DNA from: Patescibacteria group bacterium
Lineage (GTDB): Bacteria > Patescibacteriota > Microgenomatia > Levybacterales > GWA1-39-11
NCBI GenBank assembly: GCA_035549295.1
Contig: DASZRG010000036.1
Location: forward strand, 13,324-77,323
Length of the DNA: 64,000 nucleotides
Direction: 5' to 3'
In this document: positions 1 to 64,000 of the stretch, piece by piece
How the letters are laid out: each line of letters opens with the position of its first letter
Numbering within the stretch: the first letter of the stretch is position 1
Notes under the pieces: generated by a model
The model's database searches: none
Told to the model about the DNA's origin: nothing
What the model saw: the letters and a program-made list of their open reading frames with translations, nothing else
Made by a program: the position numbers and the translations under genes

Positions 1-182
1 AAAATACTTTTGACTTCATCAGTATTTGCAATAGAATTTTTATATGAAAATTCAAGTCTTGAACCGCCCGTAAAATCAATTCCAGGTTTTAGACCAAATA
101 ATATAGTCGATATAAGACCGGGAATGATGACAATTCCGGACAAAATAAAGAATAGATTTTTTTTACCAATGACGTTTATCAT
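1..182 (-). CDS. secF: Protein-export membrane protein SecF, N-terminal ~60 codons only; the gene runs off the window start
   Basis: Minus-strand translation from the ATG at 182-180 gives MINVIGKKNLFFILSGIVIIPGLISTILFGLKPGIDFTGGSRLEFSYKN, which has the classic SecF GIDFTGG motif. It makes an ATGA overlap with the secD stop. Confidence 0.75.
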   Translation of the reverse strand, partial: MINVIGKKNLFFILSGIVIIPGLISTILFGLKPGIDFTGGSRLEFSYKNSIANTDEVKSI

Positions 183-1510
183 AGATCTTTTTCAAATACT
201 CTCAAAAGATTTCGAGTTACAAGAATTGCTGAAAACATAGAAACAGCGATACCAATTCCAAGCGCAACCGCAAATCCGCGAATTTGTCCTGACCCAAAAT
301 AAAACAATATAAATGTCGTTATAAGACTTGATATGTTTGAGTCACGAATTGATGGCCATGCTCGAGAAAAGCCGAGCTTTAGGGCAATATTATTTGGCTT
401 ACCGGCTCTTATTTCCTCTCTCATACGTTCAAAAATAAGAATATTTGCATCAACCGCCATACCAATTGATAGTATAAGTCCTGCAATACCTGCAAGAGTT
501 AGCGTTATTGGAATTACTTTAAAGATAAAAAGCACTATAACTGTATATATTAAAAGTGCTGTCCCCGCAATGGCGCCTTCACGTCTATATAGAAAGACCA
601 TAAATATAAGAACTGAAACAAGACCTATGACTCCACCAACCAAACTCTTTTTAAGTGAAGATATACCAAGCGAAGGCCCAACCGTTGTCTGACCTATCAA
701 TTTAAGTGGCGCAGGGAGTGCTCCAGCGTTAAGTTGAATTGCTAAGTTTTTGGCTGTTTGATCAGTGAAATTACCCGAAATAACAGCGCTTCCATTGAGA
801 ATTGCTTGCTGCACAACTGGCGCTGATACAACTGAATTATCAAGCACGATTGCAACAGGCTTTCCAACATTTCTCTGCGTAATATCGGCAAAGTACTTTG
901 ACCCTGCAGATGAAAAATTAAGCTGAACTTGTGGCGTCCCATTTTGCGAACCATAAACTACTTGTGCTTTTTGCAAGTCTTTTCCTGTTAATTTTGTTGC
1001 GATAGGTTTTGTGCCATAGACGCTTGTCATACCAATTGGCAGGAGAAACGCGTCAGATGTTGCAATTTTTTGTGTGCCGCCCTCCCAAAAGGTAAGCTGG
1101 GCTGTTGCACCTATCAAAGAGAGTGCTTCATCGACATTTGTCGCACCAGGAAGGTCTATCACGATTCTATATTCACCTGGGAGCTTTAAAGATTGAATAG
1201 TCGGTTCAGATACGCCAAAGAAGTTAATTCTTCGATCTATTACGGTTCTTGCACCGTCAAAAGCATCTGCTTGAGATGCTACAGGTATACCCTTCATGTC
1301 TACTTTGTATGTAAGACTTGTGCCTCCTTGTAGATCGAGTCCAAGACGGTAAGAAAAATCAGGTGCCAGGTGAACTGGTCCTGCATTGATAGTTGGATGC
1401 GCTGGATCAAGTGTCGTTTTTCCAATTTTTATAGGAACTGGAAAATCAAAAAATAGTAAGACTGCGGCCAACAAAAAAATTGAGTATACAAAGAGTGTGG
1501 GTTTTTTCAT
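179..1510 (-). CDS. secD: Protein-export membrane protein SecD
   Basis: 443 aa with an N-terminal TM anchor, an LGLDLQGG motif, a periplasmic domain and a C-terminal 6-TM bundle typical of SecD. Confidence 0.9.
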   Translation of the reverse strand: MKKPTLFVYSIFLLAAVLLFFDFPVPIKIGKTTLDPAHPTINAGPVHLAPDFSYRLGLDLQGGTSLTYKVDMKGIPVASQADAFDGARTVIDRRINFFGVSEPTIQSLKLPGEYRIVIDLPGATNVDEALSLIGATAQLTFWEGGTQKIATSDAFLLPIGMTSVYGTKPIATKLTGKDLQKAQVVYGSQNGTPQVQLNFSSAGSKYFADITQRNVGKPVAIVLDNSVVSAPVVQQAILNGSAVISGNFTDQTAKNLAIQLNAGALPAPLKLIGQTTVGPSLGISSLKKSLVGGVIGLVSVLIFMVFLYRREGAIAGTALLIYTVIVLFIFKVIPITLTLAGIAGLILSIGMAVDANILIFERMREEIRAGKPNNIALKLGFSRAWPSIRDSNISSLITTFILFYFGSGQIRGFAVALGIGIAVSMFSAILVTRNLLRVFEKDL

Positions 1511-1512
1511 AA

Positions 1513-2088
1513 TTATAGAAGGAGTGCTTCTTCATCACCAATCAGCATCACGCGAGATCCATAAATGATTGAGGTTATAAATGGATCGCGTCTTCTTTTT
1601 CTAAATAAAAACTCCTCTTCACTCATAACTGTATAATTTATCTCATGACTTCTTTTCACTTCTTCTGCACGAACTACAGCAGATAACTCAGGAACCACGA
1701 CTGTACCAACGACTAAAAGATCTACGTCCTCTGGATTTTCTCTTATACCTCGAGCAAATTTTCCAGAAAGCATCGCGTATTTTATTTTACCAAGTTTTAC
1801 TTTATTTTTTATGATATCCCCACCAAGACCAGATGTTTTAGCATTGATTCTTAGAAGATCAAAATAAAAGGGATAATTTTTGTCTAAAAAATAATATACT
1901 CGATTTGCGCGTGGCTCGCGATTAAGAATTCCTTTTTTCTCAAGATAAATTAATTCTCGACGTACAGCATTTATCTCCTCATCAACTTGCCTTACTATTT
2001 CTCGAACATGATACATTTCGGTGGGGTGACCCAAAAATAAAGTAATTATTTTAGTACGAGTTTTGCCAGTAATAAGATCTGAAAACAT
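1513..2088 (-). CDS. Predicted winged-HTH regulator with a C-terminal nucleotidyltransferase-like region
   Basis: The N-terminus has a wHTH-like pattern (ITLFLGHP...VREIVRQV...ELIYLEKKGIL). The C-terminal DVDLLVVG resembles an NTase acidic motif. It follows secD by 2 nt. Confidence 0.35.
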   Translation of the reverse strand: MFSDLITGKTRTKIITLFLGHPTEMYHVREIVRQVDEEINAVRRELIYLEKKGILNREPRANRVYYFLDKNYPFYFDLLRINAKTSGLGGDIIKNKVKLGKIKYAMLSGKFARGIRENPEDVDLLVVGTVVVPELSAVVRAEEVKRSHEINYTVMSEEEFLFRKRRRDPFITSIIYGSRVMLIGDEEALLL

Positions 2089-2166
2089 AAGGAAAAGCGT
2101 TAGTTTTGAGGTAATTATATACCCTAAAGCGAAGTTAGTAAATAACGTATGTGACTATCCTTTTTA

Positions 2167-3339
2167 CTATTTAACTGTAAGTGGAGTACCAATACCCAAG
2201 ACCTCAAACCAAATGTGACCCCTTGTGAATTTTACCTCTTGACCACTTGAGTCTGTAAGAATGGTTCTTGCGGTTCTACTCTTTTTACTCCATGATCCCG
2301 AAACCTGTTTGCCATCCATAAATATAGTTGCCTTTCCTGTACCTTTTGTTCCATATAGCATATGCTCATTATCTGTATACCCATCATTCGCATGTTGTTC
2401 GGTCATAAATAGGACTACAACATCTGATGCCGTCATTTGTTTTTTTGTATCGCGATCCATGTGAGCTTGACCACCATTGAATCTCAAGTATTGGTTTGTT
2501 TTGGGATCATAAACCCATTTTACAGAATAATCAGTGTATCCTCCGGAGAAGTCAAAGCTTACTGTTTGAGACGCTGGTCGCGCGCTTGATGCTGCATCAT
2601 CTTTAAATTTGTAAGGTACAAAATTTGTGTCCCATGAAGTTCCATCTTTATCAACATTTGTTAATTTACGTGTTGCTCCAACGTCCCAAAGTTTTTGAGT
2701 TGAAGAATACATAGTGTGTTCTGTTGCGACTTCATGACCAGCACGATCATAATCTCTCCAATATGTCGGAAAGCCGATCGAGAATTGATTTAGATCGTTG
2801 TATGACTGCCAACCATAATCATCAATTTGACCGAGAGCATCGGCTGGACCGGGAGTATTTGCTCCACCAACGTGGGCATATAGCGGATAATCTGCATACT
2901 CTGAAACGAAATCAAGAAAGTAAGTTCTCGCCGATCTAACAGGACCAACAATCCCTGCATCCTGACAATAGAAAATATTTAAAAATCTTGTAATTCCACC
3001 CTCTGCAACTGCTTCATATGTAACGTCCGCGAAAGACATACCTGACTGTGGACGAGCGTCCGTGGAATTTTCAATCATTACTCCAAGAGGTCGGTGTTTT
3101 TCCCACCAAGCTTTTTGTTGCTTCGAGTACATAGCACCATTTATTGGACACTCCTCAGTTTTGGGAAGCGATGCGTCAAAAACTGCCTGCTGGTCTGCGC
3201 CGATTTTTGGGGAAACAATTGGCGCTGAAATACCAATCGAACCTGCACCTCCGAATCTCGCGAAGAAAACAAACGAAAGAGCTGACGATATAACGTATAT
3301 TAATATTGCGGTAACAAGATTTTTTGTTTTTGGATCCAT
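2167..3339 (-). CDS. Membrane-anchored DUF3048 (YerB-like) family protein
   Basis: 390 aa with an N-terminal TM helix followed by a large extracytoplasmic domain. Overall similarity to DUF3048 lipoproteins comes from recall only. Confidence 0.45.
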   Translation of the reverse strand: MDPKTKNLVTAILIYVISSALSFVFFARFGGAGSIGISAPIVSPKIGADQQAVFDASLPKTEECPINGAMYSKQQKAWWEKHRPLGVMIENSTDARPQSGMSFADVTYEAVAEGGITRFLNIFYCQDAGIVGPVRSARTYFLDFVSEYADYPLYAHVGGANTPGPADALGQIDDYGWQSYNDLNQFSIGFPTYWRDYDRAGHEVATEHTMYSSTQKLWDVGATRKLTNVDKDGTSWDTNFVPYKFKDDAASSARPASQTVSFDFSGGYTDYSVKWVYDPKTNQYLRFNGGQAHMDRDTKKQMTASDVVVLFMTEQHANDGYTDNEHMLYGTKGTGKATIFMDGKQVSGSWSKKSRTARTILTDSSGQEVKFTRGHIWFEVLGIGTPLTVK

Positions 3340-3341
3340 AT

Positions 3342-3833
3342 CTATTTCTTATGCGTCGCGGCGAGCAGCTTTGCTCCCTTAAGTGCTCTTTCTTCATCCT
3401 CAGAAAGATCATATTCTGCTCCTTTTCCAAGGACTACCCCTTTTGCATACCAACGTGTTCCCGTTCTCGTATGAAGACTAGAAATAATAACTCCAGTATT
3501 CTCAGCGTCAACTAAAGCAAGTATAAAACTTTGGTCACCACCCGTATCTTTAAACGGATTAAAACGAACTAGTCCTATCTTTTGAATATGCGAAAGACCG
3601 TCTCTGTTTATCTTATCATAGGAAGACACGAGCTGGTCAAGTGTCTTTTTGTTCTCTTCTTCTTTTGCTAAAACATCTTCCATAAGTCCCATTATTGATT
3701 CTTTTTTTCCATTCTTAGTCATTCTGGAATATGTCGAACGGAAGGTAATCAGGAAAAAAGTTAGGATTACGAGCCAGAGAAATGTGAGGAAAAAAGCAAC
3801 AAAATCAGGAGCCAAGTTCATACGGTAAACCAT
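3342..3833 (-). CDS. DUF4446-like membrane protein
   Basis: 163 aa with an N-terminal TM segment and a conserved C-terminal domain (GLVRFNPF...GGDQSFILALVD) reminiscent of DUF4446. Confidence 0.45.
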   Translation of the reverse strand: MVYRMNLAPDFVAFFLTFLWLVILTFFLITFRSTYSRMTKNGKKESIMGLMEDVLAKEEENKKTLDQLVSSYDKINRDGLSHIQKIGLVRFNPFKDTGGDQSFILALVDAENTGVIISSLHTRTGTRWYAKGVVLGKGAEYDLSEDEERALKGAKLLAATHKK

Positions 3834-3999
3834 TTTAGCCTGTCACATCTGGCAGTGTCAATACTATCAATTTACCCTTATGTGCCGGCCTAAATGTGAT
3901 TTAGCGATAGCACTCTAGCCTCGATTACCTCTTGACACGCACGCATTGAATGTGTTACTTTTTCACTCATCACGTAAATTGAGCGTAAATAATCGTAAA

Positions 4000-4329
4000 A
4001 TGAGCAAGAAAAGAAGAACCAAAAAAGAAAAAATTACAGCAAGCGTCAGACACGATTTTTCATCAGTTCTCATAACGCCTCGCATCTCGAATGATTCCGG
4101 TGAACGAGGTGAACAAAAACAATCTTTCGAAATTAAACTTAGCAATATCGCCCCTTCCCAAAAATCTCAAAATACTTCACCGGTCACATCCTATTCCAGA
4201 TCACATGCATACGTTTTAGGCGACATAAGAAAAACAGTTAATATAACTGCGGTTCTTCTTGCCCTCAACGTAGCAATTTATTTTCTTTTGAAACTTAAAT
4301 TCGTTAACATTCCAGGAATCGGATTTTAA
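4000..4329 (+). CDS. Hypothetical small protein: Lys/Arg-rich N-terminus plus a C-terminal TM helix
   Basis: ORF from the ATG at 4000 (MSKKRRTKKEK...) ending in a hydrophobic helix (ITAVLLALNVAIYFLLKL). There is a TTGACA-like box at 3922. No recognisable family. Confidence 0.25.
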   Translation: MSKKRRTKKEKITASVRHDFSSVLITPRISNDSGERGEQKQSFEIKLSNIAPSQKSQNTSPVTSYSRSHAYVLGDIRKTVNITAVLLALNVAIYFLLKLKFVNIPGIGF

Positions 4330-4360
4330 TTCGATTGTGTGAGAGGAGGTGAATTGAAAT

Positions 4361-4504
4361 ATGGCAAGTATGTATTGTGTAAAATGTCGCGCAAAGCGCG
4401 AAGATGACGCAGCAGTAAAAGTCACCATGAAAAATGGAAAACCTGCTATGAAAGGAAAATGCCCAGTTTGTGGAACAGCAATGTTTAAGATTGGAGCTGC
4501 ATAA
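4361..4504 (+). CDS. DUF5679-like zinc-ribbon mini-protein (47 aa), absent from the ORF track
   Basis: MASMYCVKCRAKREDDAAVKVTMKNGKPAMKGKCPVCGTAMFKIGAA has two CxxC pairs. A GGAGG Shine-Dalgarno sits 8 nt upstream and a rho-independent terminator lies downstream. Confidence 0.6.
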   Translation: MASMYCVKCRAKREDDAAVKVTMKNGKPAMKGKCPVCGTAMFKIGAA

Positions 4505-4528
4505 ATTTTCTTTTTCGCAAATAATAAA

Positions 4529-4574
4529 AGCCCGATTTAGTATTTGAATTTTTTCGGTACAAAATCGGGTTTTT
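4529..4574 (+). terminator. Rho-independent terminator after the mini zinc-ribbon gene
   Basis: An 8-bp stem CCCGATTT/AAATCGGG followed by TTTTTG. An adjacent perfect 10-bp palindrome GCCTTTTGAC/GTCAAAAGGC (4579-4600) lies in the convergent gap. Confidence 0.55.
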
Positions 4575-4694
4575 GTTGCCTTTTGACCTTGTCAAAAGGC
4601 AATCCTCATAAGCCTTAGAGGAGGATCATTGTTATTTTTAAAAATTAGAGGGGAGAGGAAGTAATTTGAAGTTTATTACTTTGCGAATTTCTCA

Positions 4695-6239
4695 CTATCT
4701 GTAGTGAACTAATTTATAGACCTTAAGAACTGAAACTGGCCACTCTCCTGCAATTTCCGCGCGGCCAAATCCTGCGACTTCCCACAAAGAATTACCAAGA
4801 GGTTGGCAGTTTAAATCTTCACAAACAATAAATAATTGATCTGTTACACTTTTCCTTTGCGGATCGACTCCTTCATACTGAATTGTCACAGGTGGTTTTC
4901 CTTCAACTTCAAAAATATATCTATACGCATGATCAGAATTTCCTCCTGTAATAAGAGCAAAATTAAATGGCTTATTACCCGCTTTATTCAAGATGAACTC
5001 CGAAATCTTTTTAACCTGAAGATACTGTTGATTACCAGGATATCTAAATGGGTAGCCTAGGAGATTTAGATAAATGAACAGAATAAAGAGAATAATAGTC
5101 GCATATCTCAGTGACTTTCTATCATAAAGATTGGACAGTAGATTACCAACGAGAAGGAACGGTAAAGGAAACATGAATTCAAAATAATAGTCATATATTG
5201 GCTTGTGATAAAACCCAAAAAGCACTACTCCAAAAAAAAGCCAAAACGAAAATAGAAGTTTTACTAATTTGTCTTTTATTTTTATTATTGAAAAGACGGA
5301 TGCTATCCCTAACACAACGGCCAAAACTCCCCAAAGGAATAATGCATTTTTTTCAACAGTGTAGGTCCTATCAGGTGGTGGATAATAAAGAACTAGTCGA
5401 GCGAAAATTCGGAAAAATACATCCTGGACTGTTTGAATAAAAGTCAAATGAGTTAGATCAGATGCGTGTGGATCACCATGCAATATGAAATTAAAAACCG
5501 TCCTCGTGTTAGGAAACCCGTGCTTTATTTCAAACAAAAGAAATGGCGACAAACCAATCAAAAAGCCAATGGCAAAACCTAGGTACTCTTTAGCAGTTTC
5601 ATAAACTATTTTTTTCTTGTTATTCAAAAAGTTTGCAGAAAGTATATAGACCGCTATGATTATTCCTACAAAAACCTCTATGTAATGGAGCTGAAAAGCT
5701 ATTCCGTAAATAAATCCTACCGATATGAATTTTCTAAAACTTGGCTTCTGAACATATTTGTATAAAAGATAAAGCATGACCATTGAAAAAAACGGCATAG
5801 GGTTTGGATTCCAAGATGATCTTGAGTATTCAATGACTAGAGGCGAAATGGAATATAAAAGTGCTGCAAATAAAGCTCCTTTTAAACCAATCCACTCTCT
5901 TCCAAATTTATAAATCAGAAAAACAGTTGCGACACTCAGAAGCGCGATCATTATTGCAGGACCAGTTGGATTGTAATTTGATAAAAGTAAAAAAGGGGCC
6001 ATCATGTAGTAATAGATGGGACCCGTAAAAAAGTCTGCCGCCGACGCGCGTGGACCCAAGAACGTTAGATGCCCATGAAGGATGTCTCTTACTATAAGAA
6101 CGTCTCGTCCTTCATCACCCAAAAAAGTTAAATAATCTTGAATTTTGTATATTCTAAAAAATGCAGCAATAAGGATGATTACACCGACAATAACAGCTAC
6201 ATAGTTCTTTGTAAAAAACTTGCGAATTTTAAGAAACAT
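4695..6239 (-). CDS. GT-C fold membrane glycosyltransferase (ArnT/PMT, GT39/GT83-like)
   Basis: 514 aa and polytopic. The N-terminal region (YLTFLGDEGRD, many TM helices) is typical of polyprenyl-phosphate-sugar dependent GT-C transferases. Confidence 0.65.
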   Translation of the reverse strand: MFLKIRKFFTKNYVAVIVGVIILIAAFFRIYKIQDYLTFLGDEGRDVLIVRDILHGHLTFLGPRASAADFFTGPIYYYMMAPFLLLSNYNPTGPAIMIALLSVATVFLIYKFGREWIGLKGALFAALLYSISPLVIEYSRSSWNPNPMPFFSMVMLYLLYKYVQKPSFRKFISVGFIYGIAFQLHYIEVFVGIIIAVYILSANFLNNKKKIVYETAKEYLGFAIGFLIGLSPFLLFEIKHGFPNTRTVFNFILHGDPHASDLTHLTFIQTVQDVFFRIFARLVLYYPPPDRTYTVEKNALFLWGVLAVVLGIASVFSIIKIKDKLVKLLFSFWLFFGVVLFGFYHKPIYDYYFEFMFPLPFLLVGNLLSNLYDRKSLRYATIILFILFIYLNLLGYPFRYPGNQQYLQVKKISEFILNKAGNKPFNFALITGGNSDHAYRYIFEVEGKPPVTIQYEGVDPQRKSVTDQLFIVCEDLNCQPLGNSLWEVAGFGRAEIAGEWPVSVLKVYKLVHYR

Positions 6240-6260
6240 AAAGAGGATTTATCCGACTCA

Positions 6261-7445
6261 TTATTTATCCTTCAAGTGATGCGTCTTCCAAATAATACGG
6301 TTGTAAATAAAATAATTTAACGGAATAACAAGTAAAATTATAGTTGGGAACAAGACTACAATTCGAGTCTTAAGCGACATTCCAAACAGCATTACATCTT
6401 CTCCCAAGAAATGGACGAATAAATAAACCGATAAAAATTGAATAAACACAGAAAGAAGAGTTGCTAAATTGAATTTTATCAATTTATGCATAAAATGCGA
6501 ATTCTGCTTAATGTGTTTTGTATCAGAGAATGTCCAAAAATTATTGAACATGAAGTTACATAGGATTGCCGCTTCGGCACCAAATCCTGCCGATAAACCG
6601 TCGCGAAGCGAAGCGATAACCGAAACAAAAAGAACATTGGCCGCAAACTCTTGGAAAACTAACTGAACGATAAAACCTGTTCCTCCTACAATTAGAAACT
6701 TTATGACTCTTTGCAATTCAGTAATCCTAGTAGTAATAACGAACGTAATAACTTGCATGATATACCCGATCGGAGCAATCTTTGAGTCGCCTAAACTTCT
6801 TTCCCCAAAATGGAAAGGAACTTCACCTATTTTGAATCCATCCCTGACAGCCTTATGCAGAAACGATATCTGAAAAATATACCCGCTAAATTTTGTGAGC
6901 TCATGTTTTTCCTTCAGAAATACTTCTTTTTTTAGAGCCCGATATCCACCAGTCCAATCGTGTATATAAAATCTCATAAAAACTGTTCTCACAAACAAAT
7001 TTGCAACGACTGAGAAAGCTTTTCTATGAAGCGGCCATTTAGCCGGAATTGATCCGCCATCACTATAGCGAGTACCGATTACCATATCGCATCCTTCATC
7101 AATTTTTTCCAAAAAATCAGGAATTTTTGCTGGGTCGTGCTGCAAATCAGCATCCATTTCAAAAACTACATCGGCGCCCATCTCTTCAATAGCAAAAGTC
7201 ATGGCGCGAATGTACGCTGCGCCCAACCCTTTTTTCTCTCCACTTGAAATCTCAATATTCTTGTACTTTTTAGCAAATGCCTCAACGGCTTCTGGAGTAC
7301 CATCCGGAGAATTATCATCTGCAACAAGGATGAACATCTGGTAGTTTTTTACCTGGGGGAAAACATCTTCTTCTATAATTGGAATTATTCTCTCGATATT
7401 CTCACGCTCTTTATACGTCGGTATGATAACAACTGCTTTGCTCAT
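6261..7445 (-). CDS. GT2 polyprenyl-phosphate glycosyltransferase (GtrB/DPM1/ArnC-like) fused to a GtrA-like C-terminal 4-TM domain
   Basis: IIPTYKE...DDNSPDGT...MDADLQHDP are GT2 family-2 DXD motifs. The C-terminal ~120 aa is hydrophobic and GtrA-like. It overlaps the uxs start by 1 nt. Confidence 0.75.
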   Translation of the reverse strand: MSKAVVIIPTYKERENIERIIPIIEEDVFPQVKNYQMFILVADDNSPDGTPEAVEAFAKKYKNIEISSGEKKGLGAAYIRAMTFAIEEMGADVVFEMDADLQHDPAKIPDFLEKIDEGCDMVIGTRYSDGGSIPAKWPLHRKAFSVVANLFVRTVFMRFYIHDWTGGYRALKKEVFLKEKHELTKFSGYIFQISFLHKAVRDGFKIGEVPFHFGERSLGDSKIAPIGYIMQVITFVITTRITELQRVIKFLIVGGTGFIVQLVFQEFAANVLFVSVIASLRDGLSAGFGAEAAILCNFMFNNFWTFSDTKHIKQNSHFMHKLIKFNLATLLSVFIQFLSVYLFVHFLGEDVMLFGMSLKTRIVVLFPTIILLVIPLNYFIYNRIIWKTHHLKDK

Positions 7446-8398
7446 TAGATTGAGGTCTTAAAGTATTCTATAGTTTTTGCCAACCCCGTATCAAGTTTTA
7501 TTTTAGGTTCAAAGCCAAATAACTCTTTTGCGTAAGCAATATCAGGTTTTCTTCTGTGTGGATCGTCCATAGGAAGATCTTCGTGAACAATCTTGGAAGA
7601 TGAGCCAACCATTTCTTTTATTTTACTTGCCAAATCAGCGATTGTATGCTCGTCAGGATTTCCCAAATTTATAACATAAAAGCCTGATTCCACATCAAGG
7701 CATCCTATCAATCCGGCAATTAAATCATCAACATAACAAAAACTTCTTGTCTGATCGCCATCTCCGTAGATTGTAATATCTTCATTTCTCAGCGCTTGGT
7801 TTATAAAATTTGAAACTACACGTCCATCGTCCTTTTGCATGCGTGTTCCATATGTATTGAATATTCTTATTACTCGAACATCTAATTTGTACTTTCTCGC
7901 GTATGCGGAACAGATAGCCTCGCCAAATCTTTTTCCCTCATCATAAACAGATCGCGGACCATTAGGATTGACATTTCCAAAATAATCTTCTTTCTGAGGT
8001 GAAACGGCGGGATCACCATAAATTTCCGAAGATGAAGCATAAACAAATTTAGCGTTTTTTTGATGTGCAAACTCTAAGGCATTCTTGGTCCCGACAGAAT
8101 TAACCATCAATGTCTCAATGGGATATGCAATATAACTCTTGGGGCTTTTTGCGTTCGGCGATGCAGGAGATGCCAAATGAAAAACAACATCCACCTGACC
8201 ATTTATACTAGGGAGCGAATGAATCAGGTCATGTTTTATAAATACAAAATTTGGATTTTCTAAAAATTTTTCAACGTTGCTTTCAGATCCTGTTAAAAAA
8301 TTGTCGATACATATTACTTTTTTACCTTCATTAAGAAGCCTTTCTACAAGATGCGATCCCACAAAACCAGCACCCCCCAATACCACTACGGTTGACAT
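7445..8398 (-). CDS. uxs: UDP-glucuronate decarboxylase (UDP-xylose synthase)
   Basis: It matches UXS motifs along its length (GGAGFVGSH, HLASPASP, YDEGKR, IFNTYGTRM, DGRVVSNFI.QAL) and is collinear with human UXS1 from memory. Confidence 0.85.
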   Translation of the reverse strand: MSTVVVLGGAGFVGSHLVERLLNEGKKVICIDNFLTGSESNVEKFLENPNFVFIKHDLIHSLPSINGQVDVVFHLASPASPNAKSPKSYIAYPIETLMVNSVGTKNALEFAHQKNAKFVYASSSEIYGDPAVSPQKEDYFGNVNPNGPRSVYDEGKRFGEAICSAYARKYKLDVRVIRIFNTYGTRMQKDDGRVVSNFINQALRNEDITIYGDGDQTRSFCYVDDLIAGLIGCLDVESGFYVINLGNPDEHTIADLASKIKEMVGSSSKIVHEDLPMDDPHRRKPDIAYAKELFGFEPKIKLDTGLAKTIEYFKTSI

Positions 8399-8456
8399 GG
8401 ATTAATTGTATCTAAAAAATGCCACAAATACTACGATAGGAAAAAGAAAATTGCAA

Positions 8457-8492
8457 GAAACTAGAGACTAGATATTAGATACTAGGAATTTC
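8457..8492. promoter_or_regulatory. CTAG-rich conserved ~33-bp motif, 59 nt upstream of the uxs start in the divergent uxs/gmd promoter region
   Basis: GAAACTAGAGACTAGATATTAGATACTAGGAATTTC, followed by AGTGATTAAG/AGTGATTAGG sub-motifs. Confidence 0.65.
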
Positions 8493-8580
8493 TAAGTGAT
8501 TAAGATTAAAGGAGTTAGTGATTAGGAGAATATCTTTTTACATATTAGATATTGCATATTACATATTATAAGGATGAACG

Positions 8581-8614
8581 TTTTTTATAATCTACAATTT
8601 TTTATAATCTACAA
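8581..8614. repeat. Perfect 17-bp tandem direct repeat (TTTTTTATAATCTACAA x2) in the uxs/gmd divergent promoter region
   Basis: Seen directly. Confidence 0.85.
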
Positions 8615-8731
8615 TATGTTATACATAATATCTAAGAAATAACTCTTGGATAACTACTTAATACAAGATACTCTTCACACTAATATCTCTATTGTTAAAG
8701 CACAAATCATTGTGTAAAATTAAATGAAATT

Positions 8732-9736
8732 ATGGCAAAGAAAGCTTTGATTATCGGTATTTCTTCACAAGATGGATCATATCTTGCTGATCTTCTTCTT
8801 GAAAAGGGGTACGATGTAACAGGAACTGTTCGACATACAACTAATTTTTATCAAGAGAATATTACTCACCTTTATGGAAAAGTAAAAATTGAAGCAGCGG
8901 ATCTTATTGATCTCGAAAGTCTTTCAAGTGTTGTTCGCAAATCAAAACCTGATGAGGTATACAATATCGCAGCCCAAAGCGTACCCGGTGACTCTTGGAC
9001 TCAACCTTTTTACACGGGTGAGGTAACTGCCCTTGGGCCAGTAAGAACACTTGAAGCAGTTCGCCATTTTGCACCTGATGCGCGTTTTTATCAAGCAACC
9101 TCGCGAGAAATATATGGAAATATTGAAGCAGACGCTGCTAATGAAACCACTTTAAGCGATGCCAACAATCCCTACGGTATAGCAAAAGCATATGCCCACA
9201 TGATGGTCCGTTGCTTTCGAGAATCCTACGGCATGTTCGCATGTGGAGGAATACTTTTTAACCACGAATCCCCCAGAAGAAGTCTTCATTTTGTCACGAG
9301 AAAAATTTCAGCTGGTGTTGCGTGTATAAAAAATAAAGTTAAAAATCCTCCTCTCAATGAACTTGGAGAACCTTTGGTCGATGCACAAGGAAAATTACAT
9401 CTTGGAAATCTTTCTGCAACTCGCGACTGGGGGTATGCAAAAGAATATGTCGAAGCCATGTGGCTTATGCTTCAAAATGATAAACCAAAAGATTATGTTA
9501 TAGGAACTAATACCTCATATACAGTTGAGGATGCATGCCGAATCGCATTCGAACATGTTGGACTGAATTACAAAGATCACGTTTACTCAAATGAAAAACT
9601 TCATAGGCCTACAGAAATCAAAGATTTGAAAGGCGACTATTCACTCGCTAAAAAAGAGCTCGGATGGGAACCTAAAACTAGTTTCAAAACACTCATGGAA
9701 TTAATGGTTGATGCTGACCTTGCAAGATTTAAATAA
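8732..9736 (+). CDS. gmd: GDP-mannose 4,6-dehydratase
   Basis: 334 aa with GISSQDGSYLA, ILFNHESPRR and the Gmd C-terminal pattern. Confidence 0.9.
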   Translation: MAKKALIIGISSQDGSYLADLLLEKGYDVTGTVRHTTNFYQENITHLYGKVKIEAADLIDLESLSSVVRKSKPDEVYNIAAQSVPGDSWTQPFYTGEVTALGPVRTLEAVRHFAPDARFYQATSREIYGNIEADAANETTLSDANNPYGIAKAYAHMMVRCFRESYGMFACGGILFNHESPRRSLHFVTRKISAGVACIKNKVKNPPLNELGEPLVDAQGKLHLGNLSATRDWGYAKEYVEAMWLMLQNDKPKDYVIGTNTSYTVEDACRIAFEHVGLNYKDHVYSNEKLHRPTEIKDLKGDYSLAKKELGWEPKTSFKTLMELMVDADLARFK

Positions 9737-9739
9737 GCA

Positions 9740-10699
9740 CTACTTCTGATTTCTCCAGTATTCGAGGGTTTCTTTTAGTGTTTGGTCTATTCCGAATTTT
9801 GTCTCCCATCCAGTCGTTTTTTTCATTTTTGAGTTATCACATAAAAGCTCAGGGACATCAATTGGCCTCATCAGACTTTCATCTTGCCTAATTTCAATTT
9901 TTGTGTCCGTGAAGGACAAAAGCTTATTAAGAACGTCTTCAATTTTATATGACTTCCCAGATCCAATATTGTATACCTCTCCTTCTTCACCTTTTTCCAA
10001 AATTTCGACATATGCAGATACCATATCACGAACATCTGTAAAATCACGCTTCGCAGTTAGATTTCCAACTTTCAAAACCGGCTCCATTTTGCCCTTTTCG
10101 ATGTCTGCAATTTTTTTTGCAAAGGCAGCAACGACAAATTGAGGCGATTGTCGTGGACCGATGTGATTGTATGGTCTAACTCTTATGATCGGAATTTTGT
10201 AAGATAGAAAGTACTGCAAGGCTAAAAAATCTTGGGCTAGCTTTGAAACGGCGTAAGGGTTGTTGGGCATAAGAGGAGCATTTTCATCGGTTGGAATATG
10301 ATCCGCATCTGTTGCCCCATACACTTCTGCCGAGGATACAACTAAAATTTTTGGGTTTATTTTTTGCGAGCGAACCTCCTCCAGTATATTTAAAAGAGAC
10401 GATACGTTACCATTTATATAACTTGCGGGATTTTCGAAACTTTGACCTGGCGATGCGAGTCCTGCAAGATGAAAAATTAAGTCAGGCGAAGATTCACTAA
10501 TAAAATTTTTGACGTCTGGTGAGTTAAGAAGATCTATTTTAGTTAAATTTATTTTGTCGGAAATTGAATCAACATTGATAAGACTATCATCAGTTAAATA
10601 ACTTCCAAAAATTTCAACTTCGGAAGAATTAAGTAAATGCTCTGCCAAAAAACTACCTGCAAAACCAGTAACTCCCGTTATGAGGACCTTCTTCTTCAT
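9740..10699 (-). CDS. rmd: GDP-4-keto-6-deoxy-D-mannose reductase (Rmd-like), producing GDP-D-rhamnose
   Basis: Strong block similarity to Pseudomonas Rmd (NPYAVSKLA, RPYNHIGPRQSPQFVVAAFAKKIADIEKG versus RPFNHIGPGQKDSFVIASAARQIARMKQG). It is convergent with gmd. Confidence 0.7.
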   Translation of the reverse strand: MKKKVLITGVTGFAGSFLAEHLLNSSEVEIFGSYLTDDSLINVDSISDKINLTKIDLLNSPDVKNFISESSPDLIFHLAGLASPGQSFENPASYINGNVSSLLNILEEVRSQKINPKILVVSSAEVYGATDADHIPTDENAPLMPNNPYAVSKLAQDFLALQYFLSYKIPIIRVRPYNHIGPRQSPQFVVAAFAKKIADIEKGKMEPVLKVGNLTAKRDFTDVRDMVSAYVEILEKGEEGEVYNIGSGKSYKIEDVLNKLLSFTDTKIEIRQDESLMRPIDVPELLCDNSKMKKTTGWETKFGIDQTLKETLEYWRNQK

Positions 10700-11994
10700 C
10701 TTCCAACACCAATGTATTCAAAACCTATTTCGCGCATAAAAGTTGGATTATATATGTTTCTAGCATCGATAATTTTGGGGCTTTTCATTTCTGACTTTAC
10801 TTTTTTCATATCGAGCTCACGAAACTCATTCCACTCCGTTAAAACAATCAAAAGATCAATTCCATTGACGACTTCATCGGCGGTATTTTTATAATTAATG
10901 CCATCAATAACTTTTTTTGCTTTTTCCATTGATTCGGGATCATATGCTTTGACACTAGCCCCTTTTTTGACAAGCGCACCAATGATTTCAATAGATGGAG
11001 CAAAACGCATATCGTCAGTGTTTGGCTTAAAAGCAAGACCTAGAACTCCGATTGATTTATCTTTTACCTCACCCAATAACTTTTCTGCTTTACGCACTAT
11101 TGCCTGCTTTGCTTCATTATTAACATTTTCAACCTCTTTAAGTAGCTTGAAATCATAATCGTATCCATGTGCGATTGAGATGAGAGCTTTTACATCTTTT
11201 GGAAAGCAACTTCCCCCATATCCAGGCCCAGGGGCCAGAAAATCTTTACCTATCCGATGATCAAAACCAATACCTGCAAGCGCAGCTAAAGCATCAGCGC
11301 CACATTTTTCTGACAACTGTGCTATTGAATTTGCAAACGAGATTTTTGTTGAAAGAAATGCATTCGCTGCATACTTTATCATTTCCGCTGTTTCAAGATT
11401 TGTAAGAACATAAGGAGCGTTTGTGTTTTGCTGTAAGGGTCTATGTAACTCGATCAGGATCTCTTCTGCCCTCTTTGATTCTGTACCTATTACAATTCTG
11501 TCTGGATTAAGAGTGTCTGAAATCGCCGATCCTTGACGCAAAAACTCAGGACAAGAACCCATATCGAATTCTGCTTTCTCAGGCTTTACTTTTTCAATTA
11601 CCTCTTTGATTTTTTTATTGATTCCAATTGGAACAGTACTTTTCGTAACGACAACTGTGTAACCTGAAAGGTTTTCGCCTATCTTTTTTGCAACTTCAAG
11701 AACTGTTGAAAGATCGGCTTCGCCAGATTCTTTTGGGGGTGTTCCAACTGCTGTAAAAATAATTTCAGCCTCCGGAACAGAATCGTAGTCAAGTGAAAAT
11801 TTTAGTCTCCCAGCGTCGATATTTCTTTTGACTATTTCATCAAGTCCTGGTTCGTAGATGTGTACTTTTCCCTGATTAAGCTTTTCAACTGTCTCAGGTG
11901 TATGACCAATAACTGAAACTGTATTCCCTAAATCTGCAAAAATTGCCGCTGAGACAAGACCTACGTAACCATGCCCTACGAATGTTATTTTCAT
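10696..11994 (-). CDS. ugd: UDP-glucose 6-dehydrogenase
   Basis: It has an N-terminal Rossmann fold (KITFVGHGYVGL) and a GGSCFPKDVKAL active-site Cys. It makes an ATGA overlap with the rmd start. Confidence 0.85.
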   Translation of the reverse strand: MKITFVGHGYVGLVSAAIFADLGNTVSVIGHTPETVEKLNQGKVHIYEPGLDEIVKRNIDAGRLKFSLDYDSVPEAEIIFTAVGTPPKESGEADLSTVLEVAKKIGENLSGYTVVVTKSTVPIGINKKIKEVIEKVKPEKAEFDMGSCPEFLRQGSAISDTLNPDRIVIGTESKRAEEILIELHRPLQQNTNAPYVLTNLETAEMIKYAANAFLSTKISFANSIAQLSEKCGADALAALAGIGFDHRIGKDFLAPGPGYGGSCFPKDVKALISIAHGYDYDFKLLKEVENVNNEAKQAIVRKAEKLLGEVKDKSIGVLGLAFKPNTDDMRFAPSIEIIGALVKKGASVKAYDPESMEKAKKVIDGINYKNTADEVVNGIDLLIVLTEWNEFRELDMKKVKSEMKSPKIIDARNIYNPTFMREIGFEYIGVGR

Positions 11995-12004
11995 AAAATT
12001 ATAT

Positions 12005-12075
12005 TGTCATTCTGAACGTAGTGAAGAATCTTACTTGCCTAAACCCAATATCCTTCGTTCCACTCAGGATGACAT
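12005..12075. repeat. Degenerate family-1 hairpin repeat with TGTCATTCTGAACG / CACTCAGGATGACA inverted ends, between the ugd start and the rmlD-like stop
   Basis: Its ends are 10/14 inverted-complementary and it shares the GTCATTCTGAAC terminus. Confidence 0.6.
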
Positions 12076-12095
12076 TTTCAACCATAATATTATTC

Positions 12096-13025
12096 TCATT
12101 GTTTGATCTTTTTCAAGGCTTCAAAAAAATCGGTCATTTGAAAGCCGAGAGAGACTAGTTTATCATTTTTCATACTTACATTAAAGGGGCGGGCAGCACG
12201 ACCTTTATATAGTTTACCTCGCGTGGTCAATTCAATTTTTGTTTCTGGAATATTATACTCACGAGCTAAAGCGACTCCGATATCTCTTGGTGAGATAAAG
12301 TTATTTCCAACCAAATTAATAATTCCCGAAGTATCTTTGTTTATTAAAAAATCCAAACCATAAGCAATATCATCAATAAATGTTGGCGTAATTGTTTGAT
12401 CTGATACTAGCTCAACGATTTCTTTTGTTCTGAGAAGTTCAACTAAAGTCCAAATCAAATCCCGCTTCAGTGGACTTTTATAGCCAAAGGGGTAAGCTAT
12501 ACGAACTACTAAGTCATGCTCACCCAAAGTTTTTTCGCCCCATAATTTTGTCTGGCCATACCAATCAACTGGAGTTGGAATATCCTCCTCAGAATATGGA
12601 CTTTCTTTTTGTCCGTCAAAAATAAAATCGGTCGAAACATAAATTATTTTTCTGTCATTTTCAGCAACCCAGTCTGATAGGTTTTTCGTACCAACGACAT
12701 TTATTCCAAATGCAGAACTCGAATTTTTCCAGGCCTCCTTGTTTAAGTTTTCAAAATCTATATCTTTTCCTTCAAGCAATTTTGCTTTTTTAAGCTTCTT
12801 TAAATCATTTTCTCTATCATCTTCACATGCATCTACATTCGTCTTGGCTGCAAGATGAACAATAATATCAGGATTTTTATCTGACAAAAATTTGTTTGTT
12901 TTTTTTGCGTCAGTAATATCAATACCGTAAGAAGAAGATAGTGGGATTATCTCGTATTTGCTTTTGAGTAAATCAAAAAAACGCGACCCAACAAGTCCTG
13001 TCGCACCGGTCAGTACTATTTTCAT
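12096..13025 (-). CDS. RmlD-like dTDP-4-dehydro-6-deoxyhexose reductase
   Basis: MKIVLTGATGLVGS and YGQTK (YxxxK) match the RmlD substrate-binding-family layout. It carries a ~30-aa acidic insertion. Confidence 0.55.
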   Translation of the reverse strand: MKIVLTGATGLVGSRFFDLLKSKYEIIPLSSSYGIDITDAKKTNKFLSDKNPDIIVHLAAKTNVDACEDDRENDLKKLKKAKLLEGKDIDFENLNKEAWKNSSSAFGINVVGTKNLSDWVAENDRKIIYVSTDFIFDGQKESPYSEEDIPTPVDWYGQTKLWGEKTLGEHDLVVRIAYPFGYKSPLKRDLIWTLVELLRTKEIVELVSDQTITPTFIDDIAYGLDFLINKDTSGIINLVGNNFISPRDIGVALAREYNIPETKIELTTRGKLYKGRAARPFNVSMKNDKLVSLGFQMTDFFEALKKIKQ

Positions 13026-13085
13026 AAATTAACATACTACATGTGACATTTAACATGTGACCAAATCTCGGACAATTGTCAAATG

Positions 13086-14096
13086 TCAAATGTTTTTATA
13101 TTGTCGTTCATAATATTTCTGGTAATCGCCATTCTTAATATCCTTCCACCATTTTTCATTATTCTTGTACCAATCGACAGTCCTCTCAAGCCACTCATCA
13201 AAGCTATGCTGTGGTTCCCAGCCTAATTCATTTTTTATTTTTGACCAATCGACTGCGTACCTTCTGTCATGACCAGGCCTATCCTTAACATATTCAATAT
13301 TGTCTTCAGACTTTCCTAAAAGTTTTATTATTTTTTTTGCAACTTCAATATTTGGCATATCTTCTGTAAGTCCACCGACAACATAAGTCTCACCGATTTT
13401 TCCGCCTTCTAAAACTTTTTCTATCGCTCGAACATGATCATCCACATACAACCAATCACGAACATATAATCCATCCCCATAAACCGGAATTTTTTTTCCT
13501 TCCAGAAGATTGGTTATGGCAAGAGGAATAATTTTTTCTGGAAATTGATAAGGGCCGAAGTTATTGGAACAATTAGTAATAGTTATTGGAAGTTGGTATG
13601 TGTGATAATAAGCTCTTACTATATGGTCTGAACCGGCTTTACTGGCCGAATATGGACTTCTGGGATCATAAGGTGTTCGTTCACTGAATTTACCCGAATC
13701 AAGCGGAAGAGCTCCAAATACCTCATCGGTTGAGATGTGATGGAAGCGTTTGACGCCAACTTTTTGAGCCGCATCAAGAAGAATTTGCGTCCCTACCACG
13801 TTAGTTGTAAGAAATGGTGCGGGATCATCAATAGACCTATCGACATGAGACTCCGCTGCAAAATGCACGACAGTATCAATACCTTCCATTGCGGAAACTA
13901 CTTGATCGGGAGACGTTATATCCCCGTGAATAAATTTATAGCTTGGATTATTTTCGACAGAGAATAAATTTTCAAGATTCCCCGCGTAAGTAAGCTTATC
14001 GAAGTTTACTACAGTATCATCTGGATGATTTTTTATCCAGTAAAGTATGAAATTACTACCTATAAAACCCGCCCCACCAGTTACAAGTATCTTCAT
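13086..14096 (-). CDS. rmlB: dTDP-glucose 4,6-dehydratase
   Basis: MKILVTGGAGFIGSNF, HFAAESHVDRS and YSASKA are classic RmlB motifs. Confidence 0.9.
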   Translation of the reverse strand: MKILVTGGAGFIGSNFILYWIKNHPDDTVVNFDKLTYAGNLENLFSVENNPSYKFIHGDITSPDQVVSAMEGIDTVVHFAAESHVDRSIDDPAPFLTTNVVGTQILLDAAQKVGVKRFHHISTDEVFGALPLDSGKFSERTPYDPRSPYSASKAGSDHIVRAYYHTYQLPITITNCSNNFGPYQFPEKIIPLAITNLLEGKKIPVYGDGLYVRDWLYVDDHVRAIEKVLEGGKIGETYVVGGLTEDMPNIEVAKKIIKLLGKSEDNIEYVKDRPGHDRRYAVDWSKIKNELGWEPQHSFDEWLERTVDWYKNNEKWWKDIKNGDYQKYYERQYKNI

Positions 14097-14113
14097 AATT
14101 AATATCCAAAAAT

Positions 14114-14141
14114 AGAAATTAGAAATTAGAAATTAGAAATT
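14114..14141. repeat. Microsatellite (AGAAATT)x4
   Basis: Seen directly at 14114-14141 between the rmlB start and the Nudix stop. Confidence 0.8.
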
Positions 14142-14152
14142 TCATTTCAAGA

Positions 14153-14623
14153 TTATCCTATTATAGGCAATTGGAATGGCTGTTTCAAATACTCGAAGTA
14201 TTTAAGGATTGTTTCTCGATGGTCAAATGCGAACTCTTCATCGATTGGCAGTTCGGCTTCTGTAAACCATTTAATTTCAGACACTTCGTGATTTAGAGTG
14301 GGCTCACCACCTATTACTTTACAAACATAAAGAAAGTCTACATTTTGCCTATCTTCTTTTGGCCGCTCAGGATTATCATTTACTCGAAACAAAAAATCAA
14401 TCTTACCTTCGTAACCTGTCTCCTCTTTTAGCTCGCGAAGAGTTCCTTCTTGAGTATTTTCATCTCGATCCAAAAAACCACCAGGAATTGAATATTTTCC
14501 AAATCGATGTTCAACTGCACGCTTTACAAGAAGAATTTGATTTTGATCGTTTACAACGATTGAGCCAACAGTTACATGGCGAAGATTCGCGGGGGTATCG
14601 TTTTCGAATTTACAAGAGATCAT
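14153..14623 (-). CDS. NUDIX hydrolase
   Basis: The Nudix box GGFLDRDENTQEGTLRELKEETGY is present. Its position in the sugar-nucleotide operon suggests a nucleotide-sugar pyrophosphatase. Confidence 0.7.
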   Translation of the reverse strand: MISCKFENDTPANLRHVTVGSIVVNDQNQILLVKRAVEHRFGKYSIPGGFLDRDENTQEGTLRELKEETGYEGKIDFLFRVNDNPERPKEDRQNVDFLYVCKVIGGEPTLNHEVSEIKWFTEAELPIDEEFAFDHRETILKYFEYLKQPFQLPIIG

Positions 14624-15347
14624 TGGTCATTTCACCAGATTTTACTTTTTCAGCAACTAAATTATTAACTCTCAAAAGACTATCTATCGTCCCTGCATCC
14701 TCCCACATTCCCTCAATAACATTCACGTCAAGATCTCCGCTTTCAAGATATTTGTTATGAATATCAACTATCTCTATTTCGCCTCGAGCAGAAGGATTAA
14801 GACTTTTCGCGTAGCTTATAACCTTGTTGTCAAAAATGTAAAAACCAACGACAGCATAATCGCTCTTTGGATGCTCTGGTTTTTCAACGATTGAAATAAC
14901 CTTCATATTTTCATCAAATTCGACGACTCCCGAGCGCTCTGGATCTGGAACTTTTTTTGCAAAAATTCTCCCTCCCGATTTAAACGATGAAACGCTCTCC
15001 GTGAAATCGTGCTCGAATATATTGTCCCCCAAAATCATCGTAACACTGTCATTTCCAATAAAATTCTCACCAATTATAAAAGCGTCGGCCAGACCTCTTG
15101 CTTCAGGTTGAACTTCATAGGTAAAATTTAAACCCCATTCATTCCCCGAACCAAGAAGATTAAGGAAATGCCCTGAGTATTCAGGCGCAACAATAATTAA
15201 GATATCCTTAATTCCGGCTTTGGCCAGAGTATTGATCGGGTAGTAAATCATTGGCTTGTTGTAAACAGGAAGAAGTTGTTTTGAGGTAATCTTAGTCAAT
15301 GGACGCAATCTCGTAGCTTTACCACCAGCAAGTATAATTCCCTTCAT
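14610..15347 (-). CDS. rmlA: Glucose-1-phosphate thymidylyltransferase
   Basis: MKGIILAGGKATRLRPLT. The start was moved to the internal Met at 15347, because the upstream ORF extension lacks homology and the small membrane ORF ends at 15349. Confidence 0.85.
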   Translation of the reverse strand: MKGIILAGGKATRLRPLTKITSKQLLPVYNKPMIYYPINTLAKAGIKDILIIVAPEYSGHFLNLLGSGNEWGLNFTYEVQPEARGLADAFIIGENFIGNDSVTMILGDNIFEHDFTESVSSFKSGGRIFAKKVPDPERSGVVEFDENMKVISIVEKPEHPKSDYAVVGFYIFDNKVISYAKSLNPSARGEIEIVDIHNKYLESGDLDVNVIEGMWEDAGTIDSLLRVNNLVAEKVKSGEMTNDLL

Positions 15348-15348
15348 A

Positions 15349-15612
15349 TTAAAATTTGTTTGTGTTAATAAGCAAAAAGAATGCCATAACAATCAAACTT
15401 ATAAGTATATATTCTATCACAATCTTTTTTTTGAGTGTGTGGTGCATTTTGTGATGCAATATACCCCACACCGCATAGAAACATAAAAGCACCAATAATG
15501 CTGCAACTTGTCGATGGAAATCACCTGATAGAATAAATATTCCATAAAAACCACCTGTTAGAATAAGCAACTCTAACACGTAATAAATTTGATGAGGAAT
15601 TTTTTGTATCAT
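15349..15612 (-). CDS. Small 2-3 TM membrane protein
   Basis: 87 aa and hydrophobic (GGFYGIFILSGDF..., HHKMHH). It sits between the CAP-domain gene and rmlA. Confidence 0.35.
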   Translation of the reverse strand: MIQKIPHQIYYVLELLILTGGFYGIFILSGDFHRQVAALLVLLCFYAVWGILHHKMHHTLKKKIVIEYILISLIVMAFFLLINTNKF

Positions 15613-16508
15613 ACAATAACCCCGCTTGTTTTAAGAACCATAAACAACATAAAAAGCGCGATTAAAATTATGTGGTCAATATTGTGTCCAACTATTCTTG
15701 GAATTTTCTTTCGCTCTATTATTAGCAAATCCATAATTAACGCAAAACAAATAAGGCTTAGCACTACGGTTGTCGTGGCTTTAGAAGCAGATTTAGAATC
15801 GATAAGAGGACGAGACTCAATCACTTTTCCATTTGGAACGCTTGATCCATTAACTTGTGGGGCTGATGCAATATGCACTTGTGGCGCAACTGAGACGTTT
15901 GGAGCTGAGGCAGCCTGGTCTGGAAGTTTTTGGACTGTTGTATCAACAGTTGAACCAAACATTTGAACTACCAAAACTGTATCCTCTCCCTGCAATGTAC
16001 CAGGCACAATCGCAAACCCAATATCTCGATACCTATCAGATAATATATTGTCACGATGAGTCGGTGAATTCATCCAAGCAGTAACGATAGAATTTGCATC
16101 AGTAAAACCCTTTGCCAAATTTTCTCCTGCAAAAACATAATCATAACCCGAATCTTTTATAAACTGCCAAGGAGTTGTCTTGCCATCTGGCGCAAAATGA
16201 GCCCAATAGTCTTTAGCGAACATATCAGCAGCTTTTTTGCTTGCGGCCGCATCAAGTTCTGAATTTATTTTAAGTGGAGGCAAACCGTTGTCTTGTCTTT
16301 GTTGATTTACCAGATTTAAAAGATCATTTTCTGAAATTGAATAAGAAATACCCAAAACTTGAGGATGGGATGATGTAATAGAATGAGTAAACCAAACGGT
16401 TACCGAAAGTGCCAAAAAAATTATCAGAAGACTTGAGTTGTGGAGTATTTTTGATCTGTGATTATTTTTGTGATGAGGAAACAATAAATGCTTTAGAAAA
16501 CGTATCAT
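15609..16508 (-). CDS. CAP/SCP/PR-1 domain protein, membrane anchored
   Basis: YWAHFAPDG...GENLAKG...WMNSPTHRDNIL resembles a YkwD-like CAP domain. It has an N-terminal TM segment and a C-terminal hydrophobic tail. Confidence 0.6.
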   Translation of the reverse strand: MIRFLKHLLFPHHKNNHRSKILHNSSLLIIFLALSVTVWFTHSITSSHPQVLGISYSISENDLLNLVNQQRQDNGLPPLKINSELDAAASKKAADMFAKDYWAHFAPDGKTTPWQFIKDSGYDYVFAGENLAKGFTDANSIVTAWMNSPTHRDNILSDRYRDIGFAIVPGTLQGEDTVLVVQMFGSTVDTTVQKLPDQAASAPNVSVAPQVHIASAPQVNGSSVPNGKVIESRPLIDSKSASKATTTVVLSLICFALIMDLLIIERKKIPRIVGHNIDHIILIALFMLFMVLKTSGVIV

Positions 16509-16554
16509 AGTTTATGATAGCACGAGAGGCAATACGGATATCAAGTGGCATGTG

Positions 16555-16599
16555 GTAGTAAAGTATCAAAGGTATCAAAAGTATCAGAGGTATCACGAG
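16555..16599. repeat. Tandem 9-bp repeat array, (A/G)GTATCA(A/G)AG x4
   Basis: AGTATCAAAGGTATCAAAAGTATCAGAGGTATCACGAG lies in the promoter region of the CAP-domain gene. A near-identical array is at 31021-31058. Confidence 0.8.
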
Positions 16600-16717
16600 C
16601 TAATCTCAATCGTTTAACGCTATAAGGTAAAAAAGTCTGTATCGGTTAAGTTACACGCTTAACGTAACCGAGTAAACGACCCGGGCAGCGTATCTGAAAA
16701 ACTACTTTCGATGGAGA

Positions 16718-16750
16718 TTTCCTAGTATCTAATATCTAGTCTCTAGTTTC
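16718..16750. promoter_or_regulatory. CTAG-rich conserved ~33-bp motif (reverse complement of the copy at 8457-8492)
   Basis: TTTCCTAGTATCTAATATCTAGTCTCTAGTTTC is the reverse complement of GAAACTAGAGACTAGATATTAGATACTAGGAAA at 8457. Confidence 0.7.
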
Positions 16751-16757
16751 TCGCATG

Positions 16758-17069
16758 CTAATACTCTGGCAGTACTAGATCTCCCAGGTTTTTTTCATTC
16801 ACTTTTATACCCAATGCAAAGGATAGGGCGTTTGCAATTGCAATTCCTACTCGAAGTCCAGTAAAAGATCCGTCACTGCTCTCTACAAATATCTCATTTA
16901 TCTCATTAGCTTTTATTTTAGCTTTTTGCAAAACTTTTTGAATCAAAGGCAATGCAGCCTGGAACTTCTGTTCATATGCAGTCGAACTTTCAACGTACTC
17001 GCGACCACCACAACTTAGGCGAATTACAATCTTTTTGTTATCTCTGGTGTCTATAAATAGTTTGTTCAT
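16758..17069 (-). CDS. tsaB: tRNA t6A37 biosynthesis protein TsaB (YeaZ), short form
   Basis: SSDGSFTGLRVGIAIANAL matches the TsaB GSFTGLRIG motif. The protein is only 103 aa, so it is the N-terminal domain only. Confidence 0.6.
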   Translation of the reverse strand: MNKLFIDTRDNKKIVIRLSCGGREYVESSTAYEQKFQAALPLIQKVLQKAKIKANEINEIFVESSDGSFTGLRVGIAIANALSFALGIKVNEKNLGDLVLPEY

Positions 17070-17644
17070 ATTTTTACATCAACTGCCCCACGTCTCAAAA
17101 TTTTGGGTATTTTTGTTGAACAGTCAACAACAGTAGATGCTTTTTTTAAGCTGCATCTTCCCGACATGACAAAATCAACAATAGAAATTAATTCAGGACT
17201 AAGATCAGAATACGTATAAGGCGTATTTTCTCCAGAAAAATTTGCAGATGGTGCTAGGATAGGAACACCAATACCTCGTATCAGTTCTATCGTTGTTGTA
17301 TGTCCAGGCATTCTGACACCGATTGTATCACCACCACCTCTAACAAATTCCGGAATGAGTTCTTTTTTGCATGGAATAACTATTGTTAATCCGCCCGGCC
17401 AATAGCTTTTCATCAGTTTATATGCTTTCGAATTTATGCTTTCAGCAAATCTTTCAGCCATTTCAACTGATGAAACTAAAACAGGAACTGCTTTTTCAGG
17501 CGATCTGCGTCGAATTTTAAAAAGTTTTTTGACAGCGCGATCATCGTCAATTCGACAACCTATCCCAAATGCTGTATCTGTTGGAAAGATAATGATGCCA
17601 CCTTCTTTGGCAACTTTTATTGCTTTTTTTAAATTTTTATTCAT
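17066..17644 (-). CDS. tsaC: L-threonylcarbamoyladenylate synthase TsaC/YrdC
   Basis: IIIFPTDTAFGIGC and APSANFSG are YrdC/Sua5 signatures. The start was set at the internal Met (MNKNLKK) to avoid a 50-nt overlap with tsaE. Confidence 0.8.
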   Translation of the reverse strand: MNKNLKKAIKVAKEGGIIIFPTDTAFGIGCRIDDDRAVKKLFKIRRRSPEKAVPVLVSSVEMAERFAESINSKAYKLMKSYWPGGLTIVIPCKKELIPEFVRGGGDTIGVRMPGHTTTIELIRGIGVPILAPSANFSGENTPYTYSDLSPELISIVDFVMSGRCSLKKASTVVDCSTKIPKILRRGAVDVKI

Positions 17645-18077
17645 TTTTTGTAATTTGTATAAGCCTTTTGTTTTCACCAGAGTCATTTATATCAACGTTC
17701 CAATTTGAGACTAAATTTTCGTGTTTTTCGCCCCATTCAATAAGAAAAATGCCTGTAACATCTTCGAAAATATCATCAAGTCCAAGTGAATTTATATCCG
17801 ATACCCCTTCCATTCGATATAAATCAATATGATATAAATTGATTTTTTTTATACCAATTTTACCTCTATGTCTTCGAACCAAAACAAAAGTTGGCGAAAT
17901 AATTCTGCTTTTTATTGAAAGCGATTTAGCAACCCCCTGAACAAAAGTGGTTTTTCCGGCACCAAGTTGTCCATTAAGAATTACTAAATTGCCAGGGGCT
18001 AATTTTTTTCCAAAATTAAATCCTACCTCCTCAGTCTCGCGTGCTGAGGCAGTTACAAATTTTTGTTTTTCTTCCAT
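17637..18077 (-). CDS. tsaE: tRNA t6A37 ATPase TsaE (YjeE)
   Basis: The P-loop LNGQLGAGKTTF and the TsaE-typical ~147-aa length. The start was taken at MEEKQKF. Confidence 0.75.
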   Translation of the reverse strand: MEEKQKFVTASARETEEVGFNFGKKLAPGNLVILNGQLGAGKTTFVQGVAKSLSIKSRIISPTFVLVRRHRGKIGIKKINLYHIDLYRMEGVSDINSLGLDDIFEDVTGIFLIEWGEKHENLVSNWNVDINDSGENKRLIQITKNE

Positions 18078-18925
18078 GGTAATATTTTGTCTCCAAATTG
18101 AAAGTATGCAAGTATGCCACAAAATATCATCAATATCAAACCTAGAGCAATAAAAATAACTGATGAGTTAGTGGTTGAAAGGCCAAGAACCATACCCTTT
18201 GCAGGAGTCGGCGTCTCATCGTTCCCGAATACATCATCGCGTCCAACGTTTGATGCAAGTTTTAAATTTGAATCAGGATCGTCTGTTGGGGTTGGATAGT
18301 CAGTGGGCGATAGATTAAGAACAGGCGCCGCTGTCGACATAGGTGCCTTAGTCGGTGTCGCAGTTGGGCCAGAGGTTGGAGAAGGCGTAGGCGTTGGGGT
18401 TTTGGTGGGAGTAGGGGTAGGTGTGGGAGTAGGTGTATTTGTTGGAGCACTTGTGGCTGTCGGAACCGGCGTAGCTGAATTGTTTGAGGAGCCTTTACTG
18501 GAACTCGATAGAAGTACAATATTTGACGAGCCATCTGGACTCCGTCCTGCGGTCTGTCCTGAGGCTGGCGCGGCCACAGTACCACCAGATCCATACGTAA
18601 TTTGATCGACATTATTCTCAACTCCGCCCTCATTTAAAACAACGAGTCTGATAGTATCGCCATTATTATCAAGACGATTTGACCAATCAAAAGTTACGAA
18701 TCCATTACCCGGGATGCTACCTGTTAGATCTTGCTTATTTGCGTCGGTTGAGTCGCGAAGTAGATAATTTGAAAGATCGACCGATGAACTATCCGAATTG
18801 TAAATTTCAACCCAATCGGGATCACTATTTGACGAAAATTCATTTATATATAGAGCTGCAAAAGCATGTGCTGGCAGAAACAAAAAAAGGATTAAAAAAA
18901 GAAGGATAAAAGCGGGCTTTGTCAT
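18053..18925 (-). CDS. Surface protein with an N-terminal lamin-tail domain (LTD), a Pro-Thr linker and a C-terminal TM anchor
   Basis: It has a signal peptide, then LYINEF...DWVEIYN...DLSNYLL, which is LTD-like. PTPTPTPTPTKTPTPTP is a linker. There is a C-terminal hydrophobic helix. Confidence 0.6.
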   Translation of the reverse strand: MTKPAFILLFLILFLFLPAHAFAALYINEFSSNSDPDWVEIYNSDSSSVDLSNYLLRDSTDANKQDLTGSIPGNGFVTFDWSNRLDNNGDTIRLVVLNEGGVENNVDQITYGSGGTVAAPASGQTAGRSPDGSSNIVLLSSSSKGSSNNSATPVPTATSAPTNTPTPTPTPTPTKTPTPTPSPTSGPTATPTKAPMSTAAPVLNLSPTDYPTPTDDPDSNLKLASNVGRDDVFGNDETPTPAKGMVLGLSTTNSSVIFIALGLILMIFCGILAYFQFGDKILPWKKNKNL

Positions 18926-18980
18926 TTTGGATAATTGCTTCCCAAAGTCTACAGAAAAAGGATGCGAAGATCAATATTTG

Positions 18981-20225
18981 TTAGTTTACAATGACTTTAT
19001 CTATTTCGAATATACTTCCCACAGAATAATGGTCTGTGAAATTAATATCTTTTCCATTCGGTACATAGGGATCTCGCATAACATAATTTCCACCAGATCC
19101 GCTTTTAAGTACTACAAAATGAGTACCCCCGTAAGCATGCACACCAACTACAACTGGACTTCCATCGGATAATGTTGAGTCGATAGATGCACTAACTCTC
19201 TGAGCTGTTGCTCCATCTGCATGAATAGTATATAGAAGGTAGGCAGGATAGTAAGATGCGAAGTTATCAGAATTTGAATTTATAGATATTGGAGTTACAC
19301 CGCGATGTCCGTAGTGGGTCATAACCATCGCCATCGAAGTCACAAGACAACCATCAGATGCTATTGTATATTGAGTACCGTTAAGCGATAATCCTCCCCA
19401 CTGTGTATCACGCTGATTGTAATAACAACCCCAATCATCACAAGATGTTTGACCAGAAAGAAGGGATGCGCCACCCTGGCTTGATGTAAATCTTGAGAAT
19501 CCTGCAAGCTGGGCTTGCGCTTGTGCAAGAAGTTTTTGATAATTTGACTCACTACCCTGTGTCTGCGCAAGAAGCGTTTGCTTACTACTCTTTTCTTGAT
19601 CCAACTGATCTGTATAATCTGATAATTTTTTACTCAAAGCTTCTGCCTCTGTCTGTTTGTCTTCAAAAATTGCTTTTTGGTTGTTGTAATCATTTTTCGC
19701 CTGTTCCGCCGCATAAACCTGCTTTTTATCATATATCTGCACGATTCTCAGATATTTTAGGCGACTCAACACATCACCGATATTGTTGGCGGCGAGAAAA
19801 ATCTCCCATGGTGCGATACGACCTACTTGATAAACAGCTGCAATGCGTCCTATCAATACCTTTGTCGAGGAGTCAATATTAGACTGGAGATTTGTAACTT
19901 TTTTCTTTGTTATATCAATATCTTTTCCAAGATCGTCAATTTGTTCTTTTGTTGCATCTATCCGAAGCTCTGTTAGCTTTATTTGGTTATCCATAACACT
20001 TATCTGAGATGAGAAAGTCTTTTCTTGACCTTGTAAATCTGCTATTTTTGACTCGTAATCCTGAATTTGTTTTTGAAGATCAGCAATAGCTTGAGAATTA
20101 TTTGATGATGGGGTCGGCGTAGGAGTTGGGGTCGGGTCGTCGGCAAAAGCCGCACGATTTGAAACCGCAAACAGCATTAGTAAAATGACGCAAAATGCGA
20201 GCGCCAGTCGTTTGTGAATCCACAT
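18981..20225 (-). CDS. Coiled-coil peptidoglycan hydrolase (PcsB/CwlO-like architecture) with a C-terminal C39-like/CHAP-like cysteine peptidase domain
   Basis: It has a signal peptide, PTPTPTP, and ~200 aa of coiled coil (IADLQKQIQDYESKIADLQ...). The C-terminal DGCLVTSMAMVMTHYG and a downstream His suggest a Cys/His peptidase. It lies immediately downstream of ftsEX. The start was set at the Met that makes a 1-nt overlap with the ftsX stop. Confidence 0.5.
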   Translation of the reverse strand: MWIHKRLALAFCVILLMLFAVSNRAAFADDPTPTPTPTPSSNNSQAIADLQKQIQDYESKIADLQGQEKTFSSQISVMDNQIKLTELRIDATKEQIDDLGKDIDITKKKVTNLQSNIDSSTKVLIGRIAAVYQVGRIAPWEIFLAANNIGDVLSRLKYLRIVQIYDKKQVYAAEQAKNDYNNQKAIFEDKQTEAEALSKKLSDYTDQLDQEKSSKQTLLAQTQGSESNYQKLLAQAQAQLAGFSRFTSSQGGASLLSGQTSCDDWGCYYNQRDTQWGGLSLNGTQYTIASDGCLVTSMAMVMTHYGHRGVTPISINSNSDNFASYYPAYLLYTIHADGATAQRVSASIDSTLSDGSPVVVGVHAYGGTHFVVLKSGSGGNYVMRDPYVPNGKDINFTDHYSVGSIFEIDKVIVN

Positions 20226-21085
20226 TATTTCAAGTATCGAAGAACTGCCAAGTAACTTGCGAAGGCTCCAAGAGAGCACGCCGCAAGCATTTCTATCAAA
20301 ATCAATTCAAGAACAATTAGAGGCGATAAAGGAAATATTGGAACACCGCGCAAAAAGGACTCAAGAGCTGGCGAGAAGTAGTAGAAAATTCCTGCGGCAA
20401 AAAGGCCGCCAATAATAGATCCGATAAGTCCATACACTAAACCTTCGAGAAGAAATGGTGCGCGAATAAACCAGTTTGAAGCACCCAAAAGTCTCATGGT
20501 CTCAATTTCATCTCGACGAACAGTTATTTTAATACCTATTATAGTGATTATTACTAGTGTTGAAACCGTCACCAGAATCGCGATTACAGCAAGACCCACG
20601 CGGCGTGCAGCACCTGTCCAAGCGACAAGAGTATCAACGATATCTTTTTGAAATACTACTTGGTCAACATTTGGAGCCCCCTTGACGATTTGAGCAAGAC
20701 TTGATAGATCCTCTGCTTGATTTGCCTGAACTTCGATTGATGCGGGCAAAATGTCGGCTGTCACAAGATCAAGAAGTATTGGATCGCTTTTATTTTGCTG
20801 TTTGTAAATCTTTAGTGCGTCTTCTTTTGAAACGTATGAAATCGAAGACGTTTTTCCAGTATCGTTAAGCTGCTTCTCCAGAGTTTTGATATCGGCTGAC
20901 GATGCACTGTCTTTGAAGAACACTGTTAACTGAGGTCTTGATTCAAAATAAGATATAAATCTAATAGATACTATCGTCAATATCGCAAACACAGAAACTG
21001 CGAAAAAAGTAAGCCCCATAATAGCGGCTGCGGATAAAGCCTGGTACGGAGATCTTCTAATATATTTTGAAACAGTACTGACCAT
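20225..21085 (-). CDS. ftsX: Cell division permease FtsX
   Basis: 286 aa with 4 TM helices and a periplasmic loop. It is adjacent to ftsE. Confidence 0.8.
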   Translation of the reverse strand: MVSTVSKYIRRSPYQALSAAAIMGLTFFAVSVFAILTIVSIRFISYFESRPQLTVFFKDSASSADIKTLEKQLNDTGKTSSISYVSKEDALKIYKQQNKSDPILLDLVTADILPASIEVQANQAEDLSSLAQIVKGAPNVDQVVFQKDIVDTLVAWTGAARRVGLAVIAILVTVSTLVIITIIGIKITVRRDEIETMRLLGASNWFIRAPFLLEGLVYGLIGSIIGGLFAAGIFYYFSPALESFLRGVPIFPLSPLIVLELILIEMLAACSLGAFASYLAVLRYLK

Positions 21086-21086
21086 T

Positions 21087-21887
21087 TTATTTTTCTGCTA
21101 GCGTCTCAAGTTTTATTTTTGTGTCAGATCGTGCTTTTGGTGTTTCGCTCACCTTTTCTTCTTTTTTTTCGGGCGTGTGTTTTTCATGAGCTTTTTCCTT
21201 TTCGGCATGCTCATGAGGCTTGGCTTTTGCACGTCTATCCTCGACCACTTTTCCACTCTCAAGAACTATCACGCGATCCTCAGGATTTATCAGCTTATCA
21301 TTGTGGGTAGCCATAAAGATAGTGGTTCCTTTTTTATTAATGCTCTTTAGAAGATCAAGTATCTGAAACGATGTCTTCGAGTCAAGATTTCCTGTAGGCT
21401 CATCGGCAAGAATAATATCTGGATCAAAAATGAGAGCTCGCGCAATCGCTACTCTTTGGCGCTCTCCTCCTGATAACTGCGCTGGAAATTGGTCTTCTTT
21501 TCCACTCAAGCCGACCTCAGCTAAAAGTTCTTCTGCTTTTTTTCGTGCTTCTGGCTCACCCATGCCTGAGAACTCGAGTGGCAGCATGACGTTCTCAACA
21601 ACCGTTCTATCAAGCAGCAATTTTAAGTCTTGAAATATTACCCCAACTTTTCGTCGAAGCGTGGGAACTTTTTCTTTTGGCAAACTTGATAGATCAAGCT
21701 CTCCTAGAGTTATTTCGCCGTCTGATGGAAGAAGGTCTTTTATAATAAGGCGAAAAATTGTAGTTTTACCGGAGCCTGTTGGACCAATGAGATATGCAAA
21801 ACTACCTCTATCTATTATAAAGTTGATTTTATTAAGAACTGGGTCAGCTGACCCATACTGCTTGGTTACATCCTGGAAATTGATCAT
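21087..21887 (-). CDS. ftsE: Cell division ATP-binding protein FtsE
   Basis: Walker A GPTGSGKTT, LSGGERQRVAIARAL, and ILADEPTGNLD. It has a Lys/Glu-rich C-terminal tail. Confidence 0.85.
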   Translation of the reverse strand: MINFQDVTKQYGSADPVLNKINFIIDRGSFAYLIGPTGSGKTTIFRLIIKDLLPSDGEITLGELDLSSLPKEKVPTLRRKVGVIFQDLKLLLDRTVVENVMLPLEFSGMGEPEARKKAEELLAEVGLSGKEDQFPAQLSGGERQRVAIARALIFDPDIILADEPTGNLDSKTSFQILDLLKSINKKGTTIFMATHNDKLINPEDRVIVLESGKVVEDRRAKAKPHEHAEKEKAHEKHTPEKKEEKVSETPKARSDTKIKLETLAEK

Positions 21888-21952
21888 TTGAGATTAACAT
21901 GTGACATTTGACATCTGACCCCGATATTATCGGGGTTAATTGTCAATTGTAA

Positions 21953-22444
21953 TTATAATAACTGCAGGCGACCCACATCCATAAGCCAACCGGCTTTTTG
22001 GGCGGAATTTGTTTCACCCCAAACTTTGACTTTTTTTCCTACAAAAGTTGATAAATCAACTGATGACGAAGTCAAATAGACATTTTGAGAATCTCCCCCA
22101 GGTCGCTCCAAATGATACGCACCTTCACCATCAATTCCACCTACGCGAAGCGTTCCCTCAGCGCTATCTTTGAAATCTTTCGCATCCTGCGAGCCGTAGA
22201 TCTGGCCAGTTGTCGCTGTAGTCGTCTGAGTTTTACCATTGGGTCCGACAGTTGTAACCGTACTTGAGCCAACTGCTTTTGAAACCAAAAATCCGGTACC
22301 TATACCCAACAGGAGTAAAACGACAAAAAGGACAACTGGGGGTTTTTTGGAATTCATGCTGTGTAATTTTGGTTTTTCAGTGTTTGATTTATCAGGCTTG
22401 TTTGCCTCTGAAAAATCATGGATGATCTTGTCACCTTTCTCCAT
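21953..22444 (-). CDS. Hypothetical membrane-anchored protein
   Basis: A single TM helix after a basic N-terminus, with a Thr/Gly-rich extracellular region. Confidence 0.35.
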   Translation of the reverse strand: MEKGDKIIHDFSEANKPDKSNTEKPKLHSMNSKKPPVVLFVVLLLLGIGTGFLVSKAVGSSTVTTVGPNGKTQTTTATTGQIYGSQDAKDFKDSAEGTLRVGGIDGEGAYHLERPGGDSQNVYLTSSSVDLSTFVGKKVKVWGETNSAQKAGWLMDVGRLQLL

Positions 22445-22512
22445 AAACTAAGTAAAGCATATTCTCGAACTTTTGGCAAGCAAGGCTGGCGTTGAGTATT
22501 AAGTATTATGTA

Positions 22513-23259
22513 TTAAGTGGGTTGAGATGGAATATTAAATTTATGTAAAACTGTAGCCACATATGCTGCATGTCCCGCCACTCGTCTTTCTTGCTGATCA
22601 AATCTTGAATGAGGGGCTCTTATAGCCAGACCTAATGGTAATTCTGGCTCGAAAATTACTAAAGTCATGCCTTCACTTAGTGGGTACGCATATTTTGGTC
22701 GTTCATCGGCGCTAACCACACCCAAATTATCCGCCATATTTAAAACTGTTTTCCAAGCTAAAAGAGTGTCATCTGAAGTTGGCTCATAGGTTTGCCTGAG
22801 ATAGTCAGGAGCTTGATGATATGGATTTCCCAAATCATTTCTTATGGGCATACTGAGGATTGAGAGATTATTAATTGCACCAATAAAAAATTCCTCTCCA
22901 GCTATCTCATTATCTATTTCAAATTCGGTTGCTCCAAGCGCTAAGTTGAAGTTAATTTTCTTTTCTATATCGTTTAGGTCTATCTCTTCAGTCCAGGGAA
23001 GAAAATTTTTGTATGTCATTCTTACGGCATCTATACTAGGATCACCTTCAAAATGATCTATCAAGCCTTCATCTCTGGCAGTTGTTGCTAATGATGCCAA
23101 TAAATTCAATCCAGCAAATACAAATAACTGTCGGGGACGCAGATTCCTAGTAACACTTCCAAAACCTTGCCTTTTCGCCATTTTATATAGGTCAAATTTC
23201 TCCTGAATTGTTAAATCCGAGAAAGATTCCCATCCGGTTGAAAACTCATGTTCACTCAT
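22513..23259 (-). CDS. Hypothetical protein
   Basis: 248-aa ORF with no recognisable motif. Confidence 0.35.
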   Translation of the reverse strand: MSEHEFSTGWESFSDLTIQEKFDLYKMAKRQGFGSVTRNLRPRQLFVFAGLNLLASLATTARDEGLIDHFEGDPSIDAVRMTYKNFLPWTEEIDLNDIEKKINFNLALGATEFEIDNEIAGEEFFIGAINNLSILSMPIRNDLGNPYHQAPDYLRQTYEPTSDDTLLAWKTVLNMADNLGVVSADERPKYAYPLSEGMTLVIFEPELPLGLAIRAPHSRFDQQERRVAGHAAYVATVLHKFNIPSQPT

Positions 23260-23370
23260 AAACTCATTATTATAAGATTAAATTTTGCAAAATCAATCTA
23301 AAAGGCGAGATTGCTTCTATGCACTTACCTAAGTGGAACTTAGCTTGTTGCTCGTAATAATGAAATATTT

Positions 23371-23467
23371 GTCACTGCGAGCCCGAAGGGCGTGGCAGGC
23401 TCGCAGGCGAGATTGCTTCGTTTCACTGCACTTCGCTTCGCTCGTTTGTTCACTCGCAATGACAAGG
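23371..23467. repeat. Hairpin repeat of family 2 (GTCA[C/T]TGCGAG...CTCGCAATGAC termini)
   Basis: TGTCACTGCGAGCC...GGCTCGCAGGCGAGATTGCTTCG...CACTCGCAATGACAAGG. Its ends are inverted repeats, and it shares GAGATTGCTTC with the copies at 33922, 34236 and 50804. Confidence 0.75.
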
Positions 23468-23517
23468 ATTCTTAGATTACTTTTTCGAATTTGGTCTTGT
23501 CGTAAAAGTTGGAATTC

Positions 23518-23652
23518 GTCATTCTGAACCCCGATCCAATCGGGGAACCTTGTTTCAGAATCTCATACTTCGAGGTCCTGAATAACGAGCAATTTGTCAT
23601 GCTGAATTTATTTCAGCATCTCGTTGAGGTCCTGAAACAAGTTCAGGACGAC
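23518..23652. repeat. Composite hairpin repeat of family 1 (modules M1-M3), flanked by 32-bp imperfect direct repeats at 23481-23512 and 23669-23700
   Basis: GTCATTCTGAACCCCGATCCAATCGGGGAACCTTGTTTCAGAATCTC... is identical over ~58 nt to 33204-33261. The modules are xxCTGAA...TTCAGxx hairpins. Confidence 0.85.
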
Positions 23653-23659
23653 ATGATTT

Positions 23660-24283
23660 TTAAATTATTTTTTCGAATTTGGCGATGTCGTAGAAGTTGG
23701 GGTCGGATTCGAGAAATAGATCCGAAGGATTTTTTACTAGATCAATGTTAATTATTCCATCCATGTGATCCATCTCATGCTGAATCACTCGGTTCATCAT
23801 GCGATTTACATTAGACGTATCCTTCCCATTCCAAACTTGCACTACACCCTTCTCATCCAGATACTCAACCTCGACCCGAGCAGGACGAGCAACGGGGGCA
23901 ATAATAGGAAGAGCACTCATACACATTTCGGGGTAAATATACTTCTCTCCAGACGATTTTAGAACTCTTGGATTAATTATGACTCTGAATTCGTCAGAAA
24001 TGTACATAACAGAAATTCGCTCAGGAATACCAACCTGAACTCCGGTGATCCCTCGACCGTGACCAGTAATTCTGCGAAAATCCAATAGGCATTTTTTGAG
24101 ATAAGAAATTTTGGAATTTATCTCAACAGAACCAATCTTTTTCAGATCGACTTCGGGTGATGGACTGTGCAGCTCTTCATATTCACCTATCTGGTAAATA
24201 AATTGAGAAGTTTTTGCAGTTTCTTTAAATATTTTTGCTTTGTGGGCTGCAAACTTTGGTGGGGTCGGTTTCCAATTTTTCAT
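23660..24283 (-). CDS. def: Peptide deformylase (divergent)
   Basis: GHGRGITGVQVG is motif 1, EMCMSAL is the EGCLS-like Cys motif, and QHEMDHMDG is the HExxH motif. Confidence 0.65.
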   Translation of the reverse strand: MKNWKPTPPKFAAHKAKIFKETAKTSQFIYQIGEYEELHSPSPEVDLKKIGSVEINSKISYLKKCLLDFRRITGHGRGITGVQVGIPERISVMYISDEFRVIINPRVLKSSGEKYIYPEMCMSALPIIAPVARPARVEVEYLDEKGVVQVWNGKDTSNVNRMMNRVIQHEMDHMDGIINIDLVKNPSDLFLESDPNFYDIAKFEKII

Positions 24284-24748
24284 TTATTTCATTATCTTCT
24301 TAACTATCATTTGAGTATCTTGATGAGTATGTAACTTAATTACTTCTTCTCTCGTAAACCAACCTGCCTCGACTGATTCATGAGCGGCGGGTTGGATATC
24401 TTTTTCGTCGGCTTCGACACAATACATGAAATCTATATGAAAGTGAGGAGGTTCTTCTCTGTGAGGTGGAATCGGTTGCTCCATAATAAACATGGGCACC
24501 GGAAGAAATTTACCATCATGTCCCTGAGAAATTTCATCGGACAGAAAACTAATATCTACACCTGTCTCCTCGAAAGTTTCACGTATGACCGCTTCAATCG
24601 GGTTTTCAAATTTCTCAATATGACCTCCAGGCTGAAGCCATAAATTAAATTTCTTGTGCTTGATAAGCAACAATTTTTGAGGATTTGTTTTGGTCAAAAT
24701 CCATGCCGAGGCAGTGTAATGCTTCTCGCCTTCTTGTGTTTTTCTCAT
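24284..24748 (-). CDS. NUDIX hydrolase
   Basis: The Nudix box GGHIEKFENPIEAVIRETFEETGV is present. The start was moved to the internal Met so that it abuts the upstream gene. Confidence 0.65.
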   Translation of the reverse strand: MRKTQEGEKHYTASAWILTKTNPQKLLLIKHKKFNLWLQPGGHIEKFENPIEAVIRETFEETGVDISFLSDEISQGHDGKFLPVPMFIMEQPIPPHREEPPHFHIDFMYCVEADEKDIQPAAHESVEAGWFTREEVIKLHTHQDTQMIVKKIMK

Positions 24749-25005
24749 TTGAATGAAATTATTTGAAAGCCGTATTTTTTGATATCCTCCGGTTTCCAAA
24801 AAGGCATATCTTTTATTTTTCCAACGTACGTAACTTTCTTGACAACCTCACGGCCTGTATATTCATTTTTATCCTCATCCCATTCTTTTAAGATCAGAGT
24901 ATCGCCCTCACAACACTCAAAATCAGCAAGACGAAGATCATACGTTTTCTTACCTGACTTTATGAGTTCAAAATATTTCTTCCAAACCTTTTTCTCAATT
25001 CTCAT
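24745..25005 (-). CDS. DUF3850/ASCH-like small protein
   Basis: KVWKKYFELIKSGKKTYDLRLADF...GDTLILKEWDEDKNEYTGREVVKKVTYV matches the DUF3850 pattern. Confidence 0.55.
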   Translation of the reverse strand: MRIEKKVWKKYFELIKSGKKTYDLRLADFECCEGDTLILKEWDEDKNEYTGREVVKKVTYVGKIKDMPFWKPEDIKKYGFQIISFK

Positions 25006-25006
25006 A

Positions 25007-25042
25007 TTCTAGTCTCTAATATCTAGTATCTAGTTACTAGCT
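25007..25042. promoter_or_regulatory. CTAG-rich conserved motif copy, overlapping the last codons of prfB and abutting the DUF3850 start
   Basis: ATTCTAGTCTCTAATATCTAGTATCTAGTTACTAGC is related to the copies at 8457, 16718, 49325 and 53429. Confidence 0.65.
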
Positions 25043-26034
25043 TTCAATTCGGCGTCGATAAAAATGTCTATTTCACCATCGAGAACGGCTTCGGTATTGC
25101 TTGTTTCGGCACGCGTCCTGAGATCTTTTACCATTTGGTATGGATGCAAGACGTATGAACGAATCTGATTGCCCCAAGATGCGGGTTTGTAAACTCCCTT
25201 TAATTCTTTCTCTTGTTCGGCTGCTTTTTGCTGCTCAAGAGCCCAAAGCTTCGCTTTCAAGAGTTTCAATGCATACTCGCGATTTTGTCCCTGAAAGCGT
25301 TCAGTTTGACATGTTACGACAATACCAGTCGGTTTGTGTTTAAGCCTAACCGCAGATGAGACTTTCTGGACATTTTGCCCTCCATGAGATGAGGCGCGAT
25401 AAAAATCCCACTCCAAATCGTCTTCTTTTATTTCAGTATCCGTAGTTTCAATATCGGGAAGCACCTCAACTAAGGCAAAGGAGGTATGTCTCAAATTATC
25501 AGAATTAAAAGGCGATAATCTAACTAGGCGATGAGTACCTTGTTCACCCTTCATATATCCATAGACAAATTGGCCATCGACTGAAATTGTTGAACTTTTT
25601 ATACCAGCCTCTTCACCCTGTGTTTCATCGACTATTTCATACGACCAACCTTTTCTATCAAAAAATCGTAGATACATTCGCTTCAACATAGCGGCCCAGT
25701 CCATAGCATCGGCTCCTCCTTGACCAGCGTGAATTGTGACAAGCGCATTGTTTTTGTCATATGGTCCTGCCAAATAAAGATACATTTCCATATCACGCAA
25801 AAGCGTTTCGAGCCCAGTCGTGCTGTTTGAGTCGATATACTCCTGAAGCTTGGCTGCATCATCCACTTCTTTTTGTAGAAGTGCCATGAGTTTCATTTTG
25901 CGAGTAGCAGCTTGTGTATCTTTCCAAAAGTCAGGTCTCATGGACTCTGCTTCGATCTCTCGGATCTGAGTTTTTTTTGCTTCGATGTCGAGTTTGCCTA
26001 TCAAAATTTTGGCGCGCTCGATAAGATCGTTCAT
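25030..26034 (-). CDS. prfB: Peptide chain release factor 2
   Basis: The GGQ motif (SSHGGQNVQK) and the RF2-specific SPF motif (RLSPFNSDN) are present. The 334-aa frame is uninterrupted, so no programmed frameshift is used here. Confidence 0.9.
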   Translation of the reverse strand: MNDLIERAKILIGKLDIEAKKTQIREIEAESMRPDFWKDTQAATRKMKLMALLQKEVDDAAKLQEYIDSNSTTGLETLLRDMEMYLYLAGPYDKNNALVTIHAGQGGADAMDWAAMLKRMYLRFFDRKGWSYEIVDETQGEEAGIKSSTISVDGQFVYGYMKGEQGTHRLVRLSPFNSDNLRHTSFALVEVLPDIETTDTEIKEDDLEWDFYRASSHGGQNVQKVSSAVRLKHKPTGIVVTCQTERFQGQNREYALKLLKAKLWALEQQKAAEQEKELKGVYKPASWGNQIRSYVLHPYQMVKDLRTRAETSNTEAVLDGEIDIFIDAELKASN

Positions 26035-26368
26035 TTCAAATTGATTTTAACAGAAAAGATGGAATACGCATACTTTTGTTCAGTCAAAATTAACAAAACC
26101 AGGTTCTTTTCTGCCGAAAAAAGAACCAAAAGCTCTCACTCCAGTTTTGCTTCATGCTTTCGAGTTTCACTCACTCGTCGGGTGATTTCACCCCCTCCTC
26201 GATCCAAGTCGTTGCTTGGCCGAGGAATCCCCCTGACTTCGTTCGTTCAACTCTCAAGAATTCAGCAAAAGGGAGTGATCGTGTCGCTAAAAGAAAATTT
26301 TTCTCATACTACTTGCAATGTTTTCACACTTCTGGAATACTATTATTTATATATAGCGTTTTGCGCTT

Positions 26369-29300
26369 ATGAGTTTTATTAATCGATTTAAAGAAACGAA
26401 ATTTCTAGACCTTGAACACAAAATAGGTATTGCTGTTTTTGTACTCCTTACACTTGTCGCAATCCCCGTAACAGTTGTCAGCGTCAAAAAGACTCAAGAT
26501 GACCGCTCACATGCAGCTGAGCCCCAGAATAATTTGCAACTTGGATATTTCGACCCTTCATATTTTGGGGTCATGTCCTCAGTCGCTCACGTGGACAACG
26601 AAGTACTTGTCCGATACAACAATTCAGTAAATATCAAGACAAGAACTGGAGTTAACCCTTCAACGGACACGTTTCAGGTTGCCGACATAACTGGCGGGTT
26701 GCCAAACAATACTTTGAACAATCTAAAATCACTTTCAGTCGCATCAATTGAAAGCGCTTACAAAGAACCAACGGCTCAAAATACTCAGTGGGGGAAAACA
26801 TATATATCAAATACTTACCGTGTGAAGCTTAATCAAGGACAAGACCTGGTTGCAGCGATGAATAAGCTTTGCAGTGATGGGAAAGTCACAATGTACTGTG
26901 AGCCAAATTATAAATTTACTCCAGCAACAAATCCAAATGGAGGTCAAACTTCACCAACAAGTGGAAAAGTTCTTGCCGCAACAACTACCAATCAGTCACG
27001 ACCATCAGCGCTTATCGCAATCGTTGATACTCCACTGCCAGTCAACTACAACGATATTGCGAACGCTTTTGGCTTCTCCATATCAAACAGTCAAATACAA
27101 CCAGCAATTGAAGGCACGCGAGATGACAATTACAAATATCACGCAATCTTTGCAGCAGCAGCCGGATATGCTACCAACCCTGGAGTTAAATATATTTTTG
27201 AAGGCGCTTGCGGAACGACATGCTCCAATTCAAGTCTTGCACAAGGCATAATAGATGCAGTCAATAAAAATGCAAAAGTTATATATATAGGTGAAGCCAA
27301 CACTTTTCCAAAAGGCGTTGTCCCAATGAGTATCGCATCAGCCGTCGGATATGCCGTCGCAAACGGCGCAAAAGTTGTAGCCCCTATAGTCAACCCAAGC
27401 TCCCCAACAAGCATGAATTCTTTACCTAATACAACAAGTTTTATTGACAAAGTTCTAACATTCGCACACAAAATAACCGGCTTCCCACCTATCGCAGCCG
27501 CACAGGGACTTCTTCAACCAGTGCCTTCGAGTGTACAAAATTCAATTAATACATATGCACCAAAATCGTCATCTCAATTACAGAATGCTCTTAGCCAATA
27601 TGCAACCGGAAATACTGGTGCCGGAATAGCACAAAACAATCCAAATACAATTCTTATTAGTCCCCAAGATACTGGCATAATAACCCAACTCGTAAAAGCA
27701 GTAAATCCAAATGCATCGGCCCAGGATGTTCAGAATTTAATAAAAAACAGTCAAACGGCTGATGCAAATGGCAGAATTGATGCTTCCACAATTCTTCAAG
27801 AAGCCAGTCAACTCTCGAGTGCAAGTAACGGAACTAATACATCAAATAAGCAGACGTCCCCAGCCCCATCATCAGCTCCTACTCAAAATGCAAATGGGGC
27901 AAAGCCTAGCACCACAACCCCCCCTTGTACATCTCAACCAAGCTGCTCACCCGGCGTAAACGCTGTAACTGGAAATACTACTCAGGCGGCGACTGGAGCA
28001 ATAACAATGCCTCAAGCAATACAGTCAATCCAAACAAATTCTACTGGAGCCCTCCAACAGTTGGGCATCAACTCGTCACAGCTCCAGTCTGGAATCAATG
28101 GGAATTCTATAGCAACAGGAAATGGTGCAGCGGCTTACGGAATACTACTGTCTGCAAATCCCAAGCTAACCAACGCGCAAGCAAATGATATTATTGCAGC
28201 AAATACCAAAGTTCAGAACTGTGGTGGCGGTGGAAGCCAACCAGCTTGCGGTATTCAACTTGGTCAAGCTGTTCAGGATGCATTAGGTACAGCTTACAAT
28301 CCTCCTACCCTTCCCCCAACTGCACCTGCTGCCTCTACTTCCAATCCACCGAGCACTGACCCAATCATAACAGTACCGACAGCAGCTGCACAAACAGCTT
28401 ACCAAACCGCAGTAAACAACGGAGACAACTTAATTTGCCAAGCATGCGGTAAAAATGGCGAGGATTTAACTTTCAACCAAATGACCGGACAACCATATTA
28501 CACGGATGATGCACGAACTTGGTATCTAGCACAAATAGGCCTAACACCAACAGGAGCGAATGCAACATCTGCAACCGCAAACCCTGTCGTACAACCTATA
28601 GCAGCTGTTTCTGTTCCGCTGGGAAGCGCAGTAACTGGAAATCCTCCAGCTGCAGATTCTAATACACAACCACCAAAATCACAATCCTCTACCGCTCAGA
28701 GCGTAAGTGATCTTAATCAACTTGCAAGTGACATAGCTGCAGGTAAGTATGATAATTTAAGTGCAGTTCAGAAGGAAACAATGTTTGTAAATGCATTTAA
28801 TGCAAATAATATTGACGTAAAGGACTTAACACCAGCTCAAGCACAACAACTTCAAGCCGATCTCAACACATATCATGATCAAATCACATCAGCGCAAGAT
28901 GCACAGGCTTCATGTGTTGTAAATTGTAGTACGTACGACAGTAATGCTACTGACCAAGCATATCAAAATTGGAATTCTCTTTCTAACCAACTTACACAAA
29001 CTGGACTTACAGATCCATGTGCAGGGTTACCTGCAAATATGCCTTGTGGAGATGGTGGTAGTAGCAGTAATCTTACTCAAAATAGCTCAGGCGTAAGTAC
29101 ATGCGGAAGCGTTGAAGCAAAGCTAAGTGGAACATGCGATCAAGCAGCAAATGGAACAGTAAGTACTGCACCAACAGGGGACCAATTAAGATCTGGCTGC
29201 GTCAGAGTGGGAAGCGGAATCAGCAATGATTGTGTTGATACGTGGGTTGGAAATCAAGTAAATGGGCTAATAAATGGCATAGGCACACTTACGACTGATA

Positions 29301-29965
29301 ATTCTTCTCAGAAAACTTATGCTTCTAAATTTGATACATTATCAACACCTAACCCAGATACCGTAGCCCCTCTCCCCCAAAGTTCAACATCTGACAATAT
29401 ACTCTACTCTTACTTATCACCATATGATTCGAGTACTTCCAATTCGGACACCACAAATATTAGCCAAGAACAAAATGAACTATTAGCCCAAGGACAATTG
29501 AACTACTCTGACATATCAACTCCCGGCCAAACAGATCTTACAAACGGAGCGAATGGGGCATGCTCTGATGGCTGCATTTCCAATTCAGACGGTACAATTT
29601 ATGATCCAACAACAGATCAACTTTTGGGTCTAGATCAGACAGGAGTTTATGTACCTGTTGCTGGACCACCAACGCCTGAGGATATTCCTTATTCTGACCA
29701 GACAACTGCCGTCTCAAATGATGCATCTGGTATCTTCTCTGGAATAACAAATATTGCAGACCAGGCAACTCAAATGGCGCAAGGAGCAACTGATCAAACA
29801 GCAGATGCTGCTCAAAATCTTATAGATGCAGGTTTTCCTCCTGATGGATCGCCGAACTATGCTGATAATGGTCAGCCGATATATGACGTAGCGATGCCGG
29901 ATCCTGGTACGTTTATACCAACAGATCAAGGAGGATGTGACCCGACATATGGGTGCGCGTACTAA
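26369..29965 (+). CDS. Large secreted/surface protein (1198 aa): N-terminal signal anchor, a subtilase-propeptide-like (I9-like) segment with a possibly degenerate S8-like region, then ~800 aa of Gln/Asn/Thr/Ser/Gly-rich low-complexity sequence with Cys pairs
   Basis: The N-terminal TM segment is followed by VLVRYNNS...VTMYCEPNYKF, which resembles a subtilase propeptide ending in V.Y.EPNY. IAIVDT resembles the catalytic-Asp motif. No clear GTSxxAP serine motif was found. The long C-terminal region is polar and low in complexity. Confidence 0.55.
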   Translation: MSFINRFKETKFLDLEHKIGIAVFVLLTLVAIPVTVVSVKKTQDDRSHAAEPQNNLQLGYFDPSYFGVMSSVAHVDNEVLVRYNNSVNIKTRTGVNPSTDTFQVADITGGLPNNTLNNLKSLSVASIESAYKEPTAQNTQWGKTYISNTYRVKLNQGQDLVAAMNKLCSDGKVTMYCEPNYKFTPATNPNGGQTSPTSGKVLAATTTNQSRPSALIAIVDTPLPVNYNDIANAFGFSISNSQIQPAIEGTRDDNYKYHAIFAAAAGYATNPGVKYIFEGACGTTCSNSSLAQGIIDAVNKNAKVIYIGEANTFPKGVVPMSIASAVGYAVANGAKVVAPIVNPSSPTSMNSLPNTTSFIDKVLTFAHKITGFPPIAAAQGLLQPVPSSVQNSINTYAPKSSSQLQNALSQYATGNTGAGIAQNNPNTILISPQDTGIITQLVKAVNPNASAQDVQNLIKNSQTADANGRIDASTILQEASQLSSASNGTNTSNKQTSPAPSSAPTQNANGAKPSTTTPPCTSQPSCSPGVNAVTGNTTQAATGAITMPQAIQSIQTNSTGALQQLGINSSQLQSGINGNSIATGNGAAAYGILLSANPKLTNAQANDIIAANTKVQNCGGGGSQPACGIQLGQAVQDALGTAYNPPTLPPTAPAASTSNPPSTDPIITVPTAAAQTAYQTAVNNGDNLICQACGKNGEDLTFNQMTGQPYYTDDARTWYLAQIGLTPTGANATSATANPVVQPIAAVSVPLGSAVTGNPPAADSNTQPPKSQSSTAQSVSDLNQLASDIAAGKYDNLSAVQKETMFVNAFNANNIDVKDLTPAQAQQLQADLNTYHDQITSAQDAQASCVVNCSTYDSNATDQAYQNWNSLSNQLTQTGLTDPCAGLPANMPCGDGGSSSNLTQNSSGVSTCGSVEAKLSGTCDQAANGTVSTAPTGDQLRSGCVRVGSGISNDCVDTWVGNQVNGLINGIGTLTTDNSSQKTYASKFDTLSTPNPDTVAPLPQSSTSDNILYSYLSPYDSSTSNSDTTNISQEQNELLAQGQLNYSDISTPGQTDLTNGANGACSDGCISNSDGTIYDPTTDQLLGLDQTGVYVPVAGPPTPEDIPYSDQTTAVSNDASGIFSGITNIADQATQMAQGATDQTADAAQNLIDAGFPPDGSPNYADNGQPIYDVAMPDPGTFIPTDQGGCDPTYGCAY

Positions 29966-30999
29966 ATGCTATGAATTCGAAGAATTATATAAAAGGAACA
30001 TTTTGGCAAAGACTTGCAGCATTTATTATTGATGCATTAATTCTTTTTGTTCCCATCTTCATATGGCTAATCTCAAGTCTTTACTTAAAGGTCAGAACTC
30101 AATTGATAATTGGTATCGTAAACTACGTTATTATTGCCTCTTACAATGTTTTTTTTCTTACACGGACTAGCTCCACAATTGGTAAAAAAATACTTAGACT
30201 TAAAGTAGTTAACTCAAATTACGAAAAAGCAAATATCAAAACTATTTTACTCCGAGAGGTAGTCGGAAAATTTATCTCACAAGCGATATTTAGCCTTGGA
30301 TACATTTGGGCGCTTGGCAATCCTAAGCGACAAACATGGCATGACAAAATTGCCAAGACTTACGTTGTCAGACTAGACAAGGAACACAACCTTACAGAAG
30401 GCGAAGATAAACAACCAACGAAGGTAGAAAAAATCCTATTCTATGCCTATACTTTATTCGTCATTATCTCAGTCATAATCGGACTTTTCTTTGGGATCGT
30501 AGGCCGCCCCGTCAGAAATATTTCAAGCTCTATGGAGCCAAACTATAAGCAGGGAGCTTATTACCTCACTACTCCACCGAGGAACATTAAACGCGCTGAT
30601 GTCGTAGTCTATACAGTCTTCATAAAAGGTCGACCAGTACAATTCATAAAGCGCGTCATAGGTCTACCGGGTGAAAAAATAGCGCTATATGAAGGGCGAG
30701 TATATATAAATGGAAAAGTTCTCTATCAGCTTAAATATCTATCAAAATCAGTGACTACTTCTGGCGGCGCGTTTTTGAAAGACAAATCTCAAATTATTAT
30801 TCCAAAAGGAACATATTTTGTGATGGGAGATAATAGATCCGCAAGTCTTGACTCTCGAGATATGGGATATCTACCCGGAAAAAACATCACTGGGAAAATA
30901 TGGTTCTGTTACTGGAATTGTCAGGGAAGTAAGGGGCCGAAGATAATTGGGAAGAGAACGGTTCCGACTCCGAAAGTAACTCCGGCGAAAGGGAAATAA
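29953..30999 (+). CDS. lepB: RDD-domain / signal peptidase I (LepB, S26) fusion
   Basis: The N-terminal RDD-like membrane domain reads WQRLAAFIIDALI. The SPase I boxes are SSSMEPN (catalytic Ser), KRVIGLPGE (catalytic Lys) and GDNRSASLDSR. It overlaps the upstream large-protein gene by 13 nt. Confidence 0.8.
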   Translation: MRVLNAMNSKNYIKGTFWQRLAAFIIDALILFVPIFIWLISSLYLKVRTQLIIGIVNYVIIASYNVFFLTRTSSTIGKKILRLKVVNSNYEKANIKTILLREVVGKFISQAIFSLGYIWALGNPKRQTWHDKIAKTYVVRLDKEHNLTEGEDKQPTKVEKILFYAYTLFVIISVIIGLFFGIVGRPVRNISSSMEPNYKQGAYYLTTPPRNIKRADVVVYTVFIKGRPVQFIKRVIGLPGEKIALYEGRVYINGKVLYQLKYLSKSVTTSGGAFLKDKSQIIIPKGTYFVMGDNRSASLDSRDMGYLPGKNITGKIWFCYWNCQGSKGPKIIGKRTVPTPKVTPAKGK

Positions 31000-31020
31000 C
31001 TGAAATATCCCCGAGAGAAA

Positions 31021-31058
31021 AGTATCAAAGGTATCAAAAGTATCAAGAGTATCAAAGG
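31021..31058. repeat. Tandem 9-bp repeat array (second locus), AGTATCAAAGGTATCAAAAGTATCAAGAGTATCAAAGG
   Basis: Seen directly. It lies ~60 nt upstream of the ion-channel gene and matches the array at 16555-16599. Confidence 0.8.
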
Positions 31059-31116
31059 CTAATTTCTTTGTGTAAGATTGACTTGATTGGTCGTTTTCAT
31101 CAATAATTAAACTAAT

Positions 31117-31914
31117 ATGAAAGTGCAGTCTAAGAGGCGAAGCCGCGACTTTGTTGATAAAATATCTTACTTCCTTATAATTATTGCTCTTCCACTCGTT
31201 CTAGTTGATTATCTATTTCATCCTGCACCCGAACTTCGGGCTCTTTTTGATGAATATTTTATCTTTATATATTGTCTTTTCGTTGTTGAGCTTCTTATTA
31301 GGTTCTTAAGAACACGCAACAAAAAAGATTACATAAAAAACAATTGGGTAGAGTTTGTTATCGTCATATTTCCATTCTTCAGACTTCTGGGACTCGTCCC
31401 TATACTTGAGGAGGCATTTATCATAGGTATTGATCGTGTTACCAAAAAACTCGCTCACCCACATCACATAGCAGTTATAAACACTGTTATATTTATGTTT
31501 ATTGCAGTACTGGTTGCAAGCGAGGCAATATTATTTTTTGAGAAGCCATATGGCGGAAGCACAATACGAACTTTTTCTGATGGTCTTTGGTGGTCAACTG
31601 TTGGAGTTTCAAATATTGGATTTGCAGGCAATTTAATTCCTGAATCGATTGGCGGTAAGATTCTCAATCTCTTATTAGTCTTTATTGGTATGTTTTCGCT
31701 TAGCATGATAACGGCAAATATTGCGGCATTTTTTACAGAAGAAGATGTAAAGGCTGATATCGATCGAGAACTAGTTGAGATAGAACTTGATCTTTCAAAA
31801 GTTAAACGTGAAATGAAAACTGAAATTGACCATGATGACACTGAAATAAAAGATGAGCTCAAAAAGATTGAAGACAGGATAGACGAGCTGAAAGATAGCA
31901 AGAACAATGGATAA
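31117..31914 (+). CDS. 6-TM ion channel of the voltage-gated/Ion_trans type with a non-canonical pore sequence
   Basis: Multiple TM helices. The pore-helix-like DGLWWSTVGVSNIGFAGN carries TVGVSN instead of TVGYGD. The C-terminal tail is an acidic coiled coil. Confidence 0.5.
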   Translation: MKVQSKRRSRDFVDKISYFLIIIALPLVLVDYLFHPAPELRALFDEYFIFIYCLFVVELLIRFLRTRNKKDYIKNNWVEFVIVIFPFFRLLGLVPILEEAFIIGIDRVTKKLAHPHHIAVINTVIFMFIAVLVASEAILFFEKPYGGSTIRTFSDGLWWSTVGVSNIGFAGNLIPESIGGKILNLLLVFIGMFSLSMITANIAAFFTEEDVKADIDRELVEIELDLSKVKREMKTEIDHDDTEIKDELKKIEDRIDELKDSKNNG

Positions 31915-32785
31915 CTCTCAAGTCTATAAAAAACTTCGCGACAAATGGATCACGCGCCATATAGAGTCACAAAAATCACTGTTTGAAAAACACGGCGCAA
32001 CAATCAATAATTTTGTCAATAATACACGCAACTTTGCTGTTGGCTCAGCATCTGCACTAATGCTTTTATCGAGTCCCGCAACCAATTTCCTTCCGCCACC
32101 TCACACCATTGTCCATGAAGCCAAAATACCTGTTGAGAAAAGTGTTTTTGTCGCATCAGACCTATCAAGTCTTGTCCCTGATGAAGTCAGGGAACTTACG
32201 CCAAGCGAGGAGAGTTCAATATCGGGAGTTCTCACTCGCGATTTTGGCATAAAAGTCGTTCCCGAGTTGAATGGCATAAGACTCAATCGTACATATGGAC
32301 TAATTGGTGCGGAGCAACACCTGATGCGATATCCAGGAGATACTATGGATTCGCATTTTGACAAAGTTTCAGATGATTTAGAATATCGTGGATCTGGCAT
32401 GGCACCAGGACTTGGCGGGTGGGGATACTTTGCAAAATCAAAAGAAGAAATGACTCAAAAAGATGCTGATCGCGAGAAATATTATATTGCGGTACAGAGT
32501 TTTCTAGCACCAGGATTTGCCGAAAATACTCGCGAATATATAAGCTTTTTTAAGTTCCGCAAAATGCTAGTAGTCAATCCTGACAATGGCCACGCAATAG
32601 TTGCTGATATTGGAGACGCAGGCCCCGGGATTCATACAGGAAAACATCTAGGTGGGTCGCCTGAGGTTATGAGATATCTTGAACGCGTTGATGGTGCACA
32701 AAAAGGTGGTGTACTTTATTTTTTTATCGACGACCCGAAGGACGAAATCCCGCTCGGGCCGATAGAGACGAAGCAAGAAATATAG
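31907..32785 (+). CDS. Hypothetical protein with a possible RlpA-like double-psi beta-barrel near the C-terminus
   Basis: MLVVNPDNGHAIVADIGDAGP resembles the RlpA/expansin V.V.N..NG..v.vrv.DRGP segment. It overlaps the channel gene by 8 nt. Confidence 0.3.
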   Translation: MDNSQVYKKLRDKWITRHIESQKSLFEKHGATINNFVNNTRNFAVGSASALMLLSSPATNFLPPPHTIVHEAKIPVEKSVFVASDLSSLVPDEVRELTPSEESSISGVLTRDFGIKVVPELNGIRLNRTYGLIGAEQHLMRYPGDTMDSHFDKVSDDLEYRGSGMAPGLGGWGYFAKSKEEMTQKDADREKYYIAVQSFLAPGFAENTREYISFFKFRKMLVVNPDNGHAIVADIGDAGPGIHTGKHLGGSPEVMRYLERVDGAQKGGVLYFFIDDPKDEIPLGPIETKQEI

Positions 32786-32869
32786 ATTATAAATTAGATA
32801 TTATAGATTATAAAAATAAATTCTATGTAAAAATATAATATGTTATCTATAATATTTAATATCTAAAAC

Positions 32870-33196
32870 ATGGTAAAACACTTTTATTCATTTATAGTTG
32901 AGACTGATACTCTATTTATGGAGATTGATTCACTTGAGATTTCAGATCATGAAAAAGAGCATCTCAAATCTCTTGCTGAGTCAAATATTCATCATGCCGT
33001 TCTCGATTCAGTTTTATCGAAACTGTCTGAATTGGACAAAGATATATTTTTGGAATTCATAAATTCGAAAAATCATGAACGTACTTGGAAATTTTTAAAC
33101 ACAAAAATAAGAAATGCAGAAGATCATATCAAGAATGCCGCAGCTGAAATAAAAAAAGAGCTCTTCAAAGATATCCACGAAGCCAAAAAATCATAA
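32870..33196 (+). CDS. Hypothetical small helical protein
   Basis: 108-aa ORF after a very AT-rich promoter-like spacer. No family recognised. Confidence 0.3.
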   Translation: MVKHFYSFIVETDTLFMEIDSLEISDHEKEHLKSLAESNIHHAVLDSVLSKLSELDKDIFLEFINSKNHERTWKFLNTKIRNAEDHIKNAAAEIKKELFKDIHEAKKS

Positions 33197-33203
33197 TAAT
33201 TTC

Positions 33204-33320
33204 GTCATTCTGAACCCCGATCCAATCGGGGAACCTTGTTTCAGAATCTCATACTTCGAGGTCCTGAAACAAGTTCAGGACGACAATTGGAAATAGTCAT
33301 GCTGAATTTATTTCAGCATC
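33204..33320. repeat. Hairpin repeat of family 1 (modules M1-M2-M3)
   Basis: GTCATTCTGAACCCCGATCCAATCGGGGAACCTTGTTTCAGAATCTC + GTCCTGAAACAAGTTCAGGACGAC + GTCATGCTGAATTTATTTCAGCATC. Near-identical to 23518-23575. Confidence 0.85.
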
Positions 33321-33326
33321 TTTAGT

Positions 33327-33884
33327 GTGTATAATCAATGGATGTCAAAATCTCAACAACTTGAGAAGATCGCTGAAGAAATTGCAAAATGCAAAATTTG
33401 CCAAAAGAACAAGCATGGACTACCCGTTCCTGGGGAGGGAAACCCTGATGCAGATGTAATGTTTATTGGTGAAGCACCAGGTCGCAACGAAGCTGAAACT
33501 GGTCGCCCCTTCATTGGGAGATCTGGAAAACTTCTTCGAGAAGCAATTAGAGGTTTAGGTTTGACTGAAGAAGAAGTCTATATAACAAGCCCCGTTAAAT
33601 ACCTACCTGATTATGTGACTCCAACTGATGAAGATATCGCCCATGGAATGACTCATCTTTCAAAGCAAATGGAAGTTATAAATCCAAAAGTTATGGTTCT
33701 TCTGGGAAGCGTTGCCGTCCGCGGAGTGCTTGGCGAAAAGCAAATGATAAGTAAAGTTCACGGAACGGTTATCAAAAAGGATGAAAGGTCATACTTTATC
33801 TCTTACCACCCTGCAGCAGCAATACGATTCCAAAAATTCAGGAAAACATTTCTTGATGACTTTCAAAAAATCCCCCTAAAATAA
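33327..33884 (+). CDS. udg: Uracil-DNA glycosylase, family 4
   Basis: It has the N-terminal Cys pair CKICQ and the GEGNPDADVMFIGEAPGRNE...GRPFIGRSGKLL motif of family-4 UDGs. Confidence 0.85.
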   Translation: MYNQWMSKSQQLEKIAEEIAKCKICQKNKHGLPVPGEGNPDADVMFIGEAPGRNEAETGRPFIGRSGKLLREAIRGLGLTEEEVYITSPVKYLPDYVTPTDEDIAHGMTHLSKQMEVINPKVMVLLGSVAVRGVLGEKQMISKVHGTVIKKDERSYFISYHPAAAIRFQKFRKTFLDDFQKIPLK

Positions 33885-33892
33885 TTCCACCT

Positions 33893-33932
33893 CCTCGTCA
33901 TTGCGAGGGTTTGAAAAACCCGAAGCAATCTC
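33893..33932. repeat. Family-2 hairpin repeat, left inverted copy bracketing the GIY-YIG gene
   Basis: CCTCGTCATTGCGAGGGTTTGAAAAACCCGAAGCAATCTC. Its reverse-complement partner is at 34236-34280. Confidence 0.8.
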
Positions 33933-33944
33933 TATAATAAATTC

Positions 33945-34237
33945 GTGAATTCAAAACAATACTATGTATATATTTTGACGAATAAACTAAATACGGTTTT
34001 ATATACTGGTATAACAAACGACTTAATTAAGAGAGTTTATGAACACAAAAATAAATTAGTTTCGGGATTTACTGAAAGATATAATGTTAACAAGCTCGTT
34101 TACTATGAAATCGCCGAGGACGCATAGGAGCAATAAAACGAGAGAAACAAATCAAAGGTGGTTCAAGGGGTAAGAAAAACGATTTGATTACAAAATTTAA
34201 TCCCGATTGGAAAGATTTATATGATGACCTTGCATGA
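33945..34237 (+). pseudogene. GIY-YIG nuclease family (UPF0213/YhbQ-like, ~97 aa), interrupted by a frameshift near 34122-34129
   Basis: Frame A reads MNSKQYYVYILTNKLNTVLYTGITNDLIKRVYEHK...YYEIAEDA*. In the -1 frame it continues GAIKREKQIKGGSRGKKNDLITKFNPDWKDLYDDLA*, which matches the conserved C-terminal half of this family. Confidence 0.6.
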
Positions 34238-34280
34238 GATTGCTTCGTCAGTCGCAAGCTCCTTCCTCGCAATGACAAAG
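34236..34280. repeat. Family-2 hairpin repeat, right inverted copy (GAGATTGCTTCG...CCTCGCAATGACAAAG)
   Basis: It is the reverse complement of the termini of the copy at 33893-33932. It starts at the GIY-YIG stop and ends 8 nt before the mazG-like stop. Confidence 0.8.
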
Positions 34281-34288
34281 AATGTATA

Positions 34289-34630
34289 TTAATCTTTGCG
34301 ATTTTTCTCTTTCTCTATTCTATCGGATATCGTTACTAATTTATCTCGAACGGCGCGGTCGAGATCAACATTTGATGATATAGCAAGCTGCATGAGGGTG
34401 ATGAGGACATCTGCGAACTCCTGATAAATATTTCTTCTATCAAAACGTTCTAATTTTGCGCGTCTTTGAAGCTTGAGAATCGATAGAATATCATTGCACA
34501 ATTCTCCTACTTCCTCATTTAACTTCACAGTTCGAGCCAATATCTCCTTCTCTCGCGGGGTATTGAGAGTATACTCTACACTCGGTGTGCTAAGAGCTTT
34601 AATTTTTTCTTCTAACTGCTTCAGATCCAT
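34289..34630 (-). CDS. MazG-like nucleotide pyrophosphohydrolase (small all-alpha NTP-PPase)
   Basis: 113 aa, with LNEEVGEL and EFADVLITLMQLA matching the MazG/NTP-PPase EExxE..D motif layout. Confidence 0.55.
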   Translation of the reverse strand: MDLKQLEEKIKALSTPSVEYTLNTPREKEILARTVKLNEEVGELCNDILSILKLQRRAKLERFDRRNIYQEFADVLITLMQLAISSNVDLDRAVRDKLVTISDRIEKEKNRKD

Positions 34631-34798
34631 GAATTCAATTCAAGTGTACAATCAAATAATCGATTTAGCAACATAGTAGTTTAAGTCATTAAGATTAAAA
34701 GACTAAAATGATTAGCCAACACTATCCTTCCCAGGTTCTCTTGATCACTAATTCCTTTAGTCTTAATCACTATTATCCTGCCGTAGTATAATCTATCT

Positions 34799-35203
34799 AT
34801 GCCGAAATTAAAGATTGAGAGAGATGAAGAAGTACAAGAAGGTGAGATCGTTGAAACCCAATGGGATTTTAAAAAGATTGCAATTGGACTCGTTGTTTTG
34901 GTCGTAATTTTTATAGGAATTTCTTATTTTTTCCTTCCGAAAAGCGGTGAGGATACAGCCCTGACTGCAACCCTAGGTGCATCGACTTCAAGCGAAGACT
35001 TGTCTCCAACTCCTCCTCTTCCAAAAAAAGAAGACGTTCAAAAAGTGATAACAAACGTTCGCGATACTTTATCAAAAATCACTTCTGATAACATAACATC
35101 ATCACAAGCAGCTATTCAGAAAATAATTACTGATCTGCAAGGTCTCCAAGGGAAAAATGGTGCAGCCGAGACATTCTGTAAGCTTGTATGTAATAATAAA
35201 TAA
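34799..35203 (+). CDS. Hypothetical single-pass membrane protein
   Basis: 134 aa with one TM helix and a Ser/Thr-rich extracytoplasmic region. It is co-directional with the NRAMP gene and 9 nt upstream of it. Confidence 0.35.
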   Translation: MPKLKIERDEEVQEGEIVETQWDFKKIAIGLVVLVVIFIGISYFFLPKSGEDTALTATLGASTSSEDLSPTPPLPKKEDVQKVITNVRDTLSKITSDNITSSQAAIQKIITDLQGLQGKNGAAETFCKLVCNNK

Positions 35204-35212
35204 TACCTGTCA

Positions 35213-36481
35213 ATGTACAAGAAAATTAAGAATTTATTAAAGTCACTTGGGCCTGGATTTATAACGGGTGCATCAGATGATGACCCGTCTGGTATTGCAA
35301 CCTACTCTCAGACCGGAGCTCAATTCGGATATACACAGCTCTGGACTTCACTTTTTTCATTTCCCTTTATGGCTATTATCCAGGAAATGTGTGGCAGAAT
35401 AGGGCTAGTTACGGGTCGAGGTATTGCAGTTATTGCTCGCGAACACTACGCCAAATCCATCCTTTATATCGCAGTATTTCTTCTTCTTGTGGCTAACACA
35501 ATCAACATTGGTGCCGATTTAGGCGCTATGGCATCTGCAACTGGCCTCCTGATCGGACTTCCATTCGTCGTTATACTAATATTCTTTACAGTTCTTACTC
35601 TTCTTCTTGAGGTTCTCGTGCCATATCCTGCTTACTCAAAAATTTTAAAGTATTTAACAGTTTCGTTATTTGCATACGTATTTACGGCAATAATCATTAA
35701 GCAGGACTGGCGCTCGATAACTCTTGCGACTCTAATTCCAACAATATCATTTAAAGAAGACTATATTTTCAACATTGTTGCAATTCTCGGAACAACTATC
35801 TCACCATATCTTTTCTTCTGGCAGGCAGATGAGGAGGTAGAAGAAGAAATAGAAGATGGAAAATTAAATTATATGGGTCACGGAACACCACAGATCACAA
35901 AGCGTGATATTAAGAAGATGAGAGCAGATACTCTTGTTGGTATGTTTTTTTCAAATATTGTTATGTTTTTCATAATCGTTGTTGCGGCATCAACTCTCCA
36001 CCTTCATGATATAACTACTATTCAGACAGCTGATCAAGCGGCCTCAGCTCTCAAGCCATTTGCGGGTGAATTTGCATTTCTACTTTTTGCTCTAGGCATC
36101 ATAGGGACAGGGCTGCTTGCAGTACCCGTTCTTGCGGGTTCTGCCGCATACGCAATTGCTGAGACTTTTCGTTGGAAAGCAGGTCTGGGACTTAAGTTCA
36201 GACGTGCGCATGGATTTTATGGCGTTATTACTATTGCAACCATAGTGGGTCTACTGGTAAATTTCACGCCCGTAAAACCATTTCAGATGCTTTATTATGC
36301 GGCAATTCTAAATGGAGTTGTTGCTCCGCCACTCATTGTTCTTCTTTTGTTTATTGCAAACAACAAAAAGATTATGGGAGACCATACCAACTCACTTCTT
36401 TCAAATGTCTTTGGTATTGCAATAGCGTTGATTATGGGTATCGCCTCGGTCCTTCTTTTCGCAAATTTAATAAAGCTATAG
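35213..36481 (+). CDS. mntH: NRAMP-family divalent metal transporter
   Basis: GPGFITGASDDDPSGIATYSQTGAQFGY is the DPGN-type NRAMP signature. About 11 TM helices. Confidence 0.8.
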   Translation: MYKKIKNLLKSLGPGFITGASDDDPSGIATYSQTGAQFGYTQLWTSLFSFPFMAIIQEMCGRIGLVTGRGIAVIAREHYAKSILYIAVFLLLVANTINIGADLGAMASATGLLIGLPFVVILIFFTVLTLLLEVLVPYPAYSKILKYLTVSLFAYVFTAIIIKQDWRSITLATLIPTISFKEDYIFNIVAILGTTISPYLFFWQADEEVEEEIEDGKLNYMGHGTPQITKRDIKKMRADTLVGMFFSNIVMFFIIVVAASTLHLHDITTIQTADQAASALKPFAGEFAFLLFALGIIGTGLLAVPVLAGSAAYAIAETFRWKAGLGLKFRRAHGFYGVITIATIVGLLVNFTPVKPFQMLYYAAILNGVVAPPLIVLLLFIANNKKIMGDHTNSLLSNVFGIAIALIMGIASVLLFANLIKL

Positions 36482-36542
36482 AAATTGCTTATACTTACTA
36501 GCTAGATTACTCCCCACGTTCAACTTCGCGATATTAGAAAAT

Positions 36543-36630
36543 CGTCGTCCTGATACTCGCTTCAGGACCTCGACGAGATGCTGAAACACGTGAAAGCTGC
36601 TGCTTCCAGTGCAAGCAAGTTCAGCATGAC
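36543..36630. repeat. Hairpin repeat of family 1, inverted orientation (M2 then M3 with an insertion)
   Basis: GTCGTCCTGATACTCGCTTCAGGACCTCGAC + GAGATGCTGAAACACG...GTTCAGCATGAC. Confidence 0.75.
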
Positions 36631-36639
36631 AAAAGGGGA

Positions 36640-37281
36640 TTAATTGAATAGTCCCTTGAGGATATTGAACGTGCGGCCTGTGTCGTGGTCTTCGACAATC
36701 AGGATAAATTCATGAGGATTTGTAATAACTTCCAGTATATTTATACCATCCCATGCAAGAGATTTGAGAAAGAAATAGTAAATACCCGGCGTTTTTATCG
36801 TATTTGGTGGAAGATATATAGTAACTGCCGATACTTTATGCTGTAAAAGAATGGGCCTTTTACCATCGATTGTCTCTTTATACTTTTCGTAAAGATCCTG
36901 GCTTAAAATGAGAGTCGTCTCTCGTCTGCCCTCATTTCTAAAGTAAAGTGATCCCGAATCCATCTCTTGGGAAAGCAGTAGCGACAAACCACGGTCTTCG
37001 TTTTTGTTAAGCGTTACAAGAGTAAAGCCCGAACGAACACTTATTTCTGGGGCGACTTTAAAAAGATTGGAAGTCTTGTATTTTGGTTGGAAATCAGGCT
37101 CAAGACGATTCAGAGCCATAACAATAGATGCCTGACTCACCTTTTTCAAAAGCATCTCCTCTATCTCAGGCTTTATATAACGGGCAAGCGATGAATAGTT
37201 AATAATTCCCTTTGAAATAGCCTCCGATAAATATCGGCTGCGCTCAATAATCTTTTTGGTTGCTTCCGGAACGGTTATCAT
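36640..37281 (-). CDS. Hypothetical protein, possibly with an ACT-like C-terminal region
   Basis: 213-aa ORF with weak ACT-like beta-alpha-beta character. It is not assignable. Confidence 0.3.
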   Translation of the reverse strand: MITVPEATKKIIERSRYLSEAISKGIINYSSLARYIKPEIEEMLLKKVSQASIVMALNRLEPDFQPKYKTSNLFKVAPEISVRSGFTLVTLNKNEDRGLSLLLSQEMDSGSLYFRNEGRRETTLILSQDLYEKYKETIDGKRPILLQHKVSAVTIYLPPNTIKTPGIYYFFLKSLAWDGINILEVITNPHEFILIVEDHDTGRTFNILKGLFN

Positions 37282-37289
37282 AAGATCAC

Positions 37290-37470
37290 GAATGTATCCA
37301 AATGGTTAGCCCGCCTTGCCGGCGAGGCAGGTCTGAATGATCCAAATTCTAATTTGAAATTATGTGTCAATTTTGAAACCCAATCTATACAAACTTATAA
37401 GCATTCGGGTTATTCGGATTGCAAATCTGAATAATTTAGCCTGTCATTCGGATACATTTGTGTTAATATT
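37290..37470. repeat. Hairpin repeat cluster related to families 2 and 3, bounded by imperfect inverted ends (GAATGTATCC...GGATACATTTG)
   Basis: Its GGTTATTCGGATTGCAAATCTGAATAA stem-loop shares TTCGGGTTATTCGGA with 53648-53662. GCCTTGCCGGCGAGGCAGG resembles the core at 23392-23412. Confidence 0.6.
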
Positions 37471-37545
37471 TTAACATTTTTTATAAATTTGTAAAGATTT
37501 GTATAAAATTTGACTACTATATATTTTTTATATTATTATTTCCCC

Positions 37546-38307
37546 ATGGCGAAAAATTACAAAAAGATAGCACAAGAAGTTCGCAAAAAGGCACTATCCA
37601 TGATACATAAGGGTCAAACAGCCCACATAGCAAGTAACTTTAGCGTAGCCGACCTCGCTGTTACACTTTATGAAAATTTAGGCAAAAACGACCGTGTGGT
37701 CTGGAGTAAGGGCTGGGCCGCTGCAACGACTTATGTACTACTTGCTCGCAGAGGATACTTCCCAGAAAAAGATCTAGATAAATTTCCTAATCCGCCGTAC
37801 ATAAATCTCGTTGAATTTGGAGTCCCTGGCGTTGAGACAACTGCTGGCTCGATGGGTCATGGACTGCCAGTCGCGCTAGGAATCGCCTTGGGACAAAAAA
37901 AATTAGGAAATAAAGCTCGAGTTTTTTGCATCATGTCAGATGGTGAGCTAAATGAAGGCACAACATGGGAAAGCGTTATGATAGCCGCTCATCAAGAACT
38001 TGATAATTTGACAGTTCTTGTCGACCGGAATGGTTGGCAAGCAATGGGAAGGACTGAGGACGTTCTAAAGCTTGAGCCGATTGAGGATAAATTTAGAGCT
38101 TTTGGTTGGAACGCTGCTCGAGTTGGCGGCCATGACTATGAAGCAATGGAAAAGGAAATTTTGAAAAAAAACTCTCCTAAAAAACCGAATGTTATTATCT
38201 GCGACACCCTAAAAGGAAAAGGCGTTTCATTTATGGAAGATTCACTGGTATTTCACTATAAATATGTAGATGATGAAGTCTTTAGAAAGGCGATGGAAGA
38301 ACTATGA
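37546..38307 (+). CDS. tkt: Transketolase, N-terminal (thiamine-diphosphate-binding) subunit
   Basis: GHGLPVALGIALG, SDGELNEG and the TPP-binding fold. The start was taken at MAKNYKK. Confidence 0.8.
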   Translation: MAKNYKKIAQEVRKKALSMIHKGQTAHIASNFSVADLAVTLYENLGKNDRVVWSKGWAAATTYVLLARRGYFPEKDLDKFPNPPYINLVEFGVPGVETTAGSMGHGLPVALGIALGQKKLGNKARVFCIMSDGELNEGTTWESVMIAAHQELDNLTVLVDRNGWQAMGRTEDVLKLEPIEDKFRAFGWNAARVGGHDYEAMEKEILKKNSPKKPNVIICDTLKGKGVSFMEDSLVFHYKYVDDEVFRKAMEEL

Positions 38308-38783
38308 TGCGACGACCCTTTATTGAAAAAATGACTGAGCTTGCCAAACGCGATGAACGAGTAATCCTTGTTATAGGAGACATGGGATTCACTTATATGC
38401 AAGACTATATTAAAGAATTTCCAAATCAGTTCCTAAACCCTGGAGTTGCAGAACAAACTATGATGGGTATGGTTTTTGGGCTTTCGAGAGCCGGATGGAA
38501 ACCGTATGTCTATACAATGCTTAACTTCATCATCTTTAGACCTTACGAACAATTGAGAAATGACATTTGCCATCAAAATGCAAACGTAAAACTCTTTGGC
38601 GTCGGGGGAAGTGCAGGTTATAATTTTGACGGAATGGGTCACAACGTTGAAAAGGGTGAGACAGAACAACTATTGTCACATTTACCAAATCTTAAGAGAT
38701 ATTATCCCAAAACGGATGCTGAAACGAAAAGGTTTATGGAAGAAGAATACAACCGCGAAGGCCCCTCCTTTATGGAGCTTTAA
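38304..38783 (+). CDS. Transketolase C-terminal-section protein, unusually short (159 aa, pyrimidine-binding domain only)
   Basis: FLNPGVAEQTMMGMVFGLSRAGWKPYVYTM is the Pyr domain. There is no recognisable C-terminal TKC domain. It makes an ATGA overlap with the N-terminal subunit. Confidence 0.65.
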   Translation: MMRRPFIEKMTELAKRDERVILVIGDMGFTYMQDYIKEFPNQFLNPGVAEQTMMGMVFGLSRAGWKPYVYTMLNFIIFRPYEQLRNDICHQNANVKLFGVGGSAGYNFDGMGHNVEKGETEQLLSHLPNLKRYYPKTDAETKRFMEEEYNREGPSFMEL

Positions 38784-38786
38784 TTT

Positions 38787-41246
38787 TTAAATCCCCATCG
38801 AGTCTTCGACTTGTTTTATTTTCATTGCCATTTTAAGAACACTATCCGCATTAAGAGAAATGGAATCAATCCCCTCTTTTACTAAAAATTCAGCAAGCTC
38901 CGGAAAGTCTGATGGACCCTGTCCGCATATTCCCACTTTAAGACCTACGCTATGCGCTCTTTTTATAAGATCAGAAATTTGCTTATGAACTGCTCGATCA
39001 TTTTCATTACCAATATGGGCTATTAATTTGGAGTCACGGTCAAGGCCCAGAGTCAACTGGGTCAAATCATTTGATCCTATCGAAAAACCATCAAATATAT
39101 CAGCAAAATCTTCAACCAACAGAATGTTTGAAGGGACTTCTGCCATAACCCATACATGTAAATTCTCATCCAATTCCTCTTTGTTCTGCATGTTTTTTTC
39201 TTTATCATGCGTCAGTCCATTTTTGGCCATTTCTTGTATAACTTTTTCTCCCTCTTCAGGAGTTCTACAGAATGGAACCATGACTTGAAGATTGATAAGG
39301 CCCATTTCAGTCCTAACTTTTTTGACGGCTCGACACTCAAGCGCGAAAGCTTCTGCAAATTGGGGATCAGTATAACGCGACGCACCACGAAAACCTATCA
39401 TGGGATTGTCTTCAAATGGCTCAAATTGTTTACCTCCTATAAGTCCCGCATACTCATTGGATTTAAAATCTGAAAATCTAAGAAGAACTTCATGTGGATA
39501 GAAAGCAGAAGCCATGATTGCTATTCCATAAGAAAGCTTGTCTACATAATAATCAACCCTATTTGAATATCCAACCGTAAGAACATCTATTTGGCGTTTT
39601 ACCTCTGGGTCATTTAGAGAATCGTATTTTATGAGTGCATTAGGATGAATTTTTATAAAGTTTGAAATAATAAATTCCTCACGAGCAAGCCCTACGCCAT
39701 TATTTGGAATAAATGAATAGTTAAAAGCCAGTTCAGGATCTGCTGCGATCATCTTAATCTTTGTCTTCGGAAGATGAAAATTGTGGAGATCTATCTTGTC
39801 TATCCTGAACTGCAATATACCTTCATAAACATTCCCCAATTCTCCCTCTGCGCATGAAACCGTGATATCTTCACCATCGAGAATAACTTTTGTGGCTTCT
39901 CCACATCCAACAATCGCAGGAATCCCCAGTTCGCGAGAAACAATTGCAGCATGACTTGTTCGGCCACCCGAATTAGTAACTATTGCAGATGCAATTTTCA
40001 TAATTGGCTCCCAGTCAGGATCTGTGATTTCAGCAATTAAAACCTCTCCTTTTTGAAATTTACTAAGCTCTGATGGATCTTTTATGTATCGCGCCTTACC
40101 CTGACCAATTTTTTTACCAACTGCAGCACCTTGGATTAAAACTCTGCTTTTTTCAATGAGTACATATTCTTCAAGAGATGCATTATCTCGCCTCGCCTGA
40201 ACTGTCTCGGGCCTTGCCTGCACGATATAAAGCTCATTTTCACTTGCGTCATAGGCCCATTCGATATCCATTGGCTTACCGTAATGAGCCTCTATCATCG
40301 TTCCCCATTTGGCGAGTTTTAAAACTAAGTCATCTGATAATACAAAAATCTGTCTTTCATTCAAAGCAACTGGAACATCTTTCGTTGGGGAATTTGTCCC
40401 TTCGTTTGCATATATAAGCTTTTTTTCTTTTGAACCGAGTTTTTTGTCTATAATTGCATGAAATCCTTTCTTAAGAGTTGGTTTGAAAACCATAAATTCA
40501 TCGGGTGTTACTATACCCTTAACCACATACTCTCCGAGACCCCAAGACCCATTGATAAGAACTACGTTTCTAAATCCACTTTCTGTATCGAGAGTAAACA
40601 TGACACCACTTGCTCCACGGTCAGACCTTGCCATCTTTTGAACTGCGACAGATAAGGCAATCTTAAAATGATCAAATTTTTGATCAACGCGATACGATAT
40701 CGCGCGATTTGTAAAAAGTGATGCTATAGCTTTCCTGATAGCATCGAGAAGTGCTCGCTCACCCCGAATATTAAGATATGATTCTTGTTGGCCGGCAAAC
40801 GATGCATCAGGTAGATCTTCTGCCGTTGCAGATGACCTGACTGCAACATCAAGATCTGAAGCGTTTATGTTGAGATGCTTTGCGAGTGAATTATACGCAT
40901 CAATTATCGCTATAGTCATCTCCTCTGGAAACTCAGATGAAATAATCAACTCGCGAATTTTCCGACCAGCCTCTTCAAGCTGCTTTATTTCCTGAATGTT
41001 CAGGCTATCTAATATATCTTGAATTTTACGATCTAATTCATTCTTTTCGATAAAGAATTTATAGGCATATGCAGTTACAGCAAATCCAAACGGAACATTT
41101 ATTTTTTCATCTGGAAACATCTCGCTTGAAGCCTGAGTAAGATTGCGGTACATCTCACCTAAATTAGCATTCTTTCCACCGACAAGTGTAATATCGTTTT
41201 TGTCAATCTCATCAAACCACAAAATAAACTTCTTATCGCGATCCAT
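38787..41246 (-). CDS. ppsA: Phosphoenolpyruvate synthase (pyruvate, water dikinase)
   Basis: 819 aa, with GGRTSHAAIVSRELGIPAIVGC (phospho-His domain) and a C-terminal PEP-utilising domain. Confidence 0.85.
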   Translation of the reverse strand: MDRDKKFILWFDEIDKNDITLVGGKNANLGEMYRNLTQASSEMFPDEKINVPFGFAVTAYAYKFFIEKNELDRKIQDILDSLNIQEIKQLEEAGRKIRELIISSEFPEEMTIAIIDAYNSLAKHLNINASDLDVAVRSSATAEDLPDASFAGQQESYLNIRGERALLDAIRKAIASLFTNRAISYRVDQKFDHFKIALSVAVQKMARSDRGASGVMFTLDTESGFRNVVLINGSWGLGEYVVKGIVTPDEFMVFKPTLKKGFHAIIDKKLGSKEKKLIYANEGTNSPTKDVPVALNERQIFVLSDDLVLKLAKWGTMIEAHYGKPMDIEWAYDASENELYIVQARPETVQARRDNASLEEYVLIEKSRVLIQGAAVGKKIGQGKARYIKDPSELSKFQKGEVLIAEITDPDWEPIMKIASAIVTNSGGRTSHAAIVSRELGIPAIVGCGEATKVILDGEDITVSCAEGELGNVYEGILQFRIDKIDLHNFHLPKTKIKMIAADPELAFNYSFIPNNGVGLAREEFIISNFIKIHPNALIKYDSLNDPEVKRQIDVLTVGYSNRVDYYVDKLSYGIAIMASAFYPHEVLLRFSDFKSNEYAGLIGGKQFEPFEDNPMIGFRGASRYTDPQFAEAFALECRAVKKVRTEMGLINLQVMVPFCRTPEEGEKVIQEMAKNGLTHDKEKNMQNKEELDENLHVWVMAEVPSNILLVEDFADIFDGFSIGSNDLTQLTLGLDRDSKLIAHIGNENDRAVHKQISDLIKRAHSVGLKVGICGQGPSDFPELAEFLVKEGIDSISLNADSVLKMAMKIKQVEDSMGI

Positions 41247-41293
41247 ATATTAATCGTATATCATTTAAAAACTTGCGTAAATAGGTAAATAAA

Positions 41294-43081
41294 ATGATAG
41301 AATTACAAAATCTTATTAGGCGCGATTTTATGAAAAATAAATGGGTTTTATTTGTACTTATATTTGCATTGGCTGCATTTTTTAGACTATACAAACTCGA
41401 CTCAGTACCTCCAGGCCTACATATCGATGAGCTACCATTTGGCTATAACGCATATTCCATCCTTACGACTGGAAAAGATGAATTTGGGGTAAAAATGCCG
41501 ATGGTACTCCGAGCTTATGACGACTTCAGACCCGCACTACTATCTTATCTAATAATACCCTTTATAAAACTTTTTGGATTGAATATTTTAAGTATTAGAC
41601 TTCCAAATGTTATTCTTTCACTTATCTCAATATATGCTTTATATGAACTAACATATTTATTTGTACTTCTTGCATCCGAAAAAACGAAAACCAAACTACT
41701 AAAAGAAAAAGCTAAATATATTGCGCTATCAACCATTTTTCTTTTTGCAATTTCGCCATGGAATATATATCTGTCAAGAATCGCAATTGATACAAACGTA
41801 AGTTTTTCCCTATTTCTTTTTGGTCTTTTATTTTTATTTAAGTTCTTAAATAGTAAATTGACAAAACACTTATTATTTTCACTTTTATTTTTGTTTGCAA
41901 CATTTTTCTCATACAACGGGATTAAGTTGTTCCTTCCTGAGTTTTTAATTGCAACTTTTTTTGTTTTCTACAAACCTCTTACCCTAAAAAAAATAAATAT
42001 TACTCTGTTAATTTCATTTATTGTCATCATTTCGATGTTTTACCTTTTGGTTAACAAAAATTCAAATGGGCTTATGCGGCTGAATTCTATAAATTACGTT
42101 GCGCAAAGTCGTGATTATATACAAAATACGACATCGAAAAGAATAGTTTATGACGATCAAAATAAAGATATCATTGGCTCAATTTTTGATAATAGAAGGC
42201 TTTCATGGATTCCATACTTGGCCACAAATTATTTTGTGAACATTAATCCGTCATGGCTATATACAGACGATGGCACTCACTATACATACCGAATACCAGG
42301 CGTAGGTTTGTTTAATTTTTTTGAAATATCAATTCTTGTTGCAGGATTATTTTTTATCATTAAGTCAATAAAAACAAAGTTTTTAGTATTTATTTTTTTA
42401 TGGATTGGTGTTTCTATAATTCCCGCAGCACTCACAACAGATGCACCTAATGCATCCAGAATTTATCAATTACTTCCGCCATTACTCATGATTGAGGGAT
42501 ATGGGGCGTATGGGATTTTGGGGTGGTTAGGTAATTTGCAAAATAGTCAAATAAAAGCGCTATTATATTCTAGTTTTTGTTTGGTGTTATTAATATCTAT
42601 TCTGTGGCTTTATCATTCATACTTTACCCTTCTTCCCTATGAGAAATCATCAACTTATAACTACGGCGCTTCAAGCGCAATGATTTACGCAAAGGAAAGT
42701 GCCGGAAAATATAAAAATATTATTGTTTCAAGAAATGGCAATTTGAACTTTTCTTATATGTATTTTCTTTTCTTCAACAAATATAATCCAGGAAAATACA
42801 TAAGTTCTGGCGGAACAAAATCGGGAGGATTTTTAGTAGACCACAAGATTGAAAAATACTTGTTTACCAATCCAGGTTTAGTATTTAAAAATGTTAGCCA
42901 AAAATTTGATACTCCACTAGATTATAAAACCAACAAACAAACGCTCTACGTAGTGGATGCTTCGGATTTACCAGTTGATGAAACTGCAAAAAGGAAATAT
43001 TTGGATAAATTTAAAACGCTGAGAGTTTTTAATCTGTTAAATGGGGATCCCGCGATATACGCTCTGACCGGAAAAAACTAG
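41294..43081 (+). CDS. GT-C fold membrane glycosyltransferase (ArnT/PMT-like), second copy
   Basis: LYKLDSVPPGLHIDELPFGYNAY and ~12 TM helices. It is a paralogue-like of 4695-6239. Confidence 0.6.
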   Translation: MIELQNLIRRDFMKNKWVLFVLIFALAAFFRLYKLDSVPPGLHIDELPFGYNAYSILTTGKDEFGVKMPMVLRAYDDFRPALLSYLIIPFIKLFGLNILSIRLPNVILSLISIYALYELTYLFVLLASEKTKTKLLKEKAKYIALSTIFLFAISPWNIYLSRIAIDTNVSFSLFLFGLLFLFKFLNSKLTKHLLFSLLFLFATFFSYNGIKLFLPEFLIATFFVFYKPLTLKKINITLLISFIVIISMFYLLVNKNSNGLMRLNSINYVAQSRDYIQNTTSKRIVYDDQNKDIIGSIFDNRRLSWIPYLATNYFVNINPSWLYTDDGTHYTYRIPGVGLFNFFEISILVAGLFFIIKSIKTKFLVFIFLWIGVSIIPAALTTDAPNASRIYQLLPPLLMIEGYGAYGILGWLGNLQNSQIKALLYSSFCLVLLISILWLYHSYFTLLPYEKSSTYNYGASSAMIYAKESAGKYKNIIVSRNGNLNFSYMYFLFFNKYNPGKYISSGGTKSGGFLVDHKIEKYLFTNPGLVFKNVSQKFDTPLDYKTNKQTLYVVDASDLPVDETAKRKYLDKFKTLRVFNLLNGDPAIYALTGKN

Positions 43082-43095
43082 GACTAGGAGTTAAA

Positions 43096-43767
43096 TTAGT
43101 TAATAACAACAGCAGCAGGTAAAACTACACCTTGAATATCATCAGATGTTGAGTAGATGTGAACGTCATATGTACCCTTTTTAAGGTTATAAAAGTCGGT
43201 TAATATTTTTGTTGAGAAATCTCCGCCGACATAATTTCCACCAATGCTTGGAACGAGCTCTACTCGAGTATTTTGAGTAAATCCTGATCCATCAACTTCA
43301 ATATTTGTAATGAAGTTACAACTTGATGAAGTACATGGGTGAACAATTACTGCTGTAACTGTTGGCTTTGGTTTGTTGGAATTATCGTTGTTTCCTCCAC
43401 CATTATTGTTGCCTCCTCCGGAATTTCCGCCACCACCGCTTGATGAACCTCCACCTGAACCAGGATTTGAAGGTTTGTGAGAATTCCAAAAAGCTGTAAC
43501 CGCATCACAATCTTTTTTAGGAACGCGGATTGTCTTTCCATCAGGCATTGAACAACTTACGATACTATTGGCAGGATTAAAGAAGAATGAGATGATTTGA
43601 TTTACTTTTGCACCAAGAACTTTTTTCTTTGGGGGTACAACCTTTTTTGGTTGAACTTTTTTTACAACTACAGGTTTTTTAGGTGCTTTTGCACTAACGT
43701 GTGAGAACACAACCGGAACGGCTATGAAATAAGTGAGCAAAAGGGCTGCAAATAAAGCCTTTTTCAT
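43096..43767 (-). CDS. Secreted hypothetical protein with a Gly/Asn-rich linker
   Basis: A signal peptide, a Lys/Pro/Val-rich segment, then GSGGGSSSGGGGNSGGGNNNGGGNN, then a beta-rich C-terminal domain. Confidence 0.4.
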   Translation of the reverse strand: MKKALFAALLLTYFIAVPVVFSHVSAKAPKKPVVVKKVQPKKVVPPKKKVLGAKVNQIISFFFNPANSIVSCSMPDGKTIRVPKKDCDAVTAFWNSHKPSNPGSGGGSSSGGGGNSGGGNNNGGGNNDNSNKPKPTVTAVIVHPCTSSSCNFITNIEVDGSGFTQNTRVELVPSIGGNYVGGDFSTKILTDFYNLKKGTYDVHIYSTSDDIQGVVLPAAVVIN

Positions 43768-43903
43768 ACAACCACCGGATTATAACAGAAATACCTTAAT
43801 TTGTCAACTATAGGATAGTAACTTAGGCGTTTAAGGCTATTCCAGGACCGATTTCGCAGTTTGGATTGTTCATGTTAGAAATAATTTTGCTATAATCGTC
43901 AAA

Positions 43904-44359
43904 ATGCAACAATATGAGAGAGGCGAAGGCATCATCCCTTCTCGCCAAGAAAGATTTGCCGATGTACTAAGCCACCTTGCAACATTACCTGCAGCACACT
44001 CGTCTCTCGAGGCTTATGGACAACTTTCAGAAGCGATAAATGCAGCAGAAGACAGAATGTTTGGAGTAGATTCTTGGGCGCCTCCAAGAACATTTCTTGA
44101 CGGACAAAGAAGCGAACGACTATATACGATCTATACGGAAAGTTTTCATCACGTCGATGGATTTGCAGGAGTTACATTGATGATTGCTAAACGTGAACTT
44201 GTATTTGTAAGTCGATTTGGCGCGATACAAGTACAGAGCAAGATACCAGACGATCCATACGGTAGAAGCAAACATTTTTCCGACAGACCAGAAACTGTCA
44301 TTTGGAATAAAGAAGATGCCTATGGCGATGACGTATGGCACGATAAAAACAAAGCCTAG
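43904..44359 (+). CDS. Hypothetical protein
   Basis: 151-aa ORF with a TATAAT box 7 nt upstream. Its GC content is higher than that of neighbouring CPR-like genes. Confidence 0.35.
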   Translation: MQQYERGEGIIPSRQERFADVLSHLATLPAAHSSLEAYGQLSEAINAAEDRMFGVDSWAPPRTFLDGQRSERLYTIYTESFHHVDGFAGVTLMIAKRELVFVSRFGAIQVQSKIPDDPYGRSKHFSDRPETVIWNKEDAYGDDVWHDKNKA

Positions 44360-44363
44360 AACG

Positions 44364-45341
44364 TTATTTTATAGATTCGAATGAAGTCTCAATCTCACCA
44401 ATTTTTGCTTGAAGCGTTTTGACCATTTCTGGATTGCTGCGCGAATCATAATATCCGAGGATTGATTGGGCAAAAAACAACTCATAAAGATACATTTTCT
44501 TCATAAAATCACCCTCAAAAATTTCCTTATTATCGTAACCTTCTTTTAAGGCGCTGAAGAATGGCTCTGCGCCTTGTGTCCAGAAATGATGCCACGCAAT
44601 ATCTTGCACCGGATCGCCTACCATGCAATTCTCCATATCAACAATTCCAACAATCCTTCTATCTTTCACGATAGTATTTTTAAGTGACGCATCTCCATGA
44701 AGAAGACTAGCATGAGGTAGATCAAACAATTTCTTATTTTCGTCAAACAGTCTTCTATACTTTTGCACTTTTTCGTCAGATAATAGTCCTTTTCCCACCA
44801 AAACTTCTTCCCGCCATGGTGCGTCAAGATCTGAAACCAAGGATTCCCACTGACTATTAAATTTGCCAACTAATTGACCATTTTTAACTTGTGGTTCGCG
44901 GCCAAAACCATCAAGCTTAATACCATGAATTAAAGATAGAAAATGTCCGAGCTGTTTTATAAGTGATGCGCCTTCTGCGTCTGTTGACCAAGACTGATGC
45001 CCGGCAGTTCCGTCAATCTTTTTTGTTATCATAAATGCTTCAGGAAAAATCTCCAGTGAATCATCTAATGCAATTACCTCAGGCGTTGGAACACCCACCT
45101 TGCGACACATATTGAAAGCGAGTGTTTCGATTCTAAAAGAATTTCCACCACGTTCTTCAGGCGCGACACGCACTACGCATTCTTGCCCGTCTTCAGTTTT
45201 TATAAAATAAACAGCGTTTACTTCACCTAAATCTTGTCTTTCTAAGAGGCGTACTTTAGACTTAACTATTTTCTCAACAAGACCTTTAACATCATCATCT
45301 ACATGTGATGGCTTGTATGACTTAAAACCACTGTTACTCAC
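44364..45341 (-). CDS. Aminoglycoside/choline-kinase-like phosphotransferase (APH family)
   Basis: LLHGDASLKNTIV...IVDMENCMVGDPVQDIA gives the Brenner HGDxxxxN catalytic motif plus the DxE/D motif. Confidence 0.65.
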   Translation of the reverse strand: MSNSGFKSYKPSHVDDDVKGLVEKIVKSKVRLLERQDLGEVNAVYFIKTEDGQECVVRVAPEERGGNSFRIETLAFNMCRKVGVPTPEVIALDDSLEIFPEAFMITKKIDGTAGHQSWSTDAEGASLIKQLGHFLSLIHGIKLDGFGREPQVKNGQLVGKFNSQWESLVSDLDAPWREEVLVGKGLLSDEKVQKYRRLFDENKKLFDLPHASLLHGDASLKNTIVKDRRIVGIVDMENCMVGDPVQDIAWHHFWTQGAEPFFSALKEGYDNKEIFEGDFMKKMYLYELFFAQSILGYYDSRSNPEMVKTLQAKIGEIETSFESIK

Positions 45342-45421
45342 CCGAAAATTATATCACCAGCAAGTAAGAATACTGATAGATAAACGGTAGGACCTATCTA
45401 AGTGATCGCTAGAACTATAAT

Positions 45422-45916
45422 CTACTTAGCGTGCTTTGAGGATCTTGCCTGAGATAATTGTTTTGTTGACACGGACTTTTCAACTCTCGACCCTATATTT
45501 ATAAGGAAAACTGCTAGTACCCCCAAAATTATTCCCAATATTTGAATCGCGTTTAATTTATCTCTAAAAATAAAAAATGCAATTATTGCTACAACTGCTG
45601 ATTGCATACCAGCCGCAATCGCAAGAGCTAGACCAGGATTCGGTGCGTCATTTGCAGCCTGGAAAATAGTTACATTACCAATAGTACTCAGTATTCCTAT
45701 AGCAATGATTATTAAAAGCACAGTTAAATTAAGCTCAATCTTCGTGTGCGAAAAAATAAATGTTTGTGAAATATAATAAATTGCCGGAATTATTCCTAAA
45801 CCAATCAGAACAAAATAAACCGGAAGTCCTCTTCTGGTTAGATATGTAATAAGGATCGACATCAGTGAAAGTGAAAACAAAGAGATAATTGCAAGACCAA
45901 ACCAATTTAATTTCAT
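45422..45916 (-). CDS. Small multi-TM membrane protein (EamA/DMT-half-like)
   Basis: 164 aa with ~5 TM helices. Confidence 0.35.
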   Translation of the reverse strand: MKLNWFGLAIISLFSLSLMSILITYLTRRGLPVYFVLIGLGIIPAIYYISQTFIFSHTKIELNLTVLLIIIAIGILSTIGNVTIFQAANDAPNPGLALAIAAGMQSAVVAIIAFFIFRDKLNAIQILGIILGVLAVFLINIGSRVEKSVSTKQLSQARSSKHAK

Positions 45917-45925
45917 ATATTCATT

Positions 45926-47296
45926 TTACAATATTCCTCTTGCAGACAAATTACTTCTTAACATATCCGCCGATGCATATTGAACTCCTTCGATTCCAAC
46001 CTCTTTTGCTGATTCAACATAACTCGCAATATCATCAATGAAAAAGCATGCTTGAGGGGGCACCCACATTTTAAGAGCGGCGATTCTAAACATCTCATGA
46101 TCTGTTGATCTTTTCTTGCTAGCACCAACTTCGGGCGACAGTATAACCTGATCAAAATCCTGATATAACCCTGCTGCTGACAGCACTCTTGCGTGTGAGG
46201 GAATAGTATCTGATACAGCGGCTAATTTATATCCATGAGACTTTAAGTCTTTGATGATTGCGCGAACTTCAGGGTCCTCGGTGGTCCTGAGTCTTCTCCA
46301 TGATAAATCCAGGTAATTTGGAGGTAGGGGTTTATTAACTTTTCTAGAAAACAATTCCCACATTTCGTCCTCAGATATCTGTCCGATTTGCAATGAAGGC
46401 GTTGAGGAAGGCCACGCAGCAGCAGCATCTTCGGTCGAGATACCAAAAGAGGCTGCAATATCAGGAATAAGCTCTGTTTCAGGATCAGGCAAAAGAACAT
46501 TGCCAATGTCAAATATTATGCTAGAAATCGGTGACTCAAATTCTTCCGCAGCGATCTCTTCTTTTATGTCCTTCATGTCTGCGCCATTTTCGCTTGACCA
46601 TGTTCTCAATCTTTCATAAACACGCTCACAATAATCAATAAATTGCTGACTCTTTTTTCGCTCGCTGGGATACAGCTCGTCACCTGTCACAAGTCTTGAT
46701 GTACGATGATAGACCATAACCTCATCATAAGTTGTTACTGTTCCATCATCTCGCCTTTTACCATGTATATCTGCAAGCTCTATAATTCGCTGATACGGAG
46801 TAAGTTGGGAAAAAGTTTCGGCAACCTCATCCACGTCTTGAGGGTCTTTATTCATATAGACCGATAAACTGGGCAATTTATCAAGTACATCCCTTCTTAC
46901 GCCCATGTTCTTAAACTCCAGGTTTTCGATGATGTCGTTTCTGAAAAAACGGTTCGTTGTGAATCTTCCAAAATCATGCAAAAGCGCCAATGATTCAAGT
47001 TCATCCAAATTGAGATATTGATATTCCTCAGAGCCTGAGGCTTTTAAGTGTTGGCCTATTTTTCTCGCAAATTTCGCGGTCAACTGAAGATGCTCATGTA
47101 ATTTATAATTTTCAACAGTAACTGGTGCAACTGCTTGGACCAATTTCCTAGTGGTTTCAACATCCGTTGACCCAAAAGATTTTCCTTCGACTACTAATGC
47201 GCTTCCTGCAATAATTGGAATACCAATTTCAACAACCTGCTCCATCCGTTGTCTAGTCGCCATTCTATCTTGAAATCTTTTATCTTGCTCTGACAT
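45926..47296 (-). CDS. HD-domain phosphohydrolase fused to a HAD-like hydrolase
   Basis: N-terminal LHDFGRF (HD motif). The C-terminal IIFDIGNVLL (HAD motif I DxG) and FFIDD (motif IV) are HAD signatures. Confidence 0.55.
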   Translation of the reverse strand: MSEQDKRFQDRMATRQRMEQVVEIGIPIIAGSALVVEGKSFGSTDVETTRKLVQAVAPVTVENYKLHEHLQLTAKFARKIGQHLKASGSEEYQYLNLDELESLALLHDFGRFTTNRFFRNDIIENLEFKNMGVRRDVLDKLPSLSVYMNKDPQDVDEVAETFSQLTPYQRIIELADIHGKRRDDGTVTTYDEVMVYHRTSRLVTGDELYPSERKKSQQFIDYCERVYERLRTWSSENGADMKDIKEEIAAEEFESPISSIIFDIGNVLLPDPETELIPDIAASFGISTEDAAAAWPSSTPSLQIGQISEDEMWELFSRKVNKPLPPNYLDLSWRRLRTTEDPEVRAIIKDLKSHGYKLAAVSDTIPSHARVLSAAGLYQDFDQVILSPEVGASKKRSTDHEMFRIAALKMWVPPQACFFIDDIASYVESAKEVGIEGVQYASADMLRSNLSARGIL

Positions 47297-47334
47297 GATG
47301 CTATTATACAGTTTTTATTAAGTATTCTTAAAAA

Positions 47335-48333
47335 CTAAGGGATAAAGCTTTTGATTGCTGAAGAATCTAGGGTGTAGGCGCGGACGAATGAGTCATCGAC
47401 GTGTGCATAGAGAATACCTTGACCTTGAGTAGTCTCAATGAATTGACTTGCGAATGTTATAGTACGAGCTTCTGTATCTTGAATAATAGGTCTTTCTGAA
47501 ACCCACTCTATTTTTCCTTCTTCATAGTTGTAAATCATAAGTCCAACAGAAAATATTCCGCGTGTTACTCGATCCGCAGCATCGCGCTCTCGACCATTTA
47601 TGATACCGACGAGTCGATCTTCACCAATATCTATAAAAGTTCTCGGAAGCAATGGACCAGGTGACGCATGACCACCTATCCAAGCGTATTCACTTTTGAT
47701 TGGATGAAAAACAACATCTCCATATTTCCAGTCACTTCTTGGATTTGGGGCCTTTGCAACCATGATAGTAGAATAATATGTATCTCCAATCGATTCTTGA
47801 GACTCTATTAAATTTAGCCGAATGCCATCTCGATTGATGGGCGCAATAGATAACTCTTTTGCGCCGCGTTTATTTGTTGGTGTTGGTGAAAGGAGAGCTC
47901 CTGTCATACGAAGTGAATCAAGACCTGATCCCTCAGCATGCCCTAAATGGACGTGGGTGTACTTTTTATAATTATCTCGAAGCGGAATTGTAAAATAAAC
48001 GTGGGTTTTGCCGTCATCTGGATCGATCCAAATATCCGGATCCTCAAGTCCCATAAATTCAAGGTCTGACCCAAGCGACTTAACAATCTCAATTTCGTCT
48101 TGAACGTTTATTTTTCCTAAAATTTTAAATTGCTCAAGACTATCACCTCTCACTAAGTGGAGTTCGGAACGATCAACATTTCCTAACTTTGTTATATCTC
48201 CACTTCTTCCAACAACACATCTGACAAGTCCTTCGTGATAATTTGTTGTGGGATCAAGCGACAGAGCCATAACATGGTTAAATTTACCCCGCTCAACGAC
48301 CATCCCATCATGCTGTATAAACCCCTCTTTCAT
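47335..48333 (-). CDS. Hypothetical protein, possibly a beta-propeller glycosidase/phosphorylase-like fold
   Basis: 332 aa with weak resemblance to GH130/DUF377-type proteins. Not assignable from sequence alone. Confidence 0.3.
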   Translation of the reverse strand: MKEGFIQHDGMVVERGKFNHVMALSLDPTTNYHEGLVRCVVGRSGDITKLGNVDRSELHLVRGDSLEQFKILGKINVQDEIEIVKSLGSDLEFMGLEDPDIWIDPDDGKTHVYFTIPLRDNYKKYTHVHLGHAEGSGLDSLRMTGALLSPTPTNKRGAKELSIAPINRDGIRLNLIESQESIGDTYYSTIMVAKAPNPRSDWKYGDVVFHPIKSEYAWIGGHASPGPLLPRTFIDIGEDRLVGIINGRERDAADRVTRGIFSVGLMIYNYEEGKIEWVSERPIIQDTEARTITFASQFIETTQGQGILYAHVDDSFVRAYTLDSSAIKSFIP

Positions 48334-48387
48334 GAGAAATAATTATATCACTCAATCAATATTCAGAATTTAAAAGTTTATGGAGGA

Positions 48388-49263
48388 TTATGTGAGGGTT
48401 AATATATGACCACTTTCTTTTTGAGTTGCTAAGTATGCAATTCCACGAGCCGCTTCAGGTGGAGTGATAAGCCGCCCCATCGGTGATCGCCTACCCATTA
48501 GCTCTACCGCGCGCTGACCCTTGGTATCCAAAGCATCAACCATTTCTGTGCGAATCGGGCCTGGCCTAAATATTCCAAAATGAATCGCTTTTGTGCTCCC
48601 AGATCTTGCGAATGACTTAATCATCGCTTCTCCTCCAGCTTTTACAAATGAGTAGTTGGGCTGGTCTTGATTACCTACCATAGATATACTACTTACGTAT
48701 ACCATGTTTAGATCTTCTGAATTGTTTTGTGTAAGCATTTGTCGAGCAATTGCTTGAGCCGGAAAAAAAGTCAAATCGGCATTTCCATGTACGGCATACC
48801 ATTGCTCAGGAGTCATTTCTATTGGATTCGACTCATCAAGAACAGCAGCATTTAAAACGCCAATATCTATGCGACCAAATCTTTCGGTCGTTTCGCGAAC
48901 CGCTTTTGCAGCAGCCTCTGGATCTCTCAAATCTCCAATTACGGCAATTGCATCTCCACCTGCTGCTATAATCTCGTCAACTACTTGATTAGTTCTCGCA
49001 ACATCGCGACCATTCACTGCTACTCTTGATCCAAGCTCTGAAAGAAGAAGGGCGGTTGCCTTTCCAACACCAGAACTTGCACCAGTAATTATAGACACCC
49101 TATCTTTAATTCTTGCTGGATCTACAACGATTTTGTCTGGATCGCTCAATATTTCTGGGCCAAATTCGTCGCGGAAGGCATCGCGTCCAATGGTTGGTAC
49201 AAATCGTGAGGTTACTCCATCGAATTGATGTCTATAAACGGGGTCAAGATCAACGTCTGACAT
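48388..49263 (-). CDS. Short-chain dehydrogenase/reductase (SDR)
   Basis: ITGASSGVGKATA (TGxxxGxG), NAAV, and YSFVKAG (YxxxK). Confidence 0.75.
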   Translation of the reverse strand: MSDVDLDPVYRHQFDGVTSRFVPTIGRDAFRDEFGPEILSDPDKIVVDPARIKDRVSIITGASSGVGKATALLLSELGSRVAVNGRDVARTNQVVDEIIAAGGDAIAVIGDLRDPEAAAKAVRETTERFGRIDIGVLNAAVLDESNPIEMTPEQWYAVHGNADLTFFPAQAIARQMLTQNNSEDLNMVYVSSISMVGNQDQPNYSFVKAGGEAMIKSFARSGSTKAIHFGIFRPGPIRTEMVDALDTKGQRAVELMGRRSPMGRLITPPEAARGIAYLATQKESGHILTLT

Positions 49264-49324
49264 ATTATTTATTCAAAAGATGATACTATCCACATTCAAT
49301 TCAGTCAAGGGGCATGTTGTGAAA

Positions 49325-49358
49325 TAGTGATTAGAAACTAGATATTAGTGACTAGGAG
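49325..49358. promoter_or_regulatory. CTAG-rich conserved motif copy upstream of the SDR gene
   Basis: TAGTGATTAGAAACTAGATATTAGTGACTAGGAGAAA. Confidence 0.6.
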
Positions 49359-49463
49359 AAATAAATAGAGATAAAAGATATGAGATATAAGACTAAAGAT
49401 AAGTGATGAAAAAAAATTTGATTTTGGATTATTTTAAAAAAAGGATTTATTTACGAATATCTT

Positions 49464-50588
49464 TTATTTAGTCTCTGAAGGAGTTGATTCGTCAGAAGCA
49501 CTCATGTGAAGATCGGATGTAACTTTCTGCCATGCTTTTTTGTATGCTTCAGGTTCTGCTTTCTTAAACTCTTTAAAAACTTCTGTAAACGTTTTTAGTG
49601 TATTCTGCCTCTCGGTGATTACTTGATTTGCTGCTTGAAGCCTATTTGACAACCAATCAATCGCGATAATATCTGACGGGGCATCTGCTGCCATGTCTCT
49701 TGAAACCTCAGAGTCTCTTTTGTAATTTGCATATTGGTCAACGTTCATATCAAGCACTACCCCCATAAGCCCTTCGTGTTGAAACTGATCTTTTCTTCTT
49801 TGAAATTCTTCTTCTGATATAACATTGTTACCTTGCGTAAAGCTCTCATAATCTACTTCAACACCAAAAAGTGCACTTTTTGAAGTAACAAAACTTGCAT
49901 TGACCCGTGGAGCTCCAAGATAAACTATTCGTTTTATATCAAGCAATTTTTTACCAGCCTCTTCCCCAATAATTCGCTTCATATTACCTTCTACTCTCGC
50001 GCCGGCTCCGTCCACGTCATACATTTGCTGCCCTGACTCTAATGCTCGTGCGTCTGCAAATCCGCGAGGTGTATCGACAGATGCTTCGCCTGTTCTGTAT
50101 TGAATAGTTCTAAAAAAGTGTAGTTTTCCTTCCCGATCTGTGGCATACGGAGCAAGTATCATATGTGGACCTTCTGCAACCGTGGGTCGCTCAAACCCTG
50201 ATTGAATATTATCTGAGTTAACACCCTGCACCATCGCAGTAACTTTTTGGTTGGAATTTCCAATAGAAGCAACTCCTAGTAACTCAGTGGTCACACCTTG
50301 ACCTGCCAGTTGATCCTGTAATTCCGCTAGACTCAAAACTTTAAGGTTACCATCTTCTCGTACAATAAACTCTTCAAAGTGAGAATTTAAATCAACACTT
50401 CCTCCCAAAGTTCCACGCGGCTTTCCCGCGATACCCTCCATATATTTAGCAAGTGGTACAATATCCAGTTTGCCTGCCATCATCTCATTTACTTTATCAA
50501 GAGCACCTTGGTTAGCAAGTTCGTGCTGTTCACCTACTGGCTTACTGTGCTCTATTGCCGGAAGTACGTCTGCCCCTATTTCGGTCAT
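49464..50588 (-). CDS. Hypothetical protein
   Basis: 374-aa ORF with no recognised family and higher GC than CPR-like neighbours. Confidence 0.35.
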   Translation of the reverse strand: MTEIGADVLPAIEHSKPVGEQHELANQGALDKVNEMMAGKLDIVPLAKYMEGIAGKPRGTLGGSVDLNSHFEEFIVREDGNLKVLSLAELQDQLAGQGVTTELLGVASIGNSNQKVTAMVQGVNSDNIQSGFERPTVAEGPHMILAPYATDREGKLHFFRTIQYRTGEASVDTPRGFADARALESGQQMYDVDGAGARVEGNMKRIIGEEAGKKLLDIKRIVYLGAPRVNASFVTSKSALFGVEVDYESFTQGNNVISEEEFQRRKDQFQHEGLMGVVLDMNVDQYANYKRDSEVSRDMAADAPSDIIAIDWLSNRLQAANQVITERQNTLKTFTEVFKEFKKAEPEAYKKAWQKVTSDLHMSASDESTPSETK

Positions 50589-50674
50589 AATTTTAATATT
50601 CTAACACAGAAATTCGTTTTTAAATGGAGTCACAGATTATATAAAATCTTAAATGATTCACCGTGAAGGACTTT

Positions 50675-53425
50675 TTATGGAATTATAGGGTAGTGGCATT
50701 TCTTCCATTTTTTACCAGAACCACAAGGACAGGGGTCGTTGCGGCCGAGTTTTCTGGCGGAGCCAGATCCAGCTTCGCTGGATTTTTCCTTTGAATCGTT
50801 GCTGAGATTGCTTTGTCGCTTCGCTCCTCGCAATGACGAGGGTTTTTTTTCTTCTCCTACCTCTGATTCGGGGGTGTTGACTGATACGTTTTGGCGGACT
50901 TCGACTTGTGGAACAATTTCTGCGAGATTTACTCTAAATGCGCGGTGAGATATCTCATCGTCGATTGAATCTACAAGTCGTTCAAACATATTGAACGATT
51001 CATTTTTATACTCGATAAGCGGATCACGCTGTCCATAACCACGAAGTCCTATACCAGTCCTGAGATCTTCCATAGCTGTTAGGTGGTCCATCCAGAGATT
51101 ATCTATAGTTGATAGGGATATTGCTTTATAAACTTGGGCCAAATGTTCTCGACTAAACTGCTTCTCCCAAGTATCGACAAGCTGTTTGGCAAGACCAACC
51201 AAGAAATCTGTTACCTCCTCAGCAGAATGGAATTGCTCTGATTGTTCATATAGATGTTTTCTAGAGTGCTCATCGAATGGAATGATGTTTGCAAACTCTT
51301 CGATCATATTTTTTCTACCATCTTCGACCATTTCAGAGTACAAATTCATTTGGACAATACTTGCAATTGATGCCTCGACCTTACTAAGAGTTGAGTCAAT
51401 AATATCTTCTTTGTTGGCAACTATCGCGCGGCGATTATCGTAAATTATTTCTCTTTGTTTGTTGAGAACATCGTCGTAGTCAAGAAGATTTTTTCGAATT
51501 TCAAAATTGTATCCTTCGACTTTTACTTGAGCCTGTTCAATAACTCTTGAAACGAGACCATGAGCCAAAGGTTGGTCTTCTGGGAAATTAAATCGCGTCA
51601 TAAGACCTGAAATCTGATCTCCTCCAAAAACGCGCATGAGATCATCTTCAAGAGATACAATAAACACAGATCGTCCCGGATCTCCTTGACGACCTGCACG
51701 CCCACGAAGCTGATTGTCGATCCTTCGAGACTCGTGCTTTTCAGTACCAATAACACATAGTCCGCCCTTTTTAAGAACTTCATCGTGCTCTTTTTCCCAT
51801 TTTTTCATGTGTTCGGCAAATCTTTTCTCGCCAGCTTTTCCTGAATACTCGACATCGAATTTGGATGGAGGTTGACCACCAAGAATAATATCAACTCCAC
51901 GACCTGCCATGTTGGTCGCAACTGTGACGGCATTGACTCGGCCCGCTTCACGAATAATAGCAGCTTCTTTTACATGGTTTTTCGCATTTAGGACTTCGTG
52001 TTTTATTCCGCGACGCTTTAGAGCTTCCGAAATAGTTTCGTTCTTATCAATTGATGTTGTACCAACAAGAACTGGTTGACCTTTTTTGTGAGCCTCCTCA
52101 ATCTGGTCAACAACGGCTTTTACTTTTGCATGATTTGTTTTGTAAATTTGGTCTCCCTGATCGTCACGAACCATCTCGCGGTGTGTCGGAATAACTATGA
52201 CGTCGAGTTTGTAAATTTTCTGGAACTCCTCTGCCTCTGTTACAGCAGTTCCTGTCATACCACCAAGTTTTTCATACATTCTGAAGTAATTCTGCAGAGA
52301 GACTGTTGCGAGAGTTTTGGACTCTTGTTGAATCGGTACATTTTCTTTTGCTTCAATCGCTTGGTGAAGACCCTCAGACAGTCTTCTACCTTCAAGAAGA
52401 CGTCCTGTAAATTCATCAACTAAAATAACTTGATTATCACGAACTATATAGTCTCGGTCTTTGTGAAAAAGCGTGTTTGCTTTGAGCGCTGCCTCGATGT
52501 GATAGACTGTGTCAAAATCTTTTTCATAAATATCTTTTACACCATAAAGCTTTTCAACTTTTTCAATTCCTTGATCTGTAAGATGAGCCGTACGGGACTT
52601 CTCATCTATTTTATAATCGGTCTCGGACGTCAAGCGATCGACCATATTGGCATATTCGTAATATTTTTGAGATGGCGTTGCATCAGGCATGGAGATAATA
52701 TGAGGAGTACGTGCCTCATCGATAAGAACTGAGTCCACCTCATCGATAACCGCGAAGTAATGATCGGTCTGCACCATCTGAGACTCTTCAGAAACCATAT
52801 TGTCGCGAAGATAATCAAATCCGAATTCTGAATTTATCCCATAAACAATATTGGCTTGATAGGCTTCACGACGCGATATCGGCTTCAAGTGGACGAGTCG
52901 ATAGTCAGATGCTTGATTGTCAGTAAATGTAGGATCGTAAAGAAATGAAGTCTCTGAAATAATAGATGAAACTGTCATTCCCAAGAAACTAAAAACAGCA
53001 CCCATCCATCCAGCATCACGACGAGCGAGATAATCGTTAACAGTAACGAGATGAACCGTGGCACCAGTCAAAGCATTGAGATACAGTGCAGGAACTGCTG
53101 ACAGCGTCTTTCCTTCTCCCGTCTTTTGCTCCGCAACTGCACCTCTTGCAAGAGCTGTTGCCGCCATGAGCTGAACATCATATGGCCTCATACCAACGCT
53201 TCTATGAGCTGCCTCACGAACGAGAGCAAATGCTTCTGGTAAAATTAGGAATATGCTTTCGCCTTCAGCAATTCTCTTTTTGAATTCTTCAGTTTTTTTG
53301 GGGAAGTCAGAATCTTTTAGTTTCTTTGTTTTTTCCTCCAGCGCATTTATTTGATCAACAATAGGAGCAAGTTTTTTTACTTCGCGGTCATTTGAGTCAA
53401 ATAGTTTTGTGAGACTTCCAAACAT
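50675..53425 (-). CDS. secA: Preprotein translocase ATPase SecA
   Basis: 916 aa with DEAD motor motifs (MATGEGKT-like GEGKTL, DEVDS), a C-terminal zinc finger CPCGSGKKWKKCH, and a repeat-derived insertion in the C-terminal linker. Confidence 0.95.
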   Translation of the reverse strand: MFGSLTKLFDSNDREVKKLAPIVDQINALEEKTKKLKDSDFPKKTEEFKKRIAEGESIFLILPEAFALVREAAHRSVGMRPYDVQLMAATALARGAVAEQKTGEGKTLSAVPALYLNALTGATVHLVTVNDYLARRDAGWMGAVFSFLGMTVSSIISETSFLYDPTFTDNQASDYRLVHLKPISRREAYQANIVYGINSEFGFDYLRDNMVSEESQMVQTDHYFAVIDEVDSVLIDEARTPHIISMPDATPSQKYYEYANMVDRLTSETDYKIDEKSRTAHLTDQGIEKVEKLYGVKDIYEKDFDTVYHIEAALKANTLFHKDRDYIVRDNQVILVDEFTGRLLEGRRLSEGLHQAIEAKENVPIQQESKTLATVSLQNYFRMYEKLGGMTGTAVTEAEEFQKIYKLDVIVIPTHREMVRDDQGDQIYKTNHAKVKAVVDQIEEAHKKGQPVLVGTTSIDKNETISEALKRRGIKHEVLNAKNHVKEAAIIREAGRVNAVTVATNMAGRGVDIILGGQPPSKFDVEYSGKAGEKRFAEHMKKWEKEHDEVLKKGGLCVIGTEKHESRRIDNQLRGRAGRQGDPGRSVFIVSLEDDLMRVFGGDQISGLMTRFNFPEDQPLAHGLVSRVIEQAQVKVEGYNFEIRKNLLDYDDVLNKQREIIYDNRRAIVANKEDIIDSTLSKVEASIASIVQMNLYSEMVEDGRKNMIEEFANIIPFDEHSRKHLYEQSEQFHSAEEVTDFLVGLAKQLVDTWEKQFSREHLAQVYKAISLSTIDNLWMDHLTAMEDLRTGIGLRGYGQRDPLIEYKNESFNMFERLVDSIDDEISHRAFRVNLAEIVPQVEVRQNVSVNTPESEVGEEKKPSSLRGAKRQSNLSNDSKEKSSEAGSGSARKLGRNDPCPCGSGKKWKKCHYPIIP
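50804..50847. repeat. Family-2 hairpin repeat embedded in-frame in the secA C-terminal linker
   Basis: GAGATTGCTTTGTCGCTTCGCTCCTCGCAATGACGAGGG encodes PSSLRGAKRQSNL. An adjacent ATCCAGCTTCGCTGGAT hairpin sits at 50772-50788. Confidence 0.7.
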
Positions 53426-53428
53426 AAG

Positions 53429-53466
53429 TTAGTGACTAGATACTAGATATTAGTAACTAGGAATTG
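53429..53466. promoter_or_regulatory. CTAG-rich conserved motif copy, 3 nt upstream of the secA start codon
   Basis: TTAGTGACTAGATACTAGATATTAGTAACTAGGAATTG. Confidence 0.65.
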
Positions 53467-53536
53467 AGGTTATATTTTAGCACATCCCAGGCTCAAATAC
53501 TAAATGCGAATTGCTAGTTTAAATTCTTACTAAAGA

Positions 53537-53790
53537 GTGTCATTCTGAACCCCCATTTAATCGGGGGAACCTTGATTCAGAATCTCTAATCGAGACCCCG
53601 GATCCCGTGAGCTTCGCTCATGGTAAACAAGTCTGGAGTGACAAGTTTCTATTCGGGTTATTCGGAGTAAACATTCGGATAAATTCGCGTCTAAATGAAT
53701 TCGCCCCCCACTAATTACTCAGTGAGGGGCAGAATACCATTTGATCAATTGGTATTCCGAATTAAATCGGAATCCAACCGTAAACTAGTT
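53537..53790. repeat. String of family-1 and family-3 hairpin modules in the 650-bp secA-serS spacer
   Basis: It contains GTCATTCTGAACCCCCATTTAATCGGGGGAACCTTGATTCAGAATCTC, GAGACCCCGGA...TCTGGAGTGACAAG, TTCGGGTTATTCGGA, CCCCCCACTAATTACTCAGTGAGGGG, GAATACCATTTGATCAATTGGTATTC, and ATTCCGAATTAAATCGGAAT. Confidence 0.8.
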
Positions 53791-54075
53791 AAATTCTAGC
53801 TTATTTCTTCTTCTTCTTTTTTTTAGCAGCCATTATAAACACCTCCCGTCGCTTCTGAAAAAAATTCAGAAATTAGGATAATTTAATCGTGAATAATTAG
53901 TATCGATTTGTCAAGAAAAATACGTTGCTTCAAAAGTAATAATTTGGATTGATATATCAGTCAAAATCAAAAAATAAAATATGCATTTTTGTAGGCACAA
54001 AAATGGAAAAATAATTTAGATTTTTTTGGCCGCAATTAGGAAACATTTGTATTGTTTTAATGCGGCACAAAGGAT

Positions 54076-55311
54076 CTATTTCTTAGGCGAGATTTTTTCG
54101 AGGTTTATGTAGTTTCTTAAAACTTCGGGAATAACAACAGATCCATCCTCTTGCTGGTAGTTCTCGAGAATCGCAATAAGCGTACGCCCTATCGCAAATC
54201 CCGTCGCATTAAGAGTATGCACAAATTCTTTTTCAGCACCTTTCTGGTACTTTATATTGAGTCCTCTCGCTTGAAAATCAGTAAGAGTTGATGCAGATGT
54301 CATTTCTCGATATTTATTCTGCGTTGGAATCCATGCTTCAATATCAAATTTACGGGCCTGGACAAAACCCAGGTCCCCCGTACACATTTTCACTATTTGA
54401 TATGGGACATCAAGTGCCTGGAACAGTTTTTCCTCAATCGCAAGCAAATGCTTCTGCTCAGCGTCGCTATTTTCTGGAGTTGTATAAGAGACTAACTCAA
54501 CTTTGTCGAATTGATGGACTCTCAAAATTCCCTTCGTATCTTTTCCATAACTTCCTGCCTCACGACGAAATGCTGATGAGAAAGCAACGTAACGACGTGG
54601 AAGATCTCGTTCAAGAAATGTTTCATCCATATGCATTGCAACGGTTGAATGCTCGGCTGTTCCAACAAGTGTCAGACCATCTTTTTCAAGATGGAACATA
54701 TCCCCTGCCCCACCATTCTCCATATATCCAACCCTCTTCATAGTCTCGGTCTTAATAATTTCAGGTGGAATAATCGGAATAAATCCGTCCTTTATAAGCA
54801 TGTCGAACACCAACTGAACAAGTGCAAATTCTAGAAGTACTCCTTCGTTTTTGAGGTATGCAAATCGAGCGCCTGATACTTTTGCGGCTCGATCAATATC
54901 TATAATGTCGAGAAGTTGACCAAGTTCTACATGATCACGTGGCTCGAACGAAAATTGAGTTGGTTCCTTGTGAGTTCTTATGACTTCATTATCGTTTTCA
55001 TCAGGACCGACTTTGACGTCATCGGCTGGCATATTTGGAATCGCCCAAACAAGTGCTTCTAGTTGTTCTTGTAATTCTCTTAACTTTGCTTCATGAGTTC
55101 CAACCTCTGCTTTTAGTTCTCGTCCACCCTCGATATCTCTTTCTTTTGCTGCTCGGTTACGCTGAGTATATAGTTCCTGCAGGGCGCGAGATAATTCACG
55201 CACTTCTTCATCGAGCCTTAATATCTCCTCAACAGGAACGATTATATTTTTGGCGGCAGCGCCCTCTGCAACTTTTTCGGGATTCTCTCTGATGAATTTA
55301 AGATCTAACAT
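54076..55311 (-). CDS. serS: Seryl-tRNA synthetase
   Basis: 411 aa with an N-terminal coiled-coil arm and class II motifs in the catalytic core. Confidence 0.9.
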   Translation of the reverse strand: MLDLKFIRENPEKVAEGAAAKNIIVPVEEILRLDEEVRELSRALQELYTQRNRAAKERDIEGGRELKAEVGTHEAKLRELQEQLEALVWAIPNMPADDVKVGPDENDNEVIRTHKEPTQFSFEPRDHVELGQLLDIIDIDRAAKVSGARFAYLKNEGVLLEFALVQLVFDMLIKDGFIPIIPPEIIKTETMKRVGYMENGGAGDMFHLEKDGLTLVGTAEHSTVAMHMDETFLERDLPRRYVAFSSAFRREAGSYGKDTKGILRVHQFDKVELVSYTTPENSDAEQKHLLAIEEKLFQALDVPYQIVKMCTGDLGFVQARKFDIEAWIPTQNKYREMTSASTLTDFQARGLNIKYQKGAEKEFVHTLNATGFAIGRTLIAILENYQQEDGSVVIPEVLRNYINLEKISPKK

Positions 55312-55366
55312 GTTGATAAGTTAATGTGTTAACGAGTTAAAGGGTTAACGGGTTCAATTATATCTC

Positions 55367-55918
55367 TTATTTTGATTTTTGACTACCGTCTAGGAAATTT
55401 TTAAACTTTGCGAGGGCTCGACCCCGATGAGAAATTTTGTGTTTGTCTGCCGGGTCCATTTCAGCAAACGTCATACTATATCCATCCGGCATTACAATAG
55501 GATCAAAACCAAAACCATTTTCCCCTCGCCTCTCGACTATTGTTCCATTAAATTCTCCAATAAATGTATGGATCTTTTTTCCGTCGTGATATGAAATAGC
55601 ATCAACTGCTCGCATTTTTTTTGACACACTATCAAGCATTCGCGAAATTCCGTCGTAGCCAACAGACTCATTTAAAAATTTTATAAAGGGTCCAGGAAAT
55701 CCATTCCATGCTTCAAAATAAACACCAACGTCGTCAACTATTACGGGTTTTTTAACTTTTTCGAATGCTGCTTCAGCTTTTTTGCGGGAAACATACTCAA
55801 GATCCATACTCTGCACCTCATCAACGTCAATATTCACCGCAACAAGCGGCAAATCAAGAATCTCCGAAAATTCCTTTAATTTTCCTTTATTCGTAGTTGA
55901 AAGATATATCTTTTTCAC
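55367..55918 (-). CDS. rdgB: Non-canonical purine NTP pyrophosphatase (RdgB/HAM1)
   Basis: TTNKGKLKEF, GFGFDPIV, and SHRGRA. Confidence 0.85.
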   Translation of the reverse strand: MKKIYLSTTNKGKLKEFSEILDLPLVAVNIDVDEVQSMDLEYVSRKKAEAAFEKVKKPVIVDDVGVYFEAWNGFPGPFIKFLNESVGYDGISRMLDSVSKKMRAVDAISYHDGKKIHTFIGEFNGTIVERRGENGFGFDPIVMPDGYSMTFAEMDPADKHKISHRGRALAKFKNFLDGSQKSK

Positions 55919-55969
55919 TTTCAGCAGTATATCAAAGTTGTAAGCTTTTTATCATGATATAATTACGCC

Positions 55970-56596
55970 ATGATTAAGGCTGTTATTTTCGACGTTGACG
56001 GTGTGTTAATTGATTCTTTTGAAGCAAATTTAAGATTTTTCGAAAACTTAATGGTAAAAGCGGGCTATCCAAAACCTAAGCGTGAGGAATTTCATGAGTT
56101 ATTCCATCTGAGTATGATGGATACAATAAAAGCGCTAACGAAATTAAATTCGGAAGAAGAATTACGAAAAATTTGGAATATGGGAAAAAGTAGAGAGGTC
56201 AACTACCCCGTCGATCTATTAGCTACGCCTGAGGGAATGGAAAAAACAATACTTGATCTCAATAAAAATTATACGCTTGGAATTGTATCCAACAGAGTCA
56301 AAGAAAGTGTTTATGAGGCACCAAGGCTTGCAAAACTAAAAGATCATTTTAAATCAACAATTACATATGAGGATACGATAAATCATAAACCAAACCCTGA
56401 ACCACTTTTACTTGCAGCGAGCGAACTAGATATTGAACCACGAAGTATCGTTTATGTTGGAGATGCGGAAAATGATCTGATAGCAGGAAAAGCAGCTGGA
56501 ATGAAAGTCATAGCATATTCACCCAACAAATATAAAAACACGGACGCTCAAGCTTTGTTATTCACCGATCTTCCTGCAATAATTAGAACATTATGA
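55970..56596 (+). CDS. HAD-superfamily hydrolase (beta-phosphoglucomutase/phosphatase-like)
   Basis: IKAVIFDVDGVLIDS (motif I), VSNR, and GDAENDLIAGKAAG (motif IV). Confidence 0.75.
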   Translation: MIKAVIFDVDGVLIDSFEANLRFFENLMVKAGYPKPKREEFHELFHLSMMDTIKALTKLNSEEELRKIWNMGKSREVNYPVDLLATPEGMEKTILDLNKNYTLGIVSNRVKESVYEAPRLAKLKDHFKSTITYEDTINHKPNPEPLLLAASELDIEPRSIVYVGDAENDLIAGKAAGMKVIAYSPNKYKNTDAQALLFTDLPAIIRTL

Positions 56597-57537
56597 TAAA
56601 CATTCAAATACCAAATTGGCAAGAACATGAACTACTCGACACCGGAAACGGCCGAAAGCTTGAGCGTTTTGGAAAATATATTCTAAATCGCATTGAACCA
56701 CAAGCAACGTGGCATCAAACTCTGAGCGAGTCAGAATGGCACAAAGCAGATGCTGTTTTTCGAAAAGCTAGTGACCGCGGTGGAAATTGGGAACTAAAAA
56801 AACAAATCCCAGGGAAGTGGACAATGTCATATGAAAGTCTGAAACTTGAACTTCGACTTACACCATTTGGACATGTGGGAGTTTTTCCGGACCAGTCAAA
56901 TCAGTGGGAATGGATTTCAAATAAAATCAAACAAAGAAGTCATCCTGAACCCCGATTGAATCGGGGGAACCTTGTTTCAGGATCTCAAGCTGAGACCCCG
57001 GAACAAGTCCGGGGTGACAAAGCTGTAAATGTTTTGAGTTTGTTTACTTATACTGGTGCTTCGACTCTAGAGGCGGCGGCGGCGGGCGCTCATGTAACTC
57101 ATGTTGATGCATCAAAACCAGCTATAACTTGGGCACGAGAAAACCAGAGAATATCAGGACTAACTGACAAACCTATTCGCTGGATCCCTGAGGATGCTTT
57201 AAAGTTTGTAAAACGAGAAGTAAGACGAAATTCACGCTACGACGCGATCATAATGGACCCTCCGAAATTTGGACGAGGAACTCAAGGAGAAGTTTGGAAA
57301 TTTGAAGAATCATTTCCAGAACTTATAGACTATTGTCGACAGATACTTTCAGATAACCCACTGTTCATACTTACGACTGCATATGCGATCCCTGTCTCGT
57401 CAATTTCTCTTGCAAATATGATCTCAGATGCAACTCGTAAGCTAAAAGGGAATATTGAGTATGGAGAACTAGCACTTAAACAAACATCAAACGAAAAACT
57501 TTTACCAACCGCCATTTTCTGTAAATGGGAGCGTTAA
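56593..57537 (+). CDS. SAM-dependent methyltransferase of the RlmI/YccW type, carrying an in-frame hairpin-repeat insertion
   Basis: VLSLFTYTGASTLEAA is motif I-like. IIMDPPKFGRG is the DPPxF motif. It makes an ATGA overlap with the upstream HAD gene. Confidence 0.5.
   Translation: MINIQIPNWQEHELLDTGNGRKLERFGKYILNRIEPQATWHQTLSESEWHKADAVFRKASDRGGNWELKKQIPGKWTMSYESLKLELRLTPFGHVGVFPDQSNQWEWISNKIKQRSHPEPRLNRGNLVSGSQAETPEQVRGDKAVNVLSLFTYTGASTLEAAAAGAHVTHVDASKPAITWARENQRISGLTDKPIRWIPEDALKFVKREVRRNSRYDAIIMDPPKFGRGTQGEVWKFEESFPELIDYCRQILSDNPLFILTTAYAIPVSSISLANMISDATRKLKGNIEYGELALKQTSNEKLLPTAIFCKWER
56941..57024. repeat. Family-1 hairpin repeat (M1 + GACCCCGGAACAAGTCCGGGGTGAC hairpin) inserted in-frame within the methyltransferase CDS
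   Basis: CATCCTGAACCCCGATTGAATCGGGGGAACCTTGTTTCAGGATCTC... is 84 nt with no stop codon and encodes HPEPRLNRGNLVSGSQAETPEQVRGDKA. It is near-identical in reverse complement to 61664-61714. Confidence 0.8.
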
Positions 57538-57538
57538 T

Positions 57539-59719
57539 TTAGGAGGCTCTTACTACACCAAATTCTTCAACTTTACCGCCGCAATATTTCACAATAATAT
57601 CGCATGTTTCTTGCAAAACTTGAGCGACCTTTTCGGGTGTTACATCATAAACTCCATCAACATTTATATATAAATTTTTTGTATCAAGTTGCACTGCGGT
57701 TCTCACTGAGTCTCGATAATTAAAGTCCATATTTATTCCTCCTATTTGATCAAAATAAGCTATCTCACCATTTTTGTAATAAACTTCTGACTCATCTCCG
57801 AGTAAATGAATTTTATCTTGATCAGTCGAAAAACGAAGAGCCGTTGGGAATTCAATCTTATCCAAATCAAAAGCACCAACTGAAATTTTGTTTTTTATAA
57901 CTACTAGATTGTAAGCATCAACACATGTGTTAACCTTGTATAAATCTTTTTTTGCAATAATTCTCCTAAGTAACGCCTCAGGACTTGGACGACGAGAGTG
58001 CCAATCAATTCCAGTTTCTTTATAGAGTTTTCTGTAGCTTAATATTTCAGGGGACGCTGAGATATCATCGTTAGTCATATTCCTAAGGCTTGAGACAGCC
58101 TCTTTAATCTCTCCATCTAGCTGATCGTTCCCCTTCTCAATTGAAACACCACGAATTATTGCTACGCCGCATGAAACAGACGCGAATTTTTCAGAAATAG
58201 CTTTATCAATAAAAAAAATGTTTGGATTATTAAATACTTTGACTTTAACTTCCTTTTTATTTTCGACTTTTGTTGCGGGCTTTAGAGTCGGGAAAATAAC
58301 AACTTCTTTTATTGCCCAGGTATTAGTAAGGAACATAGTAAGACGATCTATGCCAACACCAATTCCACCAAAGGGTGGCATTCCAAACTCCATTGCGGCC
58401 AAAAAATCTTCATCGACGTGCTGCGCTTCGTCTTTATTTACACGTGCAGCTGATGAATCTTTTGTCAGCCTCTCGCGCTGGATAACTGGATCTGTTAATT
58501 CGCTCCATCCGTCATAAATTTCTTTTCCACCAATGTAAGCTTCGAACCTCTCGACCCAGCCAGGTTTATTTCTGTGATTTTTAGACAGAGGGCTTACGTC
58601 CTCCGGGTAATCTATAATATATGTAGGCTCATCTAAAGTTTGCGGAATTAAATGCTCAAAAATTAGGTATATAAGTTGTCCTTTTGTCTCTCCGCCAACA
58701 ATTTGTGCATCGTGACAATTTTCTTTTGCGTATTTAAGGAGTGTTTCGGCACTTTCTTTTTCAACATCAAGTCCCAGCTTATCGAGCAGTATTTGAGACA
58801 TCTCGATTCTAGGCCATTTTTTACCAACATCGATATCTCGATCTCCAACTTTTATTACAGTTGTTCCATATATCTTTTTTGCTAAATGTTTGATAAGACC
58901 CTCTGCAACATCCATGACTCTATGATAATCGGCATACGCCTCGTACCACTCAATCATTGTAAATTCGGGAAAGTGGGTGTGATCTATGCCTTCATTCCTA
59001 AAGTCTTTTGCAATTTCGTAAACCTTCTCGTATCCTCCAACAATCAACCTCTTAAGATACAATTCGTCAGCAATTCGCAAGTACATTTCCTGGCCAAATG
59101 CATTAACATGCGTTTTAAAAGGTCTCGCATTTGCCCCGCCGTATAAAGGCTGCAATGTTGGAGTCTCAACTTCCCAAAAACCTACACTATCTAGATATTC
59201 ACGTGTTCCGCTAACAATTTTGGTTCTAATATTGAATCTCTCGCGAACTTCAGGATTTAGGAGCAGATCTAAATATCTTTGACGAAATCTCGTCTCAACG
59301 TCTTTTACGCCAAACCACTCACTTGGAAGGGTCGCGATGGATTTAGTAAGTAGTGTATAAGACGTAGGTGCGATTGAAATTTCACCTGCAATTGTTTTGA
59401 CAATTTCACCCTCAACTCCAATAAAATCGCCAATGTCGAGAAGTTTTACATTTTTAAAATCATCACCAAGTAATTTTTTCTGGAAAAAAACTTGTACGCT
59501 ACCTGTCTCATCTTTAAGATCTGCAAAAGCAATATTACCGTGCTCGCGAAATGAATAAAGTCTTCCAGCAGTTTTTACAACTTTTCCAAGATCCGATTCA
59601 GACGCTTCTTTGATGGTATTTTTTTTATCATATGAGGCAGCATAAGGATTCCATCCTAGTTCTCGAATTTTCTCAAGCTTTTCAAGTTTTATTTTTTTAT
59701 ATTGATTATCGTCTTGCAT
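57539..59719 (-). CDS. lysS: Lysyl-tRNA synthetase (class II) with a ~230-aa C-terminal extension
   Basis: The N-terminal ~495 aa has an OB anticodon-binding domain and class II motifs (FRNEGID, GGIGVGIDRL). The extra C-terminal domain (FIDKAISEKF...VRAS) may be B3/B4-like. Confidence 0.8.
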   Translation of the reverse strand: MQDDNQYKKIKLEKLEKIRELGWNPYAASYDKKNTIKEASESDLGKVVKTAGRLYSFREHGNIAFADLKDETGSVQVFFQKKLLGDDFKNVKLLDIGDFIGVEGEIVKTIAGEISIAPTSYTLLTKSIATLPSEWFGVKDVETRFRQRYLDLLLNPEVRERFNIRTKIVSGTREYLDSVGFWEVETPTLQPLYGGANARPFKTHVNAFGQEMYLRIADELYLKRLIVGGYEKVYEIAKDFRNEGIDHTHFPEFTMIEWYEAYADYHRVMDVAEGLIKHLAKKIYGTTVIKVGDRDIDVGKKWPRIEMSQILLDKLGLDVEKESAETLLKYAKENCHDAQIVGGETKGQLIYLIFEHLIPQTLDEPTYIIDYPEDVSPLSKNHRNKPGWVERFEAYIGGKEIYDGWSELTDPVIQRERLTKDSSAARVNKDEAQHVDEDFLAAMEFGMPPFGGIGVGIDRLTMFLTNTWAIKEVVIFPTLKPATKVENKKEVKVKVFNNPNIFFIDKAISEKFASVSCGVAIIRGVSIEKGNDQLDGEIKEAVSSLRNMTNDDISASPEILSYRKLYKETGIDWHSRRPSPEALLRRIIAKKDLYKVNTCVDAYNLVVIKNKISVGAFDLDKIEFPTALRFSTDQDKIHLLGDESEVYYKNGEIAYFDQIGGINMDFNYRDSVRTAVQLDTKNLYINVDGVYDVTPEKVAQVLQETCDIIVKYCGGKVEEFGVVRAS

Positions 59720-59734
59720 TTTTTTATTTTAACC

Positions 59735-60808
59735 TTAAACCGTGCTTAATGAAAGAATTAAATTTGAAATCTTTACCATATCGGATATGCTAAATTCCTC
59801 ACGAGTCGTATGAGGATTTTTTACTCCATTCCCAAGATTTAAAACTTTTATACCTTTTTTAATAAATACATTTGCATCAGAACATCCACCTGACCACCGA
59901 AGGACCGGTTTTATTTTAATTTTTTCCATCTTTAATTCTGTATCTTTAATGAATGGATAACTTTTAGAATATAAGTATCCTTCGTTTTCGCGGAGATTTT
60001 TCCAATTTATTTTAGCGCCATATTTGACCGCTGCATCTCTGAAAGTTTTTTCGATCTTATCAACATGTTTTCGCTGCTTTTCACCAGAAAAGCTTCTGAC
60101 TTCACCAGAAATTATCATTTTCTCAGGAACTGTATTTATTGCATCTCCCGCCTTAACTAGCCCTATATTTACGTAACTTTCACTGTCAACTTTACCAAGC
60201 TTTATATGTTTTAACGCCTCATAAAAAACGGATACTACATTTATTCCATCTTCGGGTATCGAAGCGTGAGAGGCTTTTCCAAGAATCTCCAAGTCGAACC
60301 TATCATAGAATGGTGAAGCTGTAATAATAGTTCCAATAGGAAGCGAGACATCAAATAGATATCCATTTTTTGATTTGAGCTTTTTATAATCAAGACCTTC
60401 GACACCATAACTTCCACTCTCTTCATACGAGGTAAAAACTATTTCAAGTGGCCTACTCTTTTGCCCCGACTCAATGATGCATTCTACTGCTTCGAGAATT
60501 GCGGCAAGCGCCATCTTGTTGTCGCCGGCAATTATCGTAGTTCCATCCGATCTTATTTTTCCATTTTTTATTATTGGCTTAATAGATCGACCCGGCTCGA
60601 CAGTATCCATATGAGCAGATATCAATAGTGGCTCACCACTTCCAGGTAGATATCCTACGACATTATTGAATTTGTCTGTAGTATAAGAAACTTTCATTTT
60701 CTTGAGAAGATTTACTATATGTATCGATATATCTTTTTCAAAACCAGTTGGACTATCAATTTTTGCAATTTCTATAAATGTTCTAACTAATCTATCTTGA
60801 TTAACCAT
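59735..60808 (-). CDS. M20-family metallopeptidase (PepT/DapE/ArgE-like)
   Basis: ISAHMDTV, GDNKMALA and SYEESGSYG are the metal-binding and catalytic motifs of the M20 family. Confidence 0.6.
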   Translation of the reverse strand: MVNQDRLVRTFIEIAKIDSPTGFEKDISIHIVNLLKKMKVSYTTDKFNNVVGYLPGSGEPLLISAHMDTVEPGRSIKPIIKNGKIRSDGTTIIAGDNKMALAAILEAVECIIESGQKSRPLEIVFTSYEESGSYGVEGLDYKKLKSKNGYLFDVSLPIGTIITASPFYDRFDLEILGKASHASIPEDGINVVSVFYEALKHIKLGKVDSESYVNIGLVKAGDAINTVPEKMIISGEVRSFSGEKQRKHVDKIEKTFRDAAVKYGAKINWKNLRENEGYLYSKSYPFIKDTELKMEKIKIKPVLRWSGGCSDANVFIKKGIKVLNLGNGVKNPHTTREEFSISDMVKISNLILSLSTV

Positions 60809-61547
60809 AATATCCTACTCCTTTTAGTCTGTTTACTAAAGCTGCCTGAGGGCTGTCTAAACCTTCTGAGAATTTTAACATAAGATCATCATCTATTTGA
60901 CTCGCAAGATTTTTGCTTGATACAAACATTGTACATGGGATTTTTGTTTTATCATAAGACGATTCTGCAATTTCATCTAGACTTATTAGCTGAGACCCCG
61001 CAACTCTTTGAGGACAATCCTTAGTCAGCTGGAAACCACATCCAAAGTCAGGAGTACAAACACAAGTAAATGGCGCTATCATTGGGAATTCGGTATGTTC
61101 TCCAATATGAAAATCCAGGCCTAGTTCTTCTGTTTTACGAAGCGCTTTTAATACTGCAATTGTCTTTGTTGTTCCCAAAACTAAAAGCCTACCCTGACTC
61201 ATTTCATCTTTAAAACTTTCAAGTAAACCATTTTGTAACTTATTATAGAGTCCTTTTCCTCTATGCTCCGCCGCAACTATTGCTGTACCCAATTCCCAAA
61301 TACTGGGAAAATCCGGAATTCCAATAGCTTGCTTTAACTCTTCATCAAGAAGTGGCGTAAACCTTACAAGTCCCACTGTTTCGTCTCCAAGATTAAGAGC
61401 CACAGCAAGACCCTGGTCAAAACTTCTCTCAAGAGATGCTAGGTCTGGATGAAGCAAATTAGATTCTGCGCTAATAATAGTCTGTATATGTGCAAAATTC
61501 GGCTGCATGTCTGTTTCACTTTTTTTTAACAATCTATAGTTTTCCAT
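60801..61547 (-). CDS. GNAT-like acetyltransferase domain protein with a Cys-rich C-terminal region
   Basis: GTAIVAAEHRGKGLYNKL resembles GNAT motif A. The C-terminus has CVCTPDFGCG...C. Confidence 0.4.
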   Translation of the reverse strand: MENYRLLKKSETDMQPNFAHIQTIISAESNLLHPDLASLERSFDQGLAVALNLGDETVGLVRFTPLLDEELKQAIGIPDFPSIWELGTAIVAAEHRGKGLYNKLQNGLLESFKDEMSQGRLLVLGTTKTIAVLKALRKTEELGLDFHIGEHTEFPMIAPFTCVCTPDFGCGFQLTKDCPQRVAGSQLISLDEIAESSYDKTKIPCTMFVSSKNLASQIDDDLMLKFSEGLDSPQAALVNRLKGVGYYG

Positions 61548-61550
61548 ATT

Positions 61551-61582
61551 TTTACCACAAAAAAACCCCGCTAAGCGGGGTT
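61551..61582 (-). terminator. Rho-independent terminator downstream of greA
   Basis: CCCCGCTTAGCGGGG with a flanking A-run and T-run. It reads as hairpin + TTTTTTT in the minus-strand sense. Confidence 0.7.
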
Positions 61583-61663
61583 ATATTTTTTCCAACAAAA
61601 AAATAACCCCTTCTACGGAGTCTGCTTCTTTGCTGATTTAGAAATTATTATTACATTCATATT

Positions 61664-61714
61664 GAGATCCTGAAACAAGGTTCCCCCGATTCAATCGGGG
61701 TTCAGGATGGCGAC
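61664..61714. repeat. Family-1 hairpin repeat (M1, inverted orientation), abutting the greA stop
   Basis: GAGATCCTGAAACAAGGTTCCCCCGATTCAATCGGGGTTCAGGATGGCGAC. Confidence 0.85.
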
Positions 61715-61717
61715 TTA

Positions 61718-62191
61718 TTATTTTATCCCAACAACAGTATATATTACTTTTCCTGCTGGGGCTTCTACTTCGACTTTTTCACCAATTGAGCGCCCTATCA
61801 AAGCTTTTCCAAGCGGTGACTCATGTGAGATTTTTTTGTTCTTTGGGTCTGCCTCCCACTCACCAACGAGACTAAATTCTTCTTTTTTACCATTTATAGA
61901 AAGAGTTATTGCTGAGCCAAGCTCAACAGTCGCACCTTTTCCTGACTTGTGGTTGTCATCAATCAGATTTGCTGTTTTTATAATTTCAGCAAGTTCCTCA
62001 ATTCTTCCATCGATTAGATTTAACTCTTCGCGTGCAGCGGTATACTCAGAATTTTCTGAGAGATCACCCATCTGTCGTGCAGCAGAAACCCTCTCAATAA
62101 CCTGAGCCCTTTTTACATTTGTCAACTCGTCGAGTTCTTTTTTTAACTCTTCAAGACCTTCTTTTGTAACAAACACTTTTTTGCGATCCAT
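61718..62191 (-). CDS. greA: Transcription elongation factor GreA
   Basis: 157 aa with an N-terminal coiled coil (LTKEGLEELKKELDEL) and a C-terminal FKBP-like domain. Confidence 0.9.
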   Translation of the reverse strand: MDRKKVFVTKEGLEELKKELDELTNVKRAQVIERVSAARQMGDLSENSEYTAAREELNLIDGRIEELAEIIKTANLIDDNHKSGKGATVELGSAITLSINGKKEEFSLVGEWEADPKNKKISHESPLGKALIGRSIGEKVEVEAPAGKVIYTVVGIK

Positions 62192-62271
62192 TTCTTTTAA
62201 AAAATCCCCACGCGCATTTTTTTGGGTGGGGAATAATTACCGTTTATATATACAGGATCAATAAATTTATG

Positions 62272-63288
62272 TCAATATCCTGGAGTAACGATCGTGCCTA
62301 GCCAAAATTCATTTTGAGGCTGGGGAAAAGATTTTTCCTCAAACCGCTTTTTGTAGGTTTTATACCGTTTTTTGTATAAATCAGTGACAAATTTTGTTTT
62401 ATCTTTGGGGTGAAATTTAGCAGAATTTTGGGATATTTTTTCAATAGTTATGTGTCTTCTCATATATAGATATTGAATAACGAAAAATATTCTATCGATA
62501 AAACCTAAACAATTCGAAATCACTAAATTCTCTCTTTTATCTTTAGTCTTAAATCTTATATCAAACGCATTCGGCAACAGATCTTTAACCCAACGATTTT
62601 CATTTAAAAATTTTTCGTAGGTCAAATTACGATTTAAAACTGGAGCAAGCTGTGCTATTTCATGCGCTGTAAAAATATTTCTTTCTATCGCAAGATTTGA
62701 TTCACTTAAAAACATGTTTGGACAAATTTTATCTATACCAATTGTTTCAGACTTATTTCTTTTGATTCCTTTTAAAAATAAAATTAGACAAACCAACGCT
62801 CGACTCATCCACAAAGTGTTTTCGGCAGTTATAAAAAACAAATCTATATCATCATGTTTGCCCGCATTATTCATCGATAAACTTCCACTCACACCAATAA
62901 ACTTAAGCGTTGGTATAAATTTTAAAAGCCTTACAGCCTCGCGTGCTTTATCCCATTTTTTAATAGATTCTTTTTTTCTATTTTTATATATATGAAGATT
63001 TTTCTCTCGGCCATTTAAAAAAAATAAATTCGACTTTTCGACAATCATTCCATCCCGAACAAGCTTCATTAGTTGATCAGAAATTTTTTTATAAGAATAT
63101 TTAGCACCAATTTGATACTTAACTATTTGGTTGAGTGTTAAGGGATAGTCGAAAATATCAGAATAAGTAAGCGCTCTTAATATCGGATCAGTTATTTTAT
63201 TGTTGTTTTGTTGCCCCATTTGGATTAAGTTTTTGCGCAACACCTGAAACAAGTGTTTCAATTGCTGATTGTGGTGATTTACTACCAC
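62272..63288 (-). CDS. Predicted Pol-beta-superfamily nucleotidyltransferase-fold protein with an N-terminal wHTH-like region
   Basis: GVSGSLSMNNAGKHDDIDLFFIT fits the GS-x(9-13)-DxD NTase signature. The N-terminal ~120 aa is helical and HTH-like. The true start is uncertain because the ORF overlaps the upstream SBP gene. Confidence 0.4.
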   Translation of the reverse strand: MVVNHHNQQLKHLFQVLRKNLIQMGQQNNNKITDPILRALTYSDIFDYPLTLNQIVKYQIGAKYSYKKISDQLMKLVRDGMIVEKSNLFFLNGREKNLHIYKNRKKESIKKWDKAREAVRLLKFIPTLKFIGVSGSLSMNNAGKHDDIDLFFITAENTLWMSRALVCLILFLKGIKRNKSETIGIDKICPNMFLSESNLAIERNIFTAHEIAQLAPVLNRNLTYEKFLNENRWVKDLLPNAFDIRFKTKDKRENLVISNCLGFIDRIFFVIQYLYMRRHITIEKISQNSAKFHPKDKTKFVTDLYKKRYKTYKKRFEEKSFPQPQNEFWLGTIVTPGY

Positions 63289-64000
63289 TTATAACACCCC
63301 GAACAGCATCTCCCATGTAACCGACTAAGGCATCCACATTTGCGTCGTCGTGTGTATCCGATGAAAAGATTGTGGATTTTGCATCAGGACCCTGTTGAAC
63401 AAATGGGTATATGAGTGGATTGTCTTTCAAAAGAGGTGCTAAATCCGATCTCGGGTAAAGATCACCAAATCCTCGGGCTTTTGCCTCTTGCGCATATAAT
63501 TTCTCCATATTTTCCTTCGAAGCTAAAAACTGTAAAAACTCAAATGCTTCTTTGGGATGAGGCGTTTTCGCTGAAACCCCTTCAACCCAATAGCTTGCTA
63601 TAGAACTTCTTCTTTCCTGTTCATGCGGAACAGACATAACAATAAATGAAAGATTGGGGTTGATCGCTTTCAGTTGAAATATATCCCATGAATACCCTAT
63701 GTACATTGCTAGATTTCCTTTTCCAAACGCTAGAGTTGAATTATCAAGCGAATCATCCCATACTTTTGAATCCCCTTTTGCAAATGATGTATAGAAATCA
63801 AGTGCGTCTGATGCCTGTTTTTCTGAGTTGGCAAGATCATTGATATCTGCTCCATTCTGGATAAATAACATGGACAAAATATCTGAAGCGTGCGTGATGT
63901 TATCAAAGGTTCCAAGCGCTGCACCTGATTGAGTAATTTTTCCTGTTGAATCTTTAACAGTTAATTTAAGTGCTGTTGGGTAAAAATCCTCCCATGTCGA
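63197..64000 (-). CDS. ABC transporter extracellular solute-binding protein (sugar-type family 1), C-terminal part; the gene continues beyond the window end
   Basis: MalE-like C-terminal lobe features (GYSWDIF, WVEGVSAKTPHPKEAFEFLQFLAS). The reading frame is open through position 64000. Confidence 0.5.
   Translation of the reverse strand, partial: STWEDFYPTALKLTVKDSTGKITQSGAALGTFDNITHASDILSMLFIQNGADINDLANSEKQASDALDFYTSFAKGDSKVWDDSLDNSTLAFGKGNLAMYIGYSWDIFQLKAINPNLSFIVMSVPHEQERRSSIASYWVEGVSAKTPHPKEAFEFLQFLASKENMEKLYAQEAKARGFGDLYPRSDLAPLLKDNPLIYPFVQQGPDAKSTIFSSDTHDDANVDALVGYMGDAVRGVISGSKSPQSAIETLVSGVAQKLNPNGATKQQ

Follow-up and report, generated by a model that had tools for sequence, protein, structure and literature searches.

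A CTAG-rich motif stands at five gene boundaries in a 64,000-nucleotide stretch of a Patescibacteria contig (GenBank DASZRG010000036.1, assembly GCA_035549295.1; hereafter the window), and it raises the question of whether we are dealing with a DNA operator or promoter element, as a preliminary description had suggested, with repeat DNA devoid of function, or with a signal that acts once it has been transcribed. All five copies were found, with refined coordinates, and the motif is a dispersed module of 4-5 tandem heptanucleotides, of the class that populates untranslated spacers in some bacterial genomes.

Each copy is built from 4-5 tandem heptamers of the type (A/G)(C/T)TAGNN set at an exact period of 7 nt, the invariant feature being a TAG (within CTAG, TTAG or ATAG) that recurs every 7 nt and the conserved centre being ACTAGATATTAG. 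The pattern TAGNNACTAGATATTAGNNACTAG (20 specified bases) matches 5/5 copies exactly, against 0.00 expected from 100 dinucleotide shuffles of the window, and runs of at least four YTAG at period 7 occur exactly five times in the window versus none in 30 shuffles. When the copies are aligned together with their flanks, the similarity ends at about 35 nt and is confined to the heptads. Two compositional claims had to be given up: the number of CTAG per copy is 2-4, rather than always four, and the tetramer, thought to be rare, shows no depletion in the window relative to its trinucleotides (99 observed vs 96.5 expected). The quasi-palindromic character first ascribed to the motif was recovered and is owed to the self-complementarity of CTAG. 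As all six frames hold stop codons in each of the five copies, the module cannot sit inside a gene; hence, its restriction to intergenic DNA is uninformative on regulation, and so is its frequency in coding regions, by which a regulatory role was to have been judged. A structured RNA or terminator was considered and rejected, as the dyad symmetry of CTAG yields no more than weak hairpins and no terminator-like sites were found: most copies are predicted to fold weakly (-3 to -7 kcal/mol), with copy 5 alone standing out (-11.5 on the + strand and -7.4 on the mRNA strand), while Rfam gave 0 matches at the gathering threshold over the whole window and the tRNA scan was likewise empty.

The gene-relative positions first ascribed to the copies agree with our gene mapping of the window. 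Copy 1 (8456-8488, +; AGAA ACTAGAG ACTAGAT ATTAGAT ACTAGGA A) lies in the gap between two divergent genes, assigned by Pfam as uxs-like (ATG 8398, -) and gmd-like (ATG 8732, +), and is placed in reverse sense about 57-63 nt upstream of the uxs-like ATG. Copy 2 (16719-16751, -) is, as had been noticed, its exact reverse complement over 33 nt, and it follows the stop (16758-16760) of a tsaB-like ORF of 103 aa by 8-12 nt and precedes the ATG (16508) of a CAP-domain gene by about 210 nt. Copy 3 (25006-25041, -; GCTAGTA ACTAGAT ACTAGAT ATTAGAG ACTAGAA T) supplies the final codons of prfB together with its TAG stop (25030-25032) and abuts, at 0-2 nt, the ATG (25005-25003) of a DUF3850/ASCH gene, in forward orientation within the mRNA. 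Copy 4 (49324-49357, +; ATAGTG ATTAGAA ACTAGAT ATTAGTG ACTAGGA) is located about 61 nt from the ATG of an SDR gene, whose promoter-like site (TTGACT-17-TATCAT, 49308-49280, -) has its -35 hexamer approximately 16 nt downstream of the copy. Copy 5 (53428-53462, +; GTTAGTG ACTAGAT ACTAGAT ATTAGTA ACTAGGA) is read by the secA mRNA (- strand) as CCUAGUUACUAAUAUCUAGUAUCUAGUCACUAACUU-AUG, that is, as five phased heptads ending 3-4 nt from the secA ATG (53425), with a core-to-ATG distance of 28 nt. Thus, only copies 3 and 5 are start-adjacent, copies 1, 2 and 4 being 57-213 nt away from the nearest start codon, and the former two, at least, are very likely transcribed into mRNA, since one occupies the prfB/DUF3850 intercistronic junction and the other is an insertion in the secA 5'UTR. 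The flanking 9.8 kb to the left of the window on the same contig held no further copy.

Relatives of the module occur in the same stretch. An array of (AAATTAG) x4.7 (14109-14141, +) has TTAG-type units of the same class and no conserved core, and appears as CUAAUUU x4 on the mRNA of the gene at 13086-14096, 16 nt ahead of its ATG. The AGTGATTA(A/G)G sub-motif that was said to accompany several copies does not rise above chance (10 matches with at most one mismatch vs 9.0 expected); what stands of this observation is a longer relative, a second module of about 33 nt present in three copies (8494-8527, +; 34684-34716, +; 34741-34773, -), the first of which is the degenerate heptad-like run AAGTGATTAAGATTAAAGGAGTTAGTGATTAGGAG beside copy 1.

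None of the nine close relatives carries an array: there were 0 in 136 kb from six relatives (SecA 71-80% identical), and three others (61 kb) likewise had 0, whether at the S12-S7 junction or outside it, so the module is missing at secA in 6/6 and at rpsG in 3/3. At secA, the extended -10 element TGTGCTAAAAT (53474-53484, -) is conserved as TGnTA(A/G)AAT in the six relatives, in which it precedes the ATG by 12-29 nt, versus 48 nt here; the longer distance is due to copy 5, an insertion of about 32 nt between the conserved extended -10 and the ATG. The S12-S7 spacer of close relatives measures only 7 nt. The module is a recent gain of this Levybacteria-like Patescibacteria lineage and was copied within the genome, such copying having left no flanking homology and two copies (1 and 2) identical over 33 nt. 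Given that close relatives express secA and rpsG in its absence, the module is dispensable. A tblastn of the neighbouring proteins against all retrieved loci gave no orthologous junctions for copies 1-4.

Outside the window, TAGNNACTAGATATTAGNNACTAG had matches at 48 loci in genomes and 79 in metagenomes, where by our own estimate about 1 would be expected; only one viral contig was matched by the real pattern. Many of the matches came from 0.1 um fractions of Hainich groundwater, which is rich in CPR. The same heptad core was present in at least six phyla, and several array-bearing MAGs titled Gammaproteobacteria were treated as mislabelled, as synteny and protein similarity point to Levybacteria. 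The modal array size is five units, the conserved centre is shared across phyla, and the commonest layout consists of five phased heptads from -35 to -1, flush with the start codon (the arrangement that copy 5 matches), with CUAGUNN-CUAAUAU-CUAGUNN-CUARUNN-CUAANNN-AUG as the preferred mRNA strand and in-phase stops at -3, -10 and -17. Of 46 unique cases, 13 have a core-to-ATG distance of exactly 28 nt (4x7) and 25 one of 28-31 nt. The preliminary description had regarded orientation as free, which is true among the window copies; in other genomes one orientation of the start-adjacent arrays is preferred. For 31 of 82 metagenome arrays a start codon on the opposite strand lies -1 to +11 nt from the array end, versus 3-4 in the other orientation, and the start-adjacent modules as a whole have a bias of about 8:1, for which there is no simple compositional explanation because the strands differ little in G content. 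Downstream genes include those of S7 (x5), L14 (x4), L16, L20, L10, L3, EF-Tu and EF-G, as well as SmpB, YchF, Rho, SecA and SecF; the translation apparatus accounts for about 17/39 of them and ribosomal-protein genes for about 33%, against roughly 7% of genes (own estimate), and in one Levybacteria genome modules sit inside the S10/spc ribosomal-protein operon. Within array-bearing genomes period 7 dominates all tandem periods (with all trinucleotides and periods as within-data controls). As the external loci (~130) were all selected by the exact 20-base pattern, conservation at orthologous sites is inflated and constitutes no evidence of purifying selection; the values computed for the S7, L14 and prgI sites were discounted on this ground.

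We reason that the module's action, if it has any, most likely takes place on the mRNA rather than as a DNA operator. The host genome has almost no Shine-Dalgarno sites and is largely leaderless: an SD-like tetramer was seen in 0/27 module leaders and 1/57 other window genes, and a -10-like hexamer precedes the ATG by 5-9 nt in about a third of the genes. Our tentative preference, held at somewhat less than even confidence, is for a leader array acting at the mRNA level, with a proposed role in SD-independent ribosome loading or re-initiation. Five heptads over -35 to -1 would cover the stretch contacted by a loading ribosome (30S with protein S1), in a leader that is A/U-rich, weakly structured, SD-free and stop-rich. 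The module could then serve as a landing or re-initiation pad, where ribosomes arriving in any frame would terminate and restart at the adjacent AUG, and a candidate reader of the heptads is an OB-fold protein that binds single strands (S1 or cold-shock type, with one domain for about every 7 nt); the copies that abut no start codon (1, 2 and 4) would be by-products of the same spreading, with little or no function. Several observations weigh against this reading: three of the five window copies are distant from start codons and the window copies are of mixed orientation, close relatives manage secA and rpsG with no such module, an insertion into a short ancestral spacer might on that account alone have to end up within a few nt of an ATG, the orientation bias could stem from a strand-specific insertion process, and a protein binding the heptads in double-stranded DNA offers a possible alternative. 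A bolder version, which we hold to be unlikely, makes the five-heptad module a dedicated SD-independent translation-start signal, phase-locked at -35 to -1 at ribosomal-protein and core genes of Patescibacteria. Here, the heptad-periodic RNA would form a platform whose reader would be a tandem set of OB-fold domains (S1 or cold-shock type) or, alternatively, a nuclease that would trim polycistronic RNA into leaderless cistrons, and the built-in termination in all frames would feed re-initiation.

Almost on a par with the leader array is its rival, selfish or neutral repeat DNA, which we regard as a possible, if slightly less probable, account. According to it, slippage or other copying makes heptamer arrays that have no function and are tolerated only in untranslated spacers; the positional rules would be the product of short spacers and purifying filters, and the confinement to spacers would follow from the six-frame stops. 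The sporadic occurrence among close relatives (no arrays in nine) fits this account, as do the many unrelated heptamer arrays of the same genomes, some of them stop-free (AAATTCG, AATCTCG), the orthologous L16 sites that differ by 14 nt in unit number, an orthologous array (loci L005 and L019) decaying by point mutation, and the long, microsatellite-like ACTAGAT arrays of Bacteroidota (11-19 units). Among the long simple repeats of prokaryotes, moreover, heptanucleotide ones are reported to be the most frequent, with polymerase slippage offered as an explanation, in the summary that PMC4679880 gives of Mrazek 2007. Neutral copying is at odds with the fixed modal size of five units and the centre conserved across phyla, with the ~8:1 orientation bias of start-adjacent modules and with the excess of ribosomal-protein genes downstream (~33% vs roughly 7%, own estimate). 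It also sits uneasily with the rpsG and rplN modules that persist where divergence has brought the coding DNA of S7 and L14 to 53-77%, an observation subject to ascertainment bias through the exact 20-base selection.

The operator or promoter element of a regulon, as originally proposed, is not supported: the module is not at orthologous sites, the secA insertion is downstream of the extended -10, and the position relative to promoter-like sites varies, from upstream of the -35 (SDR) to the 5'UTR (secA), a stop/start junction (prfB-DUF3850) and the spacer after a stop (tsaB-like ORF). In its most specific form, which we consider improbable, the operator would be a heptad-based, centromere-like DNA site, on which a small dimeric protein (RHH, like Omega/ParB of pSM19035) would bind one heptad per dimer, polymerise over at least four contiguous heptads and repress or organise the adjacent genes. 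The 4-5 contiguous 7-bp units in both orientations are indeed reminiscent of the pSM19035 parS/operator, the CTAG blocks have intrinsic dyad symmetry, and two copies are suggestively placed (copy 4 just upstream of a -35, and copy 5 between -10 and ATG, a classic repressor position). However, orthologous promoters in relatives do without the module, sites fall inside ribosomal-protein operons and at stop/start junctions, a strand bias exists relative to the downstream gene, a core present in at least six phyla would demand one widely shared regulator, the unit is unrelated to WATCACW, and no DNA-binding regulator, RHH and HTH types included, was found among 20 small proteins of the window.

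Still less probable, to the point of being very doubtful, is a promoter or UP-like element, in which reverse-strand TAnnnT-like hexamers (TAGTAT, TAATAT) would act as -10s or upstream A/T-rich enhancers, perhaps of leaderless transcripts that begin at the adjacent ATG. Every reverse heptad does contain a TA(A/G)TAT-like hexamer, and flush modules place a TA(A/G)TNN hexamer at -13 to -8 from the ATG, a geometry that fits the leaderless promoters of the window (TATAAT 5-9 nt before the ATG). Nevertheless, in the hexamer closest to the start codon the last T, which is essential, is often missing (TAATTA, TAGTCA, TAATTC), both orientations and post-stop positions are in use, and secA still possesses, upstream of the module, a conserved extended -10 of its own; separate promoter-like sites adjoin copies 4 and 5. 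The consensus scan flagged 0 modules as promoter-like (for sigma-70, -35/-10 hexamers spaced by 16-18 bp and fixed in orientation to the gene), in agreement with the preliminary description, which had argued against a directional promoter and in favour of a protein-binding site or a mini-element; the module does behave like a mini-element. The site of a HutP/TRAP-like oligomeric RNA-binding protein, controlling termination or translation through UAG triplets with four-nucleotide gaps, is the least credible of all, for although the TAG-rich strand reads (UAG N4)x4-5 with the spacing recognised by HutP (PMC2425495), the strand preferentially transcribed beside genes is the opposite one and some units are UAA instead of UAG, no terminator hairpin is associated, HutP needs two sites with a 12-17 nt linker where the module is a single cluster, and no HutP-like gene was found in the window. 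Two further candidates were rejected: a MITE (no shared flanks, no target-site duplication and, apart from the CTAG units, no inverted repeats at the ends) and a cyanobacterial origin of the STRR/HIP1 kind (GCGATCGC has 0 occurrences and the taxon is Patescibacteria).

The module bears on how internal cistrons are translated in Patescibacteria, with their almost complete lack of Shine-Dalgarno sites and their many leaderless genes, as several CPR genomes carry flush modules at S7, L14, L16, EF-Tu and SecA genes and their close relatives do not. It could be either a natural experiment on the tolerance of spacers to insertions or a portable signal for Shine-Dalgarno-independent initiation. For annotation purposes, the arrays mark gene boundaries, sometimes supply the stop codon, and should not be labelled operators.

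In comparison with known systems, the module resembles MITE/REP-like elements (short, dispersed, intergenic, multi-copy, gained in a lineage-specific manner and with two identical copies) and differs from them in being internally a tandem repeat. With the Bacillus hut leader it shares, on one of its strands, UAG triplets at 7-nt spacing, whereas the leader has two triplet clusters flanking a terminator, needs HutP and occurs at a single locus per genome, and the module is usually transcribed from the complement strand and has no terminator; HutP sites present XAG motifs three times with 4-nt spacers, and in-line cleavage falls at U498/U505/U512 (PMC2425495). The parS/operator of pSM19035, made of 7-10 contiguous WATCACW heptads in either orientation (at least four for full activity) and bound by the RHH protein Omega (PMC9499535), is alike in its contiguous 7-bp units, four or more in number, in either orientation and beside gene starts. 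Its unit is another, its context is plasmid partition and repression and its binding protein is encoded alongside, while the module has no RHH gene in the window, lies inside operons and is strand-biased. Cyanobacterial STRR heptamers are a further example of heptanucleotide repeats. These and the simple repeats have in common with the module a period of 7 as the commonest, a sporadic phyletic distribution and unit numbers that shift between relatives; the classical simple repeats, in contrast, are homogeneous, vary in length and come in many sequences, and the module, with its length and internal order defined, forms a family dispersed within and between genomes. Long simple sequence repeats with heptanucleotide units were described by Mrazek et al. 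(2007), as summarised in PMC4679880.

The literature search yielded no paper on CTAG heptamer arrays or on heptamer repeats in CPR, and the closest match comes from the TAACTGA heptamer direct repeats of marine Beggiatoaceae and some Cyanobacteria and Bacteroidetes (MacGregor 2015, PMC4679880). Those repeats stand directly upstream of start codons and inside ribosomal-protein operons, bring stops in three frames, are present in some relatives and missing from others, and have been proposed to play a post-transcriptional role (PMC4679880). Both are contiguous 7-nt direct repeats (usually 2-6 units for TAACTGA, 4-5 for the module), intergenic and mostly a few nucleotides upstream of start codons with no Shine-Dalgarno sequence, recurrent in ribosomal-protein operons (L3, fusA and others for TAACTGA; S7, L14, L16, L3, L10, L20, EF-G and EF-Tu for the module), equipped with stops in all frames that in some cases end the upstream gene (prfB at copy 3), and sporadic, being missing from close relatives. 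The differences reside in the module's YTAG-based unit, (A/G)(C/T)TAGNN rather than TAACTGA, in the non-identity of its units within a fixed five-unit form with the centre ACTAGATATTAG, in the self-complementary CTAG that gives stops on both strands and dyad symmetry, in its use of both orientations, in its phase-locking to the ATG at 28 nt and in its host, Patescibacteria (CPR). We therefore class the module as being of the same kind as the TAACTGA-type heptanucleotide leader arrays, as a new sequence variant, which links CPR genomes to the unexplained heptamer-repeat phenomenon of Beggiatoaceae, Cyanobacteria and Bacteroidetes and suggests a common cause.

A CTAG-rich block of about 35 nt recurs at all five places named in the preliminary description, with refined coordinates 8456-8488 (c1, plus strand), 16719-16751 (c2, minus), 25006-25041 (c3, minus), 49324-49357 (c4, plus) and 53428-53462 (c5, plus). 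The pattern TAGNNACTAGATATTAGNNACTAG (20 specified bases) is matched exactly by the five copies and was never met in 100 dinucleotide shuffles, while four or more YTAG in a row at exact 7-nt spacing were found five times in the window and never in 30 shuffles; the recurrence is real and far beyond chance. Alignment of the copies with their flanks gave an invariant centre (ACTAGATATTAG) and a similarity that stops at the block edges, with no common flanks, terminal repeats or target duplications. As had been noticed, c2 is the exact reverse complement of c1 (over 33 nt). The reported four CTAG per copy are in fact two to four, the constant feature being a TAG at every seventh base; nor is CTAG, described earlier as normally rare in bacterial genomes, under-represented here (99 versus 96.5 expected from trinucleotides), and the supposed companion sub-motif AGTGATTA(A/G)G shows no excess over chance (10 found, 9.0 expected).

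Each copy consists of four or five tandem heptamers (e.g. ACTAGAG ACTAGAT ATTAGAT ACTAGGA), and Tandem Repeats Finder, run independently, recovered period 7 at all five, together with numerous further period-7 arrays in the window's spacers. Since the unit length, seven, is not divisible by three and the CTAG tetramer is its own complement, no copy leaves any of the six frames without a stop codon; the module is therefore excluded from gene interiors, which makes its intergenic-only location, proposed earlier as a test of regulatory function, uninformative. The self-complementary CTAG also makes each copy inherently dyad-symmetric and gives it a weak hairpin, which is appreciably stable in c5 alone (-11.5 kcal/mol, z = -3.7, on the plus strand; -7.4 kcal/mol on the strand of the secA mRNA). 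Rfam and tRNA scans of the window returned no match.

A second dispersed module of about 33 nt (AGTGATTAAGAYTAAARGA-TTAGTGAT), built of degenerate heptad-like units with Shine-Dalgarno (SD)-like AAGGAG/TAGGAG, has three copies (8494-8527, plus; 34684-34716, plus; 34741-34773, minus), two of which, inverted relative to each other, share the divergent gap 34631-34798. Two similar arrays of 9-nt units (GTATCAAAG, about four times; 16560-16595 and 31018-31056) are found one in front of a CAP-domain gene, the other in front of the gene 31117-31914; their orientations with respect to the gene are opposite, and in both cases a promoter-like -35 hexamer follows 15-20 nt downstream. The spacers 13026-13085 and 21888-21952, each upstream of a minus-strand gene, have in common the heptamer-type motif (T)TAACATGTGACATTT(A/G)ACATNTGAC. 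MITE-like hairpin repeats (gtcattctgaaccccgat..atcggggaacc...) are dispersed in spacers (core TCATTCTGAAC at 12007, 23519, 33205 and 53540; family also at 36540-36640 and 61650-61717), and a GIY-YIG nuclease-like remnant (33990-34240) is bordered by 'cgtcattgcgagg' repeats.

The window's SecA (labelled Patescibacteria) shares about 75% identity with proteins of Candidatus Levybacteria. Only one of 57 window genes has an SD-like tetramer ahead of its start codon, and in about a third the ATG is preceded, at 5-9 nt, by a TATAAT-like hexamer that often comes with TG (e.g. the ATGs at 1510, 45341, 47296, 48333, 34799, 43904 and 55970); on these two grounds, this Levybacteria-like lineage appears to use leaderless mRNAs as a rule. 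Array-free relatives likewise have scarce SD sites and a TATAAT-like hexamer near the ATG. As for the copies themselves, c5 stands 3-4 nt ahead of the secA ATG, c3 makes up the final codons of prfB, its TAG stop included, and runs up to the start codon (ATG) of a DUF3850/ASCH gene, c4 precedes by some 16 nt the -35 hexamer of a promoter-like site for an SDR gene, c1, in a gap between divergent genes, is separated by about 60 nt from a uxs-like gene, and a short tsaB-like ORF has its stop directly ahead of c2. By consensus scans, none of the five was promoter-like or terminator-like. The tsaB-like ORF (16758-17069, minus strand), located downstream of tsaC (Sua5, 17066-17686) and tsaE, spans only 103 aa, matches only the N-terminal part of Pfam TsaD and has its stop 8-12 nt from c2; it may be a truncated ORF, and the insertion of c2 possibly played a part.

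The secA loci of six relatives (SecA 71-80% identical, about 22.7 kb each), picked independently of the motif, held no TAG-heptad array in 136 kb, versus six in the 64-kb window. All six keep an extended -10 element, TGnTA(A/G)AAT, 12-29 nt before the secA ATG; its window counterpart (TGTGCTAAAAT, 53474-53484, minus strand) lies 48 nt from the ATG, and the extra distance is the module. A conserved -10 with a longer, module-filled gap indicates that c5 is a 5'UTR insertion of about 32 nt on the downstream side of the secA promoter, and c5 is very likely transcribed. The S12-S7 spacer measures about 85 nt in several array-bearing Levybacteria (GATTTAW heptamers plus the CTAG module) and 7 nt (TTAAATT) in three relatives with S7 76-91% identical, which had no arrays in 20 kb each. 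Judging from these comparisons, the module is a recent gain in the window's lineage. Such absence at orthologous secA and S12-S7 sites is unlike a conserved operator or promoter, and the secA promoter lies upstream of the module; the operator or promoter role first proposed is thus unsupported, while the accompanying suggestion of a mini-element rather than a directional promoter holds.

Between serS and secA the window also encodes a tiny ORF, MAAKKKKKKK* (53801-53833, minus strand), preceded by GGAGGTG, one of the window's very few strong SD-like sites. Counterparts occur at 9809-9850 in three relatives' loci (L051, L052, L054), the relatives' versions reading MAKKKAKKKKK*, MAKKKKAKKRK* and MAKKKAKKRKKR*, and a conserved hairpin-rich stretch follows (ggttggattccg...cggaataccaattgatcaaatggtattc...; no Rfam match). 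This region could control secA, either as a poly-lysine leader peptide or as a structured leader.

The exact pattern was found in 48 stretches of species-representative genomes (about one chance match being estimated from search-space size), in 79 metagenome stretches and in one viral contig. Its hosts include many Patescibacteria (CPR; Levy-, Davies- and Saccharibacteria), Bacteroidota, Idiomarinaceae, Fibrobacter and Monoglobus. Period 7 dominates in pattern-bearing genomes (44 arrays versus 0-3 for periods 5, 6 and 8-12), with diverse units, some without stop codons; ACTAGAT forms long microsatellite-like arrays in Bacteroidota, and CPR genomes typically carry the five-unit module. MAGs titled "uncultured Gammaproteobacteria" (L005, L006, L011, L014, L017-L019, L022, L025, L036, L045) are syntenic with the window (L011, 50-66% amino acid identity) and have S7 up to 91% identical to Levybacteria proteins; their public labels are probably wrong and the genomes Levybacteria-like. 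At one locus shared by several species of another phylum (Pseudidiomarina/Idiomarina; L023, L027, L035, L042), forward TAG-heptads and reverse CTAATAT/CCAATAT arrays surround a 20-nt centre as a long imperfect hairpin. In Monoglobus MAGs (L002, L026, L034) the pattern sits within a longer repeat, ggtgggaacgTAGGGACTAGATATTAGYAACTAGGGACTAGG..cccctctcagtc, that recurs several times on each contig and suggests a REP-like family bearing the same heptads.

Among 82 metagenome arrays, 31 had an opposite-strand start codon -1 to +11 nt from the array 5' end, and only 3-4 lay that near a start in the other orientation; genome loci matched this pattern. In mRNA coordinates, 13 of 46 unique cases, the window secA copy among them, have the ATG exactly 28 nt (4 x 7) from the core CTAATATCTAG, and in 25 of the 46 it lies 28-31 nt away. 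The consensus, CUAGUNN CUAAUAU CUAGUNN CUARUNN CUAANNN AUG, comprises five phased heptads from -35 to -1, and none of 27 module leaders held an SD-like tetramer. The downstream genes are mostly core: S7 (five distinct genomes), L14 (four), L16, L20, L10, L3, EF-Tu, EF-G, SmpB, YchF, Rho, SecA and SecF, about 17 of 39 belonging to the translation apparatus. All external loci were ascertained by the exact pattern, so conservation at orthologous S7 and L14 sites is not evidence of selection. In a Levybacteria S10/spc operon (L021), a forward array past the upstream stop commonly faces a reverse array ahead of the next ATG, and other A/T-rich heptamers (AAATAAT, AAAAATT, AATTTTG) fill neighbouring junctions.

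We consider it highly probable that the module is a dispersed heptamer-repeat spacer gained in the window's lineage. The strand bias of start-adjacent modules, their start-codon-locked end, the intra-operon sites and the secA copy downstream of its promoter favour an effect at the transcript level, and we tentatively propose, at somewhat below even chances, an SD-independent leader or re-initiation pad. An A/U-rich, weakly structured, SD-free leader would span the region contacted by the loading ribosome and, with termination built in for every frame, ribosomes would load or re-initiate at the adjoining AUG. The heptads might be read by OB-fold RNA binders (S1, cold-shock proteins; about 7 nt contacted per domain), a reader type already proposed for TAACTGA repeats (PMC4679880). 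Such a leader could matter for internal cistrons in a lineage without SD pairing. Nevertheless, relatives manage with no such module, three window copies (c1, c2 and c4) are not adjacent to a start codon, and short ancestral spacers alone would push inserted modules near ATGs. A nearly equal rival, still rather doubtful, sees tolerated repeats, whether selfish, neutral or generated by slippage, filtered by six-frame stops and start-region tolerance; it accords with the large variety of unrelated heptamer units, with orthologous L16 sites whose unit numbers differ by 14 nt, and with point-mutational decay (L005 versus L019). An operator of DNA heptads (Omega/pSM19035 type) is improbable: the architecture fits (at least four contiguous heptads, either orientation), but unit sequence, conservation and genomic context do not, and no such protein was found among the window's small proteins. 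A HutP-like protein reading UAG-N4 repeats fits in spacing on one strand and fails in preferred transcribed strand, two-site layout and terminator context. What makes the module worth an experiment is its ATG-locked five-heptad layout before ribosomal-protein genes in an SD-free, leaderless-rich phylum.

In the literature searched, which did not cover all journals, we found no description of CTAG heptamer arrays or of heptamer repeats in CPR bacteria, and to that extent the module is a previously undescribed sequence version of the heptamer-repeat class: an ordinary element in unusual form. The closest described system is the TAACTGA repeat of marine Beggiatoaceae and some Cyanobacteria and Bacteroidetes (PMC4679880). 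Both have a 7-nt unit, stand a few nucleotides before start codons and inside ribosomal-protein operons without ribosome-binding sites, have a stop in every frame, which in some cases terminates the preceding gene, and occur in some genomes while missing from close relatives; for both, the role in translation is a proposed one. The module differs in sequence, in its five heterogeneous units around a conserved centre, in a self-complementary core that yields six-frame stops and allows both orientations, in its phase-locked ATG spacing and in its host phylum.

Follow-up and report, generated by a model that had tools for sequence, protein, structure and literature searches.

What are the short hairpin repeats that are scattered over this part of a Patescibacteria genome, and what has spread them? 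We analysed a stretch of 64,000 nucleotides, referred to as the window. A preliminary description had listed 13 loci of a palindromic element and labelled it REP/MITE-like, which is right in kind.

Abundance and anatomy of the hairpin units

The hairpin units form a family well above chance. GTC followed by a perfect stem of at least 8 bp and CTC occurs ten times in the window, compared to 0.05 times per dinucleotide shuffle (maximum 1 in 100 shuffles). The 5′ arm pattern GTCRYNCYGRA matches 12 times (0.89 expected), the 3′ arm pattern TYCRGNRYCTC 13 times (1.33 expected), and the TTGC-type arms GTCATTGCGAG and GAAGCAATCTC show four exact occurrences each. Positions 23515-23582 and 33201-33268 are 100% identical across 68 nt; the identity reported before was thus real, but its length of 58 nt was given too low. 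An origin of the repeats by chance, or as an artefact of composition in an AT-rich genome, can be considered refuted, even though the window also contains other low-complexity intergenic repeats: counts are 10- to 200-fold above those in dinucleotide shuffles, 68-nt identical copies exist and the stems covary.

A profile built from 19 clean units was run over the window. Members of the family are present in 11 of the 13 listed loci (those starting at 12005, 23371, 23518, 33204, 33893, 34236, 36543, 50804, 53537, 56941 and 61664), while 26145-26250 and 37290-37470 gave no profile match even at E ≤ 50. The same holds for 53650-53790, so that only 53539-53642 stands of the locus given as 53537-53790. 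These three segments contain other repeats. In total the window holds one IS-like unit-ssn-unit cassette (33897-34276) and about 20 solo, paired or clustered units (Table 1).

The basic unit is an oriented hairpin. Unpaired (Y)GTC precedes the stem, which measures 8 bp in the majority of units but 5 bp in those of the TTGC type; the loop comprises 5-40 nt, and CTC follows as an unpaired tail. When CTGAA-type units are folded as DNA, an 8-bp stem fills precisely the interval from GTC to CTC (z -3.5 to -5). Among the window units 96.9% of the stem cells are paired, and both sides change in four of the six pairs. This covariation score was reached by none of 500 shuffles, and sliding the partner columns lowers pairing to 28-42%. 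Compensatory changes preserve the stems, and the flanking GTC and C(T)C are fixed.

This anatomy differs from the one described before. The GTCAT...ATGAC palindrome taken as the basic element represents two oriented GTC...CTC units, inverted relative to each other. CTGAA and CCCCGAT had been regarded, together with a third motif, as separate modules; CTGAA and CCCCGGA are one kind of unit with covarying stems, and CCCCGAT is a hairpin nested inside the loop of a CTGAA-type unit (M1). Different module orders had also been claimed, but the clusters at 23518 and 33204 are colinear without any reordering.

Table 1. Hairpin units and ssn pseudogene, with positions in the window
Feature	Position	Strand	Evidence
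Unit, TTCT stem 5 bp, GA-rich loop, left half of inverted pair	12006..12032	+	profile E 9e-4
Unit, TCCT stem, degenerate tail ATT, right half of inverted pair	12048..12074	-	profile search
Degenerate TTGC-type unit, 3′ arm GAAGCAATCTC exact, 5′ arm decayed; absent from the preliminary list	23307..23363	-	
Rearranged TTGC-type 5′ arm GTCACTGCGAG, pairs with own inverted copy	23371..23406	+	
TTGC-type unit, long loop	23409..23463	-	arm matches, profile
M1 unit GTC-ATTCTGAA...TTCAGAAT-CTC, CCCCGAT/ATCGGGG hairpin in loop	23518..23564	+	-11.4 kcal/mol, z -4.0; profile
3′ arm of reverse GTCGTCCTGAA unit, 14 nt lost	23572..23582	-	3′ arm pattern
M2 unit GTC-ATGCTGAA-TTTAT-TTCAGCAT-CTC	23596..23622	+	z -5.0
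M3 unit GTC-GTCCTGAA-CTTGT-TTCAGGAC-CTC	23626..23652	-	z -4.1
M1 unit, within 68-nt copy 33201-33268	33204..33250	+	identity to 23515-23582
M3 unit	33258..33284	-	
M2 unit, tail CTT	33296..33322	+	
TTGC-type unit, left end of ssn cassette	33897..33932	+	arm matches, fold
ssn pseudogene, GIY-YIG, 97 aa after frameshift repair	33945..34237	+	PF01541, E 1.8e-15
TTGC-type unit, right end of ssn cassette	34236..34276	-	arm matches, profile
M3-type unit, left half of inverted pair	36544..36571	+	
M2-type unit, 40-nt structured loop, right half of inverted pair	36575..36630	-	fold
TTGC-type unit inside secA	50804..50837	-	arm matches
M1 unit	53539..53586	+	profile E 5e-12
CCCCGGA-type unit, partly decayed, long loop	53592..53642	-	3′ arm pattern; profile E 9e-7
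M1 unit inside RlmI-like methyltransferase ORF	56939..56986	+	
Unit GTC-ACCCCGGA-CTTGT-TCCGGGGT-CTC	56992..57018	-	fold as pair with 56939..56986: -23.2 kcal/mol, z -4.7
M1 unit, GCC inserted after GTC	61664..61714	-	92% complementary to 56934-56993; 3′ arm pattern, profile

A GIY-YIG gene between inverted units

The decisive feature, which had been overlooked, is the GIY-YIG gene ssn that is bracketed by inverted TTGC-type units within the cassette. Since this gene lies between two units, the repeats can be placed in the published Ssn/SRM (CGTC-REP) system. The gene carries a 1-nt frameshift at about position 34124, and its TGA stop overlaps GAGA of the right-hand unit. A near-consensus promoter overlaps the left unit, with TTGAAA in the loop and, after 16 nt, TATAAT at 33933-33938. 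The product of the repaired gene shares 46% identity (E 2e-30) with the gonococcal counterpart of SsnA, a 94-aa ORF that sits among nine exact NTS repeats in 3.3 kb. In the alignment, the residues corresponding to the catalytic Y6, Y17 and E64 are conserved. In the 83 kb of contig examined the frameshifted gene is the sole ssn copy; it is flanked by units of the TTGC type, not of the dominant CTGAA type, and no nuclease cognate to the CTGAA-type units, which are the majority, was seen there.

The gene that travels with the units across phyla is ssn. A survey comprised 80 genome loci with homologous ssn genes from many phyla, and flanks were counted for 78 of them. A forward unit is present at most 70 nt upstream of ssn at 46 loci, a reverse unit at most 70 nt downstream at 48 loci, and inverted units flank the gene on both sides at 38 loci. 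Control windows shifted by 1-4 kb gave at most three on either side and at most one with both. Where the stems of both sides were compared, 32 of 43 loci showed an identical 5-mer, while random pairing gave 19.8 on average and never more than 27. Over-long ssn gene calls begin with unit-encoded peptides, e.g. MSLR..RSNL and CHCEERSDEAIS. In one Komeilibacteria locus (L007) it is the M2-type unit of the window that precedes ssn.

Insertion of units between and within genes

Relatives with the same gene order contain no units in 14-21 kb. In L093 and L094 the sites of the 33204 cluster and of the ssn cassette are both empty, and in L092 an ssn cassette is located on the opposite side of the UDG gene. 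Because syntenic relatives have empty sites, clusters and cassette are insertions relative to them. The recent spread that had been proposed is borne out by these empty sites together with the 68-nt identical copies.

Most copies had been described as abutting gene 3′ ends. This applies to the intergenic clusters, of which six out of seven have a stop codon no more than about 21 nt away and none occupies a divergent promoter region, but not to three of the approximately 21 window units (about 14%, versus 2% in N. meningitidis), which lie inside ORFs and are translated in frame. The secA unit is read as SSLRGAKRQSNL and belongs to the linker that connects the SecA_SW domain with the SEC-C motif. 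In the methyltransferase ORF (56593-57537) the unit pair 56939-57018 forms an 80-nt in-frame insertion. The closest homologues are devoid of the 26-aa insertion. In other lineages this loop contains unit pairs that differ from the one in the window; it has been hit in several lineages independently. Housekeeping proteins tolerate some of the units, read in frame, in their loops.

Rickettsia palindromic elements, described by Ogata and colleagues in 2000, are reportedly inserted in frame in protein genes. The units resemble them in that a reduced genome tolerates palindromic repeats in frame where housekeeping proteins (here SecA, TsaD and the RlmI-like methyltransferase) form surface loops. 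They differ in lineage and unit sequences, in that the inserts are single units or pairs of 34-80 nt, and in the repeated hits on one methyltransferase loop.

Discussion

The repeats are most likely Ssn-related motifs (SRM; NTS-like; 'CGTC-tagged REPs'), that is, oriented hairpins recognised as single-stranded DNA by the small GIY-YIG nuclease Ssn. By comparison, it is improbable that they are primarily host RNA elements kept for gene expression as terminators or 3′-end stabilisers. The location of the intergenic clusters close to stop codons and the terminator-like inner hairpin of M1 would fit such a role. Nevertheless, terminator-like sites are not enriched (13 versus 15.5 expected; 18 versus 14.3), and the T-rich tail needed by the terminator scan is absent after most units. 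Among the units the scan flagged one M2 unit and, in two M1 copies, the inner hairpin, but nothing else; at 23529 the strand of the flagged hairpin does not fit the neighbouring genes. Moreover, units point both with and against transcription, three in the window are translated in frame, relatives have the same operons or gene order without units, an Rfam match was not obtained, and ordinary terminators already exist in the genome (e.g. 61564-61582). The transcript-stabilising or terminating role suggested before is therefore not supported.

Two transposase-based explanations were considered. The units are short and oriented, carry an unpaired tag and form inverted dimers and BIME-like clusters, mainly outside genes, which is reminiscent of classical REP/REPIN sequences moved by a RAYT (REP-associated tyrosine transposase, an IS200/IS605 Y1 enzyme). 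This origin is already disfavoured and very improbable: the tag is (Y)GTC instead of GTAG, neither the genes called in about 83 kb of contig nor the extra window ORFs scanned gave a Y1 or any other transposase Pfam family, the gene bracketed by units across phyla encodes a GIY-YIG protein, and CGTC repeats had no linked transposase in Di Nocera et al. (PMC3733652). We consider it highly unlikely, too, that the repeats are MITEs of a DDE-type insertion sequence with GTCAT...ATGAC as terminal inverted repeats and a transposase encoded elsewhere. Composites such as 56939-57018 (80 nt) are MITE-sized with inverted ends, and identical copies exist, but neither the cassette nor the clusters show a visible target-site duplication, lone single units of 27 nt are also found, the ends are complete hairpins with covarying stems, and between such ends no gene other than the 97-aa GIY-YIG gene was found.

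Neisseria SsnA binds only one strand of its motif, in hairpin form. A C directly after the stem is needed for binding and three unpaired bases (GTC) before the stem for cutting, which takes place a few nucleotides upstream of the motif (Chenal et al. 2025, Nat Commun 16:2388, PMC11893778). Like NTS (CGTCATTCCCGCGMAVGCGGGAATCYRG) and SRM, the units are oriented hairpins whose stem is preceded by unpaired GTC and followed by C and then Y, exist in many, mainly intergenic copies, and are associated across phyla with a single-domain GIY-YIG gene of about 95 aa between inverted units. Differences are the host, a Patescibacteria MAG of a group absent from the text of Chenal et al. (PMC11893778), the AT-rich stems (ATNCTGAA), the tail CTC instead of CCA or CYRG of the described families, loops of up to 40 nt that may contain a nested hairpin, and the frameshifted local ssn. 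The published degenerate SRM search string had no match in the window, which, like the deviating tail and the long loops, weighs against the assignment.

CGTC-tagged REPs, including Neisseria dRS3 and Rickettsia RPE-4 and RPE-6, were catalogued before Ssn/SRM by Di Nocera et al. (2013, BMC Genomics 14:522, PMC3733652), who linked no transposase to them. Like the window units, they have a CGTC or TGTC tag and an 8-bp stem in which A-T pairs come first, with a loop of 5 nt (in short units) and three unpaired nucleotides as tail; inverted dimers predominate, some units are inside genes and a transposase is not associated. The units described here have the tail CTC, not CCA, many loops far longer than the 4-5 nt of CGTC-REPs and a host phylum outside the five reported; the partner GIY-YIG gene was not known in 2013. 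REP/REPIN-RAYT systems and BIMEs (Nunvar 2010; Bertels & Rainey 2011; Ton-Hoang 2012) likewise combine a single small gene flanked by hairpins that its product recognises as ssDNA with many non-autonomous hairpin dimers and mosaics in the genome. Their enzyme is an HUH/Y1 protein linked covalently to DNA, whereas Ssn is a hydrolytic GIY-YIG enzyme, the tag is GTAG versus GTC, and no RAYT is present here.

Units may spread as non-autonomous passengers of an Ssn-dependent process on single-stranded DNA, which could take place at replication forks or on incoming DNA and would be analogous to REPIN/RAYT. GIY-YIG enzymes act by hydrolysing DNA, and strand transfer is not known for them. Neisseria SsnA is inactive once the stem sequence is altered (PMC11893778), which makes it doubtful that one enzyme serves the six stem variants. 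The CTGAA-type units might be served by an intact ssn paralogue, either elsewhere in the genome or in the recent past. Effects of the units on transcripts or DNA uptake, if any, would be secondary.

The Ssn/SRM system itself is already known (PMC11893778), and its repeats were known earlier as CGTC-tagged REPs (PMC3733652). New are a Patescibacteria MAG as host, AT-rich CTGAA stem variants missed by the published search string, in-frame units inside secA, the RlmI-like methyltransferase gene and tsaD, and insertion demonstrated by empty sites in syntenic relatives. The hairpins have invaded a small genome, its housekeeping genes included.

The hairpin units of the window

The window has a GC content of 38.6% and its ORFs are densely arranged, with intergenic DNA adding up to only about 5.5 kb out of 64 kb; scans of the window returned neither Rfam matches nor tRNA genes. 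A family of oriented hairpin units is present in this setting, each consisting of an unpaired (Y)GTC, a stem, a loop, the complementary stem and a CTC tail. Ten units with a perfect stem of ≥8 bp directly between GTC and CTC were found, compared to a mean of 0.05 and a maximum of 1 in 100 dinucleotide shuffles. The arm patterns were enriched as well, with 12 matches to GTCRYNCYGRA (5′ arm; 0.89 expected) and 13 to TYCRGNRYCTC (3′ arm; 1.33 expected). Each 11-nt arm of a second stem type, GTC-ATTGC...GCAAT-CTC (TTGC type), exists in four exact copies. An nhmmer profile made from the 19 clean alignable units revealed nothing further in the window. The preliminary description had assigned 13 loci to the family and was largely correct: 11 were confirmed. 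The other two and one half of a further locus do not belong to it, and the profile gave no match at 26145-26250, 37290-37470 and 53650-53790 even with the cut-off at E ≤ 50. A further copy, degenerate and located at 23307-23363, had escaped the preliminary description. The palindrome GTCAT...ATGAC, formerly regarded as the basic element, represents two inverted units with their tails facing each other; the common denominator is instead the single oriented unit.

Among the 19 aligned units the G and C of GTC are invariant and the T is found in ≥90%; the C after the palindrome likewise occurs in ≥90% and the next T is invariant, and the fold sets the stem directly after GTC. The tag reads TGTC in 11, CGTC in five and AGTC in three units, and the first and second stem pairs are A-T in 15/18 and T-A in 16/18 units, respectively. 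Loops comprise 5 nt in five units and 6 to ~45 nt in the others. In units of the CTGAA type (M1, M2 and M3 among them), folded as single-stranded DNA, the 8-bp stem starts directly after the unpaired GTC and stops directly before the unpaired CTC. Energies range from -6.8 to -11.6 kcal/mol; z-scores are -3.5 to -5 in the short and M1 units, compared to -1.8 in the long-loop unit 36575-36630. The 5-bp stem of the TTGC type is thermodynamically weak alone.

Six stem variants occur in the window (ATTCTGAA, ATGCTGAA, ATCCTGAA, GTCCTGAA, ACCCCGGA and ATTGC), and their pairing is under structural constraint: 96.9% of the cells are paired, in four of six pairs both partners have changed (17 cells) and none of 500 shuffles reached the score, while sliding the partner columns as a control lowered pairing to 28-42%. 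Because stems vary while pairing is kept, 'CTGAA' and 'CCCCGGA', described before as separate modules, are one kind of unit. The supposed module CCCCGAT...ATCGGGG forms a second hairpin inside the loop of M1 units. This inner hairpin is also found in unit loops of Woesebacteria, Daviesbacteria and Dehalococcoidia, and seven of its eight occurrences in 689 kb fall in unit loops, compared to an average of 0.31 for control arm permutations.

The clusters at 23518 and 33204, for which different module orders had been reported, are colinear. Identical copies do exist, and the identity extends over 68 nt (100%) instead of the 58 nt previously noted. Homology between both clusters begins 3 nt before GTC, and the 23518 cluster has lost 14 nt from its middle unit and ends in an additional unit.

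Units, cassette and further features in the window and in fetched loci (L numbers)
Position	Strand	Feature	Remark
4361-4504		zinc-ribbon ORF, unlisted	47 aa; DUF5679, E 1.7e-17
8455-8487, 16719-16755, 25004-25041, 49325-49357, 53430-53462		CTAG/TAG-rich words
16557-16607, 31016-31066, ~14120, ~55320		further CTAG/TAG-rich words
12006-12074		two inverted units	tails facing
21920-21934		lone inner hairpin CCCGAT-ATT-ATCGGG	outside any unit, between two minus-strand genes
33897-33932	+	TTGC-type unit of cassette	upstream of ssn
33911-33938		near-consensus promoter	TTGAAA in unit loop, 16 nt, TATAAT directly after tail
34236-34276	-	TTGC-type unit of cassette	downstream of ssn
36544-36630		two inverted units	tails facing
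37290-37470, 53651-53688		ATTCGGGTTATTCGGA...TCGGAT repeats	both upstream of genes
53700-53840		secA-serS spacer block	in relatives: L082 786-1312; L084 6469-6938
53702-53731		GC-rich hairpin	in spacer block
~53835-53800	-	tiny Lys-rich ORF MAAKKKKKKK*	GGAGGTG ahead
56939-57018		two inverted units, 80 nt	tails facing; in frame in RlmI-like methyltransferase gene
62272-63288		ORF	annotated start at 63219
L089		unit pair in methyltransferase loop	M3+M2, resembling window 36544-36630
L090		unit pair in methyltransferase loop	TTGC
L091		unit in methyltransferase loop	decayed
L087 4788-5990		tsaD with two in-frame unit pairs	same contig, ~3-4 kb past window end

A GIY-YIG nuclease gene is associated with the units

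Two inverted TTGC-type units enclose a reading frame for a small single-domain GIY-YIG protein (Ssn), the three together forming a unit-ssn-unit cassette. The frame is broken by a 1-nt frameshift near 34124, which splits the tblastn match into two frames, and encodes 97 aa once the frameshift is repaired; PF01541 matches residues 5-76 (E 1.8e-15). The stop codon overlaps the following unit. Neither of the two deposited annotations contains a gene call at this position, and the window ssn is either a pseudogene or affected by an assembly error. No NCBIfam family matched Ssn at threshold. Membership in YhbQ/UPF0213 was rejected, as the PDB search gave only a weak UPF0213 match (1zg2, E 0.008).

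A search for relatives of Ssn yielded at least 8,000, and the best 120 of these, which include proteins from Cyanobacteria, Nitrospirota and Patescibacteria, are 65-76% identical. Over-long gene calls open with translated units (MSLR..RSNL, CHCEERSDEAIS, VIASEAKQS). The association with units was quantified at 80 loci from one-genome-per-species contigs of more than 15 phylum-level groups, 78 of which were usable. The unit finder accepted stems from 5 bp; a threshold of ≥6 bp misses the common 5-bp TTGC stems. A forward unit ended ≤70 nt upstream of the gene at 46/78 loci and a reverse unit started ≤70 nt downstream at 48/78, with ≤3 for either in windows shifted by 1-4 kb. Inverted units on both sides were present at 38/78 loci (≤1 in shifted windows). 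The stem variant is the same on both sides of the gene at 32 of 43 loci, whereas random pairing gave 19.8 on average and never more than 27. Ssn proteins sharing a stem type are slightly more identical to each other (0.616 vs 0.582; 0/1000 label permutations), and common ancestry may lie behind part of this similarity. In one Komeilibacteria locus (L007) the M2-type unit of the window is located upstream of ssn.

The near-consensus promoter overlaps the upstream unit of the window cassette, and 6 nt separate its TATAAT from the start codon. A -10-like hexamer between unit tail and ssn was found at 19 of 47 loci (L002-L081), compared to 6.1 in random stretches, a control unmatched for intergenic AT. 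The arrangement of these motifs suggests that ssn may be expressed from within the unit with a short leader or leaderless.

Units and cassette are insertions

Comparison with relatives identifies both the units and the cassette as insertions. In relatives (L082/L083 and L084/L085) whose methyltransferase is 74-75% identical to that of the window, the order secA-serS-ham1-methyltransferase-lysS-greA is kept and no unit is present in 14-21 kb. Two further loci (L093, L094; UDG 62% identical) share the order p108-UDG-MazG with the window. They have ~17 nt in place of the 130-nt three-unit cluster at 33204, and their genes abut where the window carries the 380-nt cassette. In the closest relative (L092, UDG 80% identical) an ssn cassette is located to the other side of UDG and on the opposite strand.

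Several insertions are located within genes. The unit pair in the RlmI-like methyltransferase gene adds 26 aa compared to the closest homologues, which are without insert, and in other lineages the same loop contains different unit pairs a few codons apart (L089-L091). SecA carries a translated TTGC unit, SSLRGAKRQSNL, in the linker that joins its SecA_SW domain to the SEC-C motif. Each of the two unit pairs in tsaD opens with an identical 33-nt unit, GTCATTCCGGGCGCGTGAGCGATCCGGAATCTC, whose stem is very close to the Neisseria NTS, and TsaD has 400 aa compared to 377 aa in the relative L082. No target-site duplication was evident at the clusters, the cassette or the methyltransferase, secA and tsaD sites.

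Relation to Neisseria SsnA and to published repeat families

In Neisseria, the NTS CGTCATTCCCGCGMAVGCGGGAATCYRG is a longer oriented motif located on nearly half of the dRS3 repeats, and related motifs ('Ssn-related motifs', SRM) flank and accompany ssnA, which encodes a single-domain GIY-YIG protein of 94 aa (CDD cd10448; Chenal et al. 2025, PMC11893778). Binding of SsnA is restricted to single-stranded DNA and to one of the two strands of the motif, and the enzyme cuts a few nt upstream; cutting is governed by the three bases before the palindrome and binding by the C after it, and in N. meningitidis the enzyme reduces transformation by NTS-bearing DNA (PMC11893778). An earlier catalogue of the same repeats, the 'CGTC-tagged REPs', describes a CGTC or TGTC tag, a stem of 8-9 bp starting with A-T, a loop of 4-5 nt, a 3-nt tail, inverted dimers and occasional intragenic copies; it includes dRS3 and Rickettsia RPE-4 and RPE-6, without a transposase partner (Di Nocera et al. 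2013, PMC3733652).

The window protein has one match on a gonococcal chromosome (46.5% identity, E 3e-21), a 94-aa ORF amid nine exact NTS copies in 3.3 kb. Pairwise alignment with this SsnA counterpart established homology, being gap-free along 92 aa (46% identity, E 2e-30), and Y9, Y20 and E67 of the window protein align with the catalytic Y6, Y17 and E64, all of which are conserved. In PLSDB, NZ_CP119140.1 and NZ_CP119142.1 are 2.17-Mb Neisseria gonorrhoeae chromosomes misfiled as plasmids.

The window units resemble SRM and NTS in the unpaired GTC 5′ of the palindrome, in the C and then T after it and in the inverted units on both sides of ssn. Like the Ssn family (cd10448) the protein is homologous to SsnA and single-domain, its 97 aa falling within the range of ~94-100 aa, although the window gene is not intact. 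Comparison with the CGTC-REPs gives a mixed picture, with CGTC or TGTC tags, the 8-bp CTGAA stem, an A-T start in most units and some 5-nt loops on one side, and AGTC tags, longer loops and a different tail on the other. In contrast to the published families the tail is CTC, not CCA or CYRG, and unlike REP/REPIN-RAYT elements the units lack a GTAG tag. No Y1_Tnp or other transposase family is recorded among the called genes of L001, L086, L087 and L170 (~83 kb) or the extra scanned ORFs.

The published SRM string HGTCWYN(0-2)YYVSBRHN(0-5)WNVSBRGN(0-2)RNCYNB gave 0 matches in the window and 0.12 in shuffles. It requires GC-rich stems and loops of ≤5 nt, whereas loops in the window units reach 40 nt, and it was derived from 29 genomes for use in searches and does not define the motif functionally. 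The window repeats very probably belong to the recently defined Ssn/SRM (CGTC-REP) system, here with divergent stems and in a host group new to it. Patescibacteria and Cyanobacteria are absent from the text of Chenal et al. (PMC11893778), though databases already name their homologues. The REP/MITE-like interpretation of the preliminary description was right in kind; it overlooked the partner gene and read too much into a terminator role.

Placement and possible mode of spread

Intergenic clusters sit close to stop codons and avoid all seven divergent promoter regions. A role as transcript-stabilising or terminating hairpins had been proposed, and the inner hairpin of the M1 unit at 23529 was indeed flagged as terminator-like, but it lies on the wrong strand for the neighbouring genes. 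Because, in addition, terminator-like sites in the window are not commoner than in shuffles and units are found in both orientations, such a role is unsupported as the reason for the existence of the units. Their placement would be the expected result of purifying selection on insertions.

By analogy with Neisseria, the window units would be recognized as single strands, strand-specifically, and cleaved upstream of GTC. Chenal et al. pointed out the IS-like layout NTS-ssnA-NTS and the analogy to REP/RAYT, and raised an IS-like spread of NTS as a hypothesis only (PMC11893778). The window units may multiply on single-stranded DNA with the help of Ssn; the cassette may be, or have been, their autonomous form. 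Tentatively, and with more doubt than confidence, we consider that unit-ssn-unit (~380 bp) is a mobile element in its own right, smaller than any other autonomous one known, and that its movement relies on a hydrolytic GIY-YIG single-strand nuclease and not on a transposase, with the solo and paired hairpins as MITE-like passengers in active colonisation of streamlined Patescibacteria and with co-evolution of nuclease and stem variants. Empty sites in relatives, the differing cassette position between close relatives, the repeated independent insertions into one methyltransferase loop and a homology boundary 3 nt upstream of GTC, beside the published cut site, are all compatible with an autonomous element, yet none of them establishes Ssn as the mover. 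GIY-YIG enzymes are hydrolytic, and rejoining of DNA is not known for them. Only one copy of ssn occurs in the 83 kb analysed; it is interrupted and has the minority stem type (TTGC) on its flanks. As Neisseria SsnA is sensitive to stem sequence (PMC11893778), the six stem variants call for more than one nuclease, an enzyme of relaxed specificity or families that are now fossil. If the cassette does prove to be an autonomous element, its colonisation extends into the loops of essential proteins.

Other repeats and small features

Several intergenic regions share CTAG/TAG-rich low-complexity words (TAGTGACTAGATACTAGATATTAGTAACTAGGA, AGTATCAAAGGTATCAAAAGTATCA), which have no relation to the hairpin units. 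These words are present in both orientations and provide stop codons in several frames on both strands. The ATTCGGGTTATTCGGA...TCGGAT repeats, two regions previously counted as family members where the unit profile has no match, may be operator sites; an inverted repeat, GAATGTATCC / GGATACATT, marks the borders of the region at 37290-37470. The secA-serS spacer contains a block conserved in relatives, with a GC-rich hairpin, the palindrome ACCATTTGATCAATTGGT and a tiny ORF, and looks like a conserved small gene or leader. The lone inner hairpin could be a terminator or the remnant of a unit loop. The zinc-ribbon ORF lies within a 365-nt 'intergenic' stretch.

Implications

How CGTC-REPs and NTS multiply has been a puzzle since 2013, and this Patescibacteria lineage offers clean comparative material: insertions beside empty sites in syntenic relatives, a cassette at different positions in close relatives and several stem variants within one small genome. 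Surveys relying on the SRM string undercount the family, because AT-rich and long-loop variants escape it. Unit-derived peptides (SLRG..KQSNL and similar) lengthen or interrupt metagenome gene calls, and in-frame units in secA, tsaD and rRNA methyltransferase genes should not be taken for assembly errors. Furthermore, the stem variants point to additional Ssn specificities, which are possible single-strand DNA tools.

Follow-up and report, generated by a model that had tools for sequence, protein, structure and literature searches.

Gene content of the locus

The analyzed window is a stretch of 64,000 nucleotides from a Patescibacteria group bacterium. Two adjacent genes between positions 26,369 and 30,999 code for a 1198-aa protein (gene 1, the big protein) and an RDD membrane domain fused to a type I signal peptidase (SPase; gene 2). 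The following features were located.

26369..29965, + strand: gene 1, 1198-aa membrane-anchored or secreted protein (ORF; NCBI HVZ12361.1, 'hypothetical protein VG965_05000')
26402..26479, + strand: gene 1 signal-anchor, juxtamembrane motif plus transmembrane (TM) helix (motif search, alignment, Kyte-Doolittle)
26480..26518, + strand: gene 1 post-TM segment SVKKTQDDRSHAAEP (inspection, -3/-1 rule only)
26531..26917, + strand: gene 1 subtilase-prodomain-like segment (I9/fervidolysin N-pro-like), residues ~55–183 (sub-threshold Pfam match, shared motif)
27008..27403, + strand: gene 1 degenerate S8 subtilase-like core, residues ~214–345 (profile-versus-PDB search)
27404..29962, + strand: gene 1 orphan low-complexity tail, residues 346–1198 (composition, Cys spacing)
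29971..30999, + strand: gene 2, RDD-signal peptidase I fusion, 342 aa from ATG (NCBI HVZ12362.1; homologue starts)
29998..30357, + strand: gene 2 RDD domain (Pfam RDD)
30421..30501, + strand: gene 2 TM anchor helix of the SPase domain, residues 151–177 (AF2 helix; Kyte-Doolittle value for 159–177, 2.59)
30454..30915, + strand: gene 2 bacterial-type SPase I (S26A) catalytic domain (Pfam S26, TIGR02227)
30529–30531, + strand: gene 2 predicted nucleophile Ser187 in S187-M-E-P (aligned with stand-alone LepBs)
30649–30651, + strand: gene 2 predicted general base Lys227 in K227-R-V-I-G-L-P-G (aligned with stand-alone LepBs)
30826–30858, + strand: gene 2 box E, G286–R296, GDNRSASLDSR (alignment)
30907–30921, + strand: gene 2 clade-specific C313-x-W-N-C317 (alignment columns)

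The two ORFs of the initial annotation, 26369–29965 (+, 1198 aa) and 29953–30999 (+, 348 aa from a GTG at 29953, the longest gene 2 ORF), both exist. The 13-nt overlap that it described holds only with the GTG start and is probably not real. All gene 2 homologues open with M-N/D-x-x-[YF]-K-K, a start that aligns to the ATG at 29971, and the NCBI product is 342 aa long; the genes therefore lie 5 nt apart, the gene 1 TAA (29963–65) being followed by ATGCT and the gene 2 ATG. They are still tightly coupled despite this gap, and no terminator or good promoter was found between them. The 9-bp tandem array placed just downstream in the same annotation is a GTATCAAAG array at 31018–31056, with a second copy at 16563–16595 (chance expectation, 0.04 matches).

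A decayed subtilase-like module and an orphan tail in gene 1

The big protein consists of a conserved N-terminal module of ~345 aa and an orphan tail of ~850 aa. The module has 37%–42% identity to proteins in L001 (two proteins), L008, and L011, and also matches a protein in L018. A word-index search with the gene 1 protein returned only itself.

Hydropathy (Kyte-Doolittle) identified a single TM-like segment, residues 19–37, ending AIPVT. It is preceded by a conserved juxtamembrane motif, F-L-D-L-E-H-K-I-G (residues 12–20), predicted to lie on the cytoplasmic side. Among all ORFs compared, the pattern [LF][LF][DA][LIV]EHK[IV] is confined to the big-protein family, and H17 and K18 are invariant in the alignment (n = 6 sequences). 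As judged from these sequences, such conservation is atypical for ordinary signal peptides. The post-TM segment has two candidate SPase I sites, VVS38|V and SHA49|A, assigned by inspection with the -3/-1 rule only; no canonical AXA site is conserved throughout the family. Other secreted proteins that adjoin the cassette in L011 and L018 have a signal, 'AIPVT...QQDVRQRA', similar to the gene 1 sequence 'AIPVT...QDDRSHA'.

The segment that follows resembles a subtilase prodomain and ends C168...Y-C177-E-P-N-Y-K-F. Its match to Pfam Fervidolysin_NPro-like (PF22148; E = 0.025, 15.4 bits) is below the cutoff of 21, and a beta-alpha-beta-beta-alpha-beta pattern appears in a low-confidence AF2 model only (pLDDT 37). 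A genuine S8 protease in L009 aligns with both the YCEPNYK prodomain end and the Asp box (hmmsearch E = 2.2e-6), and its prodomain has the same ending. The core carries the Asp box IAIVD220T, a candidate His257, a C281/C285 pair, and an oxyanion-like N342. Profiles built from the family of this domain matched S8 chains only when searched against the PDB, at E values of about 1e-5 and over the region from the Asp box to the oxyanion Asn. Matches include thermitase (1.3e-5), AK.1 protease (1e-5), and NisP (2.2e-5), as well as mycosin and BPN'. Gene 1 is thus like S8 subtilases with I9-type prodomains (thermitase, AK.1 protease, NisP, mycosin) by remote but specific profile similarity, and S8/I9 ancestry of the module is supported by its sequence. 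Unlike these enzymes, it scores below threshold, has no recognizable Ser box, and continues after the core into a hypervariable tail. No Pfam or NCBIfam family matched the protein at threshold, and Peptidase_S8 gave no match even at E ≤ 10 in either database, short of the gathering score.

No GTSMAxP-type Ser box that could supply a catalytic Ser was recognizable in gene 1. The string 'PTSMNSLP' was considered and rejected, as it sits six residues past N342 in a column that is not conserved. The remaining catalytic positions vary within the family, with D replaced by G and N by R in L018 and H by N in L001_634. The complete Asp-His-Ser triad with oxyanion Asn is accordingly absent from gene 1, in which the Ser box is missing and each of Asp, His, and Asn is substituted in at least one family member. 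The S8-like core is probably a pseudoprotease.

The tail is rich in A, T, S, Q, N, G, and P, with only 2.5% K+R. All 22 Cys residues of the protein fall into 11 consecutive pairs spaced 3–11 residues apart, including nine short-range pairs in the tail. No Pfam or PDB match and no internal repeats were found in the tail, and its likeness to the tails of relatives is limited to a single 38-aa match to L001_857 (E = 0.005). Much of what was first described for this protein is borne out: the N-terminal signal anchor, the YCEPNYKF and IAIVDT motifs, and the Q/N/T/S/G-rich composition with paired Cys. The subtilase-propeptide-like segment with its Asp motif stands as a matter of ancestry, on the PDB profiles and the L009 alignment, but not as a Pfam or NCBIfam family assignment at threshold.

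An RDD-signal peptidase I fusion in gene 2

Both halves of gene 2 scored well above family cutoffs. Pfam RDD (PF06271) matched residues 16–135 of the 348-aa ORF (E = 1.2e-22, 81.2 bits versus a cutoff of 24.1), and Peptidase_S26 (PF10502) matched residues 168–321 (E = 2.9e-33, 115.6 bits versus 22.9). The bacterial SPase I model TIGR02227 gave 116.6 bits (cutoff, 47), whereas the archaeal/ER-type model TIGR02228, with a cutoff of 51.85, gave only 29.6 bits. The AF2 model of gene 2 has a mean pLDDT of 92.6, and its top Foldseek matches are SpsB, SipA (TMt 0.84, rmsd 2.2 Å), and LepB. The SSSMEPN, KRVIGLPGE, and GDNRSASLDSR boxes are all present. By its sequence, gene 2 is a bona fide RDD domain joined to a bacterial-type SPase I with the Ser187/Lys227 dyad intact, and the fusion to a complete type I signal peptidase in the initial annotation is confirmed. 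Such a fusion is indeed unusual but not unique, as RDD-S26 fusions form at least 30 cluster representatives at 50% identity.

Alignment of 33 fusions shows R14, D21, and D125 of the RDD domain to be invariant. The R/D/D set is present in 36 of 37 RDD-S26 fusions, and the exception, P0144, is N-terminally truncated. Hydropathy, loop charges, and AF2 helices identify two strong TM helices in the RDD domain (16–34 and 45–63) and a weakly hydrophobic segment (97–115) that is probably re-entrant. The SPase domain would be extracytoplasmic, an orientation that requires segment 97–115 not to span the membrane.

The dyad is lost in most relatives. Ser and/or Lys is missing from five of the seven SPases paired with a big protein (residues at the Ser/Lys positions: A/Q, M/Q, M/Q, S/Q, and N/G) and from 29 of the 37 fusions. 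Substitutes are many and independent, with A, M, G, or N in place of Ser and Q, G, R, S, N, or E in place of Lys. The RDD R/D/D residues and the box E pattern GDNRxxSxDSR stay conserved despite these losses. It follows from the two counts that the common role of the family cannot be cleavage, and the repeated independent loss indicates that catalysis by the RDD-S26 paralogue is generally dispensable. Judged by the residues present, only the window copy and one L001 copy could cleave. The earlier proposal of a dedicated signal peptidase that processes the big protein consequently fails as a family-wide explanation; a dedicated processing protease is no more than a possibility for the window copy. 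What the RDD-SPases have in common is probably the binding or handling of the neighboring protein, not general signal-peptide cleavage.

Conservation of the gene pair in relatives

Pairing of the two genes is conserved in relatives, with seven pairs in six genomes (the window, L001 with two, L008, L012/13, L011/L010, and L018). An RDD-S26 gene lies directly 3' of every big-protein family member found (7/7), and the spacing in all seven pairs is a 1- to 7-nt gap or a 4-nt overlap. The two L001 pairs are in tandem, the pair having been duplicated as a unit. Three different gene contexts occur, with prfB upstream in some and dCTP-deaminase/thymidylate-kinase in others; the L011 and L018 pairs sit in a different context. 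Neighboring genes include prfB, an ion channel, NUDIX, FtsEX, a CAP protein, and others. These patterns support a conserved functional pair in which gene 2 is the dedicated partner of gene 1.

Gene 2 might instead be the housekeeping SPase I of the organism with an N-terminal RDD domain, its position reflecting inherited gene order and no special coupling. Its catalytic boxes are intact, it scores as a bacterial SPase I at the equivalog level, and no other S26 or lepB gene was found in the 64-kb window or in the 10 kb beyond its start. Genomes with this arrangement are also fairly closely related (prfB 79%–80% identical), and inheritance of the gene order could account for part of the adjacency. 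Comparing the two families by mirror-tree gave no information (r = 0.06). We consider this explanation unlikely. Orthologues at the same position that lack the dyad are not the housekeeping enzyme in those genomes, the rampant loss of Ser and Lys marks catalysis by this paralogue as dispensable, and in L001 both genes were duplicated together, while in L011 and L018 the pair sits in another context. The active-looking window copy could, from its residues, also or only serve as the general SPase of its own cell.

A second alternative, which we likewise regard as improbable, is that the RDD-SPase has a function unrelated to gene 1, for example regulation or scaffolding of Sec/SPase or another membrane process via RDD, and that gene 1 is an independent hypervariable surface protein in a shared operon. 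More distant RDD-S26 fusions fit this explanation. P0004, P0125, and P0128 have no such big protein adjoining, the gene upstream of P0129 codes for only 193 aa, and the neighbors of the distant fusions include rhomboid and NUDIX/HicAB, or are not notable. RDD also has many unrelated fusion partners, among them VanZ, zinc ribbon, and PD40 (PMC12419801; also seen here), and what the RDD protein SppI regulates is a general protease and not a single client (PMC7568657). Within the clade, however, the coupling is absolute, with at most a few nucleotides of gap or a 4-nt overlap in all seven pairs; it has outlived duplication and relocation, and the gene 1 signal-anchor is unusually conserved.

The two cassette genes are about 40% and 42%–53% identical among these genomes, compared with the higher identity of prfB. 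Much faster evolution of both than of the neighboring prfB fits surface-exposed proteins, as read from these identities. A conserved N-terminal module followed by hypervariable tails would also be expected of polymorphic-toxin-like or antigenically variable effectors, with the downstream membrane protein protective or accessory to export. Only the paralogue L001_857 has a PT-HINT/bacterial-intein-like domain (E = 1.2e-10) of a kind typical of polymorphic toxins and variable surface proteins. This reading is very improbable, as the tails are low in complexity with no toxin domain detected, the gene 1 protein in the window has no HINT domain, and the downstream gene is conserved and does not vary with the tail, unlike immunity genes. 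The pre-toxin domain, C-terminal toxin, and variable immunity gene of polymorphic toxin systems were not found in gene 1 or gene 2.

Discussion

The explanation we favor, to which we give about an even chance, is that these genes form a cell-surface cassette that is specific to one small clade of Patescibacteria and evolves fast, with the RDD-SPase as dedicated partner of the gene 1 signal-anchor. The gene 1 product would be inserted in the membrane through its single N-terminal signal-anchor. Exposed outside the cell would be a prodomain-like segment, a subtilisin-like module that has decayed catalytically, and a low-complexity extension, hypervariable in sequence, in which short disulfide loops act as staples. 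Translation of gene 2, closely coupled to that of gene 1, would yield a membrane protein with a cytoplasm-facing RDD domain, a TM helix, and an extracellular SPase I domain. Short-range Cys pairs in gene 1 and the CxWNC pair in gene 2 are extracellular hallmarks consistent with this topology. The SPase cleft may bind the extracellular post-TM segment of gene 1 and, in a more speculative step, the RDD pocket may bind its cytoplasmic HKIG motif. Throughout the family, the RDD-SPase would serve to bind, hold, or assemble its partner, as has been proposed for SipA. In the window, where Ser187 and Lys227 are intact, the gene 1 product probably undergoes cleavage as well, with the cut most plausibly close to SHA49|A or VVS38|V; this would free the surface protein from its anchor. 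The sequences establish the domain identities, the intact dyad in the window, its loss in most relatives, and the conserved adjacency; that the two products interact physically, how they sit in the membrane, whether cleavage occurs, and a role at the surface or in adhesion are inferred.

The closest precedents, by analogy, appear to be SipA, a pseudo-SPase pilus assembly factor, and the SppI-SppA complex. SipA (LepA-like) of Streptococcus pyogenes is an SPase-like protein of the pilus locus that has neither Ser nor Lys, is encoded beside pilins, and is essential for pilus assembly (PMC4049620). Its structures (PDB 4n31 and 4k8w) keep a peptide-binding cleft, for which a binding or assembly role was proposed (PMC4049620). 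Like SipA, gene 2 places an SPase I fold beside a surface-protein gene, its AF2 model superposes, and most of its paired orthologues are Ser/Lys-deficient. Unlike SipA, the window copy keeps the dyad and is by this measure at most SipA-like, not a member; it is also fused to RDD, its client would be a pseudo-subtilase and not a pilin, and it occurs in Patescibacteria rather than Firmicutes. No sortase or pilin domain was found among the neighboring genes scanned, as a pilus/sortase locus of the SipA type would have.

SppI (YteJ) of Bacillus subtilis is an RDD protein that complexes with and regulates the Ser/Lys protease SppA, encoded in the same operon (PMC7568657). There, as in gene 2, a membrane protein of the RDD family is linked, functionally and physically, to a membrane-anchored serine protease with a Ser/Lys dyad that belongs to the signal-peptide pathway, and the two are co-encoded. 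SppA and SppI are separate proteins, the protease is of family S49, and RDD inhibits it, whereas gene 2 is a covalent RDD-S26 fusion in a family whose protease half is often dead. For RDD, an intramembrane site that is conserved and faces the cytoplasm has been reported (PMC12419801).

The resemblance to tapA-sipW-tasA of Bacillus subtilis suggested in the initial annotation is a loose one. It holds in that a non-housekeeping SPase lies beside the extracellular structural proteins it serves (PMC10151520, PMC4292775). SipW is an ER/archaeal-type SPase and gene 2 is of the bacterial P type (TIGR02227 versus TIGR02228); gene order differs, the clients are unrelated to TasA or TapA (profile searches found no likeness of gene 1 to these families), and most RDD-S26 orthologues are unable to cleave. 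The non-catalytic SipA of streptococcal pilus loci is a closer analogue than SipW.

A broader and more tentative idea, which we think doubtful, is that RDD-SPase fusions are two-sided membrane receptors of a previously undescribed class, in which an RDD pocket on the cytoplasmic side and an SPase-derived peptide cleft on the extracellular side clamp the conserved signal-anchor of a client. If so, the client in this clade would be a hypervariable pseudo-subtilase at the surface, making the cassette a 'double pseudoprotease' system for surface display or assembly in which proteolysis became optional and was lost repeatedly. The enigmatic RDD domain would then have a concrete function, recognition of clients of Ser/Lys membrane proteases by their cytoplasmic n-region or TM, and this function would unify the fusions with SppI-SppA.

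The RDD membrane domain is widespread, and no function for it is generally accepted. The recurrent RDD-SPase I fusion, taken with the SppI-SppA complex, points to a general and directly testable link between RDD and the Ser/Lys proteases of the signal-peptide pathway. Retention of the SPase fold and RDD residues while the dyad was repeatedly lost is a natural experiment that argues for a binding role, and extends the pseudo-SPase concept of SipA beyond Gram-positive pili. It also bears on annotation, as most RDD-S26 genes are labeled 'signal peptidase I' yet cannot be active peptidases. Patescibacteria are mostly uncultured and many are episymbionts, for which a fast-evolving surface protein with a dedicated membrane partner is a plausible determinant of host interaction. 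Such a protein is also a candidate for metaproteomic or imaging follow-up.

Organization of the gene pair

Two open reading frames proposed in the initial annotation were confirmed.

26369-29965, plus strand: gene 1, a big protein of 1198 aa (HVZ12361.1 in NCBI, "hypothetical protein VG965_05000")
29953-30999, plus strand: gene 2, an RDD domain fused to signal peptidase I (RDD-S26 fusion), 348 aa when counted from a GTG (HVZ12362.1, "signal peptidase I", 342 aa)

The initial annotation was largely correct on this locus, except for a 13-nt overlap between the genes. The 342-aa NCBI product starts at ATG 29971, and gene 2 homologues all begin M-N/D-x-x-[YF]-K-K, aligned with this codon, which leaves 5 nt between the genes. 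Both NCBI entries belong to a Patescibacteria MAG (GCA_964570355.1, contig CAZMXU010000060.1). Neither a terminator-like nor a good promoter-like site was found at the junction. No Shine-Dalgarno sequence was found at a useful distance from the gene 2 start, which makes coupling by termination-reinitiation likely.

Word-index homology searches with full-length gene 1 returned only gene 1 itself, and a three-sequence profile returned only P0122; candidates are probably crowded out by matches to the low-complexity tail of gene 1. Big-protein family members were therefore gathered via synteny and pattern scans, which recovered the following arrangements.

L001 (GCA_964616095.1): prfB (minus strand), 634-aa big protein, RDD-S26, 857-aa big protein with a PT-HINT domain, RDD-S26, Nramp
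L008: prfB (minus strand), 794-aa big protein, RDD-S26
L012 and L013: G/Y/S-rich tail alone visible, ending 2 nt before the RDD-S26 start; EamA downstream, as in L008
L011 and L010: 703-aa big protein, then RDD-S26; upstream context differs
L018 (GCA_964556445.1): 681-aa big protein, 4-nt overlap with its RDD-S26

An RDD-S26 gene directly follows every family member recovered, and spacing in all pairs is either a gap of 1-7 nt or a 4-nt overlap. Among three cassette genomes, identity is 79-80% for prfB, ~40% for the big-protein N-domain, and 42-53% for the RDD-SPase. These are fairly close organisms with a fast-evolving cassette, and adjacency by itself could be partly inherited synteny. The tandem duplication of the pair as a unit in L001, together with relocation, argues for a functional pair. 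Adjacency in all recovered members, unit duplication, and relocation thus uphold the proposal that the genes form a dedicated pair. A function of the fusion unrelated to the neighboring big protein is unlikely on these grounds, though more distant RDD-S26 fusions have no such neighbor. The P0004 fusion is found directly after a rhomboid gene, P0125 stands alone, P0128 lies between NUDIX and HicAB, and P0129 follows a 193-aa gene (judged by size). A mirror-tree comparison of the big N-domain and RDD-SPase gave r = 0.06 across 10 pairs; with every pair at nearly the same distance, this value is uninformative.

At the P0004 loci (L003-L005), the distant fusion lacks the catalytic Ser, and a gene for a rhomboid-family intramembrane protease lies 20 nt upstream of it. 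This arrangement occurs in at least three independent metagenome contigs and is another protease/pseudoprotease pairing. The L008 contig (CAZYWG010000002.1) was deposited as "uncultured Gammaproteobacteria bacterium", yet it holds a clear orthologue of the Patescibacteria locus studied here, with a 79% identical prfB and the same cassette; the label is probably a taxonomic mislabel or binning error.

A subtilase-like module in the big protein

Gene 1 has a single TM-like segment (residues 19-37) preceded by a conserved F-L-D-L-E-H-K-I-G motif, and no Pfam or NCBIfam model matched it at threshold. Its first ~345 aa have 37-42% identity to proteins of four further loci, and there is an additional match at L018 (E = 1.9e-91). 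N-domain profiles searched against the PDB matched subtilases only (thermitase, 1.3e-5; AK.1 protease, 1e-5; NisP, 2.2e-5; then mycosin and subtilisin BPN'), with matches spanning the Asp box to the oxyanion-Asn region. The segment before the S8-like core ends in YCEPNYK, as does the prodomain of a genuine S8 protease in locus L009, part of a 4675-aa Victivallales protein. Alignment to that protease places D220 at the catalytic Asp, H257 at the catalytic His, and N342 at the oxyanion Asn. A GTSMAxP-type Ser box was not found in gene 1, and the region after N342 is unalignable within the family. Catalytic positions vary (Asp to Gly and Asn to Arg in L018; His to Asn in the 634-aa protein of L001), and the invariant residues are structural ones: two Cys pairs, YCEPNY, and FP. 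From these alignments, we conclude that the N-module is probably a subtilase-derived pseudoprotease. The suggested Peptidase_S8 relationship stands as remote ancestry (PDB profile matches of ~1e-5), without a match at the Pfam threshold or a catalytic Ser box. An AF2 model of residues 1-505, built from a two-sequence alignment, had a mean pLDDT of 37 and was unusable for fold search.

The tail (residues 346-1198) is an orphan sequence rich in A/T/S/Q/N/G/P, with 2.5% K+R and nine of the protein's 11 short-range Cys pairs. Searches of the tail found no Pfam domain and no internal repeats, and PDB sequence searches with residues 346-700 and 701-1198 returned nothing. Its sole link to other tails is a 38-aa match to the 857-aa protein of L001 (E = 0.005). 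G+C content at window positions 26001-30000 is 0.42-0.44 versus 0.35-0.41 in most of the window, and AT skew is strongly positive (+0.13 to +0.17). Both fit a Q/N/T/A-rich coding bias and are not evidence of foreign origin.

In the 857-aa paralog (L001 11025-13598), the pseudo-subtilase module is separated from the low-complexity C-terminus by a PT-HINT/bacterial-intein-like domain (E = 1.2e-10, Cys625 ... VHN). The Val after HN suggests that this Hint domain is probably cleaving rather than splicing. That the pair is a polymorphic-toxin-like system is very improbable; the PT-HINT domain was seen in this one paralog.

Neighboring elements

A 9-bp array downstream of the cassette, noted in the initial annotation, is real and has a twin in the window. 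Each consists of about four tandem units of GTATCAAAG on the plus strand, against a chance expectation of 0.04 matches.

~31018-31057, plus strand: array ~60 nt upstream of an ion-channel gene (31117-31914, plus strand)
~16563-16598, plus strand: array ~55 nt upstream of a CAP-family secreted-protein gene (15609-16508, minus strand)

The array was rejected as part of the cassette, being absent from relatives and having its twin upstream of an unrelated gene. The arrays may be bound by a regulator.

The intergenic region between prfB (minus strand) and gene 1 (26035-26368) is 334 nt long versus ~100 nt in relatives. Positions ~26135-26290 form a long hairpin of rod-like shape (MFE -79.8 kcal/mol, z = -3.84, and 0 of 200 shuffles for the minus strand; z = -3.64 for the plus strand). 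Next along the minus strand come a terminator-like hairpin (26127-26102) and a T-run, just upstream of the prfB start. Rfam searches of the window and of this region identified no family, and the hairpin may be a small structured RNA or leader.

Loss of the catalytic dyad in the RDD-signal peptidase I family

The Pfam models RDD (E = 1.2e-22) and Peptidase_S26 (E = 2.9e-33) both match gene 2. The gene 2 product scores 116.6 bits with the bacterial SPase I model TIGR02227 (cutoff 47) and falls under the threshold of the archaeal/ER-type model TIGR02228. Numbered from ATG 29971, it has Ser187 (SSS-M-EP) as nucleophile and Lys227 (FI-K-RVIGLPGE) as general base, with box E at G286-R296. An AF2 model (33 fusion sequences in the alignment) has a mean pLDDT of 92.6; among PDB structures, it is matched best by S. 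aureus SpsB, S. pyogenes SipA (TMt 0.84, rmsd 2.2 Å), and E. coli LepB. Hydropathy marks 16-34, 45-63, and 159-177 as strong TM segments and 97-115 as a weak one, with K/R-rich loops at 67-88 and 116-150. Given an N-terminus inside, the SPase domain would be outside only if 97-115 is re-entrant. The same topological ambiguity was noted for the RDD protein SppI (PMC7568657). A re-entrant segment fits the cytoplasm-facing intramembrane site reported for RDD (PMC12419801).

Residues at the catalytic dyad positions of the cassette fusions (copy, Ser position, Lys position)
Window: S, K
L001 copy 2: S, K
L001 copy 1: A, Q
L008: M, Q
L012: M, Q
L011: S, Q
L018: N, G

An exhaustive HMMER search with a fusion profile against 1.84 billion representatives of 50%-identity clusters yielded at least 30 full-length RDD-S26 fusions, a sample of which was Pfam-verified. 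Both dyad residues are kept in 8 of 37 aligned fusions; Ser alone is lost in 12, Lys alone in eight, and both in nine. Replacements are diverse (A/M/G/N at Ser; Q/G/R/S/N/E at Lys), and a rough NJ tree intersperses intact copies with defective ones, indicating repeated independent loss. The RDD R/D/D residues are invariant and box E nearly so, and most of the clade has a C-terminal CxWNC pair that is absent from stand-alone LepBs. Frequent dyad loss with R/D/D and box E kept points to selection for something other than peptide-bond cleavage. Judged from sequence, the family as a whole is selected for a non-cleavage function and its "peptidase" is mostly a pseudo-enzyme. The pair is not a SipW-like processing module; the initial interpretation was half right, with the dedicated pair retained.

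The fusion could instead be the housekeeping LepB. No other lepB was found in the window (phmmer, six-frame ORFs) or in 10 kb beyond its start, and none of eight close stand-alone LepBs has an accession in the HVZ series of the window assembly (P0030 belongs to another assembly). In genomes with a dead copy, the RDD-S26 gene is not the housekeeping SPase, and we regard this alternative as improbable.

One protein from the representative search (P0259, 597 aa) has an SPase-like domain without Ser and Lys (G/S), fused to DUF805, likewise a small membrane domain, rather than RDD; small polytopic modules have thus been fused to SPase I more than once.

Proposed role of the pair

We consider the chances about even that gene 2 encodes a dedicated partner of the conserved signal-anchor of gene 1, with the post-TM segment held in the SPase-derived cleft. 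A contact between the RDD site and the cytoplasmic HKIG motif is a more speculative part of this model. Cleavage of gene 1 is plausible in the window because the dyad is intact, with candidate sites at VVS38↓V and SHA49↓A. No AXA site is common to all big proteins, and candidate sites occur in individual proteins only. We infer the interaction and cleavage, as well as the topology and tail function.

The gene 1 sequence AIPVT...QDDRSHA resembles the AIPVT...QQDVRQRA signals of other secreted proteins by the cassette in L011 and L018. These large proteins (L011 7233-8981; L018 5557-7554 and 7649-8743) share an N-terminal signal of striking conservation, F-x-F-S-[ST]-Y-K-R-x-A ... [AS]-I-P-[VI]-T ... 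Q-Q-D-[VI]-R-Q-R-A, which points to a class of signal or sorting sequences particular to the lineage.

Two precedents are relevant. SipA has an SPase fold without Ser/Lys, its gene adjoins those of pilins, and pilus polymerization cannot proceed without it (PMC4049620); the gene 2 family is likewise mostly dead and, in the cassettes, adjacent to big-protein genes. The RDD protein SppI binds SppA, a Ser/Lys protease of the same operon, and regulates it (PMC7568657), a coupling of RDD to such a protease. No description of the RDD-S26 fusion family was found in the literature searched. SipA-like pseudo-SPases and RDD-Ser/Lys-protease coupling are already known, and the fusion family is a variant of these.
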